From: Thermoanaerobaculia bacterium
Lineage (GTDB): Bacteria > Acidobacteriota > Thermoanaerobaculia > UBA5066
Direction of reading: 5' to 3'
NCBI GenBank assembly: GCA_963719225.1
Contig: CAVRAY010000001.1
Location: 1,696,001 to 1,760,000, forward strand
Length of the DNA: 64,000 nucleotides
The notes under the pieces were generated by a model. That model searched no databases, had not been told where the DNA came from, and saw only the letters and a program-made list of their open reading frames with translations. The number at the start of each line of letters is the position of its first letter. Position 1 is the stretch's first letter. Below, in pieces: positions 1 through 64,000 of this stretch. Both the position numbers and the translations under genes were made by a program.

Positions 1-453
1 GCCCGGACGCGTCCGTGCGAGGAACGCCTGCAGGACGAGCGGAGCGAGAAAAGCGGCAAAGACGGCCGCCGGCAGGCCGAACGCGAGGGGCGGCAGAGTC
101 CCGACCTCGAGAATCGAGCCGGTCGCACCGGCGAGGAGTCGGTAGCAGAACGCCGTCAGGCCCGCCGCGACGAGATTCCACGCGGTGCCCACGAGGATCG
201 GGTCCGCCCGCCCCGCGACGGCGAACAGGGCGAATGCGGCCCCGGCGAAAAGGCCCGCAGCGGCGGCGGCGAGCAGCGCGAGGTGAGGACCGGCTCCGGA
301 GCGTGCCGCGGCGAAAGCCGTGAACGCCCCGACGAGCATCGTGCCCTCGAGCCCGATCTGGATCGACCCCGCGCGCTCCAGCAGGAGCTCGCCCGCCGCC
401 GCGAGGAGGAGCGGCGCGGCGAGGAGCAGCGCGACGCCGAGAAAGCCGCTCAT
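1..453 (-). CDS. Nucleoside/sugar ABC transporter permease (YufQ/NupQ-like), 3' end truncated by window edge
   Basis: Not in the ORF track. Manual translation from ATG at 453 gives MSGFLGVALLLAAPLLLAAAGELLLERAGSIQIGLEGTMLVGAF, carrying the 'ERAG..NIGLEG' permease signature. ATGA overlap with the upstream permease stop. Confidence 0.85.
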   Translation of the reverse strand, partial: MSGFLGVALLLAAPLLLAAAGELLLERAGSIQIGLEGTMLVGAFTAFAAARSGAGPHLALLAAAAAGLFAGAAFALFAVAGRADPILVGTAWNLVAAGLTAFCYRLLAGATGSILEVGTLPPLAFGLPAAVFAAFLAPLVLQAFLARTRPG

Positions 454-1472
454 GCCGTCTTCCGCGAAAGGCGCGCCCGCGCCGCGAGGACCGCGAGGAC
501 GAGGACGCCCGGCACGATCGTGGCGAGCGCCCCCGGCACCCCCGTGTCGCGCTGCATCGCGGAAGAGCCGGCGCCGAGCGCCGCGAAAAGGAGCGCCGAA
601 GCCGCGGCCGCGAGCGGGTGAGATCCTCCGAGCAGGGCCGCGGCGATGCCGGTGTAGCCGGCGCCCTCGGCGAAGGGATCGTAGAGACGGCCCGTCACCG
701 CCAGCACCTCGAGGCCTCCCGCGAGGCCGGCGAGCGCGCCGGAGCCCGCGAAGGCGAGGAGCCGAAGGCGGGCGTGGGGAAGGCCGATCGCCCTGGCGGC
801 TGCCGGGGCGCAGCCCGTCGCGCGCAGCTTCAGGCCCAGCGGCGTCCGCTCGAGGAGGAGCGTTGCGAGGATCGCGAGCGCAAGGGCGATGAGGATCGCG
901 GCCGTCACGCGGGCGCCGGCGGCGAGGGGTGGGAGGCGCACGGCGTCCGGGAGCGCGCGGCTCTGCGGGTAATCGCCGCCCGGATCCTGCAGCGCGCCGC
1001 GCACGAGACCGCTCACGGCCGCGACGGCGACGAGGTTGAGGAGGATCGTCGACAGCACCTCCGGGACTCCGCGCCGTGCCTCGAGGTACGCGGCCGGGAG
1101 GACCCAGAGCGCGCCCGCGAGCGCCGCCGCTGCGAGGAGTCCGACGCGCGCGGCCAAAGGGCTTCCGTCGAGAAGAGGCCCGATGGCCGCCGAGGCCGCG
1201 GCTCCCGCGAGGAATTGTCCCTCCAGCCCGATGTTCAGGACGCCGGCGCGGAAGGCGAGGCTCGCGCCGACCGCCGTGAGGATGAGCGCGGACGCCCGCG
1301 CGAGCGTCTCACCGAGCGCCGCCCGGGAACCCGCCGCGCCTTCGACGAGGGCACGGAGCGCGTCGAGAGGCGACGCCCCCGCGAGGAGAGCGAGGCCGAC
1401 GAGCGCAGCCGCGGCCGCCGAGACGACGACGGCCACGACCGCGAGACGACGGGCGGTCGAGTTCCGGCTCAT
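450..1472 (-). CDS. Nucleoside/sugar ABC transporter permease (YufP/NupP-like)
   Basis: 'FRAGVLNIGLEGQF', 'EVLSTILLN' and 'GYTGIAAALLG' motifs. Start placed at ATG 1472 (MSRNSTARR), overlapping the ATPase stop. Confidence 0.88.
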   Translation of the reverse strand: MSRNSTARRLAVVAVVVSAAAAALVGLALLAGASPLDALRALVEGAAGSRAALGETLARASALILTAVGASLAFRAGVLNIGLEGQFLAGAAASAAIGPLLDGSPLAARVGLLAAAALAGALWVLPAAYLEARRGVPEVLSTILLNLVAVAAVSGLVRGALQDPGGDYPQSRALPDAVRLPPLAAGARVTAAILIALALAILATLLLERTPLGLKLRATGCAPAAARAIGLPHARLRLLAFAGSGALAGLAGGLEVLAVTGRLYDPFAEGAGYTGIAAALLGGSHPLAAAASALLFAALGAGSSAMQRDTGVPGALATIVPGVLVLAVLAARARLSRKTA

Positions 1473-3079
1473 CCTTCGAGCCCGGCCATCAGGCGTCCGA
1501 GCTCGGTGGAGGGCGCTGTCCGCTCGAGTACGGCCGAGAGACGGCCTCGGTAGACGACACGAATCGGCGCGCCGAAGAGCTGGGCTTCGTCGGGATCCGC
1601 CGTAACGACGAGCGCCGCCGTCCCCGAGCGGCACGCGTCGAGGATCCGGATCCTGACCGCGGCGGCGGAGGCGACATCGAGGCCCCTCGTCGGATGGACG
1701 GCGAGAAGAACGACGGGCGGATTCGCGAGCTCGCGCGCGAGCACGGCCTTCTGCTGATTCCCGCCGGAGAGAGAGCCGGCCGGGGCTTCGGGAGAAGCGT
1801 AGCGGACGCCGAACGCGCTCAGCCGCTCCTCGGCATGAGCGCGCATCTTCGCGCGGTCGAGGAAGATGCGGCCTGGAGGATTCGGCAGCGAGAGATTCTC
1901 CGAGAGGGGCAGCGCCGCCACGAGCCCCTCGTCGCGCCTGTCCGCGGGCACGAAAGCTCCCCCACAGGCGCGAAACGCGAGCGGATCGCCCGCGGTCGGG
2001 AGCGGTACCCCGCCGATGTCCACGCGTCCCGAGAACGGCTCGAGCCCCGCGATCGCGCGGGCGATGTCGTCGGCGCCGTTTCCGTCGATCGCGAGGAGGA
2101 CGAGGAGCTCGCCGGGAAGAAGAGAGAAAGAAATTCTTTCTGTTCGGACCGCTCGCGCCTGCTCTGGTCCGAAGCCGCTGACTTCGAGGCTTTTGACAGG
2201 GCGTTGCGCGGCGCTTCGCGCCGCGTGCCTAGAAGGGTGAGTCTTGCTGGTGCGCGTCGGTGTGCCGGAGCGCCTCACGAGCGGCACGTCGCCCTCTTCA
2301 CCCTCTAAGAAAATCTTCTCTTTCTCTTCTTCTTTTCTGCTCCCTCCGATTTCCGCGTTTGCGAGCAGAAGGTTCCCGATCTCCTCACGAGTCGTCTCGC
2401 CGATCAGACAGGTCTTCAACGTCCGGCCCCGCGCGAGGAGCGTCAGCCTGTCGGCGCCTGCGAACACTTCGGCGAGCCGGTGCGTGATGACGACGACGGC
2501 GGCACCGACCTCAGTGCGCTTTCGCAGCGCGGAAAAGAGGGCTGCCGTCTCGTCGGGAGAGAGGACCGCCGTCGGCTCGTCGAGGATCAGGACGTCCGGG
2601 TTGCCGGCGAGGGCGCCCGCGATCTCGATGCGCTGGCGGGTCCCGACGGGCAGCGATTCGGCGCGGGCATCCGCGTCGCCCAGCTCGAGAGCGAACGCCT
2701 GTGCGAGGCGGCCGACGCGCGCGCGCCGCGACCCAGCGGATTCGAAGAATGGCGCCGCGGAATCGAGAAAAGCGAGGTTGTCGGCGACGCTCGCGGCCCC
2801 GATCAGTAGATCGTGCTGCGGCACCAGAACGAGCCCGGCACGGCGGGCGTCGCGCGCGCCGCGAAACGACACCGGGGTCCCCCCTCGCAGGATCTCGCCT
2901 GAATCGGCCGCGAGCCTCCCCGCGGCGATCGACACGAGCGTGGATTTTCCCGCGCCGTTCTCGCCGAGGAGGGCGTGGATCTCTCCGGGAAAGACGACGA
3001 GATCTGCTTCGGAAAGAGCCTGTGTATCGCCGAAGCGCTTCGAGATGCGGCGGAGCTCGAGAGCCGCTCTTCTCGTCAG
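1469..3079 (-). CDS. ABC transporter ATP-binding protein with two ABC domains (MglA/YufO-like)
   Basis: Walker A GENGAGKST, 'LILDEPT' and 'LSGGNQQK' motifs. Start uncertain (CTG at 3079 overlapping the BMP stop, or slightly downstream). Interdomain linker is unusually long. Confidence 0.88.
   Translation of the reverse strand: MTRRAALELRRISKRFGDTQALSEADLVVFPGEIHALLGENGAGKSTLVSIAAGRLAADSGEILRGGTPVSFRGARDARRAGLVLVPQHDLLIGAASVADNLAFLDSAAPFFESAGSRRARVGRLAQAFALELGDADARAESLPVGTRQRIEIAGALAGNPDVLILDEPTAVLSPDETAALFSALRKRTEVGAAVVVITHRLAEVFAGADRLTLLARGRTLKTCLIGETTREEIGNLLLANAEIGGSRKEEEKEKIFLEGEEGDVPLVRRSGTPTRTSKTHPSRHAARSAAQRPVKSLEVSGFGPEQARAVRTERISFSLLPGELLVLLAIDGNGADDIARAIAGLEPFSGRVDIGGVPLPTAGDPLAFRACGGAFVPADRRDEGLVAALPLSENLSLPNPPGRIFLDRAKMRAHAEERLSAFGVRYASPEAPAGSLSGGNQQKAVLARELANPPVVLLAVHPTRGLDVASAAAVRIRILDACRSGTAALVVTADPDEAQLFGAPIRVVYRGRLSAVLERTAPSTELGRLMAGLEG
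2207..2338. repeat. Paired dispersed motif, locus 1 (ABC ATPase linker)
   Basis: Plus copy CCTAGAAGGGTGA (2228-2240). Minus copy AGAAGATTTTCTTAGAGGGTGAAGAGG with a long purine tract. Confidence 0.75.
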
Positions 3080-4053
3080 AAATTCCCCCGTGGCACGACG
3101 AGGGCTCCTGCCTTGATCCTCTCTCCCGTCGTTTTCGCCTCTTCGACGACCGGAGGCGGGACCCTTGCGAGCGCGGCCGGATTCCACACGAACGAGATCA
3201 CGCCGCTCGAAAGGCCGTAGCGCAGAGGTTGGCCGTCGAACTTCCCGTCCCTGGCGCGGCGCGCAGTCTCGACGAACGCGCGCGGCATGTCGATGACGGC
3301 CGACGCGAGGACGGCCGGGGAGAGAGCGTTCTGGTCCTTGTTAGTGCCGAAGGCCCAGATCGTCCGTTCTTCGGCCCCCTTGAAGACGCCGAGCGCCGCG
3401 GCATCCGCGTTCTGGAAGAGGAAGTCGCACCCCCTGTCCGCGAGCGCGAGCGTGGCGGCCTTCGCCCCCGCGACGTCCTCGAAGGAGCCCGTGAAGACGG
3501 GCTGTGTGCTCCCGCCGGGACGTCCCGCCCGAAAGCCCGCCTCGAAAGCGAGGAACGTGGACTTGATCGAAGGAAGCTCCACGCCGCCGACCATTCCGGC
3601 CTTGCCGGACTTCGTCATTCGGCCCGCCACGAGGCCGCACAGATATGCGGCCTGTTCCAGCTCGAAGACGATGGGCGCGAGGTTCGGTCCCGTCCGCGAG
3701 CCGGAGGTCGTCACGAAGATCGTCTTCGGGTATTCCTTCGCCACGCGCGCCGCAGCGTCCTGGAACTCGAACCCGTGGCCGAACACGAGGCGCGTGTCCT
3801 TCGCCGCGTAGGCGCGGAACTGCTCCTCGAACTCCGAAGGCGATTTCACCTGCACGTGGGAGATGGAGGCTCCCAGCTCTTTCTCGATCGCCTTGAGGCC
3901 GTCGTAGGCGCCGGCGTTCCAGCCGGCGTCCGAAATGGGTCCGGGCGTCAGAAGCGCGACGCTGAATCCGGCGGGACGGGCAGGCGTTTCGTTCCTGCCG
4001 CAGGAGACGAAGAGGAGGGCGGCGGCCGCCGGGAGGAGGGCGCGACGCTTCAT
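3076..4053 (-). CDS. BMP-family ABC substrate-binding lipoprotein (nucleoside-binding)
   Basis: Lipobox LFVSC, 'GPISDAGWNAGAYDGL' and 'GHGFEF' motifs. Heads the ABC operon. Confidence 0.9.
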   Translation of the reverse strand: MKRRALLPAAAALLFVSCGRNETPARPAGFSVALLTPGPISDAGWNAGAYDGLKAIEKELGASISHVQVKSPSEFEEQFRAYAAKDTRLVFGHGFEFQDAAARVAKEYPKTIFVTTSGSRTGPNLAPIVFELEQAAYLCGLVAGRMTKSGKAGMVGGVELPSIKSTFLAFEAGFRAGRPGGSTQPVFTGSFEDVAGAKAATLALADRGCDFLFQNADAAALGVFKGAEERTIWAFGTNKDQNALSPAVLASAVIDMPRAFVETARRARDGKFDGQPLRYGLSSGVISFVWNPAALARVPPPVVEEAKTTGERIKAGALVVPRGNF

Positions 4054-4088
4054 GTCTCGATTATGCCGTCGCGACCTATCATCGAAAG
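4054..4088. promoter_or_regulatory. Back-to-back leaderless promoters
   Basis: CATAAT on the minus strand (4065-4060) and TATCAT on the plus strand (4077-4082), each exactly 6 nt before its ATG. No Shine-Dalgarno possible. Confidence 0.6.
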
Positions 4089-4694
4089 ATGACTTTCGAC
4101 CTCGACGCGACGGCTCGAGAGCGCATCCGCGACTTCGTGAGGCCCCTCTCCGTCGGTCTCGACGGCGTCACGAACTTCGGCTACGTGGAGAGAAGACTGA
4201 GGATTTCGGAGAGGTTCTTAGAAGGTGAAGAAGGGGAGGGAGGCGCTGCGGGCGGCCTGCGGGCCGACCCGAACCGCCTGTTCCTTCTCGCCGCGTTTGC
4301 CGGCCTCCCGTCAGTGCGCCGCATCACCCACGATAGCCGCGAAGAGCTGCTCCTGCGCTCCCTTCACATTCCATTCGAGGAAATCACCTCTCTTTCTCTT
4401 TCTCTTTCCAACCTCGAGTCTTCGCCCGAATCGCCCGAGGAGAAGATCGTCCACGACGCGATGCTCCTCGAGTCCGTGGGCGCATATGGAGTCACCCAGC
4501 TCCTCGTCGCGGGCGCGCGCGAACGGATGACGCTGGCCGAGATGGCGCGGGAGATCCTGGAGAAGATGGAGTCGGCCGTCTTCACGACCGCGGCCGCCCG
4601 GGGCCTGGCGGCCGATCGAGTCGCCTTCGCGACGCTCTTCGCGCGGAAGCTCGCCGAGGAGGCAGCGGAATTCGAGGCCGTCGCGCCGAGGTGA
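4089..4694 (+). CDS. HD-domain-fold protein lacking catalytic His/Asp residues
   Basis: 'PESPEEKIVHDAMLLESVGAYGV' resembles the C-terminal motif of YedJ-type HD hydrolases. The HD motif position reads 'LAAFAGL'. Confidence 0.55.
   Translation: MTFDLDATARERIRDFVRPLSVGLDGVTNFGYVERRLRISERFLEGEEGEGGAAGGLRADPNRLFLLAAFAGLPSVRRITHDSREELLLRSLHIPFEEITSLSLSLSNLESSPESPEEKIVHDAMLLESVGAYGVTQLLVAGARERMTLAEMAREILEKMESAVFTTAAARGLAADRVAFATLFARKLAEEAAEFEAVAPR
4211..4408. repeat. Paired dispersed motif, locus 2 (HD-like gene)
   Basis: Plus copy TTCTTAGAAGGTGAAG (4215). Minus copy GATTTCCTCGAATGGAATGTGAAGG with a purine tract. Confidence 0.75.
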
Positions 4695-5104
4695 CTCCGG
4701 CGCCGTCATACGGATCGGCCCGAAAAGCCACTCAGAGGCGAAGCGCAGCCCGAGTAGGCGACGAAGACCTCCGGCGGCTCTTCGCGGAGAGGCGGGTGTC
4801 GGACGAAAAGGAGGCGCCGCCGTTCCGAGGGCTCCTCGAGAGCCAACGGTCCGGCGCCCGCCCGGCGCGGAGAGTCGTGCCGAGGCTGGTCGTCGCGGCC
4901 GCGGCGATCTTCGTGGTCGCCCTCTCGCTGGCGCTGTTTTCCCGAAGGCCGCGGCCCGACATCGACATCGGGGAATGGAAGGCGCCGACGGATTTCCTCC
5001 TCGAAGCCTCCTACCCGGACCTTTTCGACACGACGCCGCCGCTCCTGGAAGCGGTTCCGGACTACGCCCCCCTCCTGAAGACCGAGAAAGGAAGCACGTC
5101 ATGA
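4691..5104 (+). CDS. Small single-TM protein, anti-sigma-like
   Basis: One hydrophobic helix followed by 'WKAPTDFLL', immediately upstream of a Spy/CpxP-like gene. N-terminus uncertain. Confidence 0.45.
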   Translation: MTPAPSYGSARKATQRRSAARVGDEDLRRLFAERRVSDEKEAPPFRGLLESQRSGARPARRVVPRLVVAAAAIFVVALSLALFSRRPRPDIDIGEWKAPTDFLLEASYPDLFDTTPPLLEAVPDYAPLLKTEKGSTS

Positions 5105-5411
5105 GAATCAGCACGAAGGTCGCAGTGGTCACGACGCGCAGCGCCAGAGCATCCGTGCAGAGCTCCAGAAGACTCAGCCGAAGTTCCTGGACCTTCAGCT
5201 CGACATCCAGGCTGAGGTGGAGAAGATGACGCAGCTCCTCCAGGAAAAGCCCGTGGAAGAGGCAAAGGTCATGGCCCAGCTCGACCGCGTTCTCACGATC
5301 GAGAATCAGGCGAAGAAGACGCAGATCGCTCTACTCGTGAGGATCAAGAATCTCCTGACGCCCGGGCAGCAGACGAAGATGAGCGCCCTGCAGAAGGGCG
5401 AAGGAAGGTGA
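5101..5411 (+). pseudogene. Periplasmic heavy-metal-sensor (Spy/CpxP/ZraP-like) gene with an apparent frameshifting deletion
   Basis: ATG 5101 (RBS, ATGA overlap) gives MRISTKVAVV. The family-like sequence DAQRQSIRAELQKTQPKFLDLQ...LLVRIKNLLTPGQQ starts near 5133 in a different frame. Confidence 0.55.
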
Positions 5412-5414
5412 CGC

Positions 5415-6215
5415 TCAGTCTCCTTTGATCGATCGTCCCGCGTCGACCGAAACGACCTGGCCCGTCATGGAACGATTCTCGAGCACGGCGATGGCGATCT
5501 CCATGAGGTCTTTGACGTCGACTTTTCGCTCGAGAGGCGTCCTGGCGACGAGAGCGGCGACGGTTTCTTCCGGCATGTCGTCCGGGGGCATCACGATGCC
5601 CGGGGCGATCCCGTTCACGCGCACGTCCGGTCCGAGCGCGACGGCGAGGTTCCCGACGAGGACGTTGATCGCGGCCTTCGCGGCTACGTGCGGGATATGC
5701 GAGGGCCAGGCCTGCGTTGCCGCCACGTCGGAGACGAGGAGGATCGACCCCTGCGCCGCGCGAAGCGCCGGCGCCGCGGCCTGAGCCAGGAAGAACGCCG
5801 CGCGGGGGCCGGCGCGAAAGACGGCCTCCCAGTCGGAGAGCGTCACCGAAGAAAAGGGCTTCGGAATCCAGGGCGACGCGGCGTGGACGAGAGCGTCGAG
5901 GCGGGGAGAAGAGGGATGAAGAAGCGAAGGCGAAGAGGAAGAAAAAAGAGACGAAGAGAAGATTTCTTCGAATAGTTTGAGGGGCGCGTCGTCGGCGGCG
6001 AGATCGGCTCGGAACGCTTCGGCGCGGGCTCCCTCTTCCTTTCTAAGAAAATCTACTGCGCGACCTGCCGCGTCGGCATCGCTTCTGTAGGAAAGAGCCA
6101 GCGAATAGCCGCTTCTCGCGAGCGCCTTCGCGAACTCGAACCCGAGCCGCTTCGCGCCGCCCGTCACGAGGGCGACCCTCTCGACGGTCTTCGCTTCCCT
6201 CTTCGTGTCCCTCAC
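5415..6215 (-). CDS. Short-chain dehydrogenase, pteridine reductase (FolM/PTR1)-like
   Basis: 'ALVTGGAKRLG', 'VRVNGIAPG' and 'MTGQVVSVDAG' motifs. GTG 6215 overlaps the upstream stop. Confidence 0.85.
   Translation of the reverse strand: MRDTKREAKTVERVALVTGGAKRLGFEFAKALARSGYSLALSYRSDADAAGRAVDFLRKEEGARAEAFRADLAADDAPLKLFEEIFSSSLFSSSSPSLLHPSSPRLDALVHAASPWIPKPFSSVTLSDWEAVFRAGPRAAFFLAQAAAPALRAAQGSILLVSDVAATQAWPSHIPHVAAKAAINVLVGNLAVALGPDVRVNGIAPGIVMPPDDMPEETVAALVARTPLERKVDVKDLMEIAIAVLENRSMTGQVVSVDAGRSIKGD
5906..6054. repeat. Paired dispersed motif, locus 3 (SDR gene)
   Basis: Plus: about 55-nt purine tract then AGATTTCTTCGAA (core 5964). Minus copy GATTTTCTTAGAAAGGAAGAGGG (core 6041-6049). Confidence 0.75.
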
Positions 6216-6727
6216 GGCGCCGCGGCCTCGCTCCCCGGCGGGACGACCGTGGCGGCTTCGTCCATGAGCTGGTTCGTCTCGGCCATGGCCACGACCTCCC
6301 GGCCGAAGGCCAGAACGTGGAGGGCCACGCAGAAGACGGCCGCGACCAGGTGCAGAGAGGCGGGTGTATTTCCCGTGTGCGCGGTCACGCCGAGGAGGCC
6401 GGTGGCCAGAGCGGACAGCGGAGCGAAGGTGCAGAGGGCGGATGTCCTGATCTTGAACGCTCTGACCCGGCCCAGGATGAAATCCCGGCCGGCCGGATCC
6501 GGACGCTTCGCGGCGGCTTCCTTGAGGAGCTTTCCCGTGCCAATGAAGAAGAAGAGGACCATCGACTGGGTGAACAGGGAGAAGAGCACCGTCGGAATCG
6601 CGACCGCGATGTGGGGCGCGGCGGTGACCGACCCACCGAGGGCATGCGAGAGCGCCCAACCCGAGACCGCCGACAGAATGAGCCCGACCAGGGTGAAAAT
6701 CGACAGGAGTGTGAGCGCCAGAGCCAC
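6212..6727 (-). CDS. Hypothetical membrane protein, about 4 TM helices
   Basis: Hydrophobic helices with several His residues. Host-like codon usage. TATAGT -10 lies 8 nt upstream of the GTG. Confidence 0.7.
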   Translation of the reverse strand: MALALTLLSIFTLVGLILSAVSGWALSHALGGSVTAAPHIAVAIPTVLFSLFTQSMVLFFFIGTGKLLKEAAAKRPDPAGRDFILGRVRAFKIRTSALCTFAPLSALATGLLGVTAHTGNTPASLHLVAAVFCVALHVLAFGREVVAMAETNQLMDEAATVVPPGSEAAAP

Positions 6728-6781
6728 GGCGTCCCACTATAATCCGTTCGGTTTGCGCACAGTGCGCCGGGAGGCTGCTTC

Positions 6782-8584
6782 ATGACGCCACGGACGCTCG
6801 TCGACATTTTTCGGAATCTCGCGGACACGCCGAAACCCGATCTGCTCCTTTCGAAGCAGGGCGGAAAGTGGATCCCTATCGGCACCGCCGAGTTCATGGA
6901 CCGCGTCAAGGCACTTTCGTCGGCTCTGGAAGGGCTCGGTGTGAAGCAGGGTGGTCGGGTGGCGCTTCTCTCCGAAAACCGTCCCGAGTGGCCGATCGTG
7001 GATTTCGCCTGCCAGTGTTACGGCGCCGTTCTCGTGCCGATCTTTCCCACGATGGTCGCCGAGCAGGCGGCCTATCTCCTCAAGGACTCGGGGGCGACCG
7101 TCGCGTTCGCGTCGACACCCGACCAGGCGGCGAAGATCCTCGGCGCGCAAATGACGTCTCCCGAGGTCAAGCAGACGCTGAAGCACGTGATCGTCTTCGA
7201 GCCCTCGTCGCAGCCCGGCACGACCCCGTACGCGACCGTCGTCGAGGCGGGCCGTGCCGCGTACGCCGCCGACCCGTCCGCGTTCGATAAGCGCGCCGAC
7301 GCGCGCCAGCCCTCCGACCTGGCGACGCTCATCTACACCTCGGGCACGACGGGCGAGCCGAAGGGCGCGATGCTCACGCAGAGCAACTTCGTCTCGAACG
7401 TCGTCGCGGGCTGCTCGATCCTGCCGTTCGACTCCACGGCCGTGGGCCTGTCGTTCCTGCCCCTCTCGCACGTCTTCGAGCGGATGCTCGAGTACTGCTT
7501 CTACCATCGCGCCGCGACGATCGCGTACGCCGAGTCGATCGACAAGCTGCGCGACAACCTCTCCGAGGTCAACCCGCACGTCTTCGGCGCGGTCCCTCGC
7601 GTCTACGAGAAGGTCTACGGACGCGTGCAGGAGAACCTTTCGAAGTCCTCGCCCGGCAAGAGGAAGCTCTTCGAGAAGGCGATCGAGGTCGGAAAGCAGG
7701 TCACGGAGCTGCGCACGAAGAAAAAAACGCCGGGATTCTCGCTCGCGCTCCAGCATTTCATCTTCGATCGGCTCGTCTACCGCAAGGTGCGCGCGGCGCT
7801 CGGCTCGCGGTTCCGGTTCGCCGTCTCCGGGGGGGCGCCGCTCGCCAGAGAGCTGGCGGAGTTCTTCTGGGCCGTCGGCGTCGAGGTTTACGAGGGCTAC
7901 GGGCTCACGGAGACGAGCCCGGTCATCGCCGTCGCCTGCCCGTCCGCGTGGAGACTCGGTACCGTCGGGAAGATCCTGCCGGGAGTCGAGTGCCGCATCG
8001 CGCCGGACGGGGAGATCCTGACACGCGGCCCGCACATCATGAAGGGATACTTCAACAAGCCGAAGGAGACGGCCGAGGCGATCGACGCGGAGGGCTGGTT
8101 TCACACGGGCGACATCGGCCGGATCGACGAGGACGGCTTCCTGATGATCACGGACCGCAAGAAGGAGATCCTCGTCAACTCGAACGGCAAGAACATCGCG
8201 CCGGCGCCGATCGAGGGATTTCTCAAGGGCCATCCCTTCGTCTCGCTCCCGGTCCTCATCGGCGACCGGCGGAAATACCTGTCGTGCCTGCTCATCCCGA
8301 ACTTCGACAAGCTCGCGGGCTGGGCGAAGGAAAACGGGCTCGGCAGCGTCTCGATGGAAGACCTCGTCAAGGAGCCGCGGGTCGTCGCGATCTTCCAGAG
8401 CGCGATCGACGAGTGGAACGCGGGCAAGCCCCACGAGATGCTCATCAACCGCTTCGCGATCCTTCCCCGCGACCTCACGATCGAGAGCGGCGAGCTGACG
8501 CCGACGCTCAAGGTGAAACGCCGGATCATCGATCAGCACTTCAAGCATCTGATCGACGGGATGTACGAGGGAACGGCCGCCTGA
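6782..8584 (+). CDS. fadD: Long-chain-fatty-acid--CoA ligase
   Basis: AMP-binding motif 'IYTSGTTGEPKG', plus 'YEGYGLTE', 'GWFHTGDIG' and 'ELTPTLKVKR'. Confidence 0.92.
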   Translation: MTPRTLVDIFRNLADTPKPDLLLSKQGGKWIPIGTAEFMDRVKALSSALEGLGVKQGGRVALLSENRPEWPIVDFACQCYGAVLVPIFPTMVAEQAAYLLKDSGATVAFASTPDQAAKILGAQMTSPEVKQTLKHVIVFEPSSQPGTTPYATVVEAGRAAYAADPSAFDKRADARQPSDLATLIYTSGTTGEPKGAMLTQSNFVSNVVAGCSILPFDSTAVGLSFLPLSHVFERMLEYCFYHRAATIAYAESIDKLRDNLSEVNPHVFGAVPRVYEKVYGRVQENLSKSSPGKRKLFEKAIEVGKQVTELRTKKKTPGFSLALQHFIFDRLVYRKVRAALGSRFRFAVSGGAPLARELAEFFWAVGVEVYEGYGLTETSPVIAVACPSAWRLGTVGKILPGVECRIAPDGEILTRGPHIMKGYFNKPKETAEAIDAEGWFHTGDIGRIDEDGFLMITDRKKEILVNSNGKNIAPAPIEGFLKGHPFVSLPVLIGDRRKYLSCLLIPNFDKLAGWAKENGLGSVSMEDLVKEPRVVAIFQSAIDEWNAGKPHEMLINRFAILPRDLTIESGELTPTLKVKRRIIDQHFKHLIDGMYEGTAA

Positions 8585-8613
8585 GCCCCGGCTGAAGGGG
8601 AGAGCGGGAACGA

Positions 8614-9576
8614 ATGCGCGTCGTCGTGGCTCTCGGGGGAAATGCCCTGCTCCGCAGGGGCGAAGCCATGACGGTGGAGCGTCAGCGCGCGAACGTGCGC
8701 CGGGCCGCCGAGGCGCTGGCGCCGGTCGCCCGGGAGCACGAGCTCGTCATTTCTCATGGAAACGGCCCGCAGGTGGGACTCCTCGCCCTGCAGGCCGAAG
8801 CGGGGAACGACGCGGCGCGCCTTCCGCTGGACGTCCTCGGCGCCCAGACCGAAGGGATGATCGGTTACATGATCGAGCAGGAGCTCGGGAACCTCATGCC
8901 GTTCGAGGTCCCCTTCGCGACGCTTCTGACGATGGTGGAGGTCGATCCCGCCGATCCCGCCTTCGCGAGGCCGGACAAGCCGATCGGCCCGGTCTACATG
9001 GAAGGAGAGGCGCAAAGGCTCGCCAAGGAGCGCGGCTGGACCGTGGCGCGCGACGGCGACGGGTGGCGTCGCGTCGTCGCGTCGCCTCTGCCGAAGAGAA
9101 TCTTCGAGATTCGTCCCGTGAAGTGGCTTCTCGAAAAAGGCACGATCGTGACGTGCGGCGGAGGAGGCGGGATCCCGACGTTCTATGGCGAGGACGGGAA
9201 GCTGCACGGCGTCGAAGCCGTGATCGACAAGGACCGTGCGGCGGCGCTTCTCGCGCAGCAGCTCGAGGCGGACTTCTTCATCATGGCGACGGACGTCCCG
9301 GCGGTCATCGTCGGGTGGGGGACGCCCGACGCGCGGGCCGTGCGCCGGGCCTCGCCTGCGGCGCTCTCCCGCTTCGACTTTGCCTCCGGCTCGATGGGCC
9401 CGAAGGTCGGGGCGGCGAGGGACTTCGCCGAGCGGACCGGCAACACCGCGGCCATCGGCGCGCTCGAGGACATTCCGCGCATCCTCGGCGGCGAGGCGGG
9501 AACGCTCGTCTCGAACGACGTCGCCACGATCGAGTGGGCGCCCACGCAGGGCACGCTCGCCCTCTTCCAGGAATGA
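8614..9576 (+). CDS. arcC: Carbamate kinase
   Basis: '[10 protein letters not shown]', 'SHGNGPQVG', 'KPIGP', 'GVEAVIDKD' and 'GSMGPKV' motifs. Confidence 0.93.
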
Positions 9577-9589
9577 CGGTGCGCCCGGT

Positions 9590-11938
9590 TCAGCCTTCCC
9601 ACCGCCAGTTCTTCACTTCAGGCAGATCGTCTCCGGCGCGGCGGACCCATTCTTGGTGTTCCGCTCGCTTTGCGACGAGTCGCTCGCGCAGCGCGGCTGC
9701 TCGGTCGATGAGACCCGGGACGCGGTCGATGACGTCCATCGCGAGCCGGAACCGGTCCAAATCGTTCAGGACGCACATGTCGAAGGGCGTCGTCGTCGTG
9801 CCCTCCTCCTTGTAGCCGCGCACGTGCAGGTTGTCGTGGTTCCGGCGCCGGTAGGTGAGCTCGTGAATCAGCGACGGGTAGCCGTGGAACGCGAAGAGGA
9901 TCGGGCGGTCCGTCGTGAAGAGGCGGTCGAACTCCGCGTCGGAGAGGCCGTGCGGGTGCTCGGACGGGGGCTGGAGGCGCATGAGGTCGACGACGTTCAC
10001 GAACCGGACGCGAAGGTCGGGCAGCTCGCGCCGGAGGATCGACACGGCGGCGAGCGCTTCGAGCGTGGGAACGTCGCCTGCGGCGGCCACGACGACGTCC
10101 GGGGCGCCGTCGTGGCTCGCCCATTCCCACACGCCGATGCCCGCCGCGGCGTGCCGGGACGCGGCTTCCATGTCCAGCCACTGGGGGGCGGGCTGCTTGC
10201 CTGCGACGACGACGTTGACGTAATGGCGGCTTCGAAGGCAGTGGTCGGTCACGGAGAGGAGCGTGTTCGCATCCGCGGGAAGGTAGATGCGGATCACCTC
10301 TGCCTTCTTGTTCGCGACGTGGTCGAGGAAGCCCGGGTCCTGGTGCGAGAACCCGTTGTGGTCCTGGCGCCAGACGTGCGACGACAGGAGGATGTTGAGC
10401 GAGGCGATCGGCTTCCGCCACGGAATCCGGCGCGTCGACTTCAGCCATTTCGCGTGCTGATTGAACATCGCGTCGACGATGTGGATGAACGCCTCGTAGC
10501 AGGCGAAGAAGCCGTGCCGGCCCGTGAGGAGATAGCCCTCGAGCCAGCCTTCGCACTGGTGCTCGGAGAGCATCTCGAGGACGCGCCCGTCGGCCGAGAG
10601 GTTCTCGTCGGTCGGCAGGATTTCGGCGACGGACATCCGGTCCGTGACCTGGAAAACGTCTCCCCAGCGGTTGGACTCCGCCTCGTCCGGGGAGAAGAGC
10701 CGGAAATTCTGCGCTGCGGCATTGCGCTCGAGGGTGTCCCGCAGGAAGCGGCCCATGACACGTGTCGCCTCGGCGTCCACGCCGCCGGGTTTCGCGACCG
10801 CGACGGCGTACGAACGGAAGTCGGGCAGGTCGAGATCCCGAAGCAGGATTCCGCCGTTCGCGTGCGGGTTCGCCCCCATCCGCCTTTCCCCCTTCGGTGC
10901 GAGCGCGCGTAACTCCGGCCGCAGGCGGCCGGTCTCGTCGAAGAGCTCCCCGGGCCGGTAACTCCGCATCCAGTCCTCGAGGAGGCGCAGGTGCTCGGGG
11001 TTCTCGCGGATCTTGTCGAGAGGCACCTGGTGCGCCCGCCACGTGCCCTCGACGGGCTTGCCGTCCACCACCTTCGGGCCCGTCCACCCTTTCGGCGAGA
11101 CGAGGACGATCACCGGCCAGCGCGGCCGCCCGGCCTTCCCCGACGCGCGCGCACGCGTCTGGACGTCCCGGATGACGTCGAGCGCCCGGTCGAGGGTGTC
11201 TGCCATCAGCCGATGCATCGTCCGCGGGTCGCTGCCTTCGACGAAGAGGGGGTCCCAACCGCAGCCACGCAGGAGGTCGGCGAGCTCGTCGCGGGGGATG
11301 CGCGCGAGGACCGTCGCGCTCGCGATCTTGTAGCCGTTCAAATGGAGCACGGGGAGAACCGCGCCGTCGCGCACCGGGTTCAGGAACTTGTTCGAGTGCC
11401 AGCTCGTCGCCAGCGGTCCGGTCTCCGCCTCGCCGTCTCCGACGACGCAAGCGACGAGAAGGCCGGGGTTGTCGAACGCAGCGCCGAACGCGTGCGAAAG
11501 CGAGTATCCGAGCTCGCCGCCCTCGTGGATGGAGCCGGGCGTTTCCGGGGCGACGTGGCTCGGCACGCCGCCGGGGAAGGAGAACTGCTTGAAGAGGCGG
11601 CGCATCCCCTCCTCGTCCTCGGAGACGTGCGGGTAGACCTCGCTGTACGTGCCCTCGAGGTACGTGTTCGCGACGAGCGCGGGCCCGCCGTGGCCCGGGC
11701 CTGCGATGTAAACGACCGACAGGTCGCGCTCGACGATCGCGCGGTTGAGGTGGGCATAGATGAAGTTCAGGCCCGGCGTCGTGCCCCAATGCCCGAGAAG
11801 CCGCGGCTTGACGTGCTCGAGGACGAGCGAGGACTTCAGGAGCGGATTGTCCATGAGGTAGATCTGGCCGACGGAGAGGTAGTTCGCGGCGCGCCAGTAA
11901 GCGTCCATCCTCGAGAGGAGGTCCTCGGGTGGGCTCAT
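9590..11938 (-). CDS. xfp: Xylulose-5-P/fructose-6-P phosphoketolase
   Basis: 'LGHWGTTPG', '[11 protein letters not shown]', 'GDGEAETG' and '[12 protein letters not shown]' motifs. Confidence 0.96.
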
Positions 11939-13038
11939 TTGCCGGGTGTCCTGTCGCGAACGACGGCGAGCGTGTGGTTGGCGATGACGTGCTCCTCGTC
12001 CGTTGGAATGACGAACGTCTTGACGCGCGCTCCCGGCGCGCCGATTCGAAGGTCGTTTCGGCGATTCGCCTCCCCGTCGACGCTCACGCCGAGGAATGAG
12101 AGGCCGTCCGCGATACGCCGTCGCGTCTCCGGCTGATTCTCGCCGATCCCTGCGGTGAAGACGAGACCGTCCAGGCCTCCGAGGGCGGCTGCCATGGCCG
12201 CAACCTGCTTGACGGCGGTGTAGACGAAGACGTCGGCGGCGAGCCGGGCGGAGGGCGTTCCGGCGGCGAGGATTTCGCGCAGGTCGCCGCTCGCCTCTGA
12301 AAGCGCGAGCAGGCCCGACTCCTTCCAGAGTAGGCGTTCGATCCGTTCCCTGTCCCAGCCCTGGCCGAGGAGCCAGAGGACGACGCCGGCGTCGAGGGAA
12401 CCCGGGCGCGTCGACATGACGAGTCCGTCGAGCGCCGTGAACGTCATCGTGGAGTCCACGCTCTTCCCGTTTCGGAGGGCGCAGAGGCTCGCACCATTGC
12501 CGAGGTGGGCGACGACGACGCGTCCCTCGGCGACCTCTGGATCCAGCTGCGCAAGGCGGGCCGCGACGTACTCGTACGACAGGCCGTGGAAGCCGTAGCG
12601 GCGGACGCCGGCCTCGCGGAGCGCCCGGGGCAGGGCCACGGCATCGGCGACTTCCGGGTGGCCGCGATGGAACGAGGTGTCGAAGCAGGCCACGTGAAGG
12701 GCGGAGGGAAAGCGGGTGCGCGCGGCGCGCAGCGCGGCGAGGCTCCGGGGCTGGTGAACCGGATCGAGAGGGACGAGACGTTCGAGAGCCGCGAGAACCC
12801 GATCGTCGATGGGTGTCGGCTCGAGAAAATCCGCCCCGCCGTGGACGACCCGGTGGCCGACGGCGGAGGGGCCCTGGCCGTCGAGATGACCCTCTAGTAT
12901 TTTCGCGACCGGATCGATCGAGTTGCCGTCGGCGCCACCCCGGACGAGGGCGGTCAGCGTGCCGTCGCTCTCGGCCCGATACACGGCGTACTTCAGGGTG
13001 GACGAACCGGCGTTGAGGACGAAGAGCGGGGAGGGCAC
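11935..13038 (-). CDS. ackA: Acetate kinase
   Basis: 'LNAGSSTLK', 'GHRVVHGG', 'RRYGFHGLS', 'FTAGIGEN' and 'IPTDEE' motifs. Coupled to xfp. Confidence 0.93.
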
Positions 13039-13057
13039 CCTTCGGATTATGGGGCGC

Positions 13058-13107
13058 TTGACTCTCTGCCGCGGCGCGCCTACGCTACTGAGTGATGGCT
13101 CACTCAG
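13058..13107 (+). promoter_or_regulatory. Sigma70 promoter with overlapping TetR/FadR operator
   Basis: TTGACT (13058-63), 17 nt, TACGCT (13081-86). Perfect inverted repeat CTGAGTGA-TGGC-TCACTCAG (13088-13107) lies over the start codon. Confidence 0.75.
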
Positions 13108-13916
13108 CGGGCCGTGACGCGCTCCCCGAGCCGGCCCTCGCGGCCGGGGGGGAGGAGCGTTCTCCCGCCGGGGCGGATCCCGAAAAGCGCCGGCGCATCC
13201 TGGACGCCGCCGTCCGGACGTTCGGCCGGCGGGGATTCCACGAGGCCCGAATCGCGGAGATCGCGGCCGCGGCGAAGGTGGCCGAGGGCACCGTCTACCT
13301 CTATTTCCGCAACAAGGAGGACCTCCTCGGCGTCGTCTTCGACGAGTCGATGGACGAGGTCCTCGAGAAGGGGCGCGCGCTCGCGCGCACGAAAGGTCCG
13401 GCCGGAGAGCGGCTCACGGCGCTCGTGGACCTCCATCTCCAGTTCATCGGATCGGACCGCGATCTCGCGTCCGTTTTCCAGATCGAGCTGAGGCGGAGCG
13501 CGCGGCTCGTCGAACGCTTCTCGCGCAGCAAGCTCGTCGAGTATTTCCGCCTCCTCGGCGACGTCCTGCGCGACGGCATCGCGCGCGGCGAGTTCCGCAA
13601 GGATCTCGATCCGCGCCTCGCCGTCAGGATCCTCTTTGGCGCCGCGGACGAAATCCTCTCGGAGTGGCTGCTGTCGGGGGAGAAGAAGCCGATCGCGGAT
13701 GCACGTCAACTGGTGGGAACGCTTTTAGACGGGTTTGCTGATGAAGATTCTTTGAAAAGGAAGACTTCAGCGGGCGAGGCCCGGGCGCGCCGAAAAACGC
13801 AGCAGCTTCCCGGCGCGCACCCTCGAAATTCACCCTTCAAAGCACGCGCCGAAGGCGCGAACAGCGGCACGCGAAACGACAACATCGCCCTCAGGCGCAG
13901 GAGCAAACCCCAGTGA
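13092..13916 (+). CDS. TetR-family regulator, FadR(YsiA)-like, with a C-terminal extension of about 60 aa
   Basis: HTH 'IAEIAAAAKVAEGTVYLYFRNKEDLL'. First gene of the beta-oxidation operon. Confidence 0.88.
   Translation: MMAHSAGRDALPEPALAAGGEERSPAGADPEKRRRILDAAVRTFGRRGFHEARIAEIAAAAKVAEGTVYLYFRNKEDLLGVVFDESMDEVLEKGRALARTKGPAGERLTALVDLHLQFIGSDRDLASVFQIELRRSARLVERFSRSKLVEYFRLLGDVLRDGIARGEFRKDLDPRLAVRILFGAADEILSEWLLSGEKKPIADARQLVGTLLDGFADEDSLKRKTSAGEARARRKTQQLPGAHPRNSPFKARAEGANSGTRNDNIALRRRSKPQ
13743..13859. repeat. Paired dispersed motif, locus 4 (TetR C-terminal extension)
   Basis: Plus copy GAAGATTCTTTGAAAAGGAAG. Minus copy GCTTTGAAGGGTGAA. Confidence 0.65.
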
Positions 13917-15169
13917 GCAAAACCGCATACGTCGTTCACGGAGCCCGGACGCCCTACGCGCGCGCCGGCACCGACTTCGCTGGCGTGTCGGCCGTCGACC
14001 TCGGCCGCACGGCCGCCGTCGAGGCGATGGCCCGCGCGGACGTCGAGCCCGCCGCGATCGACCAGGTCATCTTCGGCAACATCGCGACGCCCGTCGATGC
14101 CGCGAACATCGCGCGCATCATCGCGCTCCGCGCGGGGGTGCCGAAGGAGAAGCCGGCGCACTCGGTCTCGCGCAACTGCGCCTCCGGCATCGAGTCCGTC
14201 GTCGAGGCCGCGCGCCTCATCGCGACGGGCGAGGCGGAAGTCCTCCTCGCGGGCGGCGTCGAGAACATGACGCAGATACCGTTCCTCTACCGCGAGGGCG
14301 TCAAGGAAGTCTTCACGAAAGCCGGCATGTCGAAGACGGCGGGCGAAAAGGTGTCGGCGCTCTCGAAGATGCCCTGGAAGGACCTCTTCAACCCCGTGAT
14401 CGGCCTCAAGCAGGGCCTGACGGACCCCGTGTGCGACCTCGGCATGGGGGACACCGCCGAGATCCTCGCGAAGGAGGGGCACATCACGCGCGAGGCGCAG
14501 GACGCCTTCGCGCTGCGCTCGCACCACCGCGCCACGGCGGGACGTGCGCGCCTGGCCGAGGAGATCGTGCCGGTACCGGTCCCGCCGGACTACGACCGCG
14601 TCCTCACGATCGACAACGGCGTGCGCGAGAACCAGACGATGGAGGCTCTCGCGAAGCTGAAGCCCTTCTTCGACCGGAAGTTCGGAACGGTCACGGCGGG
14701 CAACTCGTCCCAGATCACGGACGGCGGCGCGGCCGTCGTCGTCGCCTCCGAGGAATACGTGACGAAGCATGGGTTGAAGCCTCTCGGCCGGATCACCGGC
14801 TGGGGCTTCGCGGGCCTCGAGCCCGAGCGCATGGGTCTCGGGCCGTCGCGCTCGACGCCGATCGCGCTGAAGCGGGCCGGCCTCTCGATGAAGGACGTCG
14901 GCCTCGTCGAGATCAACGAGGCGTTCGCCGCGCAGGTCCTCGCGAATCTCGACGCGTTCGCGAAGTCTCCCGAGCTCGGAGAGATCGCGGACGAGAACCT
15001 CAACGTGAACGGCGGCGCGATCGCACTCGGTCACCCGGTCGGAAGCTCGGGCACGCGCCTCATCCTGACGCTCCTGCTCGAGATGCGCCGCCGCAAGGTC
15101 GCGCACGGCCTCGCGACGCTCTGCGTCGGGGGCGGGCAGGGCGCGTCGATCCTCCTGGAGGCGGTCTGA
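13913..15169 (+). CDS. Acetyl-CoA C-acyltransferase (thiolase, FadI/FadA-like)
   Basis: 'RNCASG', 'NEAFA', 'GGAIALGHPVG' and 'LCVGGGQG' motifs. Confidence 0.93.
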   Translation: MSKTAYVVHGARTPYARAGTDFAGVSAVDLGRTAAVEAMARADVEPAAIDQVIFGNIATPVDAANIARIIALRAGVPKEKPAHSVSRNCASGIESVVEAARLIATGEAEVLLAGGVENMTQIPFLYREGVKEVFTKAGMSKTAGEKVSALSKMPWKDLFNPVIGLKQGLTDPVCDLGMGDTAEILAKEGHITREAQDAFALRSHHRATAGRARLAEEIVPVPVPPDYDRVLTIDNGVRENQTMEALAKLKPFFDRKFGTVTAGNSSQITDGGAAVVVASEEYVTKHGLKPLGRITGWGFAGLEPERMGLGPSRSTPIALKRAGLSMKDVGLVEINEAFAAQVLANLDAFAKSPELGEIADENLNVNGGAIALGHPVGSSGTRLILTLLLEMRRRKVAHGLATLCVGGGQGASILLEAV

Positions 15170-17388
15170 TGTCCACGCTCGTCGACGAATCGATTCCTGC
15201 CACGGCACCGGCCGGCTCGCTTTCGCCCTTTCGGCTCTCGGTCGAGCCGGACGGCCTCGCGCTTCTCGTCTTCGACACGCCCGGCGAAAAGGTGAACAAG
15301 TTCTCGACGGCGGTGATGAGGGAATTCGAGCGCGTGATCGACGGCCTCGCGGCGCGCACCGACGTGAGGGCGCTCCTCCTTCTCTCGGCGAAGCCGGGGA
15401 TCTTCATCGCCGGCGCGGACGTGAACGAGATCGCGAAGGCCGACCAGAACGCGGACCCGGAGATGATCCGGGGCGGCCACCGGACGTTCAACAAGCTCGC
15501 GAACCTGCCGTATCCCACGGTCGCCGCGATCAGCGGCGCCTGCGTGGGCGGCGGCTGCGAGACGGCTCTTTCGATGGACTGGCGGCTCGCGTCCGACTCG
15601 CCGAAGACCCAGATCGGCCTTCCGGAGGTCAAACTGGGCATCCTGCCGGCGTGGGGCGGCACGACGCGCCTTCCGCGCATGATCGGCCTCGCGAACGCCA
15701 TCGACGTCATTCTCGGGGGGAAGGTCCTCGACGCGAAGCGGGCGAAGAAAATCGGCCTCGTGGATGAGGTCGTCCCGGAGGCGATCCTCGAGGAGTGGGC
15801 GAAGTCGTTCGCGCGCGGGAAGTTTGGGAGCCGGAAACGCTCGAACGCGGGCGCGGGCGGCGCTCCGGCGCGCGTGCGCGAGCCGAAGCTGACGGAGAAG
15901 CTCCTCGAGGGGCCGGGCAAGGGCCTCGTCTTCTCGAAGGCGCGCCAGGCGGTCCTGAAGGAGACGAAGGGCCATTATCCGGCGCCGCTCACGGCGCTCG
16001 GCGTCGTCGAGAAGGGGTTCGGCGAAGACTTCACGAAGGCGCTCGAGCTCGAGGTCGAAGGGGTCGGATCGCTCATCGGCACGCCGGTCATGCGCAGTCT
16101 CATGGGCCTTTTCTTCCGGATGGAAGAGGTCAAGAAGGAGACGGGCGTCGAGGCTCTCGGGGCGCCGGGGGCCGGCGTCAAGCCGCGGAAGATCGTGCGC
16201 GTGGGCGTCCTCGGCGCCGGCGTCATGGGAGGCGGCATCGCCCAGCTCGCGGCCGACAAGGGCTATCCGACGCGCATGAAGGACATCAAGGCCGATGCGC
16301 TGGCGCTGGGATTCGCGCAGGCGGCGCGCATCTGGAAGGAGCAGCTCAAGAAGCGCCGCATGACCCGCGCCGATTTCGCGAGGAAGATGGCGTTCCTCAG
16401 CGGGTCGCTCGAGTACGCGGGCTTCGAGGGCTGCGACATCACGATCGAGGCGGTCCTCGAGAAAATGACCGTCAAGCAGGCGGTCCTCGCGGACTGGGAG
16501 CGCGTCGCACCGGCGAACGCGATTTTCGCCTCCAACACCTCGACTCTTCCGATCACCGAGATCGCGTCGAAGGCGGCGCACCCCGAGCGCGTCGTGGGAA
16601 TGCACTTCTTCAATCCGGTGAACAAGATGCCTCTCGTCGAGGTCATCTACGGCGCGAAGACCGACCCCGAGGTGACGGCGACGATCTTCGACCTCGCGAA
16701 GAAGCTGGGGAAGACGCCGGTCGTCGTGAAGGACTCGCCCGGCTTCCTCGTGAACCGCATCCTCAGCCCCTACATCGGCGAATCGGTGCGTCTCCTCGTC
16801 GAAGGCAACTCCATGGAGTCCGTCGACAAGGCGATGCGGACCTTCGGGATGCCGGTCGGACCGATCGAGCTCCTCGACGACGTCGGAATCGACGTCGCGG
16901 CGAAAGCCGGCGGGACCATGGCGGCCGCGTTCCCGGAGCGCATGCCCGCGGACCCGGCACTCGAGAAGCTCGTCGAAGCCGGGCGGCTCGGGCGGAAGGC
17001 GAAGAAGGGATTTTATTTCTACGAAAGGGAAAGAAGGGGTGGCCCGGACCCGAACGCGTATCGCGATCTCGGCCTCTCAACACCTTCTAAGAATCTGAAT
17101 CTTTCTTCTTCCGTGATCCAGGAGCGTCTCGTCCTTCCCATGATCAACGAAGCCGCGTTCTGCCTGTCCGAGGGCATCGTCGCGAGCCCCGCGAAGCTCG
17201 ACTTGGCGATGATCTTCGGCACGGGCTTCCCGCCCTTCCGCGGTGGCCTGTGCGCATACGCGGACTCGCTGGGCGCCAGGGCGGTCGTCGAGGGCCTCGA
17301 GAAGCTCGCGAGGGTAAAGGGCGAACGCTTCAGCCCGGCCCCGCGCCTCGTCGACATGGCAAGACAAGGGAAGAGGTTCTTCGAATGA
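15169..17388 (+). CDS. fadJ: Fatty-acid oxidation complex alpha subunit (enoyl-CoA hydratase + 3-hydroxyacyl-CoA dehydrogenase, FadJ-like)
   Basis: Start ATG 15169 (TGATG overlap). 'FIAGAD', 'GLPEVKLG', 'GAGVMGGGIA' and 'GMHFFNPV' motifs. Confidence 0.9.
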   Translation: MSTLVDESIPATAPAGSLSPFRLSVEPDGLALLVFDTPGEKVNKFSTAVMREFERVIDGLAARTDVRALLLLSAKPGIFIAGADVNEIAKADQNADPEMIRGGHRTFNKLANLPYPTVAAISGACVGGGCETALSMDWRLASDSPKTQIGLPEVKLGILPAWGGTTRLPRMIGLANAIDVILGGKVLDAKRAKKIGLVDEVVPEAILEEWAKSFARGKFGSRKRSNAGAGGAPARVREPKLTEKLLEGPGKGLVFSKARQAVLKETKGHYPAPLTALGVVEKGFGEDFTKALELEVEGVGSLIGTPVMRSLMGLFFRMEEVKKETGVEALGAPGAGVKPRKIVRVGVLGAGVMGGGIAQLAADKGYPTRMKDIKADALALGFAQAARIWKEQLKKRRMTRADFARKMAFLSGSLEYAGFEGCDITIEAVLEKMTVKQAVLADWERVAPANAIFASNTSTLPITEIASKAAHPERVVGMHFFNPVNKMPLVEVIYGAKTDPEVTATIFDLAKKLGKTPVVVKDSPGFLVNRILSPYIGESVRLLVEGNSMESVDKAMRTFGMPVGPIELLDDVGIDVAAKAGGTMAAAFPERMPADPALEKLVEAGRLGRKAKKGFYFYERERRGGPDPNAYRDLGLSTPSKNLNLSSSVIQERLVLPMINEAAFCLSEGIVASPAKLDLAMIFGTGFPPFRGGLCAYADSLGARAVVEGLEKLARVKGERFSPAPRLVDMARQGKRFFE
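17001..17110. repeat. Paired dispersed motif, locus 5 (fadJ)
   Basis: Plus copy ATTTCTACGAAAGGGAAAG. Minus copy AGATTCTTAGAAGGTG (core 17085-17093). Confidence 0.72.
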
Positions 17389-17430
17389 GGGAGACCGGGG
17401 TTTTCTTCTATTCACTTTCTAAGAAATTCT
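17370..17430. repeat. Paired dispersed motif, locus 6 (fadJ end / intergenic)
   Basis: Plus copy GAGGTTCTTCGAATGAGG. Minus copy AATTTCTTAGAAAGTGAATAG. Confidence 0.7.
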
Positions 17431-17453
17431 GATTTGTGCTGAGGGGAGCCGTC

Positions 17454-19238
17454 ATGTCCACAGTCAAAGAATCGACGACCGTCAAGTCCGAGCACGTCGA
17501 GGTCGAGTCGTTCCTGAAGACTCTCTTCCAGGGGCACATCGCGGAAGATCTCGTCTTTCCGTTCCCCGAGATCCCGCAGGACGTGAAGGAGACCGTGGAG
17601 GCGTTTGCGAGCGCCTACACGGAATTCGACGCGGCCAACCTCGATTCCGAGAAGATGGACGCCGCGCACTTCTTTCCGCGCGAGGCGGTCAAGGCCATGG
17701 GCGAGCTCGGCGTCCTCGGCATGACGATTCCCGAGGAGTACGGCGGCAGCGGCTTTTCGTCGGCTGCGTACTGCCGGATGACCGAGACGATCGCGCCCCT
17801 CGACGCGTCGGCCTCGATCGTCGTCGGCGCCCACCAATCCATCGGGCTCAAGCCCCTTCTCCTCTTTGGAAATGACGAACAGAAGAAGAAGTGGCTGCCC
17901 GACCTCGCGAGCGGAAAGATGGTCGCGGCTTTCTGCCTCACGGAGCCGGAAGCCGGCTCGGACGCGGGCTCGCTCCGGACGACGGCCGCCTACGATCCGT
18001 CGACGAATACGTACGTTCTCAACGGCACGAAGCAGTGGATCTCCAACGGCGGATTCGCGCGCTTCTTCTCGGTGTTCGCGCGAATTCCTTCCGGCACGCC
18101 CGAAAAGGACAAGCACAAGGAGATCGCCTGCTTCGCGGTCGTCGCGAACGAGGACGGCACGCTGCCCGGCCTCTCGCGCGGCGCCGAGGAGAAGAAGCTC
18201 GGCCTCTGCGCTTCGTCGACCTGCCAGATCATCTTCGAGAACTGCCGGATCCCGGCCGGGAACCTCATCGGAGAAAAGGGCCATGGCTTCAAGGTCGCCG
18301 TGGAGACGCTGAACACGGGCCGCACGTCGCTCGGCGCCGGCTCGGTCGGCGGCTCGAAGATGATGCTCAGGCTCGCGGTCGCGCACGCGACGCAGCGCAA
18401 GCAGTTCAAGACCCGCGTCGCCGATTTCGAGATGATCCGCCACAAGATCACGCGCATGGCGGCGACGACGTACGCGCTCGAGTCGATGGTCTACCTGACG
18501 GCCGGGCTCGTGGACAAGGGCATCGGCGACTACTCGCTCGAGGGCGCCTGCTGCAAGGTCTTCGGCACCGAGGTGCTCTGGCAGAACATCAACGACGGCC
18601 TTCAGATCGCCGGCGGCAACGGCTTCATGAACGAGTACCCGTACGGCCGCGCGCTTCGTGACAGTCGCATCAACATGATCTTCGAGGGCACGAACGAGAT
18701 CCTGCGCCTTCTGCTGGCCCTCTCGGGCATGAAGGAGCTCGGCGATTCGCTGAAGGAGGTCCAGGGCGCCTTGAAGAGCCCGCTGGCACAGCGCGGCGTT
18801 CTCACCGAGTACGCGCACAAGCGGCTCAAGGGCGTCATCACGCACGACAAGCTGACGAAGGTGCATCCCTCTCTCGCGCCCGAGGCGGACCAGGTCGGGC
18901 GGTACGCGGGCGTCTTCGCGAACGCGTGCGAGACGATCCTGCGCAAGCACGGGAAGAAGGTCGTGGACAAGGAATACCATCAGGAGCGACTCGCCGACGT
19001 CCTCATCGACCTCTTCGCGCAGATCGCGACACTTTCGCGTGTGACGGCCTCGATCGCGAAGAGGGGCGAGGAGAAAGCCGCGGGGGAGATCGAGATCGCG
19101 CGCTGGTTCTGCCGCGAGGCCAGGCACCGCATGGTCGGGAATCTCAAGGCTCTCGACAAGAACCGCGACGCCGACTGCACGTCCATCAGCGACCGCGTGT
19201 ACGAGGCGGGCGGCTATCCCTACGACTTGTGGTCCTAG
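17454..19238 (+). CDS. Acyl-CoA dehydrogenase (long form, VLCAD/ACAD9-like)
   Basis: 'FCLTEPEAGSD', 'LNGTKQWISNG' and 'IFEGTNEI' motifs. RBS GGGGAG precedes ATG 17454. Confidence 0.92.
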   Translation: MSTVKESTTVKSEHVEVESFLKTLFQGHIAEDLVFPFPEIPQDVKETVEAFASAYTEFDAANLDSEKMDAAHFFPREAVKAMGELGVLGMTIPEEYGGSGFSSAAYCRMTETIAPLDASASIVVGAHQSIGLKPLLLFGNDEQKKKWLPDLASGKMVAAFCLTEPEAGSDAGSLRTTAAYDPSTNTYVLNGTKQWISNGGFARFFSVFARIPSGTPEKDKHKEIACFAVVANEDGTLPGLSRGAEEKKLGLCASSTCQIIFENCRIPAGNLIGEKGHGFKVAVETLNTGRTSLGAGSVGGSKMMLRLAVAHATQRKQFKTRVADFEMIRHKITRMAATTYALESMVYLTAGLVDKGIGDYSLEGACCKVFGTEVLWQNINDGLQIAGGNGFMNEYPYGRALRDSRINMIFEGTNEILRLLLALSGMKELGDSLKEVQGALKSPLAQRGVLTEYAHKRLKGVITHDKLTKVHPSLAPEADQVGRYAGVFANACETILRKHGKKVVDKEYHQERLADVLIDLFAQIATLSRVTASIAKRGEEKAAGEIEIARWFCREARHRMVGNLKALDKNRDADCTSISDRVYEAGGYPYDLWS

Positions 19239-20263
19239 GGAAACCGGGAATAGAGATTTCTGCGAATGAAAGAACGGGCCGCCGCGGCGCGCCGCGGCGC
19301 TCTTCCTCTTCACCATTCATAGAAACTCTTTCTCTTCCGACTCCCTTCCCCGTGGGACCCGTCAACGTTCACGTGATCCTGCGCGATCCCATCACGTTGA
19401 TCGATTCAGGACCTCTCACCGAGGAAGCCTGGGGTGCGCTCAAAGCCGGTCTCGCCGGCCTCGGCCTCGGAATCTCCGACGTGAAGCGCGTCCTGCTGAC
19501 GCACGGCCATCAGGACCATTACGGCCTCGCCGAGAAGATAGCCGGCGCGTCGGGGGCGAGGCTCTACGGCGGGAGGCTCGACCGCCGAAATTTCCGGCAG
19601 GAAAGGAGCCACGGCCTGCTCCTCGAGGACATGGCCCGGGCGGGGTTCGGGCTTCTGCCGCGCCTCGCGGTCGTCGCTTCCGTCACCGCCGTGGACCGCT
19701 TCGCGAAGCCGCTCGAAGCGTGGGACGAGCTCGCGGGGGGAGAGACCATGCCGGGAGACGGCTGGTCCGTCGTCGTGCGGTCGACGCCCGGCCACACGCC
19801 GGGCAGCCTCACGTTTTCGATTCCGGAGGCGGGGGTCGTCTTCACGGGAGACACCGTCCTGAAGGAGATCACGCCGAACGCGGTCGTCGACGAGGATCCC
19901 GAGAAGGCCGGGCGCCCTTTTCGCAGCGTCACGCGATATTTCGAGACGCTCGACGAGCTCGGCCGGACGAGCGGCGACGCGACTCTTCTCACGGGACACG
20001 GCGCGCCGGTCACGGACTGGTTCGCCCATCGTAGGACCCTCGACCGGCATCACGGACTCCGCATCGGGCAGATCGAACGGGAGCTGTCGAAGGGACCGGC
20101 GGCGGTATGCGACCTCGTGGCCGCGATCTTCCCCCGCGTGAAGACACTCGAAATCTTCCTCGCCTACAGCGAGATCCTCGGCTTCCTCATGTATCTCGAA
20201 GATGAGAAGCGCGTCGTGAAGCTCGCCGAGGAGACGCGGAACCGCTACCGGCTGGCTGGCTGA
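19229..20263 (+). CDS. MBL-fold metallo-hydrolase
   Basis: 'LTHGHQDHYG', 'TPGHTPG', 'FTGD' and 'GHG' motifs. Start uncertain (GTG 19229 overlapping the upstream stop). Confidence 0.85.
   Translation: MVLGKPGIEISANERTGRRGAPRRSSSSPFIETLSLPTPFPVGPVNVHVILRDPITLIDSGPLTEEAWGALKAGLAGLGLGISDVKRVLLTHGHQDHYGLAEKIAGASGARLYGGRLDRRNFRQERSHGLLLEDMARAGFGLLPRLAVVASVTAVDRFAKPLEAWDELAGGETMPGDGWSVVVRSTPGHTPGSLTFSIPEAGVVFTGDTVLKEITPNAVVDEDPEKAGRPFRSVTRYFETLDELGRTSGDATLLTGHGAPVTDWFAHRRTLDRHHGLRIGQIERELSKGPAAVCDLVAAIFPRVKTLEIFLAYSEILGFLMYLEDEKRVVKLAEETRNRYRLAG
19248..19336. repeat. Paired dispersed motif, locus 7 (MBL N-terminus)
   Basis: Plus copy GAGATTTCTGCGAATGAAAG. Minus copy GAGTTTCTATGAATGGTGAAGAGG. Confidence 0.65.
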
Positions 20264-20273
20264 CGCGATTTCC

Positions 20274-20948
20274 TCAGCGGCAGCGGATACTCAGCGACGA
20301 GGCCGTGTCCTCCCCGACGGGGGTGTTCCTGAGGTTGTTGTCGCGCTCGCGAAAGTCGGCGCGGCGGCCTCGGTAACCGGGCTGCTCGTAGAGGGTCAGG
20401 ATGCAGCCGGGTGACACGTCCACGGAGCTCGCCATGCGGGAGCCGAACCGCGTGCGGTCGAGGTCGGGAACGTCCCGATCGAAGAACGCGCTCGGCCCGC
20501 GTCCCTCCCGGTCACGGTAGAGGACGGCACCCCGGCGCTCGGACGGCCGGGATCGCTCGACCACGGGTGGTGCGGGCTCGACGGGCGGCCGCTCGCCCGG
20601 ATGATGCCCGCGGCAGTTCACGCGCATCGAGGAAGCCCGGTCTTCGCCGACCATCGTGTTCGAGAGGTCGTTGTCGTTGTCGCGGAACACCGTGGATCGG
20701 CCGCGGTAACGGGGGAATTCATACAGGACGGCGACGCAGCCGGGCGACACGGCGATCGAGCTCGCCTTCCGGTTGCCGAACTTCGTGTACCTCAGGTCCG
20801 GCACGTCGTCGTGGAAGGTCTGTCGTGAGCCGCTCAGGTTGCGCTCCCGAAAAAGCGTGACACCTTCGGCACGGAGGTTCCCGCCGGCTGCTATGGCGGA
20901 CGCGGTCAGGGCGGTAACCACGAGAGAGCGGAGTCGTTCCATTTGCAT
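20274..20948 (-). CDS. Secreted protein with two beta/gamma-crystallin domains
   Basis: Signal peptide, then an internally duplicated unit 'ASSI.VSPGC...LYE.P.YRGR...FR..DN.L.NT.VGED.ASS'. Confidence 0.8.
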   Translation of the reverse strand: MQMERLRSLVVTALTASAIAAGGNLRAEGVTLFRERNLSGSRQTFHDDVPDLRYTKFGNRKASSIAVSPGCVAVLYEFPRYRGRSTVFRDNDNDLSNTMVGEDRASSMRVNCRGHHPGERPPVEPAPPVVERSRPSERRGAVLYRDREGRGPSAFFDRDVPDLDRTRFGSRMASSVDVSPGCILTLYEQPGYRGRRADFRERDNNLRNTPVGEDTASSLSIRCR

Positions 20949-21049
20949 GAGCCCTCCCAGGACGAACTTTACCGCACGAACGCGGCCCGACGAGCGTCGC
21001 GTCACGCGGGAGATTACTTTGCTATTCTCCCCGTTCGGAGGACCGCCAG

Positions 21050-21910
21050 ATGGCCGATGAAATGAAGGCTTCCACGCCCCTGAGTGCCGGTTCGACCGCT
21101 CCCGATTTCACGCTTCCAGCTCGCTCGGGCAAGACGATCTCCCTGCATGACTACCGGGGCAGCAAGGACGTATTGATCTATTTCTACCCGAAAGACGACA
21201 CACCCGGATGCACGCGCGAGTCGTGCAGCCTGCGCGACGCCTGGGGCGAGCTGCAGGGCGCCGGCATCGAGGTTCTGGGCATCTCGCGCGACGACGCGGC
21301 GTCTCACAATGCGTTCGCCGCCAAGTACAACCTGCCCTTCGAGCTCCTGACGGACGCCGATCACGCCGTTCACGAGGCGTACGGCGCCTGGGGCCAGAAT
21401 CCGAATCCCGCCTGGGGAGTCGGTCCGCTGCGCAAGTCGTTCCTCGTCGGCAAGGACGGGGTCATCCGCCACGTCTTCGACAAGGTCGACACCGAGCACC
21501 ACGCCGAACAGGTCCTCCGGGCCGCGGGCGTCGCGGTCGCGCCGAAGCCCGCTCCGGCCCCCGCGCCCGCGCCCGCGCCGAAGCCCGCAGCTCCGGCAGC
21601 CGCTCCGGCCCCGAGGCCTGCGGCCCCGCCGACCCCGAAGCCGCCCGCCACGCCCGCGCCGAAGCCCGCGGCTCCTGCGGCCGCTCCGAAGAAGAAGGCG
21701 GCTCCCAAAAAGAAAGCGGCGGCGAAGAAAAAGCCCGCGAAGAAGAAAGCGGCGAAGAAGTCCGCTCCGAAGCGAAAAGCCGCCCGGAAGTCCGCGCCGA
21801 AGAGGAAATCAAAGGCGAAAGCGGCGAGGAAATCCGCACCGAAGAGGAAGAAGGCCGCCAAAAAGTCTCGCAAGCCGGCAAAGAGGCCGGCGAAGCGGAA
21901 GAAGCGCTGA
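21050..21910 (+). CDS. bcp: Peroxiredoxin (BCP/PrxQ) with Pro/Ala linker and Lys-rich histone-H1-like tail
   Basis: 'YFYPKDDTPGCTRESC' motif. C-terminal PAPAP repeats followed by KKKAAPKKK repeats. Confidence 0.88.
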   Translation: MADEMKASTPLSAGSTAPDFTLPARSGKTISLHDYRGSKDVLIYFYPKDDTPGCTRESCSLRDAWGELQGAGIEVLGISRDDAASHNAFAAKYNLPFELLTDADHAVHEAYGAWGQNPNPAWGVGPLRKSFLVGKDGVIRHVFDKVDTEHHAEQVLRAAGVAVAPKPAPAPAPAPAPKPAAPAAAPAPRPAAPPTPKPPATPAPKPAAPAAAPKKKAAPKKKAAAKKKPAKKKAAKKSAPKRKAARKSAPKRKSKAKAARKSAPKRKKAAKKSRKPAKRPAKRKKR

Positions 21911-21996
21911 AGAAGCGCTGAAGAAGAGTTGAACCCGCGGCGAGGGCGGGACGCGGCGCGCGCCGTGTCCCGCTGAGCGGCTTCTGGAAAGAGCAC

Positions 21997-22707
21997 ATGG
22001 CCCGACTCACGAAGCAACAGATGAAGACCGATCAGCTCCAGCACGCGCTGACGGATGCGCGCGACTATGTCGTGACGCACCGGTCGGAGACGACCCGCTG
22101 GGCTCTCATCGCGGGCGGCGCGGTCCTGGTCGTCGGCGGCCTCTGGGGTGGACTCGTCCTGAGAAATGGCCGTCTCGCGGCGCGCCTCTCGTCCGCGCTC
22201 GCGCTGTTCGATGCGCCGCTCGCGTCCGACGCGGCTCCCCCTCCCGGCGCGCGCGTCTTCAAGGACGTCGCAGAACGAACGGCGGCGGCGAAGGCGGAGC
22301 TGGCGTCCCTCTTGAAGGACGCGCCCTCTTCCGCGGCCGGACGCGCGGCGGCGGTCGTCGTGCTTTCGCTCGACGGTCCGAAAGCGGCGACGGGCGCGAA
22401 CCTCGACGCCGCAAAGGCCTTCGCGAAGTCCGAATGCGGCACGGTCGCGGCCGGAGTCGCGGCCGTCGCGGCGATCGACGCCGAGGCGGCGGCCGGCCGT
22501 CCGAAGGAAGCGCTCGAGACGGCGAAGAAGTATCTCGAGGCCAGCGACTCACCCGTGTCGAAAGACGTCCTGGTTTTCACGATGGCACGTCTCTACGAGC
22601 AGACGGGTCAAAATGTCGAGGCGAAGAGCTTTTATCAGCGCCTCGTGACGGATTTTCCGGATTCCCCTCTCCGGACCGACGCCCAGCAGAAGCTCGCGAA
22701 CCTCTGA
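21997..22707 (+). CDS. Membrane-anchored tetratricopeptide protein (YfgM-like)
   Basis: N-terminal 'LTKQQMKTD', one TM helix, and a C-terminal TPR 'EAKSFYQRLVTDFPDS'. Confidence 0.7.
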   Translation: MARLTKQQMKTDQLQHALTDARDYVVTHRSETTRWALIAGGAVLVVGGLWGGLVLRNGRLAARLSSALALFDAPLASDAAPPPGARVFKDVAERTAAAKAELASLLKDAPSSAAGRAAAVVVLSLDGPKAATGANLDAAKAFAKSECGTVAAGVAAVAAIDAEAAAGRPKEALETAKKYLEASDSPVSKDVLVFTMARLYEQTGQNVEAKSFYQRLVTDFPDSPLRTDAQQKLANL

Positions 22708-22713
22708 CGCGCC

Positions 22714-23886
22714 GTGAAGCGTCGCGTCATCGTCGTCGTCTGCGATGGCCTCGGCGTCGGAACGGCGCCGGACGCGGCGCTCTTTGGAGACGAGGGCAAG
22801 AAGACGCTCCAGCATGTCCTTCGCGACGGAACGCCGCATCTTCCGAACCTGGCGAGCCTCGGCCTCCTGCACACGATGTATGAAGACGCCCCTGCCGGTT
22901 TGCCCGCGCCCGCGGGCGCTTTCGGGCGCCTCGCCGAGGCGTCTGCCGGGAAGGACACGACGACCGGTCATTGGGAGCTGATGGGGCTCACCCTGGACGT
23001 CGCCTTTCCCCTTTATCCGGATGGGTTTCCTCCCGAGGTCGTCGAGCCGTTCGAGAAGGCGATCGGGCGGAAGGTCCTGTGGAACAAGCCGGCGTCGGGG
23101 ACGACGATCCTCGAGCAGCTCGGCGACGAGCACGTGAGGACGGGCCGGCCCATCCTCTACACGTCGGGCGACTCCGTCTTCCAGATCGCGGCCCACGAGG
23201 GCGTCGTCCCGATCGAGACCCTCTACGCGTGGTGCGCGGCGGCGCGCGGAATCCTGAAACCTCCGCACCAGGTCGGCCGCGTCATCGCCCGGCCCTTTGT
23301 CGGGGCGAACGGAAAATACCAGCGTACGCATCGCCGAAAGGACTTCACGGTTCCGCCCTCCGGCGAAACGCTTCTCGACCGCGCGAGTTCGCGCGGCCTC
23401 GAGGTGCACGCCCTCGGCAAGATCGAGGACATTTTTTCGGGGCGGGGGATCGCCACGGCGGTGCACACCGTCTCGAACCGCGACGGCATCGAGAAGACCA
23501 TCTCCGCCATCCGCGATCGCGACGACGACTTCGTCTTCACGAACCTCGTCGACTTCGACACCAAGTACGGGCACCGCAACGACGTCGTCGGCTACGCGAA
23601 GTGTCTCGAGGAGCTCGACTTCTTCATGCCCGAGATGGTGGAGTCTCTTCGTCCGGCCGACCTCTTGATGCTCTCGGCGGACCACGGGGGCGACCCCTCC
23701 GACACGTCCACCGATCACACGCGGGAATACGTCCCGATGGTCGCGGCTGGCCCGGGCGTGGTCGGCGGAGCCGACGTCGGCACGCGGAGGACGTTCGCCG
23801 ATCTCGGCGCCACCGCCGCCGAGCACCTCGGAATCCCGCCCGTCGGCGGCACGAGCTTCCTCGGCGCGATCTTTCCGGCGGCCTGA
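22714..23886 (+). CDS. deoB: Phosphopentomutase
   Basis: 'GKDTTTGHWE', 'YTSGDSVFQIAAHE', 'NLVDFD..YGHRND' and 'TDHTREYVP' motifs. Confidence 0.94.
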   Translation: MKRRVIVVVCDGLGVGTAPDAALFGDEGKKTLQHVLRDGTPHLPNLASLGLLHTMYEDAPAGLPAPAGAFGRLAEASAGKDTTTGHWELMGLTLDVAFPLYPDGFPPEVVEPFEKAIGRKVLWNKPASGTTILEQLGDEHVRTGRPILYTSGDSVFQIAAHEGVVPIETLYAWCAAARGILKPPHQVGRVIARPFVGANGKYQRTHRRKDFTVPPSGETLLDRASSRGLEVHALGKIEDIFSGRGIATAVHTVSNRDGIEKTISAIRDRDDDFVFTNLVDFDTKYGHRNDVVGYAKCLEELDFFMPEMVESLRPADLLMLSADHGGDPSDTSTDHTREYVPMVAAGPGVVGGADVGTRRTFADLGATAAEHLGIPPVGGTSFLGAIFPAA

Positions 23887-23981
23887 CCTCGAGCAGGCGG
23901 GCGCGACGTACGACCCGCCTTCTCCTCCTATACTGCGTCCAGCTCTCACATGACGATAGCGCCGACACGGGGAGGCTCCTG

Positions 23982-24419
23982 ATGGGCGATGCCGTGGATT
24001 CCAGCACCCTCGACCTCTTCGAGAAGAGCCTCGCGCGGTGCGAGGCGCGGCCCGACTTTCTCGACCTCTTCTACGGGAGGTTCATGGCCTCGTCGCCCGA
24101 GGTGGCGGCGAAGTTTGCCGGAACGGATTTCGTGCGGCAAAAACGTGCGCTGAAGGCCTCTTTCCATCATCTCCTTCTCGTCGCGAACGACCGCAAGCAG
24201 GGTCCGGACGCGTACCTTTCGGACGTCGCGGCGCGGCATGGATCAGGGCAGCTTGCGATCGGCGCCAGCCTCTACGATTTCTGGCTCGACAGTCTCCTCG
24301 CCACGGTGAGGGAGTGCGATCCGGAGTGGTCCCTCGAGATCGACCATGCATGGGAAGCCGTGATGATGGTCGGCATCCACTACCTCTGCCAGAGTTACCA
24401 CGGCCGGCACGAGAAGTGA
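23982..24419 (+). CDS. Single-domain globin
   Basis: RBS GGAGG precedes the ATG. 'FLDLFYGRF..SSPEV..KF..TDF..Q' and proximal His 'VAARHG', then 'Y..WLDSLL'. Confidence 0.8.
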   Translation: MGDAVDSSTLDLFEKSLARCEARPDFLDLFYGRFMASSPEVAAKFAGTDFVRQKRALKASFHHLLLVANDRKQGPDAYLSDVAARHGSGQLAIGASLYDFWLDSLLATVRECDPEWSLEIDHAWEAVMMVGIHYLCQSYHGRHEK

Positions 24420-25615
24420 CGGCCGTTCTCGCCGTCATTCTGTTTCTGTGGCTTTTCCGCGCGTCAAACGTCGCTCTGAGCTTCGCCCTGATTCCGCGGA
24501 TCGCGCCGGCGCCTCGGCGAGAGCCCGGCGCGCCTTTCGTGTCGATCGTCGTCCCGGCGCGAAACGAGGAGCGCGACGTCGAGGGCGCAACGCGCAGCAA
24601 GTGCGCTCAGGATGATCCCTGTTTCGAAGTCGTCGTCGTGGACGACCGGTCCTCGGACGGCACGCGCCGCATCCTCGCGGGCCTCGAGCGAGAGCTCCCG
24701 GAGGTCCTCCGGGTCGTCGACGGGGTCGAGCCGCCGGTGGACTGGCTCGGAAAGCCGCATGCGCTCCACGAAGGCGCTCGCGCGGCCCGGGCGTCGCGGC
24801 CCCACGACTGGCTCGTCTTCTCGGACGCGGACGTGTACTTCGAGCCCGACCTCCTCGCCCGGTCCCTCGCACATGCGAATCGGCATGGGCTCGAGTTCCT
24901 GGCTCTTCTGCCGACCCTCGAGGCGAAGACCTTCGGCGAGAAGCTCATGGTCTCGACCGTCCCCGCCGCGGCGTTCTGCTACTTCCCCGGCTGGCTCATG
25001 AACGTCCCGTCCGCCCGTCGTTTCGGAGGCGGGGGAGGGATTTTCAATCTGATCCGGCGGGACCTCTTCGACCGCATTGGCGGGCATGAAGCGCTCAGGG
25101 CTTCGGTCGTCGACGACATCCAGCTCGGCCGCAATGCCCGCATGGGCGGAGGGCGGACGGGAATCGCGATCGCGATCGACTCGGTGCGAGTCCGCATGTA
25201 CCACGGATTCGGCGAGATCGTGAAGGGACTGGAGAAGAACGCGTACTTCGCCATGCTCGGCAGCCTCCCTTTGGCGGTGTTCGTCCTAAGCGAGTTTTTC
25301 TTAGAAGGTGAATTGCCCTTCGCGGTCCTTCTCGGCGGCGTGCTCGAACGGGCGCTGGCCCGCGGCGCCGCCGTGGCCCCTGCTTTCTTCACCTTCAAAG
25401 AAGTCCTTCTTTCTCTCTCCATCGTCGCGCTGACGATCCTCGTCCGCGGCGCCGTCGACCTTCGCCTCCGCCTGGGCCTCTTCTCGACTCTCCTGCATCC
25501 CCTTTGGGTCGCGGCTCTCTCGTGGATCTTCGGCCGCTCGGCCTGGGTCAACGGCGTTCTCCATCGCAATGAATGGAGAGGACGGGTTCGGGACGCGCGC
25601 GCCCTTCGGCCCTGA
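24416..25615 (+). CDS. Family-2 glycosyltransferase, membrane-bound (CrtQ/HpnB-like)
   Basis: 'SIVVPARNEE', 'VVDDRSSDGT', 'WLGKPHAL', 'FSDAD' and 'VVDD' motifs. GTGA overlap with the globin gene. Confidence 0.87.
   Translation: MTAVLAVILFLWLFRASNVALSFALIPRIAPAPRREPGAPFVSIVVPARNEERDVEGATRSKCAQDDPCFEVVVVDDRSSDGTRRILAGLERELPEVLRVVDGVEPPVDWLGKPHALHEGARAARASRPHDWLVFSDADVYFEPDLLARSLAHANRHGLEFLALLPTLEAKTFGEKLMVSTVPAAAFCYFPGWLMNVPSARRFGGGGGIFNLIRRDLFDRIGGHEALRASVVDDIQLGRNARMGGGRTGIAIAIDSVRVRMYHGFGEIVKGLEKNAYFAMLGSLPLAVFVLSEFFLEGELPFAVLLGGVLERALARGAAVAPAFFTFKEVLLSLSIVALTILVRGAVDLRLRLGLFSTLLHPLWVAALSWIFGRSAWVNGVLHRNEWRGRVRDARALRP
25293..25420. repeat. Paired dispersed motif, locus 8 (GT2 gene)
   Basis: Plus copy TTCTTAGAAGGTGAA (25298-25312). 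Minus copy TTCTTTGAAGGTGAA (25402-25388) with a purine tract. Confidence 0.8.
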
Positions 25616-25622
25616 CAAAGAG

Positions 25623-26105
25623 CTAGGGGACGACGATGACCGCGAAATTCGTGTTGTTGTCCTCGTTCGTCTCGACGAGTGTTTCCGTGAAGTCGGCCTT
25701 CGCCCGAATGGTGTAGTGGCCGGTCTGCCACGCCTCCGTCTCCGGACCGAGGACGACGGCGCTGTTGCTGACGGGGATCCCGGGAGTGTCGAGCTTGACG
25801 ACGCTCGTGGCGCCGGCCTCGACCGGCGGATCGAACCGGCCGGACCCGATAAGGAGAAGCGGACAAACGCCGGGGCCGGCGACGCACCAGGCTCCGAGCG
25901 TGGTCGGGGGCGTCGGGGCGAAGCCGATGTTCGACACGGTGAAGCGTAGCCGGACGTACCATTTTCCGAGCTTCCGCTCCTTCTGGTAGTCGACCCGCAC
26001 GATCAGGTCGGGGCCGCCCGGGGTGTCGGCCGGTTGCGGCCTGGATGGCACCCCGAGCAGGGGCATGGCGGCGGCGAGCAGGGCGGCGATTGGTGTGTGG
26101 CGCAC
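25623..26105 (-). CDS. Secreted CARDB (Ig-like) domain protein
   Basis: Signal peptide, 'PDLIV', 'TVSNIG' and C-terminal 'AD....LVETNEDNN'. RBS precedes GTG 26105. Confidence 0.72.
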   Translation of the reverse strand: MRHTPIAALLAAAMPLLGVPSRPQPADTPGGPDLIVRVDYQKERKLGKWYVRLRFTVSNIGFAPTPPTTLGAWCVAGPGVCPLLLIGSGRFDPPVEAGATSVVKLDTPGIPVSNSAVVLGPETEAWQTGHYTIRAKADFTETLVETNEDNNTNFAVIVVP

Positions 26106-26182
26106 GGTCCTTCCCTTCTTCGTCGAACGTCTTCGCGTCACGGGCTCTCGAAGACGAAGTGTTCCCGCTGTTACGTGTGGGA

Positions 26183-26236
26183 AATCTGGGGCCACGCCTC
26201 GCGAAGATCTCGCTGGATTCCTGAACGATACGTGAC
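26183..26236 (-). promoter_or_regulatory. Conserved promoter copy 1 (TCACG-N6-TCAGG-N7-CGAGA-N15-GCCCCAGATT)
   Basis: Same elements and identical spacing as the copies at 28457 and 31357. Confidence 0.65.
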
Positions 26237-26270
26237 CATTCCCTGAAAGGCGCCGGCGGCGCAAACGGCG

Positions 26271-28391
26271 TCAGCGGCCGAGCGTCACCGAGAAGATCTG
26301 GTTTCGGCCGCCGGCCTGCGCCCAGAGGACGCGCTCGCCCGCGACGTCGAAGTGGGTGACGCCCCGGTCGAAAGGTCGCACGCGCGCGACGGGCTTGCCC
26401 GAGGCGGCGACCTTCCAGAGACCCGCGAACTCGCCCAGTCGCGCAAAGTAGATGGTGGATCCGTCGGCGGAGAACGCGGGCTCGTGCCCGTCCGCCGCGA
26501 TTCGCCGGGGTCCCCCGGCCGTACCGAGGACGAAGACGCCGTTCGTCTCGGCCGAGCCGGTCTCGGCGGGGCCGCTCCACGCGAGGGTCGAGCCGTCGGG
26601 CGAGAAGCGGATCGCGTCGTAGACCTGACCCTCCGCGAGGCGGGCCTCGCGCCCCGTAACCACGTCGCGAACGAGGAGCGCCCGGCGCCCGTCGGCGAGC
26701 GGCTCCTCGACGGCCACGCGCTTCAGGTCGCGGGAAACCGCGAACGACGTGGTCCGGAAGGAGAACCGCGTCACGACCCGCCGGACCAAGGTCGCGATGT
26801 CGACCACGAGAGCTTCCGTCCCGCCGTCCGGCGCGTCGACGAGGTAGGCCACGTTCGACGAACCGGCCCAGCATGGATCGTGGGCGGCCCCTTCGCTCAA
26901 GGTGGTTCGCCGGAGCGACGAGAGGTTCGTCAGGACGACGACATCGTCCGTCTCCGTCCTCGTCAGGACGCTCGCGGCGAGGCGGCCGCCGGGCGAGAGG
27001 CGCGGCCGCTGGTGATAGTCGTCGTTCGTGAGGCGGCGGCCCTCGCTGGCCGGCGGGCCGTCGGCGAGATAGAGATTCGACAGGTCGCTGCCGTGCGAGA
27101 AGAGGAGTGTCTGGCCGGTCGGCGAGGCCGTGGGAGAGGAGAAATCCCCGATCCCGAGGGTCAGCGGGTCGGGCCGGGACGAGGTCCGCGCGACCATCCA
27201 GAGAATGAAACGGCCGCCCCGCCGGCCGGCGAATATGAGCGTCTCGCTGTCGGCCAGCCACGTGATCCCGTAGAGTTGCCCCGGTTCCTTGAACAGGGCT
27301 TTCGTCTCCCTCGAGGCGAGGTTGCGCACGTAGAGGTGACCGAGGCCGCCGTTCGGGTCGCTCGTCGTGAAGGCGAGCCACTTTCCGTCCGGGGAGAAGC
27401 GGGGAACGAATCCCACCGGAGCGATCTCGGCGTGCTCGCCGAGGCGGTCCGGCGGACCTCCCCAGAGAGCGTGCCCGCCGAGGTCGTGCTTCGTGTAGGC
27501 GACCATTTTCCCGTCGGGTGAGAAGCCGGCGCCGCTCGCTCCCGGAATCCAGAGCCTCGGCGCGCCCCCCATACTCCCGACCCGCCAAAGATCGGGCAGG
27601 TGCGTGCCGTCCTCGCCGCTCCGGAAACGGGAAAAGACGATCTCGTTCCCGTCGGCCGTGAAGACGGGCATGTCGCCGCTCGCGCCGATCGCCTCGGTCA
27701 GGCGCCACGCCGTTCCGCCATGGGGGGCCATGACGTAAATATCGAGGTTCGTGGAGCTCTGCGGCTCGTACGAGACGTACGTGACGATCTTCCCGTCCGG
27801 GGAGAAGGCCGGTTTCACGGCCGTCGAGAGGCCGGTCGTGACCTGGCGGAGCGTCCCGGCGGAAGGCGCGAAAGGCCGGTACCACGAGATCGCCGGCGCG
27901 GAAGCCGACTCCTTCCGGCGCGAAATGAGCCGAGGCACGACGAGGACGAGGCCGAACAGGACCGCCGCCGCGCCGAGGGCGACGAGAGCCCGCTTCGAGC
28001 GGCGCGGCGAAGGAGGGGCGTGCGCCGGTGCCGGTGTGGCCGACTCCGTCGCGTCCACCGGGCCCGGAGCCGGCAGAGCCGTTGCGGCGCCGTCGAGTGG
28101 CGCCACGAACCGGAACCCCCTTCCGTGGACGGTCCGGATGACTTCCTGGTCCGTCGCCTCGGCGATCGCCTCGCGCACCTTCCGGATCGAGTGGTGGAGG
28201 GCCGACTCGCTGACGACCTTCACGTCCCAGACCTTCTCGATCAGCTCCTCTTTCGGAACGACGCGGTCGCGGTTCCGGACGAGATAGAAGAGGACGTCGA
28301 GGGCGCGCGGCTCCAGCCGGACCGGCTGGCCCGCCCTGTAAAGCTCGAACCGCTCTTCGTCGAGCTCCATCCCGAGAAATGCGTAGATCAC
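26271..28391 (-). CDS. CadC/ToxR-like membrane-anchored regulator: wHTH + TM + TolB/PD40 beta-propeller
   Basis: 'LEPRALDVLFYLVRNRDRVVPKEELIEKVW...IRTVHGRGFRF' (Trans_reg_C), TM 'ALVALGAAAVLFGLVLVV', and repeated 'FSPDGK'. Confidence 0.88.
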   Translation of the reverse strand: MIYAFLGMELDEERFELYRAGQPVRLEPRALDVLFYLVRNRDRVVPKEELIEKVWDVKVVSESALHHSIRKVREAIAEATDQEVIRTVHGRGFRFVAPLDGAATALPAPGPVDATESATPAPAHAPPSPRRSKRALVALGAAAVLFGLVLVVPRLISRRKESASAPAISWYRPFAPSAGTLRQVTTGLSTAVKPAFSPDGKIVTYVSYEPQSSTNLDIYVMAPHGGTAWRLTEAIGASGDMPVFTADGNEIVFSRFRSGEDGTHLPDLWRVGSMGGAPRLWIPGASGAGFSPDGKMVAYTKHDLGGHALWGGPPDRLGEHAEIAPVGFVPRFSPDGKWLAFTTSDPNGGLGHLYVRNLASRETKALFKEPGQLYGITWLADSETLIFAGRRGGRFILWMVARTSSRPDPLTLGIGDFSSPTASPTGQTLLFSHGSDLSNLYLADGPPASEGRRLTNDDYHQRPRLSPGGRLAASVLTRTETDDVVVLTNLSSLRRTTLSEGAAHDPCWAGSSNVAYLVDAPDGGTEALVVDIATLVRRVVTRFSFRTTSFAVSRDLKRVAVEEPLADGRRALLVRDVVTGREARLAEGQVYDAIRFSPDGSTLAWSGPAETGSAETNGVFVLGTAGGPRRIAADGHEPAFSADGSTIYFARLGEFAGLWKVAASGKPVARVRPFDRGVTHFDVAGERVLWAQAGGRNQIFSVTLGR

Positions 28392-28456
28392 GTCCGCCGT
28401 CCGCCGCCGAGTATTCCCCGAGGTGCCGCGCCGGACAACCGGGCCTTCAGGCATTC

Positions 28457-28516
28457 GTCACGATTTCTTCACGGGTCGGGCGAGACTCCAGGCGGCACGC
28501 GCCCCAGGTTGTCGGC
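28457..28516 (+). promoter_or_regulatory. Conserved promoter copy 2 (TCACG-N6-TCACG-N7-CGAGA-N15-GCCCCAGGTT-N6-ATG)
   Basis: Near-identical to 31357-31416. Divergent from the wHTH regulator. Confidence 0.72.
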
Positions 28517-29547
28517 ATGAGTAAGAACCGCCTTTCCGTCCTGGCCGTGGCCCTCCTCGCCGCCCCGCATCCGCTGGGTGCTGAGAACCTGCTCCGAAAC
28601 GGGACCTTCGACCGAAGCGTGGGCGAGTGGCCGGCCGAGGGCTCCGCGGCGCAGGTCGCCTGGAGCGCGCTGGATGCGGGCGGGTCGCCTTCCTCCGGGT
28701 CCGCTCTCGTGTCGAACGTCTGGAACGGCCCTCTGAAGGGCATGGGATCTTCCAATGCATCGCGACCCCCGCGGTCGTCGCCGGGGCTACCTACACGTAC
28801 GGGGGCCGGGTGCGGATTCCGTCCGGGCAGGCGCGCACCGGGCCCTCGATGCTCAAGCTTCATGGGGCGGGGGGGACCTTCTTCCACTCGGACCTCTTGG
28901 TGATGAACCTCTCTTTCTCCGAGACCGCCGGCGTGACCGCCCAATATCAGTGCTTCACTGGGCAGACCTGCAATACGGCTCCCTGTACGCTCACACTCGG
29001 CCCCCGCGCATCGGCGCTCTACTCCGACGCCGTGGGTACGCTCTTCGCTTCTCCCGACACGGCGGGCGCCATCGAGCTGGCGTTCGATCCCTCCGTCGGC
29101 GACATCGCGGCGACGAGCCGTGTCTATACACCCAGCCTCCCGGCACCGACGTACGGGGCCTCGGTCCCCGGGCAGCTCTCGAATCGCGCTCTCACGCACG
29201 CGCTGTTCCTCGGGCTGGGTTCCAGCGAGGGCGACGCCTCGAGGGGATTCCGGACCAATGCGGGCGCGTACAACCCGAACTCCGCGGCGGTCTCGGTCAC
29301 TTTCGAGCTTCATCGAGCGGACGGATACCCGCTCGGCGCCCCTCTCACGCGGACCTGGGAGGCCTTCGAGGCGTTCCAGATCAGCGGCCTGTTCGGGGCC
29401 GTGGGTGCGGGTGGCGCCGTGACGACCAACGCCTGGCTCGCCGTGACGGCTTCGGCCCCGGTCTTCCCGTTCGTCACGGTCATCGACAACCAGTCGGGGG
29501 ACTCGACGTGGGTCGTTCCATGGGAAGACGCGGCGTCAGCGCCGTAG
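28517..29547 (+). pseudogene. Secreted protein (CBM-like N-terminus + shared C-terminal domain), frameshifted near 28745
   Basis: Signal peptide and 'NLLRNGTFD' in one frame, continuing as 'IFQCIATP...VIDNQSGDST' in another. One base appears missing in the G run at 28744-28746. Confidence 0.65.
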
Positions 29548-31326
29548 CAGGGCGGCTGCAAGCTCCTCGCGCATCCGGTACCAGTCGTTCGGATCGGACG
29601 ACCACGGTGGCTCTCCAGGAATCTTCGCTTCGGTGAGGGCCACGGGCACGACGCGCCTCACGATCGCGTCGGCGGCGTCGCGCCTTCCCGCTTGTGCGAG
29701 CAGCCACGCGTACTCGAAGTCCTGGAGACCTCTGCGATAGGCCTTCATCCTGAGGCTCGGGAGGGGGCCGTCGATCGGAGGCAGCCCGACGTCAGGTAGG
29801 CGCGAGCCCGGGTAGAGAAGGACGCCGTTGCCCCAGCGCGTCTCGCCCCTTTTGTAGTTCGGGACCTCGAGAGGCTTCTCGGGGTCGCCGAAGTCCACAG
29901 CCCAAAAGAAGGTGCCCTGAAGGCCGTACCTCCAGCAGATCGCCCCCCACGTCCTGAGCTCCACGCCCGTCGCGTTCACCCCGTGAACGCCGACCGCGGG
30001 GTGGCCGTGGTGGTAGAACCAGACGCGTTCGCCCAGGGCGATCCGCGGCCTCAGGAACTCCGGGTCGCAGGCGCCCCCGTTCGGGACCCACCATCGCGTC
30101 AATCCCCTTCGGTCGCGCGCGGCGTCCCCTGCGAGCGTCGCGGGGTTCGTGTGCGACGTCCAGAGGAGCGGCAGACCTTCGGGTGCGGCGCCCTCGTCGA
30201 GCGCGGCCTGCAGCCGCCGCTCGTTCTCGCGGGTCCGCGCGTCCGTCGGGGCCTCGTCGACGATGTACGCGAAGAACCGAGTCCGCGTCCAGCCCCGTTC
30301 GGCAACGTGCTTCCGAAACTCCCCGGCGGTGCGCGCGTACGCCGCGAGGTCCGCTGCGGCGAAATCCGGCGCGTGCCCGTCGTACGCCTGTTTGAACGGC
30401 GCCCGAAAGACCGCGACGCCGGTCCCGGATCCTGGTCCTGTGTAGCCGCGGGCCTTCGTGAAGAGGCTCCCGTCGAAAAGCGATCCGTAGAACGCGTCGT
30501 AGTCGGCGCCCTCTTCGAAAGCGGGCCCCTCGCCCTCGCGCTCCGCCACGACGATCCGGTGGCGGTGCGCGAGTTGGTGATAGCGCGCGGCCAGTCTCCT
30601 CCACGCCTCCGGATCCTTCGCATAAGAAGCTCCATGCGCGCGGTAGGCATGCCCGTAGATCTCGCCGTAGGCGTCGACGTGCGTTTCGTCCGGAAGCACG
30701 AAGGGGTGGACCGTCAGCTCGAGACGCGCCTCGGCGGCGACGGAGCCCGCCGGCCGGACGCGAATCCTCCCCGCGTAGAGTCCGGGGCAGGCGTCTCGCG
30801 GGATCGTGAGATCGAGGAAGACGCCCTGGGTCGAAGACGCGGCGACGTCGAACGGGGTACCGACCTTCCGCCCGGCCGTGAACGGGTCGACGAACGGAAC
30901 GAGCACGTCCGGGTACCAGCGCCGCGACGGGAGGACCCGGCTTTTCGGGCCCCAGCTCCAATCCCCGTTCTCGACGAACTGGTAAACCTCCCGGAAGAGC
31001 TCGATGCTCTCGGACGAGCGGATCAGGCCGGGTCCTGTGAGGTCGCTCACCTCGACGTCGACCTTCTTCAAGTTTCCCCGGGTCGCGGTGAGCATCAGCT
31101 GCGCGCCGACGACTTCGTTGCGCGCACCGTGAAGCCGAAGGATCTTCGCTTGGCGATCCCAGAAGTGAGGCGATGGGGGGATGGCGCCGTCCCGTGTCAC
31201 CCTTTCGCAGTCCCCGAGGCCCGCGAGCACGAGCCCCGCTTCCCGCGGCCGCCACGCGCCCGCGACGGCTCCGGTGAGAAGCAAAGCGGCGAGAGCGGCG
31301 AGCGAGAGCCGGAAAGGGCTCTTCAT
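29536..31326 (-). CDS. Secreted DUF4091 / GH123-like putative glycoside hydrolase
   Basis: Signal peptide, 'LHGARNE', 'PDVLVP', 'YIVDEA' and C-terminal 'GNGVLLYPG...PSLRMKAYRRGLQDFEY'. Confidence 0.75.
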   Translation of the reverse strand: MKSPFRLSLAALAALLLTGAVAGAWRPREAGLVLAGLGDCERVTRDGAIPPSPHFWDRQAKILRLHGARNEVVGAQLMLTATRGNLKKVDVEVSDLTGPGLIRSSESIELFREVYQFVENGDWSWGPKSRVLPSRRWYPDVLVPFVDPFTAGRKVGTPFDVAASSTQGVFLDLTIPRDACPGLYAGRIRVRPAGSVAAEARLELTVHPFVLPDETHVDAYGEIYGHAYRAHGASYAKDPEAWRRLAARYHQLAHRHRIVVAEREGEGPAFEEGADYDAFYGSLFDGSLFTKARGYTGPGSGTGVAVFRAPFKQAYDGHAPDFAAADLAAYARTAGEFRKHVAERGWTRTRFFAYIVDEAPTDARTRENERRLQAALDEGAAPEGLPLLWTSHTNPATLAGDAARDRRGLTRWWVPNGGACDPEFLRPRIALGERVWFYHHGHPAVGVHGVNATGVELRTWGAICWRYGLQGTFFWAVDFGDPEKPLEVPNYKRGETRWGNGVLLYPGSRLPDVGLPPIDGPLPSLRMKAYRRGLQDFEYAWLLAQAGRRDAADAIVRRVVPVALTEAKIPGEPPWSSDPNDWYRMREELAAALLRR

Positions 31327-31356
31327 CGAGCGGGGATTCTGCGCCTTCAGCGATTC

Positions 31357-31416
31357 GTCACGATTTCTTCACGCCGTCCGCCAGACTTTCGCGCGCGCTC
31401 GCCCCAGGTTTCCGGC
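31357..31416 (+). promoter_or_regulatory. Conserved promoter copy 3 (TCACG-N6-TCACG-N7-CCAGA-N15-GCCCCAGGTT-N6-ATG)
   Basis: Near-identical to 28457-28516. Confidence 0.72.
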
Positions 31417-34098
31417 ATGAGCCAACACCGTGCCGCCGTCCTCGCCGTCTTCTCGTTCTCCCTCGCCGTCCTTTCCGCGGGTCCTGCCGTGGCCCAGGCC
31501 CCCGTCCTCTATTTCTCCGACCTCACGAGCGGGCCCGCGACCGGGAACACCGACTCCTCGGGAGGCCGGGTCGCGGGCCGGGACGGCGCGATCGTGACCG
31601 TCTGGGGGAGGAACTTCGGGAGCTCGCTCCTGGGCGTGCGGATCTTCTGCGGCGGGGTGGAGGCGTCGTCCACCTACAGCCTCTCGGACGCGACGGCGCC
31701 CGCGAACCTCTCGACCTTTCACCGGATGCAGAGGCTCTCGTTCCAGGTCGGTTCTTCGGCGCGTGCGGGTCTCGGCGAGATCACCGTCGCCGTCGGCGGT
31801 CAGTCTTCGAATCCCCTTCCGTTCACCGTTCGCGGAGGAGCCATCCGGTTCGTGAAGACGACGGGGGACGACGCGGCGGGGAACGGGACCTGGACGAGCC
31901 CCTGGCGGACGATCCCGAAGGCCGTCGAGTCTCTAGCGCCCGGCGACATCGCCTACGTCGGCGACGGCGTCGACCAGGCAGTCGAATACGACTTCGGCGC
32001 GGCGGTGAATCTCGGGACGAACGGCGAGCCCGGCCGGCCGAAGGCCCTCGTCGTCTATCCCGGCGCACGCTCGCGCGTCGGCAGCGAGACGCTCGGCCGG
32101 GCGTTTCACTCGTACGACGCGATCCAGGACCGCGCCAGCTCCCACTGGGTCGTCGCCGGTTTCACGATCACGACGGGGGAAGTCGGCGTGTCGGGCCAGA
32201 CGGGGTTTCGCATCGTCGGGAACTTCGTGACGGCGCCCCGGGGAGACGGCCTCGACGGGGCGATCGGCGTACTCGGGGACGACGTCGCGGTTCTCGGCAA
32301 CGAGCTCTTCGACGTGGGAAGCCCGCAATGCGGCAAGCTCTACCACGCGATCTACGTGTCCGGCATCCGTCGGGACGCGGCGCCGCGTGCAGCGACGGAG
32401 CAGAGTCGCGAGATCGGCTGGAATTACATCCACGACGGCCACTCGAACCGCGCGATCAACCTCTACAGCGAGCAGCCGAACTCGGCGTTTCTCGCCGGCC
32501 ACCGGATCCACGACAACGTCATCCTGAACCAGCACGGCGACGGGATTCTCGTCGGCTACTACGTGACGGGCGAGAACTGGATCACGAACAACCTGATCGT
32601 CTACGCGGGACTCGGGCCGGAGTGGCCCGACGACTCCTCGAGCCACACGGGACTGAGGGTCGATTCGGGCCACGAGGCGTCGCCGGGAACGGTCGTCCAC
32701 GTCCACCACAACACGATTTACGGCTGCGGCTGGTCCGGTGCCGTCTCTCCGGGCGAGAACGGACACCTCCTGATCAGCCCCGAGGCGCTCGCCCGTGGCG
32801 TTACGCTCGACTTCAGGAACAACATCGTCGTCTCGACCGGAGAGCCTCTCCTCGCTCCGGAGTCGGGCGCGGTCCCCGCGGGCGACTATCGCAACTGCTG
32901 GTCAGGCGGCGGGGGGGCTCCGGCGTGGGACCGGCTCGCCCTGTCGGCGGTGCCCGGATTCGTGGACTCCTCGGCGTTGAACTTCGAGCTCCTTTCTTCC
33001 AGCGCGTGCGTCGACGCGGCGGTCGCGGTCGCGGCGCCCGTCGCGAGGGACCTTCTCGGAGTCCCGCGCCCGCAGGGACAGGCCTCGGATCTCGGCGCTT
33101 ACGAGCTCGTCGCGGGAGGCGGAGGCGGTCCCTGCACTCTGAGCTGCTCGGCCACGGCACCGGTCACCGGGATCGCCGGGGAGGTGCTCGCCTTCGTAGC
33201 GAGCGCGTCTCCGTCGAATTGCGGCGGCGGCGCGCCTGCCGCCGCCTGGACCTTCGGAGACGGCGGAACCGCGGCGGGCTTCACCGCGGCCCACGCGTAC
33301 GCCGCGCCGGGAACCTATTCGTGGACCATGACGGCGAGCGTCGCGGGCGTCACCTGCGCGCGAAGCGGAGGGCTGACGATCACCGCCGCGCCGGCGGCCG
33401 GAGCCTTCGTCTACACGATTCCGGCCGTGACGCATTCTCCCGGCTCGGCCGGGGCCGTCTTCCGGACGGACGTCGCCGCCGTGAGTCTTTCCGACGCCGC
33501 GGCGAGCCTCACGCTCACGTTCTCCCAGACCGGCGGAGGATCGCTCGACCGGTCCGCCACGATCCCGCCGCGAGGCGCACGCGAGTTCGCGGACGTTCTC
33601 GTCTCCCTGTTCGGCAACGCGCCGGACGCCGCGGTCTTCGGCGCCCTCCAGATCGCCTCCACCGTGCCGCTCGTCGTTTCTTCGCGGACATACAACCAGA
33701 CGGCCAACGGAACGCTCGGCGGCTTCCTGCCCGGTGTCGCCGGCGCGCAGGGCCTCGTGCCCGGGAGGATCGGGATCCTGCCGCAGCTGAAAAAGAGCGC
33801 GGCGTTCCGGACGAACGTTGCCGTCGTAAACCTCGGTGCGTCTCCCGTGACGGGAAGGACCCAGCTCCGCGACGGCTCGGGCGCCCCCCTGGGTGCGGCC
33901 CGGACCTGGCAGGCGGCGCCCTTCAGGCTGGTCCAGGAGAACGACATCTTCTCGGCTGCGGGCGTCAGCGAAGCGGCCGTCGCCTACGCCACGGTCGAGG
34001 TTCTCACGGCCGGCGGACGCGTTTTCGCCTTCGCCTCCGTCATCGACAACGCGACGAACGATCCGACTCTCGTCTCGCTCGTCGTGCCGGAGAACTGA
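31417..34098 (+). CDS. Large secreted protein: IPT/TIG-like + parallel beta-helix + choice-of-anchor-Q-like + PKD + shared C-terminal domain
   Basis: Real start ATG 31417 (MSQHRAAVLAV signal peptide). 'IVTVWGRNFG', 'GDDAAGNGTWTSPWRTI', 'D..G.PRPQG...DLGAYE', 'WTFGDG' and 'VIDNATNDPT' motifs. Confidence 0.8.
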   Translation: MSQHRAAVLAVFSFSLAVLSAGPAVAQAPVLYFSDLTSGPATGNTDSSGGRVAGRDGAIVTVWGRNFGSSLLGVRIFCGGVEASSTYSLSDATAPANLSTFHRMQRLSFQVGSSARAGLGEITVAVGGQSSNPLPFTVRGGAIRFVKTTGDDAAGNGTWTSPWRTIPKAVESLAPGDIAYVGDGVDQAVEYDFGAAVNLGTNGEPGRPKALVVYPGARSRVGSETLGRAFHSYDAIQDRASSHWVVAGFTITTGEVGVSGQTGFRIVGNFVTAPRGDGLDGAIGVLGDDVAVLGNELFDVGSPQCGKLYHAIYVSGIRRDAAPRAATEQSREIGWNYIHDGHSNRAINLYSEQPNSAFLAGHRIHDNVILNQHGDGILVGYYVTGENWITNNLIVYAGLGPEWPDDSSSHTGLRVDSGHEASPGTVVHVHHNTIYGCGWSGAVSPGENGHLLISPEALARGVTLDFRNNIVVSTGEPLLAPESGAVPAGDYRNCWSGGGGAPAWDRLALSAVPGFVDSSALNFELLSSSACVDAAVAVAAPVARDLLGVPRPQGQASDLGAYELVAGGGGGPCTLSCSATAPVTGIAGEVLAFVASASPSNCGGGAPAAAWTFGDGGTAAGFTAAHAYAAPGTYSWTMTASVAGVTCARSGGLTITAAPAAGAFVYTIPAVTHSPGSAGAVFRTDVAAVSLSDAAASLTLTFSQTGGGSLDRSATIPPRGAREFADVLVSLFGNAPDAAVFGALQIASTVPLVVSSRTYNQTANGTLGGFLPGVAGAQGLVPGRIGILPQLKKSAAFRTNVAVVNLGASPVTGRTQLRDGSGAPLGAARTWQAAPFRLVQENDIFSAAGVSEAAVAYATVEVLTAGGRVFAFASVIDNATNDPTLVSLVVPEN

Positions 34099-35405
34099 TG
34101 TCTCTCTTTGCTGACCACTGGCGACAAAAAGGGGAATTCGTCTTTAGACGTCTGCAGGACGCTTCGGAGAACCTGCATCCGATGAGAGTTGGTGAGCATA
34201 ACCGCGACGCGGTCATCTTGCTGCAGCAGGCGTTGATCATGACGGGATATCCCATTCCTGCGGGTGCGACGGGGAACTACGGGGAACAGACGGCCGCGGC
34301 GGTGCGGGCGGTTCAAGCCGATCCACGACTCAACCTCGGGCGCGACATAGGAATTGCCGGCAAGGAGGTCCTGGAAGCCCTGGATGGCAGGTTACAGGCG
34401 CGTGTGCATGGCGCATCCGTGCAGACGATCAGCGTTCCATTTGAATTTGTGATCGATGGCCGTACATACCGCTCCGAGGGGAACGACATCGCTGGTCAGC
34501 TCGACCGGGTGATTAATGCTGTGTATAACCGACTGCAAGCAGCGTTGGACGCTCGCCAGGGATTCGTCGCTAGGCAAAACGGTTTCGTTAGAATGATCTC
34601 CGACGCCCTGGGGACAGCGGATGGGATCCCGCCACCAGAGTTTCTCTTCGAGGGGATACAAGCGTGCAGCGCCGCCTGGCGAGCATTGGCTCAACAGGAT
34701 TTCCTAGCCGCTAAGGAAAAGATCGACGAGGCCCTGATCTACTACAACGCGGCACACAGGCAGTGGCGACGGTACATCAGGGGCACGTGGTCGGGAGCCG
34801 ATACGGCGCGTGACGCGCTGGAAGTGTTCAGCGCGGTGGCGCTTACTCTATCCACAACCTATCTGGGCGCCGGCGCTACCGTTCCCGGGGCTGTGATAGT
34901 CAGTGCGGCCAGAGGAGCCGCGATAACTGGTGGAATCACTGCCATTCGAGAAGTCGGGGTTCAGTCACACGAACGGATCATCGATTTGGATCCCGAGGTC
35001 AACTGGCGGGCGATGGCCTCCACCATTGTGGCCTCAGCCGGCGCGAGTTTTGCGTCGTCGGCGCTCGGAGGTTGGCTGCGTCCACACGTCCTTCGAATCT
35101 TTCCTGGGACGATGTCAGACCTTGCTAACTCAGAAGCCGAATGGGTTGCCTGGAATCAAACGTTTGCAAGATTCGGTATTTCGCCGATACCCGCGATTCC
35201 CAGCACGTGGTCCCGTATCGCGGCCCGAGTCCTGACATCCATTCCACAAAGCGTCCTGGCAACGACCGCCAAGGCTACGATCATCGAGTTCGGAACTGGT
35301 TTATCCCTCGACGAATTTTTAAAGAGATGGTGGAAAAACCTGCCGAGAGACATCGTGGTGCGAGCCATCGGGCAGGCCCTTGTCGGGATCGCTCCGCCTC
35401 CCTAG
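34098..35405 (+). CDS. Lower-GC protein with N-terminal peptidoglycan-binding domain and hydrophobic C-terminal helices
   Basis: ATG 34098 (TGATG overlap). 'VILLQQAL...GY...TGNYGEQTAAAVRAVQ...GIAGKEVLEALD' fits PG_binding_1. Codon usage is visibly less GC-biased than the flanks. Confidence 0.65.
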   Translation: MSLFADHWRQKGEFVFRRLQDASENLHPMRVGEHNRDAVILLQQALIMTGYPIPAGATGNYGEQTAAAVRAVQADPRLNLGRDIGIAGKEVLEALDGRLQARVHGASVQTISVPFEFVIDGRTYRSEGNDIAGQLDRVINAVYNRLQAALDARQGFVARQNGFVRMISDALGTADGIPPPEFLFEGIQACSAAWRALAQQDFLAAKEKIDEALIYYNAAHRQWRRYIRGTWSGADTARDALEVFSAVALTLSTTYLGAGATVPGAVIVSAARGAAITGGITAIREVGVQSHERIIDLDPEVNWRAMASTIVASAGASFASSALGGWLRPHVLRIFPGTMSDLANSEAEWVAWNQTFARFGISPIPAIPSTWSRIAARVLTSIPQSVLATTAKATIIEFGTGLSLDEFLKRWWKNLPRDIVVRAIGQALVGIAPPP

Positions 35406-35574
35406 ATCACATGGCGAGTTAGAGCGCGTCTACGACGGACTCGCCACGAACCCCCTTCACTCGTCGTGCCGAATAGCCGAGAAAACCCGCCTGCCGAGGC
35501 TTGCCCGCCAAGCGGCGGCGCGGGGTCCACGTTCGGGGTATTCTTTCGGGCTCATTCCCGGCAATGGAGGATTC

Positions 35575-36822
35575 GTGGAGCGATTCACTGGTCTCATCGG
35601 CCTGACGATCGTGCTCGCGGTGGCGCTCGCGCTCTCGAAGAACAGGAAGGCGATCCGCTGGAGGACCGTCGGCTGGGCATTCGCGCTCCAGATGGCGTTC
35701 GGCCTCCTGGTTCTCTACTGGGAGCGCGGCAAGCAGGCGCTGGAGTCGTTCTCGAACGGAGTCTCTCGCGCCATCGCGTTCGCCGACCAGGGCTCGGGTT
35801 TCCTCTTCGGATGGCTCGCGGGGCCGATGGACACCCTCGGCGAGAAGACGGGCATGCCCTACCGGGGCTTCATCTTCGCCTTCAAGGTGCTCCCGATCAT
35901 CATCTTCATCTGCGCGTTCTTCTCCATCCTGTACCACTTTGGCATCATCCAGGTGATCGTCAGGGGCATGGCGTGGGGGATGCAGAAGACGATGAAGGTC
36001 TCCGGCGCGGAAGCTCTGTGCGTGGCGGCGAACGTCTTCATCGGCCAGACGGAAGCGCCCGTGCTCATCGCGCCCTACATCGCGACCATGACGACGTCCG
36101 AGCTCCTCACGATGATGACGGGCGGCATGGCGCACGTTTCGGGCGCGGTCATGCTCGCCTACGTGACGATGGGGGCGCCGTTGAAATATCTCATCACGGC
36201 GTCCGTGATGGCCGCCCCCGGCACCTTCCTCATCTCGAAGATCCTCTGGCCGGAGACCGAGACGCCGACCACGATGGGCACCGTGAAGATGCAGGTCGAG
36301 AAGACGAGCGCGAACTTCATCGACGCGGCGGCCAGCGGTGCCTCGCAAGGCATGATGCTCGTCCTCAACATCTCGGCGATGCTCATCGCGTTCGTGGCGC
36401 TCATCGCGATGCTGAACGGATTCCTTGGGTGGGTCGGGGGGTTCTGGGGTAACCCGGCCTTCTCGCTCCAGACGATCTTCGGATGGGTCCTCGGGCCTCT
36501 CGCCTGGAGCCTCGGGGCGCCGAAAGAGGACATGGCGACGGTCGGGAACCTCATCGCGAACAAGACGGTCATCAACGAGTTCTTCGCGTTCTCGATGATG
36601 AAGGACGTCGTCGGGAGTCTTTCGGAGAAGGGGAAGGTCATCGCGACCTTCGCCCTGTGCGGCTTCGCGAACTTTTCGTCGATCGGCATCCAGATCGGCG
36701 GGATCGGCGGCCTCGCGCCGTCGCGCAAGTCCGATCTCGCGCGGCTCGGCTTCCGCGCGCTCCTCGCCGGGTCGCTCGTGAGCTTCATGACGGCCGCGAT
36801 CGCCGGCATCCTGATGGGATAG
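35575..36822 (+). CDS. nupC: Concentrative nucleoside transporter (NupC/CNT family)
   Basis: 'FAFKVLPIIIF', 'ANVFIGQTEAP' and 'FALCGFANFSSIGIQIGG' motifs. RBS GGAGG precedes GTG 35575. Confidence 0.93.
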   Translation: MERFTGLIGLTIVLAVALALSKNRKAIRWRTVGWAFALQMAFGLLVLYWERGKQALESFSNGVSRAIAFADQGSGFLFGWLAGPMDTLGEKTGMPYRGFIFAFKVLPIIIFICAFFSILYHFGIIQVIVRGMAWGMQKTMKVSGAEALCVAANVFIGQTEAPVLIAPYIATMTTSELLTMMTGGMAHVSGAVMLAYVTMGAPLKYLITASVMAAPGTFLISKILWPETETPTTMGTVKMQVEKTSANFIDAAASGASQGMMLVLNISAMLIAFVALIAMLNGFLGWVGGFWGNPAFSLQTIFGWVLGPLAWSLGAPKEDMATVGNLIANKTVINEFFAFSMMKDVVGSLSEKGKVIATFALCGFANFSSIGIQIGGIGGLAPSRKSDLARLGFRALLAGSLVSFMTAAIAGILMG

Positions 36823-36872
36823 GAGGTCGTCCAAGTAAAACGATGCGTCCTTCGGGTCTGAGGAAGGGGTTT

Positions 36873-36957
36873 GGGGGAACCAGATCGGGGTTCCCCCAGG
36901 ACATGAAAGTTGCTGGCGCGCCCTTCTTGGCGCGTGCGAAGCACGCGGCGCGCCAGC
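36873..36957 (+). other. Two intergenic stem-loops inside the nucleoside operon
   Basis: GGGGGAAC...GTTCCCCC (36873-36897). Then GCTGGCGCGCC...GGCGCGCCAGC (36912-36957) enclosing CGCGTGC-GAA-GCACGCG, ending just before the AGGAGG RBS. Confidence 0.55.
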
Positions 36958-36967
36958 TAGGAGGCAC

Positions 36968-37867
36968 GTGATGGATTCCAGGCTCTCGGCCGCGGCGGAG
37001 TGGCTGCGCGGACGGCTGCCCGACCCGCCGCTCGTGGGTGTCATCCTGGGCTCCGGCCTCGGCGATTTCGCCGACGGCGTGGACTCGCGGGTCACGATCC
37101 CGTACGGCGACGTTCCGGGATTCCCGGCTTCGGCCGTGATCGGGCACTCGGGGACGCTCGTGGCGGGCACCGTGCGCGGCGTTCCGACGGTCGTTCTCTC
37201 GGGGCGCGTTCACTACTACGAAGGCCATCCCATGCCGGCCGTCGTCTTCCCGGCGCGCGTCCTCGGCCTCCTCGGTTGCCGGACCGTCATCGTGACGAAC
37301 GCCGCGGGTGGCATCGACAGGTCCTTCAAGTCCGGCAACCTCATGCTCATCGACGACCACATCAACGCGTTCGGGACGAACCCGCTCGTCGGCGCCAACG
37401 ACGAGGACCTCGGTCCCCGATTCCCCGACATGTCGGACGCCTACCGCAAAGACCTCCGCTCGCTCGCTCTCGCCGTCGCGAAGCGCCAGCGGATCGCGTT
37501 GAAGCACGGCGTCTACGTGGGCGTCCACGGCCCGTCCTACGAGACGCCGGCCGAGATCCGGGCCTTCCGCGCCCTGGGCGCGCACGCCGTTGGCATGTCC
37601 ACGGTGCCCGAAGTCATCGCGCTCAACCAGATGGGCATCGGCGTCCTCGGCATCTCGTGCATCACGAACATGGCCGCCGGCGTCCTGAAGCAGAAGCTCG
37701 ACCACCGGGAGGTGCTCGAGACGACGCAGCGCGTGAAAGGCGACTTCGTCCGCTTTCTGACGTTCCTCGTCCAGGCGCTCGGCACCGGCCGGTCGGGAGC
37801 GACGGAAGACGCCCTTCTTCCGGTCGCCCGTCCGCCGGTCCGCGGCAGGAAGGCGAGGAAGACGTGA
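36968..37867 (+). CDS. punA: Purine-nucleoside phosphorylase (trimeric PNP)
   Basis: 'ILGSGLG', 'GRVHYYEG', 'GPSYETPAE' and 'VGMSTVPE' motifs. Confidence 0.93.
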   Translation: MMDSRLSAAAEWLRGRLPDPPLVGVILGSGLGDFADGVDSRVTIPYGDVPGFPASAVIGHSGTLVAGTVRGVPTVVLSGRVHYYEGHPMPAVVFPARVLGLLGCRTVIVTNAAGGIDRSFKSGNLMLIDDHINAFGTNPLVGANDEDLGPRFPDMSDAYRKDLRSLALAVAKRQRIALKHGVYVGVHGPSYETPAEIRAFRALGAHAVGMSTVPEVIALNQMGIGVLGISCITNMAAGVLKQKLDHREVLETTQRVKGDFVRFLTFLVQALGTGRSGATEDALLPVARPPVRGRKARKT

Positions 37868-38283
37868 GCGCGAGCCGGCCTCTCGCGCCGGACGAGGAAA
37901 AGCGTCTCGTCGAGGCAGCGCGGGTGGCGCGCGAGAAAGCCTCGGCTCCGTACTCGGGCTTCCGGGTCGGCGCGGCGCTGCTCGCGGAGGACGGGACGAT
38001 CTATGGCGGCTGCAACGTCGAATCCGCCTCGTATGGCCTGACGGTGTGCGGCGAGCGGACAGCCGTTTTCAAGGCAATCTCGGAGGGGGCGCGGAAGTTT
38101 CGAGCCGTCGCCGTCGTGACGGACGCCGATCCGCCCGCGTCGCCCTGCGGCGCGTGCCGGCAGGTCCTCTGGGACCAGTGCCGTGACATCGACGTCATTC
38201 TCGCGACGCCGGCGCGCGTCGTGAGCCGCATGCGGCTCTCGACGCTGCTCCCGCTCGCCTTCGAGTTCGAGGGGCCAAAATGA
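37864..38283 (+). CDS. cdd: Cytidine deaminase (homotetrameric)
   Basis: 'APYSGFRVGAAL', 'GCNVESASYGLTVCGER' and 'PCGACRQ' motifs. GTGA overlap. Confidence 0.93.
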   Translation: MSASRPLAPDEEKRLVEAARVAREKASAPYSGFRVGAALLAEDGTIYGGCNVESASYGLTVCGERTAVFKAISEGARKFRAVAVVTDADPPASPCGACRQVLWDQCRDIDVILATPARVVSRMRLSTLLPLAFEFEGPK

Positions 38284-38290
38284 GTAGGAT

Positions 38291-38460
38291 GAGAGAGAAA
38301 GAGAAGAGAAGATTTCTTTGAAGGTGAATAGGACAGTGGGAAACCCACGGCGCGCGACGCGTGTTTCGGTTCTCGTCGCGCTGTGCGTCACGCTCACCTG
38401 CGCGGCGCCGACGGCCCCCGCCGCGGAGGCGCGTCACGCGCCTTCCAAGCATAAATCTTC
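38291..38460. repeat. Paired dispersed motif, locus 9 (cdd / deaminase junction)
   Basis: Plus copy GAGAGAGAAAGAGAAGAGAAGATTTCTTTGAAGGTGAA. Weaker minus copy GCTTGGAAGG near 38441-38450. Confidence 0.72.
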
Positions 38461-39805
38461 GGCTTCTTCGGTCGATACCCTCGTCACAGCGGCCCACGTC
38501 CTGACGATGGATGGAACTGATCACGTCTTTTCCCCCGGTGCCGTCGCCATCAAGGGCGGCAGGATCGTCGCCGTCGGCTCGCCGTCGGAGCTGTCGGCTC
38601 TTTATTCTCCGAAGCATAGAATTTCCCGTCCCCGTTCCGCCGTGCTTCCGGGCCTCGTCAACACGCACACGCACGCCGCGATGAACCTCCTGCGCGGCAT
38701 CGCGGACGATCTGCCTCTCATGGACTGGCTCACGAAGTTCATCTTTCCTGCGGAGGCGAAGAACGTTTCGCCCGGCTTCGTGAAGGCCGGAACGCTCCTC
38801 GCCTGTGCGGAGATGATCCGCGGCGGTACCACGACGTTTGCGGACATGTACTACTACGAGTCGGACGTCGCGGCAGCCGTGGACACCTGCGGGATGCGCG
38901 CCGTCCTGGGAGAGACGTGGCTCGACTTTCCCGTGCCCGACCACAAGGATCTCGCCGAATCGATCACGGTGACCCGCGCCTTCCTCGAGAGGTGGAAGGG
39001 TCACCCGCGTATCATCGCGGCCGTCGCCCCGCACGCGGCGTATACGAACGCGAAGGAGTCTTTCCAGGCCGCGAAGGCGCTCGCCGACGAGTTCCACGCC
39101 CCGCTTCTCATTCACCTTTCCGAAACGCGGGACGAGCAGAGGCAGCTCGCCGGGAAGTACGGGACCACGCCCACGAACTGGCTCGACTCGATCGGCTTCC
39201 TGGGTCCGAACGTCCTCGCGGCTCACTGCGTCTGGTGCGACGCGGACGACCTCCGCCTCCTTTCCGAGCGGCACGTCGGCCTCTCGCACAACCCGGAATC
39301 AAACATGAAGCTCGGGTCCGGCGTCGCGCCCGTCGCGGCGGCTCGGCGTGTCGGCATCGCGGTCGGCCTCGGGACGGACGGCGTCGCGGGCTCGAACAAC
39401 GACCTCGACATGTGGGAAGCGATGGACTTCGCCGGGAAGCTCGCGAAGGTCTCTGCGATGGACCCGACGGTGCTGCCGGCGAAGGACGTCCTCCGGATGG
39501 CGACGATCGAGGGCGCGCGGGCGATGAAGCTGGACGACCGCATCGGCTCGCTGGAGAGAGGGAAGCGAGCGGATCTCGCGGCCGTGGACCTCGTTCGGGC
39601 GGGGACGCAGCCCGTGTGGGACCTGTTCTCGACGCTCGTCTCCGTCGTCAAGGAAAGTGACGTCTCGCTCACGATGGTGGAAGGCCGCGTCCTCTGGAAC
39701 GGCAAACGCGTCACGTCCCTCGACGAGGCGAAGGTCATCCGGAACGCCGAAACGTGGCGGAAAAGAATCGCGGCGTCGCTCGCGTCGCCCACCGCGGCGA
39801 AATGA
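38318..39805 (+). CDS. Amidohydrolase, MTA/SAH deaminase-like, with signal-peptide-like N-terminus
   Basis: 'PGLVNTHTH', 'IHLSET', 'AHCVW', 'HNPESNMKL' and 'GLGTDG...NN' motifs. Start uncertain. Confidence 0.85.
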   Translation: MKVNRTVGNPRRATRVSVLVALCVTLTCAAPTAPAAEARHAPSKHKSSASSVDTLVTAAHVLTMDGTDHVFSPGAVAIKGGRIVAVGSPSELSALYSPKHRISRPRSAVLPGLVNTHTHAAMNLLRGIADDLPLMDWLTKFIFPAEAKNVSPGFVKAGTLLACAEMIRGGTTTFADMYYYESDVAAAVDTCGMRAVLGETWLDFPVPDHKDLAESITVTRAFLERWKGHPRIIAAVAPHAAYTNAKESFQAAKALADEFHAPLLIHLSETRDEQRQLAGKYGTTPTNWLDSIGFLGPNVLAAHCVWCDADDLRLLSERHVGLSHNPESNMKLGSGVAPVAAARRVGIAVGLGTDGVAGSNNDLDMWEAMDFAGKLAKVSAMDPTVLPAKDVLRMATIEGARAMKLDDRIGSLERGKRADLAAVDLVRAGTQPVWDLFSTLVSVVKESDVSLTMVEGRVLWNGKRVTSLDEAKVIRNAETWRKRIAASLASPTAAK

Positions 39806-41112
39806 GCCTCTTCGTCCGTACGATCGTGAAGAAGCGCGACGGCGGCGAACTGTCGGAAGGCGAGATCGGCGCCTTCGTCTCCGGCGTCACGGATGGAACG
39901 ATCACGGACGAGCAGGCGGCCGCGTTCCTGATGGCGGTGTGCTGCCGGGGCATGACGACCGCCGAGTCGGCCGCTTTGACGTTCGCAATGATGAAATCGG
40001 GCGAGACCTGGGACCTTTCGCGCCACGGCTTCGTCGCGGACAAGCACTCGACGGGGGGCGTGGGCGACAAGGCGACGCTCGTCCTCGCGCCGCTTCTCGC
40101 GGCCGTGGGCGTCAAGGCCGGGATGATGTCGGGGCGCGGCCTCGGGCACACCGGCGGCACGCTCGACAAGCTCGAGGCGATTCCCGGGTTCAAGACGGCC
40201 CTTCCGAAGGCGGATTTCGACCGGCTCCTCGATACCGTGGGGTGCGCGCTCATCGGCCAGACCGACTCGATCGCTCCCGCCGATCGCCGCCTCTACGCGC
40301 TGCGCGACGTGACGGGGACCGTGGAATCGATACCTCTCATCACGGCCTCGATCCTCTCCAAGAAGCTCGCGACCGGGGCTTCCGCCGTCGTCTTCGACGT
40401 GAAGACGGGGAACGGCGCGTTCATGTCCGACCCCCGGGATGCGAAGAGGCTGGGCTCGGCTCTCGTCGAGACGACGCGGGCGACGGGCCGCAAGGCCTCG
40501 GGCTACCTCACGGCGATGGACCGCCCTCTGGGCGAGGCCGTCGGGAACGCGAACGAGGTCGAGGAGTCGATCCGCATGCTCGGCGGCGAAGGGCCGGCCG
40601 ACCTGCGTGAGAACACGCTCCTCCTGGGCGCGGACCTCGTTCTCGCCGCTGGTCTGGAGACGAGCGCGAAGGAGGCCCGCCGGCGGCTGAATGCCGCCCT
40701 CTCCGACGGCCGGGCCCTGGAAGTTTTTCGGAAGCTCATCGCGGCGCAGGGCGGGGACGCGGGAGTCTGCGACGACCCGAAGAGACTCCCGCAGCCCGTC
40801 TCCCGCAGGGACGTCCCGGCGCCCGCCTCGGGAGTGGTCACCCGCATTGAGACGCGGGAAGTCGGGCTTCTCGCGATCGAGCTCGGCTGCGGGCGTACGA
40901 AGAAGGACGACGTCATCGACCCCGCGTCGGGATTTCGGGTGAAGAAGAAGCCCGGCGACGCCGTGGAGAAAGGCGAGCCCCTCCTCGTCGTCGAGCTCGG
41001 CCCGAACGCGAAACCAAACCCCACGTTCTACGACCGCCTCGCGGCGTGCTTCACGATCGCGCCGGCCGGTACTGTCGTCGAGTCGCTGCCCTTCGTCGTC
41101 GGGACGCTCTGA
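39802..41112 (+). CDS. pdp: Pyrimidine-nucleoside/thymidine phosphorylase
   Basis: 'KKRDG', 'DKHSTGGVGDK', 'SGRGLGHTGGTLDKLE' and 'SILSKK' motifs. ATG 39802. Confidence 0.93.
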   Translation: MSLFVRTIVKKRDGGELSEGEIGAFVSGVTDGTITDEQAAAFLMAVCCRGMTTAESAALTFAMMKSGETWDLSRHGFVADKHSTGGVGDKATLVLAPLLAAVGVKAGMMSGRGLGHTGGTLDKLEAIPGFKTALPKADFDRLLDTVGCALIGQTDSIAPADRRLYALRDVTGTVESIPLITASILSKKLATGASAVVFDVKTGNGAFMSDPRDAKRLGSALVETTRATGRKASGYLTAMDRPLGEAVGNANEVEESIRMLGGEGPADLRENTLLLGADLVLAAGLETSAKEARRRLNAALSDGRALEVFRKLIAAQGGDAGVCDDPKRLPQPVSRRDVPAPASGVVTRIETREVGLLAIELGCGRTKKDDVIDPASGFRVKKKPGDAVEKGEPLLVVELGPNAKPNPTFYDRLAACFTIAPAGTVVESLPFVVGTL

Positions 41113-41684
41113 TGGACCGGGAATCCGCGCGCGGCCTCCTGGTCAGCGTTCTCCGTCACGCCCACGCCGGCGAGCTCGCGGCCGGTCACGCGTACCGCGG
41201 ACACGCGGCGTCCGTCTCCGATCCCGCCGAGAAGGCCCGGATCCGGCAGATCGAGGACGAGGAGTGGGTGCATCGCCGGCAGGTCGGGGAGATGCTCGCA
41301 GCCCTCGGCGAGGGCCCGGAGCCTGCGCAGGAGAGGAAGCTCTTCTTCATCGGGAAGACGATCGCGCTCCTCTGCCGGATCGGCGGCTGGTACGTACCGA
41401 TGTACGGCGCGGGCCGGCTCGAGAGCCACAACGTCAAGGAGTACGAAGACGCGGCCGACTTCGCCGTCGACTCCGGACACCCGGAGTTTGTCGAGTGCCT
41501 TCTCGAGATGGCCGAGGTCGAGTGGGACCACGAGGCGTACTTCCGCGGGAAGGTCGAGAGCCACTGGCTCCGCCGCGTGATCCGCGTCTGGCCGGCGATC
41601 CCTCCGAAGGGCTCGATCCGGACGGACTTCGCCCACCGAAATTCTGGCTATGCGATGCCGGCCCGCGAGCCGCTCGCCGTCTGA
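41112..41684 (+). CDS. Ferritin-like di-iron protein (COQ7-like)
   Basis: E..(GELAA), ExxH (EEWVH), E (GRLES) and ExxH (EWDH) pattern. TGATG overlap. Confidence 0.7.
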   Translation: MDRESARGLLVSVLRHAHAGELAAGHAYRGHAASVSDPAEKARIRQIEDEEWVHRRQVGEMLAALGEGPEPAQERKLFFIGKTIALLCRIGGWYVPMYGAGRLESHNVKEYEDAADFAVDSGHPEFVECLLEMAEVEWDHEAYFRGKVESHWLRRVIRVWPAIPPKGSIRTDFAHRNSGYAMPAREPLAV

Positions 41685-41712
41685 GCGAAACCGTTCGGGC
41701 GCAACCGGAGAG

Positions 41713-42357
41713 TCAGGGCACCGTCCGCGTCGAGACGGCGCCCGAGGCGGCATGAAACTCCAGCTCGACTGATCCGATCCGGAGCGTGTCGCCGTCGCGA
41801 AGCGGAACGCGGCCTTCGATGCGTTTCTCGCCGTAATAGGTGCCGTTCTTGCTCCCGAGGTCTTCCAGCTCGGCGGTTTCGCCCTTGACGAGGATGCGCG
41901 CGTGGCGACGCGAGACGGACGGGTCTCCGAGCCAGATTCCGACTTCCGGATCACGGCCCAGGACGTTTTCTCCCTCCGAGAGATAGAGGACGTTCAGGCC
42001 CCAGACGAGCCACAGGCGGACTCCCGCACGCCCTCGCGCCGGCGCTCGCTCGGCAACGACGTCCGCCGCGAAGGAATAACCGAAGCCGTGGTGCGTCTTG
42101 ATGAACGCCGGATGCTTCGCCTCGTCCCCGATCGCGGACCGGACGTCGTTCACGAGGCTGGTCAGGTTCGACTCCGTAACGAGGACGTCGGGCCAGATGG
42201 CTGCGATGAGCTCCTCGCGGGAAAGGGCGCGAGGACGTTCCTTCAGGAGGAGCGCGAGGAGGTCGAACGCCTTCCCCGTCAGGTGAACGGGGTCGGGCCC
42301 GCGAAGGAGAAGCCGAGAGTCCTCGTCGAACGTGACCTCGCCGAATCGGAGACGCAT
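41713..42357 (-). CDS. wHTH (Trans_reg_C) + FHA-domain regulator
   Basis: 'LTGKAFDLLALLL..RPRALSREEL...IKTHHGFGYSF' and FHA 'LGRD...SVSRRHA...DLGSKNGT'. ATG 42357. Confidence 0.88.
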   Translation of the reverse strand: MRLRFGEVTFDEDSRLLLRGPDPVHLTGKAFDLLALLLKERPRALSREELIAAIWPDVLVTESNLTSLVNDVRSAIGDEAKHPAFIKTHHGFGYSFAADVVAERAPARGRAGVRLWLVWGLNVLYLSEGENVLGRDPEVGIWLGDPSVSRRHARILVKGETAELEDLGSKNGTYYGEKRIEGRVPLRDGDTLRIGSVELEFHAASGAVSTRTVP

Positions 42358-42446
42358 GGCGTTGTTCCGATTATCGGAGGGAGAAGGCAGGTTTATCCCA
42401 CGAATTCGGAAGGACTCGATAGGGGGCGCGGAACGACCTTCCTGCC

Positions 42447-42974
42447 ATGCAGGAAGATCGGGTCCGCCGCACAACGAGCTTCGCCTGCGCCGCGTTCGTC
42501 GCCGTCGCGATCTGTGCTTCGGCCGGCGCGGCGCCGCTGCAGGGAGGGCGAGAGGGCGCGAGCCGGACTCCCACGCGCACGCTCGTCGCCGCCGCATCCG
42601 CCCGCGCGTCGGCGAAGCTCCTGAGGCCCGAATGCCGGGAAGTGCTCTCGGACTTTCGAAATGCCGAGGGCAGGCGACTCTCGGAGATCCTCGAGGAGCG
42701 CCGAATGGGTGCCAACGAGTTCCTCTCGACCCTGTTCTTCGTCGACGGCCGGGCCACGCCCTTGTGCGCGAGCGGCAAGGCCGCTGCGGGAGCGAACCCG
42801 GGAAGCATCTTCATCGGGGTGTGCAAGGAGACGTTCGCCCGCGTGGATGCGGCCGACCCAGGCCTCGCGGCCAACGTCGTCATTCACGAGATGCTTCACG
42901 CCCTGGGTCTCGGAGAAAACCCGCCGTCGAGCGAAGAGATCAGCCGGCAGGTGGGAAAACGCTGTGGCTTCTGA
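42447..42974 (+). CDS. Small secreted HEXXH (zincin-like) protein
   Basis: Signal peptide and 'VIHEMLHALGLGENPPSS'. Four Cys in the mature part. Confidence 0.7.
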   Translation: MQEDRVRRTTSFACAAFVAVAICASAGAAPLQGGREGASRTPTRTLVAAASARASAKLLRPECREVLSDFRNAEGRRLSEILEERRMGANEFLSTLFFVDGRATPLCASGKAAAGANPGSIFIGVCKETFARVDAADPGLAANVVIHEMLHALGLGENPPSSEEISRQVGKRCGF

Positions 42975-42998
42975 TGCGGGATTAGACTTGTTCCCAAC

Positions 42999-45575
42999 TT
43001 GACGCTCGCTCCCGGCTCGAAGCTCGGCCCGTACGAAGTCGTCTCGCTTCTCGGCGCGGGCGGAATGGGTGAAGTCTGGAAGGCTCGTGACGCGCGACTC
43101 GGAAGAGAAGTCGCGATCAAGGTCCTGCCGGAAAATTTCTTGGAAGGTGAAGAGAGAAAGCAGCGCTTCGAGCGCGAGGCGAAGCTGTTGGCGAGCCTGA
43201 ATCATCCCGGAATCGCAACTCTCTACTCATTCGAAGAAATCCCCGGTTCTCCCGGTTCTCCTCCCCGGCACATCCTCGTCATGGAGCTTCTCGAAGGCGA
43301 GACGCTGCGCGAGCGGCTGCGAGCGGGGCCGCTGCCGCCGCGCAGAGCCGTCGACTTGGCCGTCCAGATGGCGAAGGCCCTCGCTGCGGCGCACGAGAAT
43401 GCAATCGTCCACCGGGATCTGAAGCCCGAGAACGTTTTCCTGACGAAGGACAGCCGGGTCAAGATCCTGGACTTCGGTCTCGCGAAGCTCACGCGGCGGG
43501 AAGCAGCGGTGGAGAAGCTCACGGAGGCCGGGACGCTGTCCGTCCTGACCGACGCGGGCGCGGTGTTCGGGACGGCGGGTTACATGTCTCCGGAGCAGGT
43601 TCGCGGCGAGCCTGTGGACGCCCGCTCGGACATCTTCAGCTTCGGCACGATCGTCTACGAGATGCTTTCCGGAAAGAACCCGTTCCGGGCGGCCACGACA
43701 GCCGAGACGATGACGGCCATCCTCAAGGAGGACCCGCCCGAGATTAGCGCGAGCCAGCCGAGCGCTTCTCCGGCGCTGGAGCGGATCGCCCGCCGGTGTC
43801 TGGAAAAGAACGCCGAGCAGCGTTTCCAGTCGGCGCGCGACGTGGGCTTCGCGCTCGAGGCGCTTTCGGGCTCCGCTTCCAAGGACACTGTCGCGGCTCC
43901 GAACAAAGCAGGCGGGTTCCTGCCGCGGCGTCCTTTCGCGGTCTTGGCCGCGAGCGTGTTGCTGGCTGCGGCGCTCGGTTTCCTGGGCGGCAAGGAGTTC
44001 ATGCCCTCGGCACTCCCGACCTTCAAGCGCCTCACGTTCCGACGGGGCTCGAACCAGTCCGCCCGGTTCGCGCCCGACGGGCAGACGGTCGTCTATGGCG
44101 CGGCGTGGGACGGCGGGCCGATTCGGGCCTACTCCACGGGCCTGAGCGGCCCCGAGTCGCGGCCGCTGGACCTCCCGAACGCCGACGTCGTGGCGGTCTC
44201 TCGCTCGGGCGAGCTCGCCATCCTCCTGAACCGGAATGACGGGGGTGTTCCCTTGAACACGGGCACCCTCGCGCGCGTGCCGCTCGCAGGCGGCGCCCCC
44301 CGCGAGCTCCTCCGGAATGTCTATGACGCGGACTGGTCTCCCGACGGGAAGGAGCTCGCCGTAGTGCGGCGTGACGGAACCCTCAGTCAGCTCGAGTTTC
44401 CGATCGGGACCATGCTCTACCGAGGCGCGTTTTACCGTGCCCGTGTCTCCCCGGACGGGAAACTCGTGGCCTTCCTGGAGAACGCAGTCGGCCTCTGCGT
44501 CGTGGACCGAGCGGGCAAGAAGCGGCAGCTCACCGATTGGCGCATGCGGTTTCCCATCGGCGGCGTCGCGTGGTCGCCGAAGGGCGACGAGGTCTGGTAC
44601 GCGGGGAGCGAGGGCATCGGCGACTCCCTCTACGCCGTTACGCTTTCGGGGAAGCAGCGGGTCGTGGCTCGCTTCCCTTCCTTTGCCGTCCTCCAGGACA
44701 TCTCGCCGGGCGGCCGCGTCCTCGTCACGCTCGGCGAGCTGCGGAGCGGGATCATCGGGCTTCCCCCGGGAGAAACCCGTGAGCGCGATCTGTCCTGGCT
44801 CGACTATCCCAGTATCGTGGTCCTCTCGAAAGACGGGACGACACTCCTCTTCCACGAGTCGGGGGAGGGAGTCCGTGGCACAAGGACACTCTATCTCCGG
44901 CGGACCGACGGGCTCTCGCCGCCTGTAAGGCTCGGCGAGGGGTCTGGAGAGGCCCTTTCGGATGACTTGAAGTGGGTGCTCGCGATGCGGAAGGGTGTCA
45001 AGGCGGAATGGCTTCTCTGGCCCACGGGAGCCGGGGAATCGAGGGTCGTCCGCGGGTCGGACCTCGAGCTCGAAGGGGGAGAATTCTTCCCCGACGGCAA
45101 ACGGCTCCTCCTGGAGGGCCGGCAGCCGGGGCGGCCCGCGAGGCTGTTCGTCATGGACCTTCCAGATGGAGAGCCGCGCCCGCTCACGCCTGAAGGCATC
45201 GTTTTTCTCAACGGACAGGCAGGGGTCTCTCCCGATGGTCGGTCCGTCGCGGCGAAGGGCCCCAACGGAGAGATCCTCATTTTCGGCGCGGACGGTGGAG
45301 AGCCCCGGACACTTCCGGGCCCTTGGGAATCCCGGGTTGGCCCGTGGAGCGCGGACGGGCGATCGTTTTACGTGTCGGAGCGCCAGGGGACTGTCATCAA
45401 GGTATTCCGGCGAGACCTCGCGAGCGGCCGCCGGGAGCCCGTCCGGGAAATCACCCCCTCCGATCCGGCCGGCGTTTTCGCGATTACCTCGCTCCTTTCC
45501 CAGGACGGGGCGTCCTACGTGTATGCCTACTGGCGCCACCTCTCGAACCTCTACGTCGTTGACGGGTTGAAATAG
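42999..45575 (+). CDS. Hanks-type Ser/Thr kinase + TM + TolB/PD40 beta-propeller
   Basis: 'GAGGMGEV', 'VAIK', 'HRDLKPEN', 'DFGLAK' and 'YMSPEQ' motifs, a TM helix, and repeated 'SPDG'. Confidence 0.93.
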   Translation: MTLAPGSKLGPYEVVSLLGAGGMGEVWKARDARLGREVAIKVLPENFLEGEERKQRFEREAKLLASLNHPGIATLYSFEEIPGSPGSPPRHILVMELLEGETLRERLRAGPLPPRRAVDLAVQMAKALAAAHENAIVHRDLKPENVFLTKDSRVKILDFGLAKLTRREAAVEKLTEAGTLSVLTDAGAVFGTAGYMSPEQVRGEPVDARSDIFSFGTIVYEMLSGKNPFRAATTAETMTAILKEDPPEISASQPSASPALERIARRCLEKNAEQRFQSARDVGFALEALSGSASKDTVAAPNKAGGFLPRRPFAVLAASVLLAAALGFLGGKEFMPSALPTFKRLTFRRGSNQSARFAPDGQTVVYGAAWDGGPIRAYSTGLSGPESRPLDLPNADVVAVSRSGELAILLNRNDGGVPLNTGTLARVPLAGGAPRELLRNVYDADWSPDGKELAVVRRDGTLSQLEFPIGTMLYRGAFYRARVSPDGKLVAFLENAVGLCVVDRAGKKRQLTDWRMRFPIGGVAWSPKGDEVWYAGSEGIGDSLYAVTLSGKQRVVARFPSFAVLQDISPGGRVLVTLGELRSGIIGLPPGETRERDLSWLDYPSIVVLSKDGTTLLFHESGEGVRGTRTLYLRRTDGLSPPVRLGEGSGEALSDDLKWVLAMRKGVKAEWLLWPTGAGESRVVRGSDLELEGGEFFPDGKRLLLEGRQPGRPARLFVMDLPDGEPRPLTPEGIVFLNGQAGVSPDGRSVAAKGPNGEILIFGADGGEPRTLPGPWESRVGPWSADGRSFYVSERQGTVIKVFRRDLASGRREPVREITPSDPAGVFAITSLLSQDGASYVYAYWRHLSNLYVVDGLK
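43131..43242. repeat. Paired dispersed motif, locus 10 (kinase domain)
   Basis: Plus copy AATTTCTTGGAAGGTGAAGAG (core 43137). Minus copy GATTTCTTCGAATGAGTAGAG (core 43230-43238). Confidence 0.78.
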
Positions 45576-46130
45576 TCAGGGCGACGTGCCCTCGCGCCGG
45601 ATGCGCCGGTAGGCGACGACGAGAGCGGCCGTGAAGACGACGCCGAAGATCACGAGCAGCCGCACGAGGGCGGGGTCGGACGAGATCGGAGGCCCCGCGC
45701 CTGCGCGCCATTCGCGATAGTTGCCGAGGACGAGCGTGCGGTCCTTCTGCAGGAACACCCAGCCCGTCGCGAAGATGAGGCACGCGGCGATGAGGAGCCG
45801 GTTCAGGCTCACGCGGCCCGCGCGCACGAGCGCGACGCCCGCCGCGAGGCCCGCGACGTTCGACGAGAGGTAGAGCGTCATGAACATGGGAATGAAAACC
45901 GGGTACGCGAGGACGGAGTCCTCGTGCCACCACATGTGCGAGGTCTCGAAGCCGAAGTGACGCACGAGGAGCTCGATCGGCAGCCAGCTCGCGAAGACGC
46001 CGAAGAAGAGGAGGTCGCGCACGACCGTGCGCCAGACGTGTTCGCTCTCGCCGGTGGCGAGCTGGGCGCGGGCGGCGTCGGCGTGGAGACCGCCGAGGGC
46101 GAACGCCACCGGGATGTCGATCTGCACCAT
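45576..46130 (-). CDS. Hypothetical multi-TM protein
   Basis: RBS GAGG precedes the ATG. About 5 hydrophobic segments and 'FETSHMWW'. Last gene of the operon. Confidence 0.72.
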   Translation of the reverse strand: MVQIDIPVAFALGGLHADAARAQLATGESEHVWRTVVRDLLFFGVFASWLPIELLVRHFGFETSHMWWHEDSVLAYPVFIPMFMTLYLSSNVAGLAAGVALVRAGRVSLNRLLIAACLIFATGWVFLQKDRTLVLGNYREWRAGAGPPISSDPALVRLLVIFGVVFTAALVVAYRRIRREGTSP

Positions 46131-46142
46131 CGAAGCCTCCTC

Positions 46143-48188
46143 TCAGAAGCGGAAGCGCAATTCGCCCGTCACGCGCCGGCGCAGGATGTCGCCGAAGACG
46201 TGCTGTTGGACGTGTGCGTCGGTCACGTTCACGGCGCGCACGGCGACGGCGAGCCCGTTCGGAAACGTCCATCCCGCCGCCGCGTTCCAGAGCGTGAACG
46301 GGGCCGTCGTGCCGACGTACGGCTGCACGTCCGTCCAGAAAGCCGACGCCGTGTAGTTCACGGAGGCCGACGCGAAGAAGGGACCCGACGCGACGCTGAG
46401 CCCCGCGTTGATCCGGTGCCGCGACGGCAGGTTCACGGGGATCGTCGCCGCACCCTGCTCGCTCACCTGAGGGTCCGCCTGCCACGAGTAATTCGCGAAC
46501 GCCGTCAGGATGCGTGTAATTTTCGCGTCGGCCGACACCTCGAAGCCGCGATCCACGATGCGCCCGAGGTTGCGGTAGCTGAACGTCTTCGGGAGCGCGA
46601 TCTGGTCGAGGACCGACGGCGGCAGGGGCCAGCCCGGCGGCGGGGCGGCCGACGTGTAGTTCTCGATGGGCACGAAGAAGATGCGGTCGCGCGAGATGTT
46701 GTAGTAGGCCGAGACGGTGACGGTGACGCGCCGGGCGAACGTGCCGGTGTAGCCGATCTCGAATGCGTTCATCGTCTCGGCGTCGAGATCGGTCGAACCC
46801 GTCGCGAGGATCGGGAAGACGTATGGACCCGTCGGAAGCGTCGCGAGCGCGGAGCTGGGGAAATAGAGGAAGTCTTCGACGAGGGAGGGCGCGATGAACG
46901 CGCGGTTCCAGCTCAGTCGAAAGGTATGGTCCTTGCTCGGCTCGAAGATGAGTCCCGTGCGCGGCGAGAGTGCGCCGCCGTACGTGTCGGACCAGTCGTA
47001 GCGCGTGCCGATCCTCAGACGCAGCGTCTCGGCGAGGAAGATCTCGTCCTCGAGGAAGACGCCGAGGTCGGTGCGCGCGTGGACGTCGGGCACGAGGCTC
47101 AGGTCGAAGTGGCTGTAACGCGCGCTCGCACCCCACGAGACGAGGTTCTTCTCCCCGAAGAGGTGGCGGTCACCGGCTTCGGCCGCTATGCCAAGGTTCT
47201 TGATGGTGACGACGTCCGGGCTCAGGAAGCCGACGTACTTCGCGTCGTGCAGCGTGACGTTCGCCGAGGTGTGGAAGTCGCCCTTCTTGTATTCGGCCCC
47301 CGCGTGGCCTTGGTAGAGGTCCTTGCTGTCGAAGGGACCGAGGCCCGTGAGGATGGCGCCGTCGCTCGAGGCGAAGCCGGCGCCGAGCTTCCACTTCCCC
47401 GCGTCCGGGCGGTCGAGGTCGAGGCGCAGGTCGATGCGGTACTGGTGCGTGCCGGTGTTGTCGTAGGCGGGCAGCGGCGTTCCGTCGGGGAGAGCCGTGG
47501 GCCTTTCCCACGCGTCCTGCTTGAAGTACGACGCGCTGACCTTGTAGGACGCGGCGCCGGACGCACCGGCATGGATCACGCCGGCCTCCCGCGTCCCGAG
47601 GGTGCCCCCGCCGACCTTGACCGACGTACCGAGCATCTCGGCGGGGTCCTTCGTGAGGATGTTCACGACGCCGCCGAACGCGTTCGGGCCCCACATCGCG
47701 GAGTCGGGTCCGCGGATGACCTCCACCTGCTTGACCTCGTCGAAGTTGATGGGCAGGAGGTCCCACAGGACCATCCCGAAGTAGTCCTGGTAGATGGTTC
47801 GGCCGTCGAGAAGCGCGAGCGTCGCGCGCGCGTTGCGCCCCGTGGCCAGGCGCGGCGTGAGGTTCACGTCGCGCGCGGACGTCTGTGCGACGTTGAGACC
47901 CGGCACCGGACGCAGGAGATCGCCGTAGCTCTCGGCGGCGGACGTCTCGATCTCGGGGGCGGAGACGACCGTGACCGCGACGGGTGCGTCGCGCAGCTCC
48001 TCGGCGGTCTTGCTCGCGGTCACGACGACCGTCTCGCCGTACGTGCGCTCGGGCTTCTCGGCGGCGTTCGACGTCGACGCGGGGACAGTCGGCGTGGGCG
48101 TCGGCACCGGCGCGGCCTCCTGCGCTAAGACGGCGCGCGCGAATCCGAGCGCGGCCGCCGCGAGGGCAGCCGAGAGCCGCCGGCTCAC
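46143..48188 (-). CDS. TonB-dependent outer-membrane receptor
   Basis: GTG 48188, signal peptide, TonB box 'ETVVVTAS', plug 'VEVIRGPDSAMWGPNAFGGVVNILTK', and C-terminal Phe. Confidence 0.9.
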   Translation of the reverse strand: MSRRLSAALAAAALGFARAVLAQEAAPVPTPTPTVPASTSNAAEKPERTYGETVVVTASKTAEELRDAPVAVTVVSAPEIETSAAESYGDLLRPVPGLNVAQTSARDVNLTPRLATGRNARATLALLDGRTIYQDYFGMVLWDLLPINFDEVKQVEVIRGPDSAMWGPNAFGGVVNILTKDPAEMLGTSVKVGGGTLGTREAGVIHAGASGAASYKVSASYFKQDAWERPTALPDGTPLPAYDNTGTHQYRIDLRLDLDRPDAGKWKLGAGFASSDGAILTGLGPFDSKDLYQGHAGAEYKKGDFHTSANVTLHDAKYVGFLSPDVVTIKNLGIAAEAGDRHLFGEKNLVSWGASARYSHFDLSLVPDVHARTDLGVFLEDEIFLAETLRLRIGTRYDWSDTYGGALSPRTGLIFEPSKDHTFRLSWNRAFIAPSLVEDFLYFPSSALATLPTGPYVFPILATGSTDLDAETMNAFEIGYTGTFARRVTVTVSAYYNISRDRIFFVPIENYTSAAPPPGWPLPPSVLDQIALPKTFSYRNLGRIVDRGFEVSADAKITRILTAFANYSWQADPQVSEQGAATIPVNLPSRHRINAGLSVASGPFFASASVNYTASAFWTDVQPYVGTTAPFTLWNAAAGWTFPNGLAVAVRAVNVTDAHVQQHVFGDILRRRVTGELRFRF

Positions 48189-49462
48189 GCGTCCACGGGG
48201 TCCGGTGGCGCGCCGGGTCCCGTCCGCCGGAGCGACTCCGGCAGGAACGTCTGCTTGTAGCCGGGCGGGAGCTTCGAGAGCTCCTCCGTGAGGGCGATGT
48301 GGAGCGAATCGGACGCACGGGAGAGAAACGTGCCGCCCGAGATGCGCTGGAGAATGTCGTAGACGATTTTGAGCGCGAGGAGGACGATCTCCTCGGAGAA
48401 CCCCGCGAGCCCTTGCTTGCCCGACAGCTCCACACCGAGGAGCTTCATGGTCTCCGGCCCGAGGATGTCGCGCATGACGAGGCGCGGGAGCCGCGCGAGA
48501 TCGGCCGGGCGCAGGTGCTTGAGCGGGAGTTCGCGCGGGACATGATCGCCCAGGAGCTTCTCGACGAATTCGACGAGGGCGCGCGTGATCGCGACGCCGT
48601 CGTCCGTCCGACCCGCCTGTCGCGCGCGGATCGCGTGGTAGAGCATCTCGGCGCGGGTGAACCGCGACGGTCCGCCGTCGCCCGGCTCGGGCTCCGGGAG
48701 GAGGCTCCGGTCGATTCCGAGAACGGCGCCGACGACGTTCCAGCAATGGATGAAGGCGTCTTCCTGCGCGGGCGTGACCTCGGCGCCCATGGTCCTGAGG
48801 CCGCGCAGGACGACGTACGCGAACGTCTGGAGCGTGTAGGCCATGTCTTCCTGGCAGATCGGGTGGCCCCATTCCGGGTCCCAGCGCGCTTCGCCCCAGA
48901 CCTTGCCCATGTCGTGGCCTTCGCCCGTGGCCGTCGTGAGGATGAGATGGCGGACGGCGGCATGCAGGAGGCGCACCTTCTGGACCGAGAGGATGCCCTT
49001 CGCGCCTGGCGTGAGGCCTCCCGGCAGCATCGCGTCGCGCACCATCTGCGACGTTTCGAGGATGCGCAGGCCGGGACGGTTCTTGAGGTACGTCGTCAGG
49101 CCGAGTACGTGGATGCCGTTCTTCATCACGTAACACTCGGGCAGGCTCGCGCAGACGAGCAGCACGGTCGCGCCGAGGCCGTTGCCGTAGAAGAATTTCT
49201 GGCCGGCGTCGACGAGCGCGGGGTCGGCCCAGGGAGGCGGGTCTGCGCTCGCCACCGCGAAGTCGTGCACGGGTCCCGGAAGGTTCGCGTGCGTGAAGTC
49301 TTTTTCGAACGTGAGGCCGAAGAGGAAGTCGTTCATCGACTTCAGCCCCGCGCGCCCGCCCCCCGCCTCGTCATAGAGCGAAGCGACCGCCGCGTCGGCA
49401 AGCGGGTCGCCCACGAGGCGCATCGGCGCGAGTGCTGCGTCCGTCCACGGTGTGAAGCTCAT
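48185..49462 (-). CDS. DUF2236 / MpaB'-Lcp-family putative heme oxygenase
   Basis: ATG 49462. 'MRLVGDPLAD', 'RILET', 'KVRLLHAAVRH', 'WGHPICQEDM..T' and 'HCW.VVG..LGI' motifs. Confidence 0.82.
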   Translation of the reverse strand: MSFTPWTDAALAPMRLVGDPLADAAVASLYDEAGGGRAGLKSMNDFLFGLTFEKDFTHANLPGPVHDFAVASADPPPWADPALVDAGQKFFYGNGLGATVLLVCASLPECYVMKNGIHVLGLTTYLKNRPGLRILETSQMVRDAMLPGGLTPGAKGILSVQKVRLLHAAVRHLILTTATGEGHDMGKVWGEARWDPEWGHPICQEDMAYTLQTFAYVVLRGLRTMGAEVTPAQEDAFIHCWNVVGAVLGIDRSLLPEPEPGDGGPSRFTRAEMLYHAIRARQAGRTDDGVAITRALVEFVEKLLGDHVPRELPLKHLRPADLARLPRLVMRDILGPETMKLLGVELSGKQGLAGFSEEIVLLALKIVYDILQRISGGTFLSRASDSLHIALTEELSKLPPGYKQTFLPESLRRTGPGAPPDPVDA

Positions 49463-51885
49463 CGGCTGCCCCCTTCGCCGCGTGGCGGCGTGAACGCCAG
49501 CCGGAAGCTGATCGCCGGATTCAGATAGAAAGCCGGAATCACGTAGCGGAACGCGCCCCGGCTCATGTGGCTGAACTCCGTTGAGCCCGCGAACTCGGCC
49601 GCGCCGCCGCGGATGACGCTCGACACCATTGCCGTATCGCCGCTGCCCTGCGTCACGAGCGTCGCCGTCCAGTCGCGCGCGTTGCCCGCCATGCCGCGCA
49701 CACCGTAGACCGAGACGTCCGTTTCGTACGAATCGACCGGCAGCGGCCGCGGGCGTCCCGGATTGCTCTCGCCCGAGTTGCAGAAGCTCGCGTCGAAGCG
49801 ATCGCCCCACGGGAACGCCCGTCCGCCGACACCGCGCGCGGCTTTCTCCCACTCGAACTCGGTCGGAAGCCGGTAAGCGCGGCCGTCGCGCGCCGAGCGC
49901 CACTCCGCGTACGCGACGGCGGAGTGCCACGTGATGCTCACGCACGGCCGGCGGGGGTGCATCTCCTCGCCGAGGAGGTCGCGCGGCGGCAGGGAGAAGC
50001 GTCCCGCCGCGTCCACGTCGAGGTATGTGCTCCCGCCGACGTCCTTCTTCGGAGAGTGGAGCGCCGCCTTGTCGGGGTCGGTCGCGACGAGGTCGTTCAG
50101 GAAGTCGACGTACTCGCCCATCGTGACGGGGTGCACGCCGATGCAGAAATCCTCGCTCTCGGCCATCTGGCCGGGGAGCCCCCAGCCGGGGAGCGCGGCG
50201 TCGCCGCCGAGGACGTACGGCCCGGCCGGTACGTGGACGAAGCCTTCGCCGATCTCGGCGGGGGAGAGCATCCGCACGCGGCCCGCCCACGCGCGACAGC
50301 GCGAGATGAAGACGGGATAGCGCGTATCGGCGTATCCGCGCGAACGCAGGACGACGAGATAGTCGCCCATCGGCAGCGGGAAAGGCGGAAGAGGCGTCCG
50401 CCCGAGGAGGCGCTCGTTCTCGGGGACGAGGCGAAGGTCTCTCTCCACGAAATCGTAGAGCCAGACCTCGGCGTCCGGAGGGTCCGACTCGAGGGTGAGC
50501 GTCCCGTCACCTTTCAGCTCGGCGGCGTGGCGCCCGTCGTCGAAAGCCGCCACGATCTGCCCGAAGTACCTCACGTTCCTCAGGTCGTGCTTCTCCTCGG
50601 CCTCGAGGAGCTGCTCGAAGAAGTAGTCGGCCATGACGGCGCGAGCCTCGGAGTGGCTCTCGTCGTGCCCGAGGGCGCCTGCGAGCGTCATGACGAGGTT
50701 CGAACCCGTGGTCGCGAGCTCGGCGCGCGCGTCGCGCAGACGGTCTTCGGCCGAATAGAGAGGCGCCTTCTCGCGGACTCTCTGCCAGGGCTGGAAGGAT
50801 CCGCGCAGCGATTCGACCTCGACTTCGAGGGCTGCGATTGCCGCCTTTTTCCGCCGGTAGTCCTCCAGAATCTCGCGGCCGCGAAACGCGAGGAGGCCCG
50901 CGTTCTCCTGGCGCTTGACCTTGTCGGCCTCGGCCTCGAGCCACCCCTGGATCTCGTCCTGGAGCTCGCGCGCGGAGGCGTGGCGCGCGTCCGGCGACTT
51001 CGCAAGGGCCTTGAGGCACGTGCGCTCGAGAGCGACCGGGATCTCGCGGCGCGGCGCGCGTTCGCGCGGCGGTTTCGGGTCGTCGCGCAACACGCCCGCG
51101 AGCGTCGCGATCGGGTTCGCGGCCGCGAAAGGCGAGTGGAGAGTGAGGATCTCGTACATCATGACGCCCAGCGCCCAGACGTCCGAGCGCTCGTCGACCG
51201 GAGAGGACACGGCCTGCTCGGGCGACATGTACGCCGGCGTCCCGACGACCTCGCCCACGCGCGTGTGATCCGTGCCGGAGGCGAGGACTTTCCCCTGCCC
51301 GCGGTCGATGACCTTCGCGAGGCCCCAGTCGAGGACCTGCACTTCCCCGTGCTCGCCGAGCATGACGTTCGAGGGCTTGAGGTCGCGGTGGAGGACGCCG
51401 CGCGAGTGGGCGAAGTCGATCGCCTGCGTGACCTGCAGGAGCACCTGCACGAGGCGCGTGATGGAGTAGCGGGAGACCGTCTCGAGGTCGCCCGCGCGCA
51501 CGCCGGAGAGCACGTCGGCGAGCGTCCGCCCGCGGACGTACCGCATCGTGCAGAAGGGGGCGCGGTCGCCCACCACGAGCGCGTGCAGCGGCACCACGTT
51601 CGGGTGTTCGAGCTGGCCCAGGATGCGCACCTCGTCGAGGAACCGCGCTCGGCGGGAAGGGCTGTCGCCCTTGGCGACTTTGAGCGCGACCTCGCGCCCG
51701 AGCGAAGGGTCGCGCGCGAGGAACACGGCCCCCATGCCGCCTTCGGCGAGGAGCCTCACGATCTCGTAGCGAACGGCGCCCGAGGCGTCCTGCGGCGCGT
51801 CCGCCGGGGGCGTGGGCGCGGCCGAGTCGTCCGAAGTCGGCGCGAACGTTTCCTCTTCGGAGGGATCGCTGTCCTGCCGGCTCAT
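49459..51885 (-). CDS. Ser/Thr kinase fused to a PEGA-like and FGE-sulfatase (SUMF1) domain
   Basis: ATG 51885 with RBS. 'HRDLKPSN', 'DWGLAK', 'YMSPEQ', then 'RLPTEFEWEKAARG', 'FPWGD' and 'GMAGNARDW'. Confidence 0.88.
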   Translation of the reverse strand: MSRQDSDPSEEETFAPTSDDSAAPTPPADAPQDASGAVRYEIVRLLAEGGMGAVFLARDPSLGREVALKVAKGDSPSRRARFLDEVRILGQLEHPNVVPLHALVVGDRAPFCTMRYVRGRTLADVLSGVRAGDLETVSRYSITRLVQVLLQVTQAIDFAHSRGVLHRDLKPSNVMLGEHGEVQVLDWGLAKVIDRGQGKVLASGTDHTRVGEVVGTPAYMSPEQAVSSPVDERSDVWALGVMMYEILTLHSPFAAANPIATLAGVLRDDPKPPRERAPRREIPVALERTCLKALAKSPDARHASARELQDEIQGWLEAEADKVKRQENAGLLAFRGREILEDYRRKKAAIAALEVEVESLRGSFQPWQRVREKAPLYSAEDRLRDARAELATTGSNLVMTLAGALGHDESHSEARAVMADYFFEQLLEAEEKHDLRNVRYFGQIVAAFDDGRHAAELKGDGTLTLESDPPDAEVWLYDFVERDLRLVPENERLLGRTPLPPFPLPMGDYLVVLRSRGYADTRYPVFISRCRAWAGRVRMLSPAEIGEGFVHVPAGPYVLGGDAALPGWGLPGQMAESEDFCIGVHPVTMGEYVDFLNDLVATDPDKAALHSPKKDVGGSTYLDVDAAGRFSLPPRDLLGEEMHPRRPCVSITWHSAVAYAEWRSARDGRAYRLPTEFEWEKAARGVGGRAFPWGDRFDASFCNSGESNPGRPRPLPVDSYETDVSVYGVRGMAGNARDWTATLVTQGSGDTAMVSSVIRGGAAEFAGSTEFSHMSRGAFRYVIPAFYLNPAISFRLAFTPPRGEGGSR

Positions 51886-51992
51886 CTCTCCTCCAGCGTC
51901 ACCTGCCGGTCCATTCCCCTCCTCGATCGCCCCGAAGCGTTGCGTTCTCGGGTGGATCGTACCAGCCGGAGCCACTCGTTTATCCTCCGGCG

Positions 51993-54086
51993 GTGCTGTA
52001 CCGGCTCGAAAACGTCAGGAAAAGCTTCGGGACGAAGGACGTCCTCGTGGATGCGACGTGGCAGCACGATCCGGGGCGAATCGTGGGCCTCGTGGGGCGG
52101 AACGGCGCGGGGAAGTCGACCGTCCTGAAGATCGTTCAGGGCCTCGTGGAGCCCGACGGCGGCAAGCTGTATGTGGCGGGTGGAACGACCTTTGCCTCGC
52201 TGGACCAGGCGGTCGAGCCGGAAGGCTACGAGCCTCTCCGCACTTTCGTCGCGCGCGCGCAGGAGCCTCTTCTCGCGTTCGAGCGCGAGATGAGGCGCCT
52301 GGAGGAGGCCATCGCCACGCACGGGGCCGACGGCGACCGCGCCGCGCTCGACGCGCTCCTCGGCGAGCACGACGAGGTGCGCGAGCATTTCCAGCGCGCG
52401 GGCGGCTACGAGGCGGACGCCCGCGTGGACCGGGTGCTCATGGGCGTCGGCCTCGTGCGGGCGATGTGGGACCGGCCCGTGGGAGAGCTCTCGGGCGGCC
52501 AGAAACATCGTGCCCAGATCGCACGGCTTCTGCTGACGGACGCTTCGGTTCTCCTCCTCGACGAGCCCACGAACCACCTCGACGTGGACGGAATCGAGTT
52601 CCTCGAGAGCTGGCTCGTGGAGCGGAAGACGAGCACCGGCCTCTCGGCTCTCGTGGTCTCGCACGACCGCCGCTTTCTGGATGCCGTCGCGGACCGCATC
52701 GTCGAGGTCGCGCACGGCCGTCTCGAGGACTATCCGGGCGACTACGCCACGTACCGCAAGCTCAAGGCCGAGCGCGAGCGTCTCCGCGCGAAGGAGGCCG
52801 AGAAACAGCGGCAGATGATCGAGCGGACCGAGGAGTTCATTCGCCGCAACATCGCCGGACAGAAGACGAAACAGGCCCAGGGGCGACGGAAGATGCTGGC
52901 GCGGATCGAGAGGATCGAGGCGCCGCGGGAGGATGCGAACGAAGTCTCGATCCGCTTCGAGGAGGCGCGCGTCTCCGGAGGGCGCGTGCTCGAGGCGAAG
53001 AAGCTCGTGCCGGGCTACCGCGAGACGGGACCGCTCCTCGAGCCGGTATCGTTCCTCCTGCGCCGCGGGGACCGCCTCGCGCTCTGGGGGCCGAACGGCT
53101 GCGGCAAGACGACGCTCCTCAAGACGCTCGCACGCGTGCTGCCTCCGATCTCCGGCTCGGCAGTGCCGGGCACGGGCGTCCTCATCGGCTACTACGACCA
53201 GGAGATGGGAGATCTTCCGGTCGAGGCGACGGCGCTCGACGCCGTGATGGACCTCGACCCTACGATGAAGGAGAGCGAAGCCCGCGACTTCCTCGCGCTC
53301 TTCGACTTCCGCGGGGACGAGGTCTTCCAGAAGATCGCGACGCTCTCGGGCGGCGAGAAGGGGCGCCTCTCGCTCGCTCGCATCGTCTTCGGCGGGGCGA
53401 ACTTCCTGCTCCTGGACGAGCCCACGAACCACCTCGACCTCGACGCGCGCGAGCAGCTCGAGGACGCCCTGGAAGCGTTCGAGGGCGCGATCGTCTTCGT
53501 GAGCCACGACCGCTGGTTCGTGGACCGCATCGCGACACAGATGCTGGAAATTCGGGACGGGAAGGCCGAGCTCCACGAAGGTAACTACTCGGATCTCGTC
53601 AGGAGGAAGAAGGAGATTCTTGCTCCCTCGCAGGACGATTCGGCGGGGCGCGACGACCTACAGTGGGGCAGGGGAGACGCGGTCTTTTCTTCGAAGGGTA
53701 AGAAAGACAAAGATAAAGATTCTTCGAAGGGTAAGAAGGGTAAGGGCGGCTCGGCGGGAGCCGCCGCAGCGAAGCCCGGCACCGCGCCTCATCCCTCTTC
53801 CCCCTCTAAGAAATCTTCCTCTTCTTCTCCGGACCGGACCGCCGAGAGGCGGCGTCTGAAGAACCAGAGAATCCTCGCCGACCTCGAAGACTCGATCACG
53901 CGCCTCGAGGAGGAGATCCGGTCGCTCGATCTCTCCCTCGCCAACCCCGACGTCTTCCGCGACGGAGACAAGGTCCGGCAGGTGAAATCGGCACGCGAGC
54001 AGGCGCGCCGGACACTCGAGGCGAAGCTGTGGGAATGGGAGGAGACGTCTCGCAAGCTCCAGACGGGCGCGGAAGTGCCGGCGTGA
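51993..54086 (+). CDS. ABC-F family ATPase (Uup/YdiF-like)
   Basis: Two ABC domains with 'LDEPTNHLD' and 'VSHDR', no TM, and a C-terminal coiled coil. Confidence 0.92.
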   Translation: MLYRLENVRKSFGTKDVLVDATWQHDPGRIVGLVGRNGAGKSTVLKIVQGLVEPDGGKLYVAGGTTFASLDQAVEPEGYEPLRTFVARAQEPLLAFEREMRRLEEAIATHGADGDRAALDALLGEHDEVREHFQRAGGYEADARVDRVLMGVGLVRAMWDRPVGELSGGQKHRAQIARLLLTDASVLLLDEPTNHLDVDGIEFLESWLVERKTSTGLSALVVSHDRRFLDAVADRIVEVAHGRLEDYPGDYATYRKLKAERERLRAKEAEKQRQMIERTEEFIRRNIAGQKTKQAQGRRKMLARIERIEAPREDANEVSIRFEEARVSGGRVLEAKKLVPGYRETGPLLEPVSFLLRRGDRLALWGPNGCGKTTLLKTLARVLPPISGSAVPGTGVLIGYYDQEMGDLPVEATALDAVMDLDPTMKESEARDFLALFDFRGDEVFQKIATLSGGEKGRLSLARIVFGGANFLLLDEPTNHLDLDAREQLEDALEAFEGAIVFVSHDRWFVDRIATQMLEIRDGKAELHEGNYSDLVRRKKEILAPSQDDSAGRDDLQWGRGDAVFSSKGKKDKDKDSSKGKKGKGGSAGAAAAKPGTAPHPSSPSKKSSSSSPDRTAERRRLKNQRILADLEDSITRLEEEIRSLDLSLANPDVFRDGDKVRQVKSAREQARRTLEAKLWEWEETSRKLQTGAEVPA
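53685..53829. repeat. Dispersed motif, locus 11 (ABC-F linker; two plus copies and one minus copy)
   Basis: Plus copies TTCTTCGAAGGGTAAG at 53687 and 53720. Minus copy GAAGATTTCTTAGAGGGGGAAGAGGG. Confidence 0.78.
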
Positions 54087-55360
54087 GCGCCGGCTTGCCA
54101 CGCCCGGGCACGGCCTCGATCCTCGCCGTCGGCAGCGAGCTTCTCGGCACGTCGCGCCTCGACACGAACTCGCTTTACCTGACGAGCAGGCTCGAAGCGC
54201 TCGGGATTTCGGTCGTGCGGAAGGTCTGCGTGGGTGACGACTGGGCCGACCTCCTCGCCGAGATTCCGCTCGCCCTGTCGCGGGCTCCTCTCCTGGTCGT
54301 CACGGGGGGCCTCGGACCCACGGACGACGACCGTACGAAGGAAGCCCTCGCGAAAGTGCTGGGCCGTGCCCTGGTGAGGGACGAGTCGATCCTCCTGCGC
54401 CTCAAGGAACGCTTTCGCCGGCGCGGCCTCGAGATGCCCGCGGTGAACGAGAAGCAGGCCGACGTGATCGAGGGCGCCGTCGTGCTGGCGAACCCCCGCG
54501 GGTCGGCCCCGGGCTTCCTCGTGACGGCAGGAGCCTCGACCGTGATCCTCCTTCCCGGGGTCCCGCTCGAGATGAAGGCGATGTGGGCCGAAGCGGTGGA
54601 GCCTCTTCTGGCGCGGGGAGCGGCGGCCGGGCTGCACCGCCGGACGCTCAAGATCGCGGCGATGCCCGAGAGCGTCGTGGAGACGCTCGTCAAGCCCGTC
54701 TACGCCGCCTATCCCGAAGTGCCGTTCACGATCCTGGCCGCTCCCGGCGAGGTGCAGCTGCAGTTCACGGCGCGAGGGACCTTCGAAGAGGCGTCGCGCG
54801 TCCTCGACCGCATCGAGGCCGACTTCCACAAGGCGCTGTCGGGCGAGATCTTCGGCCGCGACGACGACACGCTCGAGGGCGTCGCGGGCGACCTGCTGCG
54901 GGTCAAGGGGCAGACGCTCGCGCTGGCCGAGTCGTGCACCGGAGGCCAGCTCGCGGAACGCATCACGGAGATCCCGGGCTCGTCGGACTATTTCCTCGGG
55001 GCGGCCGTGACGTACGCGAACACCGCGAAGGCCGATCTCGTGGGCGTCTCGGGAGCCACGCTCGAACGCCATGGAGCGGTCTCGGAGGAGACCGCGCGCG
55101 AGATGGCTCTCGGCGCACGGAAGAGATTCGGAGCCACGATCGGCCTCGCTACGACGGGCATCGCCGGGCCGGGCGGCGGCACGCCGGACAAGCCGGTCGG
55201 GACCGTTCATGTCGCGCTCGACGCGATGGACGGAACGCGGCTTCACAAGCGGCTCTTCCTGCCGGCCGAGCGCTCGCTCATTCGACGCTGGACGACCTCG
55301 ACGGCGCTCGGGATGCTCCGCAAGCACCTGCTCGGCCTCACCGAAGGGGGACGCCGGTGA
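54083..55360 (+). CDS. cinA: Competence/damage-inducible protein CinA (MoCF domain + NMN deamidase PncC)
   Basis: 'AVGSELL...DTN', 'TGGLGPTDDD', 'AESCTGG' and 'TGIAGPGGG' motifs. Confidence 0.92.
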   Translation: MSAGLPRPGTASILAVGSELLGTSRLDTNSLYLTSRLEALGISVVRKVCVGDDWADLLAEIPLALSRAPLLVVTGGLGPTDDDRTKEALAKVLGRALVRDESILLRLKERFRRRGLEMPAVNEKQADVIEGAVVLANPRGSAPGFLVTAGASTVILLPGVPLEMKAMWAEAVEPLLARGAAAGLHRRTLKIAAMPESVVETLVKPVYAAYPEVPFTILAAPGEVQLQFTARGTFEEASRVLDRIEADFHKALSGEIFGRDDDTLEGVAGDLLRVKGQTLALAESCTGGQLAERITEIPGSSDYFLGAAVTYANTAKADLVGVSGATLERHGAVSEETAREMALGARKRFGATIGLATTGIAGPGGGTPDKPVGTVHVALDAMDGTRLHKRLFLPAERSLIRRWTTSTALGMLRKHLLGLTEGGRR

Positions 55361-55956
55361 CGCGCGAGCTCGCGTGCCTCGTCGCGGCGTACCTTCTCGG
55401 ATCGGTCTCCTTCGCGATCCTCCTCGTCCGCATCTTTCGTGGCGTGGACGTCCGGCGCGAAGGCTCGGGCAACGCGGGCGCGACGAACGTGCTCCGCACG
55501 TCGGGCAAACGACTCGCTAGCCTGACGATGCTTCTCGACGTCGCCAAGGGAACGGCCGCGGTGCTTCTGATGCAGGCCGTCACCTACGATCCGCGCTGGC
55601 TCGGGGCCGCGGCGTTCGCGGCCGTGCTCGGGCACGTGTTCCCGGTCTGGTTCGGATTTCACGGCGGCAAGGGCGTCGCGACTGCGATCGGAGGGTTCTC
55701 GGTGCTGTGTCCGCTCGCGGTGCTCGCGGTCGTGGTGGTCTTCGTCACCGTCGTCGCGACGACGCGCTTCGTCTCGCTCGGCTCGGTCACGGCGGCCTGC
55801 CTGCTGCCGCTCGCGATGCGGCTCCTCTTCCACGCGCCCGATCCGGAGGTCGCGGCGGCCTCGGCGGTTACGATCCTCCTCATCGTCTCGCATCGCGCGA
55901 ACATCCGGCGACTTCTCGAAGGGACCGAGCGCCGCCTCGGACGGAGGGATTCGTGA
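55357..55956 (+). CDS. plsY: Glycerol-3-phosphate acyltransferase
   Basis: 'YLLGS', 'GSGNAGATN', 'GGKGVAT' and 'HRANIRRL..GTE' motifs. Confidence 0.93.
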   Translation: MTRELACLVAAYLLGSVSFAILLVRIFRGVDVRREGSGNAGATNVLRTSGKRLASLTMLLDVAKGTAAVLLMQAVTYDPRWLGAAAFAAVLGHVFPVWFGFHGGKGVATAIGGFSVLCPLAVLAVVVVFVTVVATTRFVSLGSVTAACLLPLAMRLLFHAPDPEVAAASAVTILLIVSHRANIRRLLEGTERRLGRRDS

Positions 55957-56951
55957 CCCGACTCGCGATCGTCGGAACCGGCGCATGGGGCACGGCGCTC
56001 GCCATCCACGGCGCGAACAAGGGGTTGGACGTCGCGCTTCTCGGCCGCAGGCCGGACGTCGTCGAGCGGCTTTCGGCGACACGCGCGCATCCCGCGCTCC
56101 CGGGGGCCCCGCCGATTCCGCCGCGGGTGACGATCACGTCCGACGCGCGCCAGGCGTTCTCGGACGTCTCCGCCGTCCTCTGGTCGGTCTCCGTGCAGGC
56201 AACGGCGTCCGAGCTCGAGCGCCTCGCGCCGCTCCTGCCGCCCGTGCCCCTCGTCGCGACCTCCAAGGGTCTCGAGATCGGCACGCGCCGGCGGACGACC
56301 GAGATCATGTCGTTCGTGACCGGACGAGCGGACGGTCTCGCCGCGCTCTCGGGTCCGACGTTCGCGGCTGAAGTCGCACGCGGACTTCCGGCGGCGGCGG
56401 TCGTCGCGAGCGCGGATCCGGACGTGGCGGCGGGACTGCAGGAGCTTCTGTCCTCTCCCACGCTGCGGCTGTATCGCTCCGCGGACGTGCTGGGCGTCGA
56501 GATTTCCGGAGCCGCGAAGAACGTCGTGGCGATCGCGGCCGGCCTCGTGGACGGCCTTCGCCTCGGGCACAACACGCGGGCCGCCCTCCTTACCCGGGCG
56601 CTCGCCGAGATCCGGCGGCTCGGCACGCGCATCGGCGGAAGTCCCGAGACGTTCTCGGGCCTCGCGGGAACCGGGGATCTCATTCTGACCGCGACCGGCG
56701 ACCTTTCGCGCAACCGGCGTGTCGGGCTCGCGCTCGCGTCCGGGAAGACACTTTCCGAAGCCGTGGCCGCGCTTTCGGGGGAAGTGGCCGAGGGCGTCGC
56801 GACGTCTCCCGTCCTGCTCGAGCTCTCGAAGGAGGCGGGCGTCGAGATGCCGATCGCTGCGATGGTCGCCTCGATTCTCTCGGGCCAGACGACGCCCACG
56901 GATGCCGTGCGAAATCTCATGACGCGTACGCTCAAGGAGGAGAAGCTCTGA
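55953..56951 (+). CDS. gpsA: NAD(P)H-dependent glycerol-3-phosphate dehydrogenase
   Basis: 'GTGAWGTALA', 'SGPTFA', 'KNVVAIAAG' and 'GDLILT...SRNR' motifs. Confidence 0.93.
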   Translation: MTRLAIVGTGAWGTALAIHGANKGLDVALLGRRPDVVERLSATRAHPALPGAPPIPPRVTITSDARQAFSDVSAVLWSVSVQATASELERLAPLLPPVPLVATSKGLEIGTRRRTTEIMSFVTGRADGLAALSGPTFAAEVARGLPAAAVVASADPDVAAGLQELLSSPTLRLYRSADVLGVEISGAAKNVVAIAAGLVDGLRLGHNTRAALLTRALAEIRRLGTRIGGSPETFSGLAGTGDLILTATGDLSRNRRVGLALASGKTLSEAVAALSGEVAEGVATSPVLLELSKEAGVEMPIAAMVASILSGQTTPTDAVRNLMTRTLKEEKL

Positions 56952-56983
56952 GCGATCATTCGGCTTCATCCGGAATCCATGCG

Positions 56984-57985
56984 GTGGTGCCCGGCTCCCA
57001 GATCGTGGTCCCTCCGGGACTGGGGCTTTCCTACGTCCGGGTGAAGACACCCGGAGCGGAGCCTCCTCCGGAAGAGGCCCTCGTGGACGTCGCGGTTCTC
57101 GACATGCATCACGGCTACGCGAATCTCGGGCACGCGTCGCTCGTGGAGAGCCTTCTCAATTACGCGCACGACGCGCGTCACCGGCGCCCAGGCGCCCCGG
57201 CGGTCCGGGTCCTCAGCTACGACGTGCGCCGAGGCCTCGCCGTGCCGTCTTCGCCCGCGCGATTTCCGCTCGTCGTGGGTTCGGGCGGCCCCGGCGCGCT
57301 CGACCCGCGAGAGAACGACGGCATCTCGCCGGGATCGCAGGGAATCCACGAAAGGCCGGACTGGGAAGCGCCCCTCTTCCGCTTCTTCGACGGCGTGCTC
57401 GCGAACCCGGGCACGGCGATGCTGGGCATCTGTCATTCCTTCGGCCTTCTCGCGCGGTGGGGAGGAGTCGCCCGTGCGGTCTTGCGGGGGCCCGAGCGGG
57501 GAGGCAAGAGCGCCGGCATCGTCACGAACGTCCTCACGGACGACGCCCGAGCGCATCCCTACTTCGGCGAATACTTCGCCGAGAACGGGGGACCCGAGGT
57601 CAAGGTGCTCGACAGCCGGCTCTTCGACCTGTTGCCGACGGGTTCGGGCGCGGCCCGTCCTCTCGCCTTCGACTCTGACGGCCCGGGGACGGGACGCGGC
57701 GAGGCCGTGACGATGTTCGAGTTCGCGCGCATGGAGCGTGGCAGCGTTCCCCGAATCTGGGGCGTGAACCACCATCCCGAGATCGGCGACGTGGGTCTCC
57801 AGCGGGAGCGCCTCGAAAGGCTCTGGGAGAACGGAGGCGTCACCGAGGCCTGGTACAAGGAGCGCCTCGGGGCGCTCGCCGCGTGGAACGCCTCGGCCGC
57901 CACGGAGCAGGGTCTCCAGCGCACGACACGCTGGACCTTCGAAATGCCCCTGCGCGCACACATCGAGCGCGCGTTGGGGACTTAG
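56984..57985 (+). CDS. Class I glutamine amidotransferase-like protein
   Basis: 'SGGPG', nucleophile elbow 'GICHSF' and 'HHPE'. Confidence 0.72.
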   Translation: MVPGSQIVVPPGLGLSYVRVKTPGAEPPPEEALVDVAVLDMHHGYANLGHASLVESLLNYAHDARHRRPGAPAVRVLSYDVRRGLAVPSSPARFPLVVGSGGPGALDPRENDGISPGSQGIHERPDWEAPLFRFFDGVLANPGTAMLGICHSFGLLARWGGVARAVLRGPERGGKSAGIVTNVLTDDARAHPYFGEYFAENGGPEVKVLDSRLFDLLPTGSGAARPLAFDSDGPGTGRGEAVTMFEFARMERGSVPRIWGVNHHPEIGDVGLQRERLERLWENGGVTEAWYKERLGALAAWNASAATEQGLQRTTRWTFEMPLRAHIERALGT

Positions 57986-58329
57986 CCGGCCTTCCTCGTG
58001 TCTCGATCGGAGGGCAACAGCCCGTGCAGGTCGCAGTGGCCGGCGTGCGGGTGATGAAGAGCGCCCGCGACGTCGTAGTCCATGTGGTCGCCGTGGGGAA
58101 CGCTCTCGTGACCGCAGGAGACGCCGTGCGTCTCCCCGCACTCGACGGGTGCGCAGGCGTGAGGACGCGTCCGATCCACTTCGAGCCGGTGCTCGTCGAG
58201 GTGGCCCTCGTGGGGCGCGTGAAGGTGTCCGTCGTGGAGAAAGTCCGCGTGGTCGCCGTGGCGCACGGCCTTGTGTCCGCAGCTCGGGCCGTGCTCGTGT
58301 TCGTGACTGTGGTGCTCGCGGCAGGGCAC
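57982..58329 (-). CDS. Small His/Cys-rich metal-binding protein
   Basis: GGGAGG RBS before GTG 58329. Duplicated unit 'HG.SCGH..V.HGDH.D....G.LH.PH.GH.D.H'. Divergent from znuA. Confidence 0.78.
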   Translation of the reverse strand: MPCREHHSHEHEHGPSCGHKAVRHGDHADFLHDGHLHAPHEGHLDEHRLEVDRTRPHACAPVECGETHGVSCGHESVPHGDHMDYDVAGALHHPHAGHCDLHGLLPSDRDTRKAG

Positions 58330-58395
58330 GGCGGCCTCCCGGCACATCGTCGCGCGCCGGGACGCGCGGGTCAACCGTGGGATAATTTTTTTTGG

Positions 58396-59280
58396 ATGCG
58401 GAAACTCTCGTGTGCTCTGCTCACCGCCTGCCTCGTCGCGGCGGCGGCACGGGGAGAGACCGTTCCGGGCCCGAGAGTGGCCGCCGCCACGATCGCCCCC
58501 CTTGCGAGCCTCACGGCGACGGTCGCGGGTCCAGAGTGGGAGGTCCGGACGATCATCGCTCCGGGCGTGTCTCCGCACGTCTTCGAGCCGACGCCCCGTG
58601 ACGTCAAGCGCTTCGCGCCCGCGCGCCTCGTCGTTACCGTCGGCGCTGGCTACGACGACTGGGCGAGAAAGCTCGTGGCCACGTGCGCGTCCGCCGCGGT
58701 CCTCCACGACGCGGGGCGCTCCGTGGGCGTCGTCCCCGGAGACGGCGAAGATCATGACGGGGAGATCGGGCGCGACCCGCATTGGTGGCTGTCGCCGAAA
58801 CGCGCGGCGCGCGCGCTCGCCCCGCTCGCCGAAATCCTCGCGAAGCTCGATCCGGCAGGCACTGCCGGGTATCGCGGCCGCGCCCGCGAGGGCGAAGCGG
58901 CTCTTCTCGCGCTCGATGCCGAGCTGGCGGCTCTCCTCGCGCCGGTGAAAGGACGGCCAATCGTCGCCGCGCACAACTCGTGGGCGTACTTTGCGGCCGA
59001 CTACGGCTTCGAGAACGGCGGCGCCATCGAGACCGTACCGGGCCGCGAGCCCTCTCCGCGCGACATCAAGCGGCTTCTGGATTTCGTTCGCGCACGCCAC
59101 GTGCAGACGGTCTTCGCGGAGCCGCAGTTCTCGCCGGCGGCGGCGCGCATCCTCGCCGCGGACGCCGGGATCCGCGTCGCGCTCGTGGATCCGATCGGAG
59201 GAGTCCCGGGACGCGCGGACTATGCCGCCACGCTGCGTTTCGACGCGCGGGCGTTCCGCGACGGCCTCGGCGCGCCATGA
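58396..59280 (+). CDS. znuA: Zn/Mn ABC transporter substrate-binding protein
   Basis: 'SPHVFEPTP', 'DPHWWLSP', 'HNSWAYFA..YG' and 'EPSPRD' motifs. Confidence 0.85.
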   Translation: MRKLSCALLTACLVAAAARGETVPGPRVAAATIAPLASLTATVAGPEWEVRTIIAPGVSPHVFEPTPRDVKRFAPARLVVTVGAGYDDWARKLVATCASAAVLHDAGRSVGVVPGDGEDHDGEIGRDPHWWLSPKRAARALAPLAEILAKLDPAGTAGYRGRAREGEAALLALDAELAALLAPVKGRPIVAAHNSWAYFAADYGFENGGAIETVPGREPSPRDIKRLLDFVRARHVQTVFAEPQFSPAAARILAADAGIRVALVDPIGGVPGRADYAATLRFDARAFRDGLGAP

Positions 59281-59954
59281 GCGTCGGCGCGCGCTTCGAG
59301 AATGTGGGCGTCACGTTCGGAGGCCGTCCGGTCGTCGAGGAGGCCTCCTTCGAGATCCGGCCGAACGAGCGCACGGCGATCCTCGGCCCGAACGGCGGCG
59401 GCAAGACGACGCTCATGCGCGTTCTCCTCGGACTCCTCGCTCCGGACCGGGGCCGGGTCGTCTTTCTCGAGAACGGGAGCGAGATTCCGCGCCCCCGCAT
59501 CGGCTATCTTTCGCAGCGCTCGACGCTCACGGCGGATGCCCCGCTCTCAGGATGCGACCTCGTCGCTCTGACCCTCGCGCCGTCTGCGGGCTTCCGGGGG
59601 CTCGGCGGCTTCCGGAAAGAGGCGCACGCGGCCCTTACGCGCGCGGGTCTTCCCGCCGAAAAGCAGGATCTGCCCGTCGGGCGCCTTTCGGGAGGACAGC
59701 GGCAGAGAGTCCTCCTCGCGCGCGCGATCGCGGGCGCGCCGCCCCTCCTCGTCCTCGACGAGCCCGACACGGCTCTCGACGCGGAAGGCCTCAAGACGCT
59801 ACGCCGGCTCGTGGCCGAGGAGATCACCGCGGGCCGCACGGTCGTCTACGTGACACACGACAGCGACGCGATGGGAGGAGCCGATGCGGTCTTTCACGTC
59901 GACGGCCGTGTGAGGGTCGGCTTCGGAGTGCACGCGCACGGGACGTCCCCTTGA
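59277..59954 (+). CDS. znuC: Zn/Mn ABC transporter ATPase
   Basis: 'GPNGGGKTT', 'LSGGQRQR', 'LDEP' and 'VTHD' motifs. Confidence 0.85.
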   Translation: MSVGARFENVGVTFGGRPVVEEASFEIRPNERTAILGPNGGGKTTLMRVLLGLLAPDRGRVVFLENGSEIPRPRIGYLSQRSTLTADAPLSGCDLVALTLAPSAGFRGLGGFRKEAHAALTRAGLPAEKQDLPVGRLSGGQRQRVLLARAIAGAPPLLVLDEPDTALDAEGLKTLRRLVAEEITAGRTVVYVTHDSDAMGGADAVFHVDGRVRVGFGVHAHGTSP

Positions 59955-60760
59955 TCGAGTTCCTGGGCTATCCGTTCTTCCAGCGGGCTCTTCTCGCCGG
60001 AGCCCTGACCGGGCTTCTCTGCGGCGCGCTGTCGTTTTTCGTCGTGCTCCGGCGCCTGGCCTTCGTCGGCTCGGGAGTCGCGCACGCGGCGTTCGGCGGC
60101 GTGGCGCTCGGGACGCTCCTCGGATGGCCCCCGGGCCTTTGCGGCCTCGCCGTTTCGCTCGGAGTGGCGGGCGCGACGGCCCGGGCCTCCGAGTCGTCCG
60201 GCGTGACCGAGGACACGGCGGTCGGCGTCTTCACCGTGGCCGCCATGGCGGGGGGCGTCGTCGCGCTCGGCTTCGTGAAGACGAACGTCGATCTTTTCGG
60301 CCTGATGTTCGGCAACATCCTGACGGTCGACCCGGCAGACCTCCTGCTCCTCGCCGGCGCTGCCACGGTCATCCTCGTGGCGCTCGCATTCTTCTTCCGG
60401 CCGCTCCTTCTCGCGTCCGTCGACGAGGAGGGGGCGCGCGTCGCCGGCGTCGCCACGGGCGCGATGCGGCTTCTCGTCCTCACGTTCGTCGCCGTCGCGG
60501 TCGTGGCGGCCCTGAAGGTCGTCGGAATCCTTCTCGTCTCCGCGCTCCTCGTCCTCCCGGGCGCCACGGCGCGCCCGCTCGCGAGCCGTTGGCCGGGCTT
60601 TCTGGGCGGCTCGATCGCCGTGGCACTCATCTCGGTTCTCGGAGGGCTGCTCCTTTCCGTGGCGCTCGACATCGCCTCCGGCGCCGCGATCATCCTGCTC
60701 GGAACGTGCCTCTTCGTCGCGGCGCTCGCCGTTGCGCGGCTCCGCGCGCGACATGTGTAA
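59951..60760 (+). CDS. znuB: Zn/Mn ABC transporter permease
   Basis: 'PFFQRALLAG', 'VAHAAFGG', 'FGNIL' and 'VVGILLVSALLVLP' motifs. TTG 59951. Confidence 0.87.
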   Translation: MIEFLGYPFFQRALLAGALTGLLCGALSFFVVLRRLAFVGSGVAHAAFGGVALGTLLGWPPGLCGLAVSLGVAGATARASESSGVTEDTAVGVFTVAAMAGGVVALGFVKTNVDLFGLMFGNILTVDPADLLLLAGAATVILVALAFFFRPLLLASVDEEGARVAGVATGAMRLLVLTFVAVAVVAALKVVGILLVSALLVLPGATARPLASRWPGFLGGSIAVALISVLGGLLLSVALDIASGAAIILLGTCLFVAALAVARLRARHV

Positions 60761-60769
60761 GATTCCGCC

Positions 60770-61105
60770 GTGCGGCTGACCCGGCTCCAGCGCCTGCTCG
60801 TCGTCCTCGCCCTCGCGCCGGTGGCGCTCGGCGGCGCGTTCGGGCACGTCGACGGCTTTGAGAAGCTGTCGCACGGCACGTTCCTGTTTCCGCCGGACCA
60901 CCCGGCGCACGCGCCTTTCGTCCCGCAGAAGGAGCATCCCTGCGCGGCGTGCGCGGTCGCGCACCTGACCGCTCCGGCTTCTGCTCCCGCCTATCTGGTT
61001 CCGCCCGACGTCCGTGCCGCGGAGATCGCGCGCGTCGAACGCGCGATCCCTTCCGCGACCCTTCCCGAGCTCTCCGGCCGCTCTCCTCCTGCCGCGACGG
61101 CATAG
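60770..61105 (+). CDS. DUF2946/CruR-like leader protein (signal peptide, CxxC, C-terminal RSPP)
   Basis: 'EHPCAACAVAH' and 'GRSPP' five codons from the stop. Directly upstream of a TonB receptor. Confidence 0.7.
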   Translation: MRLTRLQRLLVVLALAPVALGGAFGHVDGFEKLSHGTFLFPPDHPAHAPFVPQKEHPCAACAVAHLTAPASAPAYLVPPDVRAAEIARVERAIPSATLPELSGRSPPAATA

Positions 61106-61120
61106 CCGACTCACCCTCGT

Positions 61121-61147
61121 AAAGAAAAGATTTCTTGGAAGGTGAAT
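61121..61147 (+). repeat. Dispersed motif, locus 12 (intergenic)
   Basis: AAAGAAAAGATTTCTTGGAAGGTGAAT. No clear downstream partner. Confidence 0.7.
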
Positions 61148-61224
61148 CCCGCCGGACGGCGGGAGGCCACCGGCCCTTTGCCGGATGCGGTCGCGCGCCC
61201 TCGCGCAGCACTGGAGGCTCGATC

Positions 61225-63663
61225 ATGTCCATTCCCGGCACGGCGCGAAGCGCCGCAGCATTTCTTCTCTTTCTCGGCTTTTCCCTGACTCTTTCGCGGC
61301 CGCTATCCGCCGCGTCGGCCGCGGGTGGACAGATCCGCGGTCACGTAACCGGTCCGGACGGCAAACCGCTCCCGGGCGTCACGATCGTCCTCGCGAACGA
61401 CATCACCGGATACCGGCTGCAGGTTACGTCCGGGGGTGACGGAAGCTATCTTCTCTACAACGTGCCCCCGAATCCCTATCACCTCACGGCGGCTCTCCAG
61501 GGTTTCGCCCCGTTCCACACCGACGTGGACGTCCGCGGGAGCATCCCCGTGACGCGCGAGATCTCGCTCGGGATCACAGCGACGGCTGCGGAGTCCGTGA
61601 CGGCCGAGAAGGAGTCGGTCGAGCTGGAAACCGACACCTCGACGACGCACATCGACATCGACAAGTCCCTGATCCGCCGCGCACCCGCGCCGGTCGCATC
61701 CCGGGCGTTCGAGTCGCTCGTGACGTCGACGCCTGGCTTCTCGCAGGACGAGAACGGCCGCTACCATTTTCAGGGCAGCCACTCGCAGCAGCTCCTCGTC
61801 GTGGACGGCCAGCCGATCGGCGACATGATCGGCGTCACCTTTTCCAACTCGCTCGATCCCGCTGTGGCCGAAAGCATCGAGATCGTCACAGGAGGCATTC
61901 CGGCCGAGTATGGAGAGAAGGCGAACGGCGTCATCAACCTGACGACGCGCTCCGGTCTCGGGAGCGGATCCTTCAAGGGGGACGTCGGTATCGGTGCGGC
62001 GCGCTTCTCGACGTACGAGGGCGCCGCAGGCGTCGGGGGAGGGACGTCGCGGTTCGGCTGGTTCGTCAACCTCGATGCCTCGAAGTCCGACCGTTTCCTG
62101 GACCCGGTTTCGTTCGACAACTTCCACAACGAGGGGAACACCGAGCGCGCATTTCTCAGGCTCGATTCCGTTTCCGAAGGCGGCTCGGACTCGTTCCGCC
62201 TGACCGGCAACGTCGGCCGGACGGTCCGCGACGTGACGAACCTGCCCTCACAAGAGGAGGCAGGCCAGGACCAGAGCGTCCTCTCCCACGACTGGAACTT
62301 CAACCTCGGCTATCAAAAGGTGCTTTCGGGCAGCCTCGTCCTCGAGGCGCAGGTCTACGCCCGGGACAACCGTCTGACACTCTATTCGTCCTCGAACGAC
62401 ACTCCGGTCACAGCCGACCAGAACCGGTCTTTGGAGAATCAGGGGATCAACCTCGCTCTCTCGAAGCAGGCCGGCGCGCACGAGCTGAAGGTGGGCATAC
62501 AGGCCAAACGTTTTCCGATCAAAGAGCAGTTCTCCTTCGGGATCACGGATCCCTCCTTCAACGACCCCGACTCCGAAAGCTACAACCCGAATCTCGCGCC
62601 TTACGACCTGACGCGCGGCGGAACGCGATTCAACTTCTCCGGATCGCGTACCGGTACGTACGTCGCGGGCTACATCCAGGACAACATCCGCTGGAACGAC
62701 CTGACGATCAACGCCGGCGTCCGCTTCGACCGAAACGACGTCTTCGAGACGGAGAACGAGCTCCAGCCGCGAATCGGGCTGGCGTACTTCCTGAGATCGA
62801 CCAGCACGGTCTTCCGGGCCTCGTACAACCGCATGCTCATCACGCCGGAGTACGAGAACATCCTGCTCTCCTCCTCGGCGGAGGCCGCGAGGGTCGCGCC
62901 TCCCGAGATCCAGGAATCACGCGAGCTCGGCGGCGGCTTCCTTACGAATCCCTCCGAGCGCCACGACGCTTTCAACGTCGGGATCCAGCAGGGAATCGGC
63001 AGCAAGCTGAGGCTCGACCTGTCGTACTGGTACCGGTCGGTGAAGAACCCGGCCGACCAGGCCCAGTTCTTCAATACCGGCATCGTCTTTCCGGTCAACT
63101 TCGCGAGCGGCCAGTTCCGCGGCTGGAATGCACGCCTCGACCTGGCCCCTGTCCTCGGCGGCCTGCGTGGTTACGTTTCCGTGGGGCACGTCGAATCGAA
63201 GTACTGCAATCCGGCGATCGGCGGGCTCTTCGTCGACCCGGAGGCCTTCGAGTCCCTCGCGGGAGGGTGCTTCATCATCGATCACGACCAGGACATCCAG
63301 CAGCAAGCCGGGTTCTTCTGGGACTTCGGCCAGTCCGGCTTCTGGGCCGGCGTCACGCAGCGCTACGACTCCGGCCTCGTGACCGACGCCGGCGCACCCG
63401 AGGACGTCCTGTCGTCGCCCGACACCGCCTATGCCGATCCGTTCCTGAGGTACGACGAGGACCCGCAGCGCGTCAAGTCACGCACGATTTGGAACTTCTC
63501 CCTGGGCGCGCGCCTGCAGAAATACGGCGTCCCGCTCGAGCTCCAAGTCGACCTTCTCAACGCATTCGACAAACAGGGTCTCTACAACTTCCAGTCGCCC
63601 TTCGGCGGCACGCACGTAATTCCGCCGCGGACGCTCGCGGGACGGGTCAAGTTCGTGTTCTAG
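61225..63663 (+). CDS. TonB-dependent receptor with N-terminal carboxypeptidase-regulatory-like domain
   Basis: RBS GGAGG before ATG 61225. Signal peptide, 'G.V....GKPLPGV.I', 'GGIPAEYG', 'DHDQ', 'FGGTH' and C-terminal Phe. Confidence 0.9.
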   Translation: MSIPGTARSAAAFLLFLGFSLTLSRPLSAASAAGGQIRGHVTGPDGKPLPGVTIVLANDITGYRLQVTSGGDGSYLLYNVPPNPYHLTAALQGFAPFHTDVDVRGSIPVTREISLGITATAAESVTAEKESVELETDTSTTHIDIDKSLIRRAPAPVASRAFESLVTSTPGFSQDENGRYHFQGSHSQQLLVVDGQPIGDMIGVTFSNSLDPAVAESIEIVTGGIPAEYGEKANGVINLTTRSGLGSGSFKGDVGIGAARFSTYEGAAGVGGGTSRFGWFVNLDASKSDRFLDPVSFDNFHNEGNTERAFLRLDSVSEGGSDSFRLTGNVGRTVRDVTNLPSQEEAGQDQSVLSHDWNFNLGYQKVLSGSLVLEAQVYARDNRLTLYSSSNDTPVTADQNRSLENQGINLALSKQAGAHELKVGIQAKRFPIKEQFSFGITDPSFNDPDSESYNPNLAPYDLTRGGTRFNFSGSRTGTYVAGYIQDNIRWNDLTINAGVRFDRNDVFETENELQPRIGLAYFLRSTSTVFRASYNRMLITPEYENILLSSSAEAARVAPPEIQESRELGGGFLTNPSERHDAFNVGIQQGIGSKLRLDLSYWYRSVKNPADQAQFFNTGIVFPVNFASGQFRGWNARLDLAPVLGGLRGYVSVGHVESKYCNPAIGGLFVDPEAFESLAGGCFIIDHDQDIQQQAGFFWDFGQSGFWAGVTQRYDSGLVTDAGAPEDVLSSPDTAYADPFLRYDEDPQRVKSRTIWNFSLGARLQKYGVPLELQVDLLNAFDKQGLYNFQSPFGGTHVIPPRTLAGRVKFVF

Positions 63664-63670
63664 GCTGGGA

Positions 63671-63700
63671 GCCGGGCCGGCTCGAGGGAGCCGGCCCGGC
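63671..63700 (+). terminator. Perfect 13-bp stem-loop after the receptor gene
   Basis: GCCGGGCCGGCTC-GAGG-GAGCCGGCCCGGC. No U-tract, so terminator function is uncertain. Confidence 0.5.
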
Positions 63701-63759
63701 CGCATGACGACGCCGGGGCGGTAATCTCCGCGGCCGGGATCGCTCGTACACTCCGGGCG

Positions 63760-64000
63760 GTGTCTCGCTCATCGCTGGTCTTTCTCGTCCTTTCGATGGG
63801 GTTGGCCCCTCCGGTTCTCGCGCACGACGTGCCGACCGTCCAGCTCGGCGTCTCGTTCCCGGAGCCTTCGGTCTGGCGGATGGACGTCGCTCTCGACCAA
63901 GAGCACCTGCCGGAGGCCCCGCCTTCGTCGCCCGTGGAGCCCGTTCGGGGGCTGTCGCCCGCGCTCGAGAAGCGATTCGGGACCTTCGTCCGAGCGTTCC
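63760..64000 (+). CDS. Secreted/membrane protein, 5' part (possibly HupE/UreJ-like)
   Basis: TACACT, 7 nt, GTG. Translates to a signal peptide ending 'VLA-HD'. Runs off the window. Confidence 0.5.
   Translation, partial: MSRSSLVFLVLSMGLAPPVLAHDVPTVQLGVSFPEPSVWRMDVALDQEHLPEAPPSSPVEPVRGLSPALEKRFGTFVRAF

Follow-up and report, generated by a model that had tools for sequence, protein, structure and literature searches.

The sites of matS/MatP, NBS/Noc, parS/ParB and TrmBL2 are sequence-specific and unevenly distributed along the origin–terminus axis, as are the sites analysed here. Systems of the matS, NBS and parS type have tens of sites at most; matS sites, the targets of MatP, occur in the terminus region only, and the orientation of Chi and KOPS is polarised along the replichores. 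To our knowledge, bacterial chromosomes do not use hundreds of orientation-dependent site pairs. The cited sections describe MatP as unloading MukBEF in the terminus region (PMC8669397), TrmBL2 as stalling SMC in archaea, where a boundary is seen at dif (PMC11840125), and parS and NBS as single 16-bp palindromes (PMC7383237).

With the uptake sequences DUS/USS of Neisseriaceae and Pasteurellaceae, as the excerpted parts of the reports present them, the motif analysed here shares hundreds of lineage-specific copies in coding DNA on both strands, recurring peptides, and rarity both in genes acquired recently and in those most strongly conserved (PMC2817400, PMC2397512). With REPINs, it shares two inverted copies at a preferred distance, a spacer conserved less well than they are, and presence or absence as a block (relevant passages of PMC3116915). 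HIP1 of cyanobacteria is likewise abundant and is conserved both within genes and between them, and the portion of the source that treats its function found no peptide, RNA or regulatory role and proposed a role in chromosome structure (PMC5861425). BoxC of E. coli, in the part of its description used here, is also a purine-rich repeat whose flanks are unstable and whose copies sometimes form inverted pairs (PMC4666352).

The motif, its pairing and its distribution

The site consensus is a TTCTT-N-GAA-R-G core inside a purine-rich strand of about 45 bases; the core is directional and near-dyad, with 3 bases at its centre. With a site cut-off of 14 bits, this genome (G000), which very likely belongs to the class Thermoanaerobaculia, contains 903 sites compared with 45–63 for five column-shuffled matrices; the reversed genome was not usable as a control, since the motif read backwards looks like itself. 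The copies had been described as lying within protein-coding genes, which is true of 614 of the 920 sites assigned with our own gene calls, whereas 306 (about a third) lie outside called genes. All 12 loci listed in the earlier note are present in the window, i.e. the whole stretch of 64,000 nucleotides that was analysed (Table 1). The 11 core-to-core distances proved exact, three partners are weak, and the locus at 61.1 kb (61136) is unpaired, as had been stated.

Table 1 Sites in the window (strand and, where given, score of each core in brackets)
Feature	Positions	Cores	Distance (bp)	Context	Remarks
Inward pair	2226..2311	2230 (+, weak, <6 bits), 2307 (-, 32.6 bits)	77	Within minus-strand ABC ATPase gene	Minus copy at 2307 encodes FLEGEE
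Inward pair	4215..4382	4219 (+), 4378 (-)	159	Within ORF 4089-4694, without Pfam match	Kept in G003 and G013
Inward pair	5964..6049	5968 (+), 6045 (-)	77	Within short-chain dehydrogenase (SDR) gene	Outer tract a Ser-rich in-frame insertion, absent from five outgroup genera
Inward pair	13748..13844	13752 (+), 13840 (-, weak, 6.8 bits)	88	C-terminal extension of TetR gene	
Inward pair	17017..17093	17021 (+), 17089 (-)	68	Within enoyl-CoA hydratase/3-hydroxyacyl-CoA dehydrogenase gene	Made by substitution; position conserved genus-wide
Inward pair	17377..17425	17381 (+, overlaps stop codon), 17421 (-, intergenic)	40		In several relatives, partner 128 bp off, inside following gene
Inward pair	19258..19324	19262 (+), 19320 (-)	58	Start of metallo-beta-lactamase-fold gene	
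Inward pair	25298..25402	25302 (+), 25398 (-)	96	Within family 2 glycosyltransferase gene	Relatives differ in spacer length
Inward pair	38314..38451	38318 (+, 35.9 bits, long outer purine tract), 38447 (-, weak, 9.4 bits)	129	Intergenic (cytidine deaminase/amidohydrolase) or amidohydrolase N-terminus	
Inward pair	43137..43238	43141 (+), 43234 (-)	93	Ser/Thr kinase N-lobe	Repeated in paralogous kinases, which hold 14/17 of the genome's 93-bp pairs
Triple	53687..53812	53691 (+), 53724 (+), 53808 (-)	84 (to 53808)	Lys/Asp/Ser-rich linker of ABC-F ATPase	53691 is a second plus copy; protein ~20-35 residues longer than in outgroup genera
Single copy	61132..61140	61136 (+, 24.5 bits)		Intergenic	Without clear partner

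Among consecutive neighbours within 300 bp, 282 face inward (plus–minus) and 12 outward (minus–plus), and clusters of the two arrangements number 210 and 1, respectively; site number and inward bias are both well beyond chance. Partners are seldom closer than about 65 bp, and the tail of the distribution reaches about 250 bp; intergenic pairs, whose sequence is free to change, show a peak at 68–85 bp. Inside single genes lie 175 of 287 pairs. Intergenic gaps hold a pair in 3–4% of cases for every gene orientation; the pairs are not tied to promoters or terminators and not enriched between convergent genes. The suggested periodicity of about 10.5 bp was looked for in the spacing and is absent (p=0.36), which argues against a rigid short loop. 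A 30-bp period in G000 (p=0.002, 12 periods tried) is not claimed because the spacing peak in relatives, 113–116 bp (by eye, 75 of 416 pairs), is off that phase.

All 29 genomes of the genus carry the motif at high density. A second genus has it at lower density, with decay in at least one of its genomes, and 26 further genomes of the family do not rise above background; relatives thrive with few or zero sites. Its presence in 29/29 genomes of the genus and at orthologous positions in relatives rules out the assembly artefact that the earlier note had named as a possible objection. No substitute motif was found in 1.6 Mb of the motif-poor genome G050 or in 267 kb from other genera (14 largely orthologous loci). 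Viral contigs gave at least 120 single matches and 15 pair matches; we read these matches, almost all of which were on AT-rich contigs, as chance. The best share in a search of sequencing runs (contigs only, relatives mixed) was 0.19. Rfam covariance models produced 0 matches at the gathering score in the window and one sub-threshold match in 1-20000, away from the sites. The likeness of the motif to dif arms was below zero bits. A description of the motif in print was not found in the open-access literature.

Sites are found on the whole chromosome, with a median gap of 4.7 kb between clusters, and their density is 2–3-fold lower near the origin. Cluster density is lower at greater distance from the terminus (rho -0.75). 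Among genes that have an orthologue in G050, those more than 1.5 Mb from dif carry 2.7 sites per 100 kb and those nearer to it 17–25, and in G049, 2 of 96 matches lie inside the 560 kb surrounding the origin parB. The scarcity is uneven, since one end of the long G055 contig, expected near the origin, is not depleted, and the G019 bin was chosen after the data had been seen. A replichore polarity was not detected; plus and minus copies are roughly equal in number either side of the skew switch. In G000, dif is flanked by two pairs immediately behind parB2, and a site is present there in 22 of 26 loci of the genus.

Selection on the DNA and its cost to proteins

Three synonymous-codon shuffles reduced the 572 coding sites to 81–84 (85% removed). 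The sites are read in sense and antisense equally often (311 and 303) and in all frames. Of 265 TTA codons, 82 (31%) fall within sites, which span just 0.37% of codons. Orthologous sites are retained while their letters change (13/13, 17/19 and 20/22). Equal strand use, the use of all frames, forced rare codons and retention despite letter changes support the earlier proposal that selection acts on the DNA and not on the peptide.

Both substitution and insertion, between which the earlier note had asked for a decision, contributed to the sites: the cores arose by substitution and the outer tracts are often in-frame insertions, so that overwriting alone does not describe the process. For the pairs in the kinase, dehydrogenase and SDR genes, ancestral coding sequence makes up the spacer, and substitutions produced the cores (the dehydrogenase alignment, with 11 genus and 3 outgroup rows readable, was redone on proteins). 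The description of the spacers as ordinary host sequence holds in such places, but many spacers and tracts contain added DNA. Relative to G050, 17 of 33 alignable in-gene pairs add at least 24 bp, compared with 0 of 106 control windows. Residues are changed in the cores of the kinase and dehydrogenase, and Ser/Lys/Glu-rich loops are inserted into many proteins. Site density is 20–37 per 100 kb in genes with 55–75% identity to G050, and 4.4 and 0 at 75–100%. Long accessory-looking regions, e.g. a type VI secretion-like cluster (genes judged by eye), are without the motif. A signal that forces rare codons, residue changes and inserted loops implies that its reader matters to the cell or drives strongly.

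Possible readers and alternative explanations

With moderate confidence, we favour the explanation that the head-to-head pairs are directional binding sites for a putative chromosome-organising protein. The bipartite protein-binding site proposed earlier is in this respect the best reading of the pairs; the search for the reader protein ended without one. A putative sequence-specific chromosome-associated protein would bind both facing sites of a pair simultaneously and would help to structure the chromosome outside the origin region. The spacing has a lower limit and no helical phase, and the reader may therefore consist of two flexibly joined DNA-binding heads, or of two oriented protomers bridging or loading something between them. 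The outer purine tracts probably extend or strengthen binding, as they are acquired even where this inserts peptides in frame. At intervals of a few kilobases, the complexes might act as anchors or set local boundaries, and sites would be avoided in the region where SMC is loaded and the origin ParABS acts. Against this reading stand the missing reader, the uneven origin scarcity, the small covariation signals and in-register folds of the arms described below, and the relatives that manage with few sites or none.

No known family fits the sites, and no DNA-binding family among those tested tracks the motif. The histone family PF00808 was found in 0 of 5 genomes. Of the 63 family genomes, 57 have ComEC, irrespective of motif count, and 56 have a basic protein of 164 residues (C1:3836045; no Pfam match, Atlas matches <0.9); neither tracks the motif, nor does the Y1 transposase (PF01797). 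Genes cleanly absent from G050 gave 98 candidates from 1.64 Mb (about 39% of that genome), none of them an evident reader. The gradient across close relatives, from dense through weak and decayed to none, should make the reader findable by genome comparison.

The second ParAB, encoded beside dif, is a weak candidate. It is quite unlikely, in our estimate, that the pairs form a CTCF-like convergent-site code, with force enough to alter and extend hundreds of proteins, which is read by this ParAB and serves the non-origin part of the chromosome as a dispersed centromere or as an SMC-boundary system, expanded in one genus and decaying in another. In favour of this are the pairs flanking dif, the location of three of the six family-level diagnostic ParB2 columns in the helix-turn-helix, the avoidance of the ParB1 origin domain and the fact that ParB2 has no other known target. 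Against it, ParB2 is class-wide, as 150 of 151 class genomes encode it, motif carriers or not. Outside the family the residue pattern does not hold: the motif-free family f2 shares the A179/R201 state with the carriers. A 17-bp palindrome next to dif was considered as the ParB2 site and rejected. It also occurs three times upstream of a gene that we take from its sequence to be lexA, and is therefore more likely a LexA box.

That the motif is instead a DNA-uptake or recombination signal, spread by molecular drive like DUS/USS and read by a bivalent receptor, we consider rather unlikely. Its evolutionary profile (resident genes, missing from accessory-looking regions, rare in the most conserved genes, decay in a lineage) is that of uptake sequences in the consulted parts of their descriptions (PMC2817400, PMC2397512), and ComEC is present. 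However, ComEC occurs regardless of the motif, drive leaves the origin scarcity in core genes unexplained, and, according to the section of PMC2397512 concerned, one DUS suffices for uptake and inverted DUS pairs are closely spaced terminators, whereas partners in the pairs described here are rarely closer than about 65 bp and lie in genes.

A selfish non-autonomous insertion element of the REPIN or MITE kind, whose facing ends outlast a decayed interior, seems to us improbable, although whole intergenic units of 110–190 bp are present or absent as blocks between species. This resembles a mobile element and counts against the protein-binding reading. Of 45 non-coding alignments to relatives, 15 show G000 without a site and often 100–190 bp shorter, some of the block units are clean (one of them in frame), and pairs outside single genes add a median of 68 bp relative to G050 (20 of 95 alignable). 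The favoured spacing can be compared with that of REP doublets, 71 and 110 bp in the cited passage (PMC3116915). On the other hand, half-unit indels are also common, and no spacer families were found apart from paralogous genes and one duplicated contig part. The ancestral coding spacers and substitution-made cores of the kinase, dehydrogenase and SDR genes do not fit an insertion. The arms within a pair are no more alike than others, both matching the consensus independently, and after permutation of the outer parts there was no excess of copying between loci beyond two IS families. Y1 transposase was not found in G000 or in 24 of the 28 other genomes of the genus, and is present in 30 of 34 in the remaining family.

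Pairing of the arms in single-stranded DNA or RNA, or triplex-type non-B DNA, with no specific protein involved, is very unlikely. The arms are complementary, and 87 of 110 minimum-energy folds pair at least 6 arm bases in register (the cut ends favour pairing, and the count has no swapped-arm control); long purine and pyrimidine tracts are present, and the BoxC/TM triplex motifs also occur as inverted pairs in the cited portion of PMC4666352. Small covariation signals were seen in the core (p=0.0045) and the far outer flank (p=0.0055), but elsewhere in 159 de-duplicated pairs the variable arm positions show no compensatory matching (inner p=0.64, near-outer p=0.46), and the 175 in-gene pairs show no G-U asymmetry by transcript strand (612 vs 580, 114 vs 105), as expected for independent protein sites. 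Moreover, the degree of structure in spacers does not exceed that in controls (z -0.16 vs 0.05), and the fixed pyrimidine core breaks the purine tract. Recombinase sites flipping the spacer (intragenic invertons), suggested by the inverted orientation and near-dyad core, are hardly credible: of 93 pairs with orthologous flanks, the spacers have the same direction in 29, are inverted in 0 and unaligned in 64 (a comparison between species, compatible with rare flips), the central bases of partners do not match above chance (z=1.6), a flipped N-lobe segment would break the kinase, and, as a weak indication, no strand-change joint occurs among 15 listed of 121 in metagenome contigs.

Comparison with known systems

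If the pairs are a chromosome-organising code, they are a bacterial counterpart of convergent boundary sites and a clean bait for a new DNA-binding family; if they are spread by drive, it is a new form of drive. In the tests that were run, the motif was none of DUS/USS, Chi, KOPS, matS, parS or REP, in agreement with the earlier note. It differs from DUS/USS in its facing pairs 65–250 bp apart in genes, in-frame tract insertions and origin scarcity, and in that ComEC, the competence gene tested, does not track it. A palindrome of the parS/NBS type was not found in the motif, with its 3-base centre and direction, and by the consensus in the cited section the only true parS lies at the origin (PMC7383237). 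In contrast to the matS, NBS and parS systems, there are about 900 asymmetric sites arranged as spaced pairs, with a consensus that matches none of them and no known cognate protein; unlike matS, they are spread over the whole chromosome and, unlike Chi and KOPS, they are balanced in orientation on both sides of the skew switch. REPINs are extragenic, with palindromic REPs and a linked RAYT, in the part of PMC3116915 concerned, whereas here both sites fall within one gene in 175 of 287 pairs, the arms are not hairpins, the cores arose by substitution and Y1 was not found in most carriers. MITEs are distinguished by families of alike internal sequence, fixed ends and target duplications; here, apart from those of paralogous genes, the spacers have no relation to one another, and the ends of 23 block indels are not fixed (by eye). 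BoxC is a self-folding sequence of 36 bases with 23 copies in E. coli, while the present motif has an AT-rich core without a conserved self-fold and is mostly coding. Finally, HIP1 is a stand-alone 8-bp perfect palindrome, whereas the motif described here is long, directional and arranged in facing pairs.

Pairing and anatomy of the sites

The 12 loci of the directional motif and the 11 core-to-core distances that the earlier note had listed for the window were all correct on re-check. The 11 inward pairs (a plus copy followed by a minus copy) are present, with weak partners in three of them, and the site at 61136 stands alone. In the whole genome (G000), a genome-trained matrix found 903 sites scoring at least 14 bits, whereas five column-shuffled matrices gave 45–63. 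Consecutive sites of this set lying at most 300 bp apart were in plus–minus order in 282 cases and in minus–plus order in 12. A filtered set (12 bits, at most two core mismatches, the G/T stretch at C1 56–63.5 kb taken out because it gave false matches) comprised 920 sites and 287 pairs. The 528 clusters in G000 included 210 plus–minus, 32 plus–plus–minus, 24 plus–minus–minus, one minus–plus and 227 single; a weaker inward partner accompanied 23% of 174 strong singles and an outward one 1%.

The core is TTCTT-N-GAA-R-G. The motif strand is enriched in purines over a stretch running from about 30 bases on the outer side of the core to 20 bases on its inner side, and the outer flanks are GA-rich tandem units. 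The spacers are GC-rich (0.71 vs 0.66); most are mutually unrelated as originally described, those in paralogues being alike. Few pairs are spaced below 63 bp and the tail reaches about 250 bp; 36 of 66 intergenic pairs fall at 68–85 bp (93-bp kinase pairs left out). The proposed periodicity of about 10.5 bp did not appear, the spacing of the G000 pairs having no 10–11-bp phase. At variable positions, belonging to the same pair did not make two arms more similar (inner p = 0.64, near-outer p = 0.46); small excesses of likeness within pairs had p = 0.0045 for the core and p = 0.0055 for the far flank.

With our own gene calls, 311 sites lie in genes in sense orientation and 303 in antisense orientation; the other 306 fall outside genes, a share possibly inflated by low-scoring gene ends miscalled as intergenic; 175 of the 287 pairs lie wholly in one gene. 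The suggestion that DNA and not peptide is under selection was borne out. Synonymous shuffling reduced the coding sites of G000 from 572 to 81–84, and 82 of its 265 TTA codons lie inside sites, though sites make up 0.37% of codons. Genus relatives keep the position while the letters vary: of the sites that could be aligned, 13 of 13, 17 of 19 and 20 of 22 behave in this way, and some of these are in paralogous kinases. The motif is real, lineage-specific and selected at the DNA level.

Distribution among relatives and along the chromosome

The exact pair pattern was found at at least 118 loci in the 17 of 64 GTDB parts scanned, 110 of them in records named Acidobacteriota or Thermoanaerobaculia. 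A 12-base pattern occurred 156–633 times per genome in the 29 genomes of the motif-dense genus (related, so that these counts are not independent), 10–96 times in eight genomes of a second genus (g12) and 0–7 times in the 26 other genomes of the family; reversed-pattern controls gave 0–13. A 17-base pattern had one match in 16 genomes from other families, in G025. The unpublished genomes G025, G030 and G189 enter some tallies and outgroup rows L144 and L145; claims other than this single out-of-family match also hold on the published rows.

The g12 genome G050 (99% complete) has 29 sites in 1.6 Mb vs 448 in G000, and 46 of 82 of its orthologous positions score at least zero bits vs 10 of 443 control positions. 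In more distant outgroups, none of 17 alignments at five sites reached zero bits. One pair is common to G000 and G049 and is eroded in G050. From these residual scores and the eroded shared pair, the system is likely older than both genera and, in part of g12, in decay. Pre-adapted codons could conceivably account for the G050 scores, the outgroup sites for comparison being few. In a two-protein tree the motif-free G043 is sister to the motif-dense genus, so losses or transfers of the motif may have occurred.

G000 consists of 4.75 Mb in two contigs (C1 and C2) with 68% GC, and the window corresponds to C1:1696001-1760000. Neither replichore favours plus over minus copies, so the check for replichore bias gave a negative answer. 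Density is about 10 sites per 100 kb near the origin vs 25–30 in the terminus half (rho −0.75 with distance from the terminus); in genes with a G050 orthologue, the origin-ward value is 2.7 per 100 kb (3 sites in 112 kb) vs 17–25. G049 agrees with this scarcity (2 of 96 matches in 560 kb around the origin parB), and so, approximately, does G019, where 12 of 86 fall in a bin of 1.1 Mb picked after seeing the data. In G055 the long contig has 56 matches in its first 2.6 Mb and 9 beyond, the parB contig none; the other end of the long contig is not depleted, and the scarcity is thus on one arm only. Long site-free gaps in G000 coincide with accessory-looking regions.

Coordinates of features in G000 and in the window
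Feature	Coordinates	Remarks
Origin	C2 near 327 kb	gene identified as dnaA from its sequence, gyrAB, parAB, sole exact parS
Skew switch	C1:2.10 Mb	
dif	about C1:2037565	flanked by two pairs, directly behind the second parA-parB operon
Second parA-parB operon	L284:7565-9524 = C1:2037565-2039524	directly adjoins dif
17-bp imperfect palindrome	C1:2037609-2037626	present in the majority of family genomes, about 12 bp from dif on the side of its XerD arm
Same-type palindrome, three times	C1:1590214-1590315	upstream of lexA-like gene
Basic 164-residue protein gene	L462:2045-2539 = C1:3836045-3836539	next to tRNA-Gln
IS110-family element	L288:3421-4943 = C1:1111421-1112943	four more copies at C1:2.198-2.210 Mb
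Kinase array	C1:2293000-2321000	near terminus; tandem, about nine Ser/Thr kinase genes, each with a 93-bp pair, several with a second pair deeper in the gene
Site-free gap	C1:3126000-3193000	66 kb; by-eye reading of gene starts suggests a type VI secretion-like cluster and kinases
G, T, A stretch	C1:56000-63500	nearly wholly G, T and A, plus strand without C; likely assembly or base-calling artefact
Inverted near-copy	C2:600000-810000	of C2 6-222 kb, 70-84% identity, with second tmRNA; C2 past about 600 kb probably a chimeric contig part from a related species or second organism
Lower-GC stretch	window 34001-36000	GC 0.60; no called gene; between PKD-domain and nucleoside transporter genes
Unpaired match	window 34648	17.5 bits, inside the lower-GC stretch

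Candidate reader proteins

The parAB-beside-dif arrangement is found across the family, in carriers and non-carriers of the motif alike, and in part of the order; the product of the second operon, ParB2, is present in 150 of 151 class genomes. A literature search found no description of a terminus-linked ParAB beside dif. The DNA-binding helix of ParB2 is altered: R173 is kept, but residue 201 (numbering by alignment) is R or K in place of the G that is invariant in ParB orthologues (PMC7383237); its target is therefore not parS. Three of six columns diagnostic for carriers and non-carriers at the family level are inside the helix-turn-helix, but a motif-free family (f2) shows the carriers' residues at positions 179 and 201 as well. 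ParB2 is a weak candidate for the protein recognising the sites. The 17-bp palindrome near dif and before the lexA-like gene is presumably the LexA box of the family.

The presence of ComEC, a histone family and Y1 transposases does not follow the motif. The last (IS200/RAYT-type, about 320 residues) are anti-correlated with it: 30 of 34 family genomes outside the genus have them, vs 4 of the 29 inside. The basic 164-residue protein (56 of 63 family genomes; two repeated helical parts, AT-hook-like tail, no Pfam match) is a candidate nucleoid protein; as a reader it was rejected, its distribution not following the motif. A partial gene-loss screen of G050 revealed no evident reader.

The IS110-family element sits at GTTAG-like sites in the vicinity of a gene resembling an integron integrase. 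It contains a single strong copy of the motif, unpaired and 70 bp in from the right end, and an IS5-like element (9–10 copies) contains a weak one; in neither is a partner created across the joined ends.

Mechanism and relation to known systems

The data show directional sites, inward pairing, a minimum distance, no phase and independent arms, together with DNA-level selection at a cost to proteins and origin scarcity in G000. We infer, with about an even chance of being right, that a sequence-specific putative protein engages two facing sites via flexible arms, or alternatively loads something between them, and that the complex would have a part in organising the chromosome beyond the origin domain.

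Cores within structured coding DNA arise by substitution, because motif-free outgroups align without gaps at the dehydrogenase, SDR and kinase segments. Drive by uptake or recombination is unlikely. Outer tracts are often added DNA: in the 33 in-gene pairs, of 150, that could be aligned with G050, the median addition is 33 bp, and 17 pairs have at least 24 bp more, vs none of 106 control windows. The SDR and ABC-F additions are absent from four or five outgroup genera and are therefore insertions in the motif-dense genus; for the kinase and glycosyltransferase additions G050 is the sole comparison genome. In 15 of 45 non-coding alignments with named relatives, G000 has no site, and the compared genomes differ, through gains or losses, by blocks that comprise whole units of 110–190 bp or half-units. 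The initial picture, in which host sequence is simply overwritten, is thus incomplete. A selfish insertion element would agree with the blocks and not with the substituted cores, and is quite unlikely.

In single-strand folds the arms can pair in 87 of 110 cases because they are inverted copies; spacers had no structure in fold predictions, and arm mismatches in the 175 in-gene pairs were equally G-U-compatible and G-U-incompatible. A function through single-strand or triplex structure is accordingly very improbable to us. Invertons, which the inverted arms recall, are hardly credible. The leftover probability falls to mechanisms outside those listed.

The earlier note recognised no DUS/USS, Chi, KOPS, matS, parS or REP, which the tests run here bear out: every family compared differs from the motif in at least one defining property, and no published description of the motif was found in the open-access literature. 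Chi, KOPS, matS confinement, CTCF, LexA, integrons and IS families enter as general background; the other compared systems follow PMC7383237, PMC2817400, PMC2397512, PMC4666352, PMC3116915, PMC5861425, PMC11840125 and PMC8669397. The motif is unlike any family tested. In its proposed mode of action it comes closest to dispersed chromosome-binding sites, and in its evolution it resembles uptake sequences.
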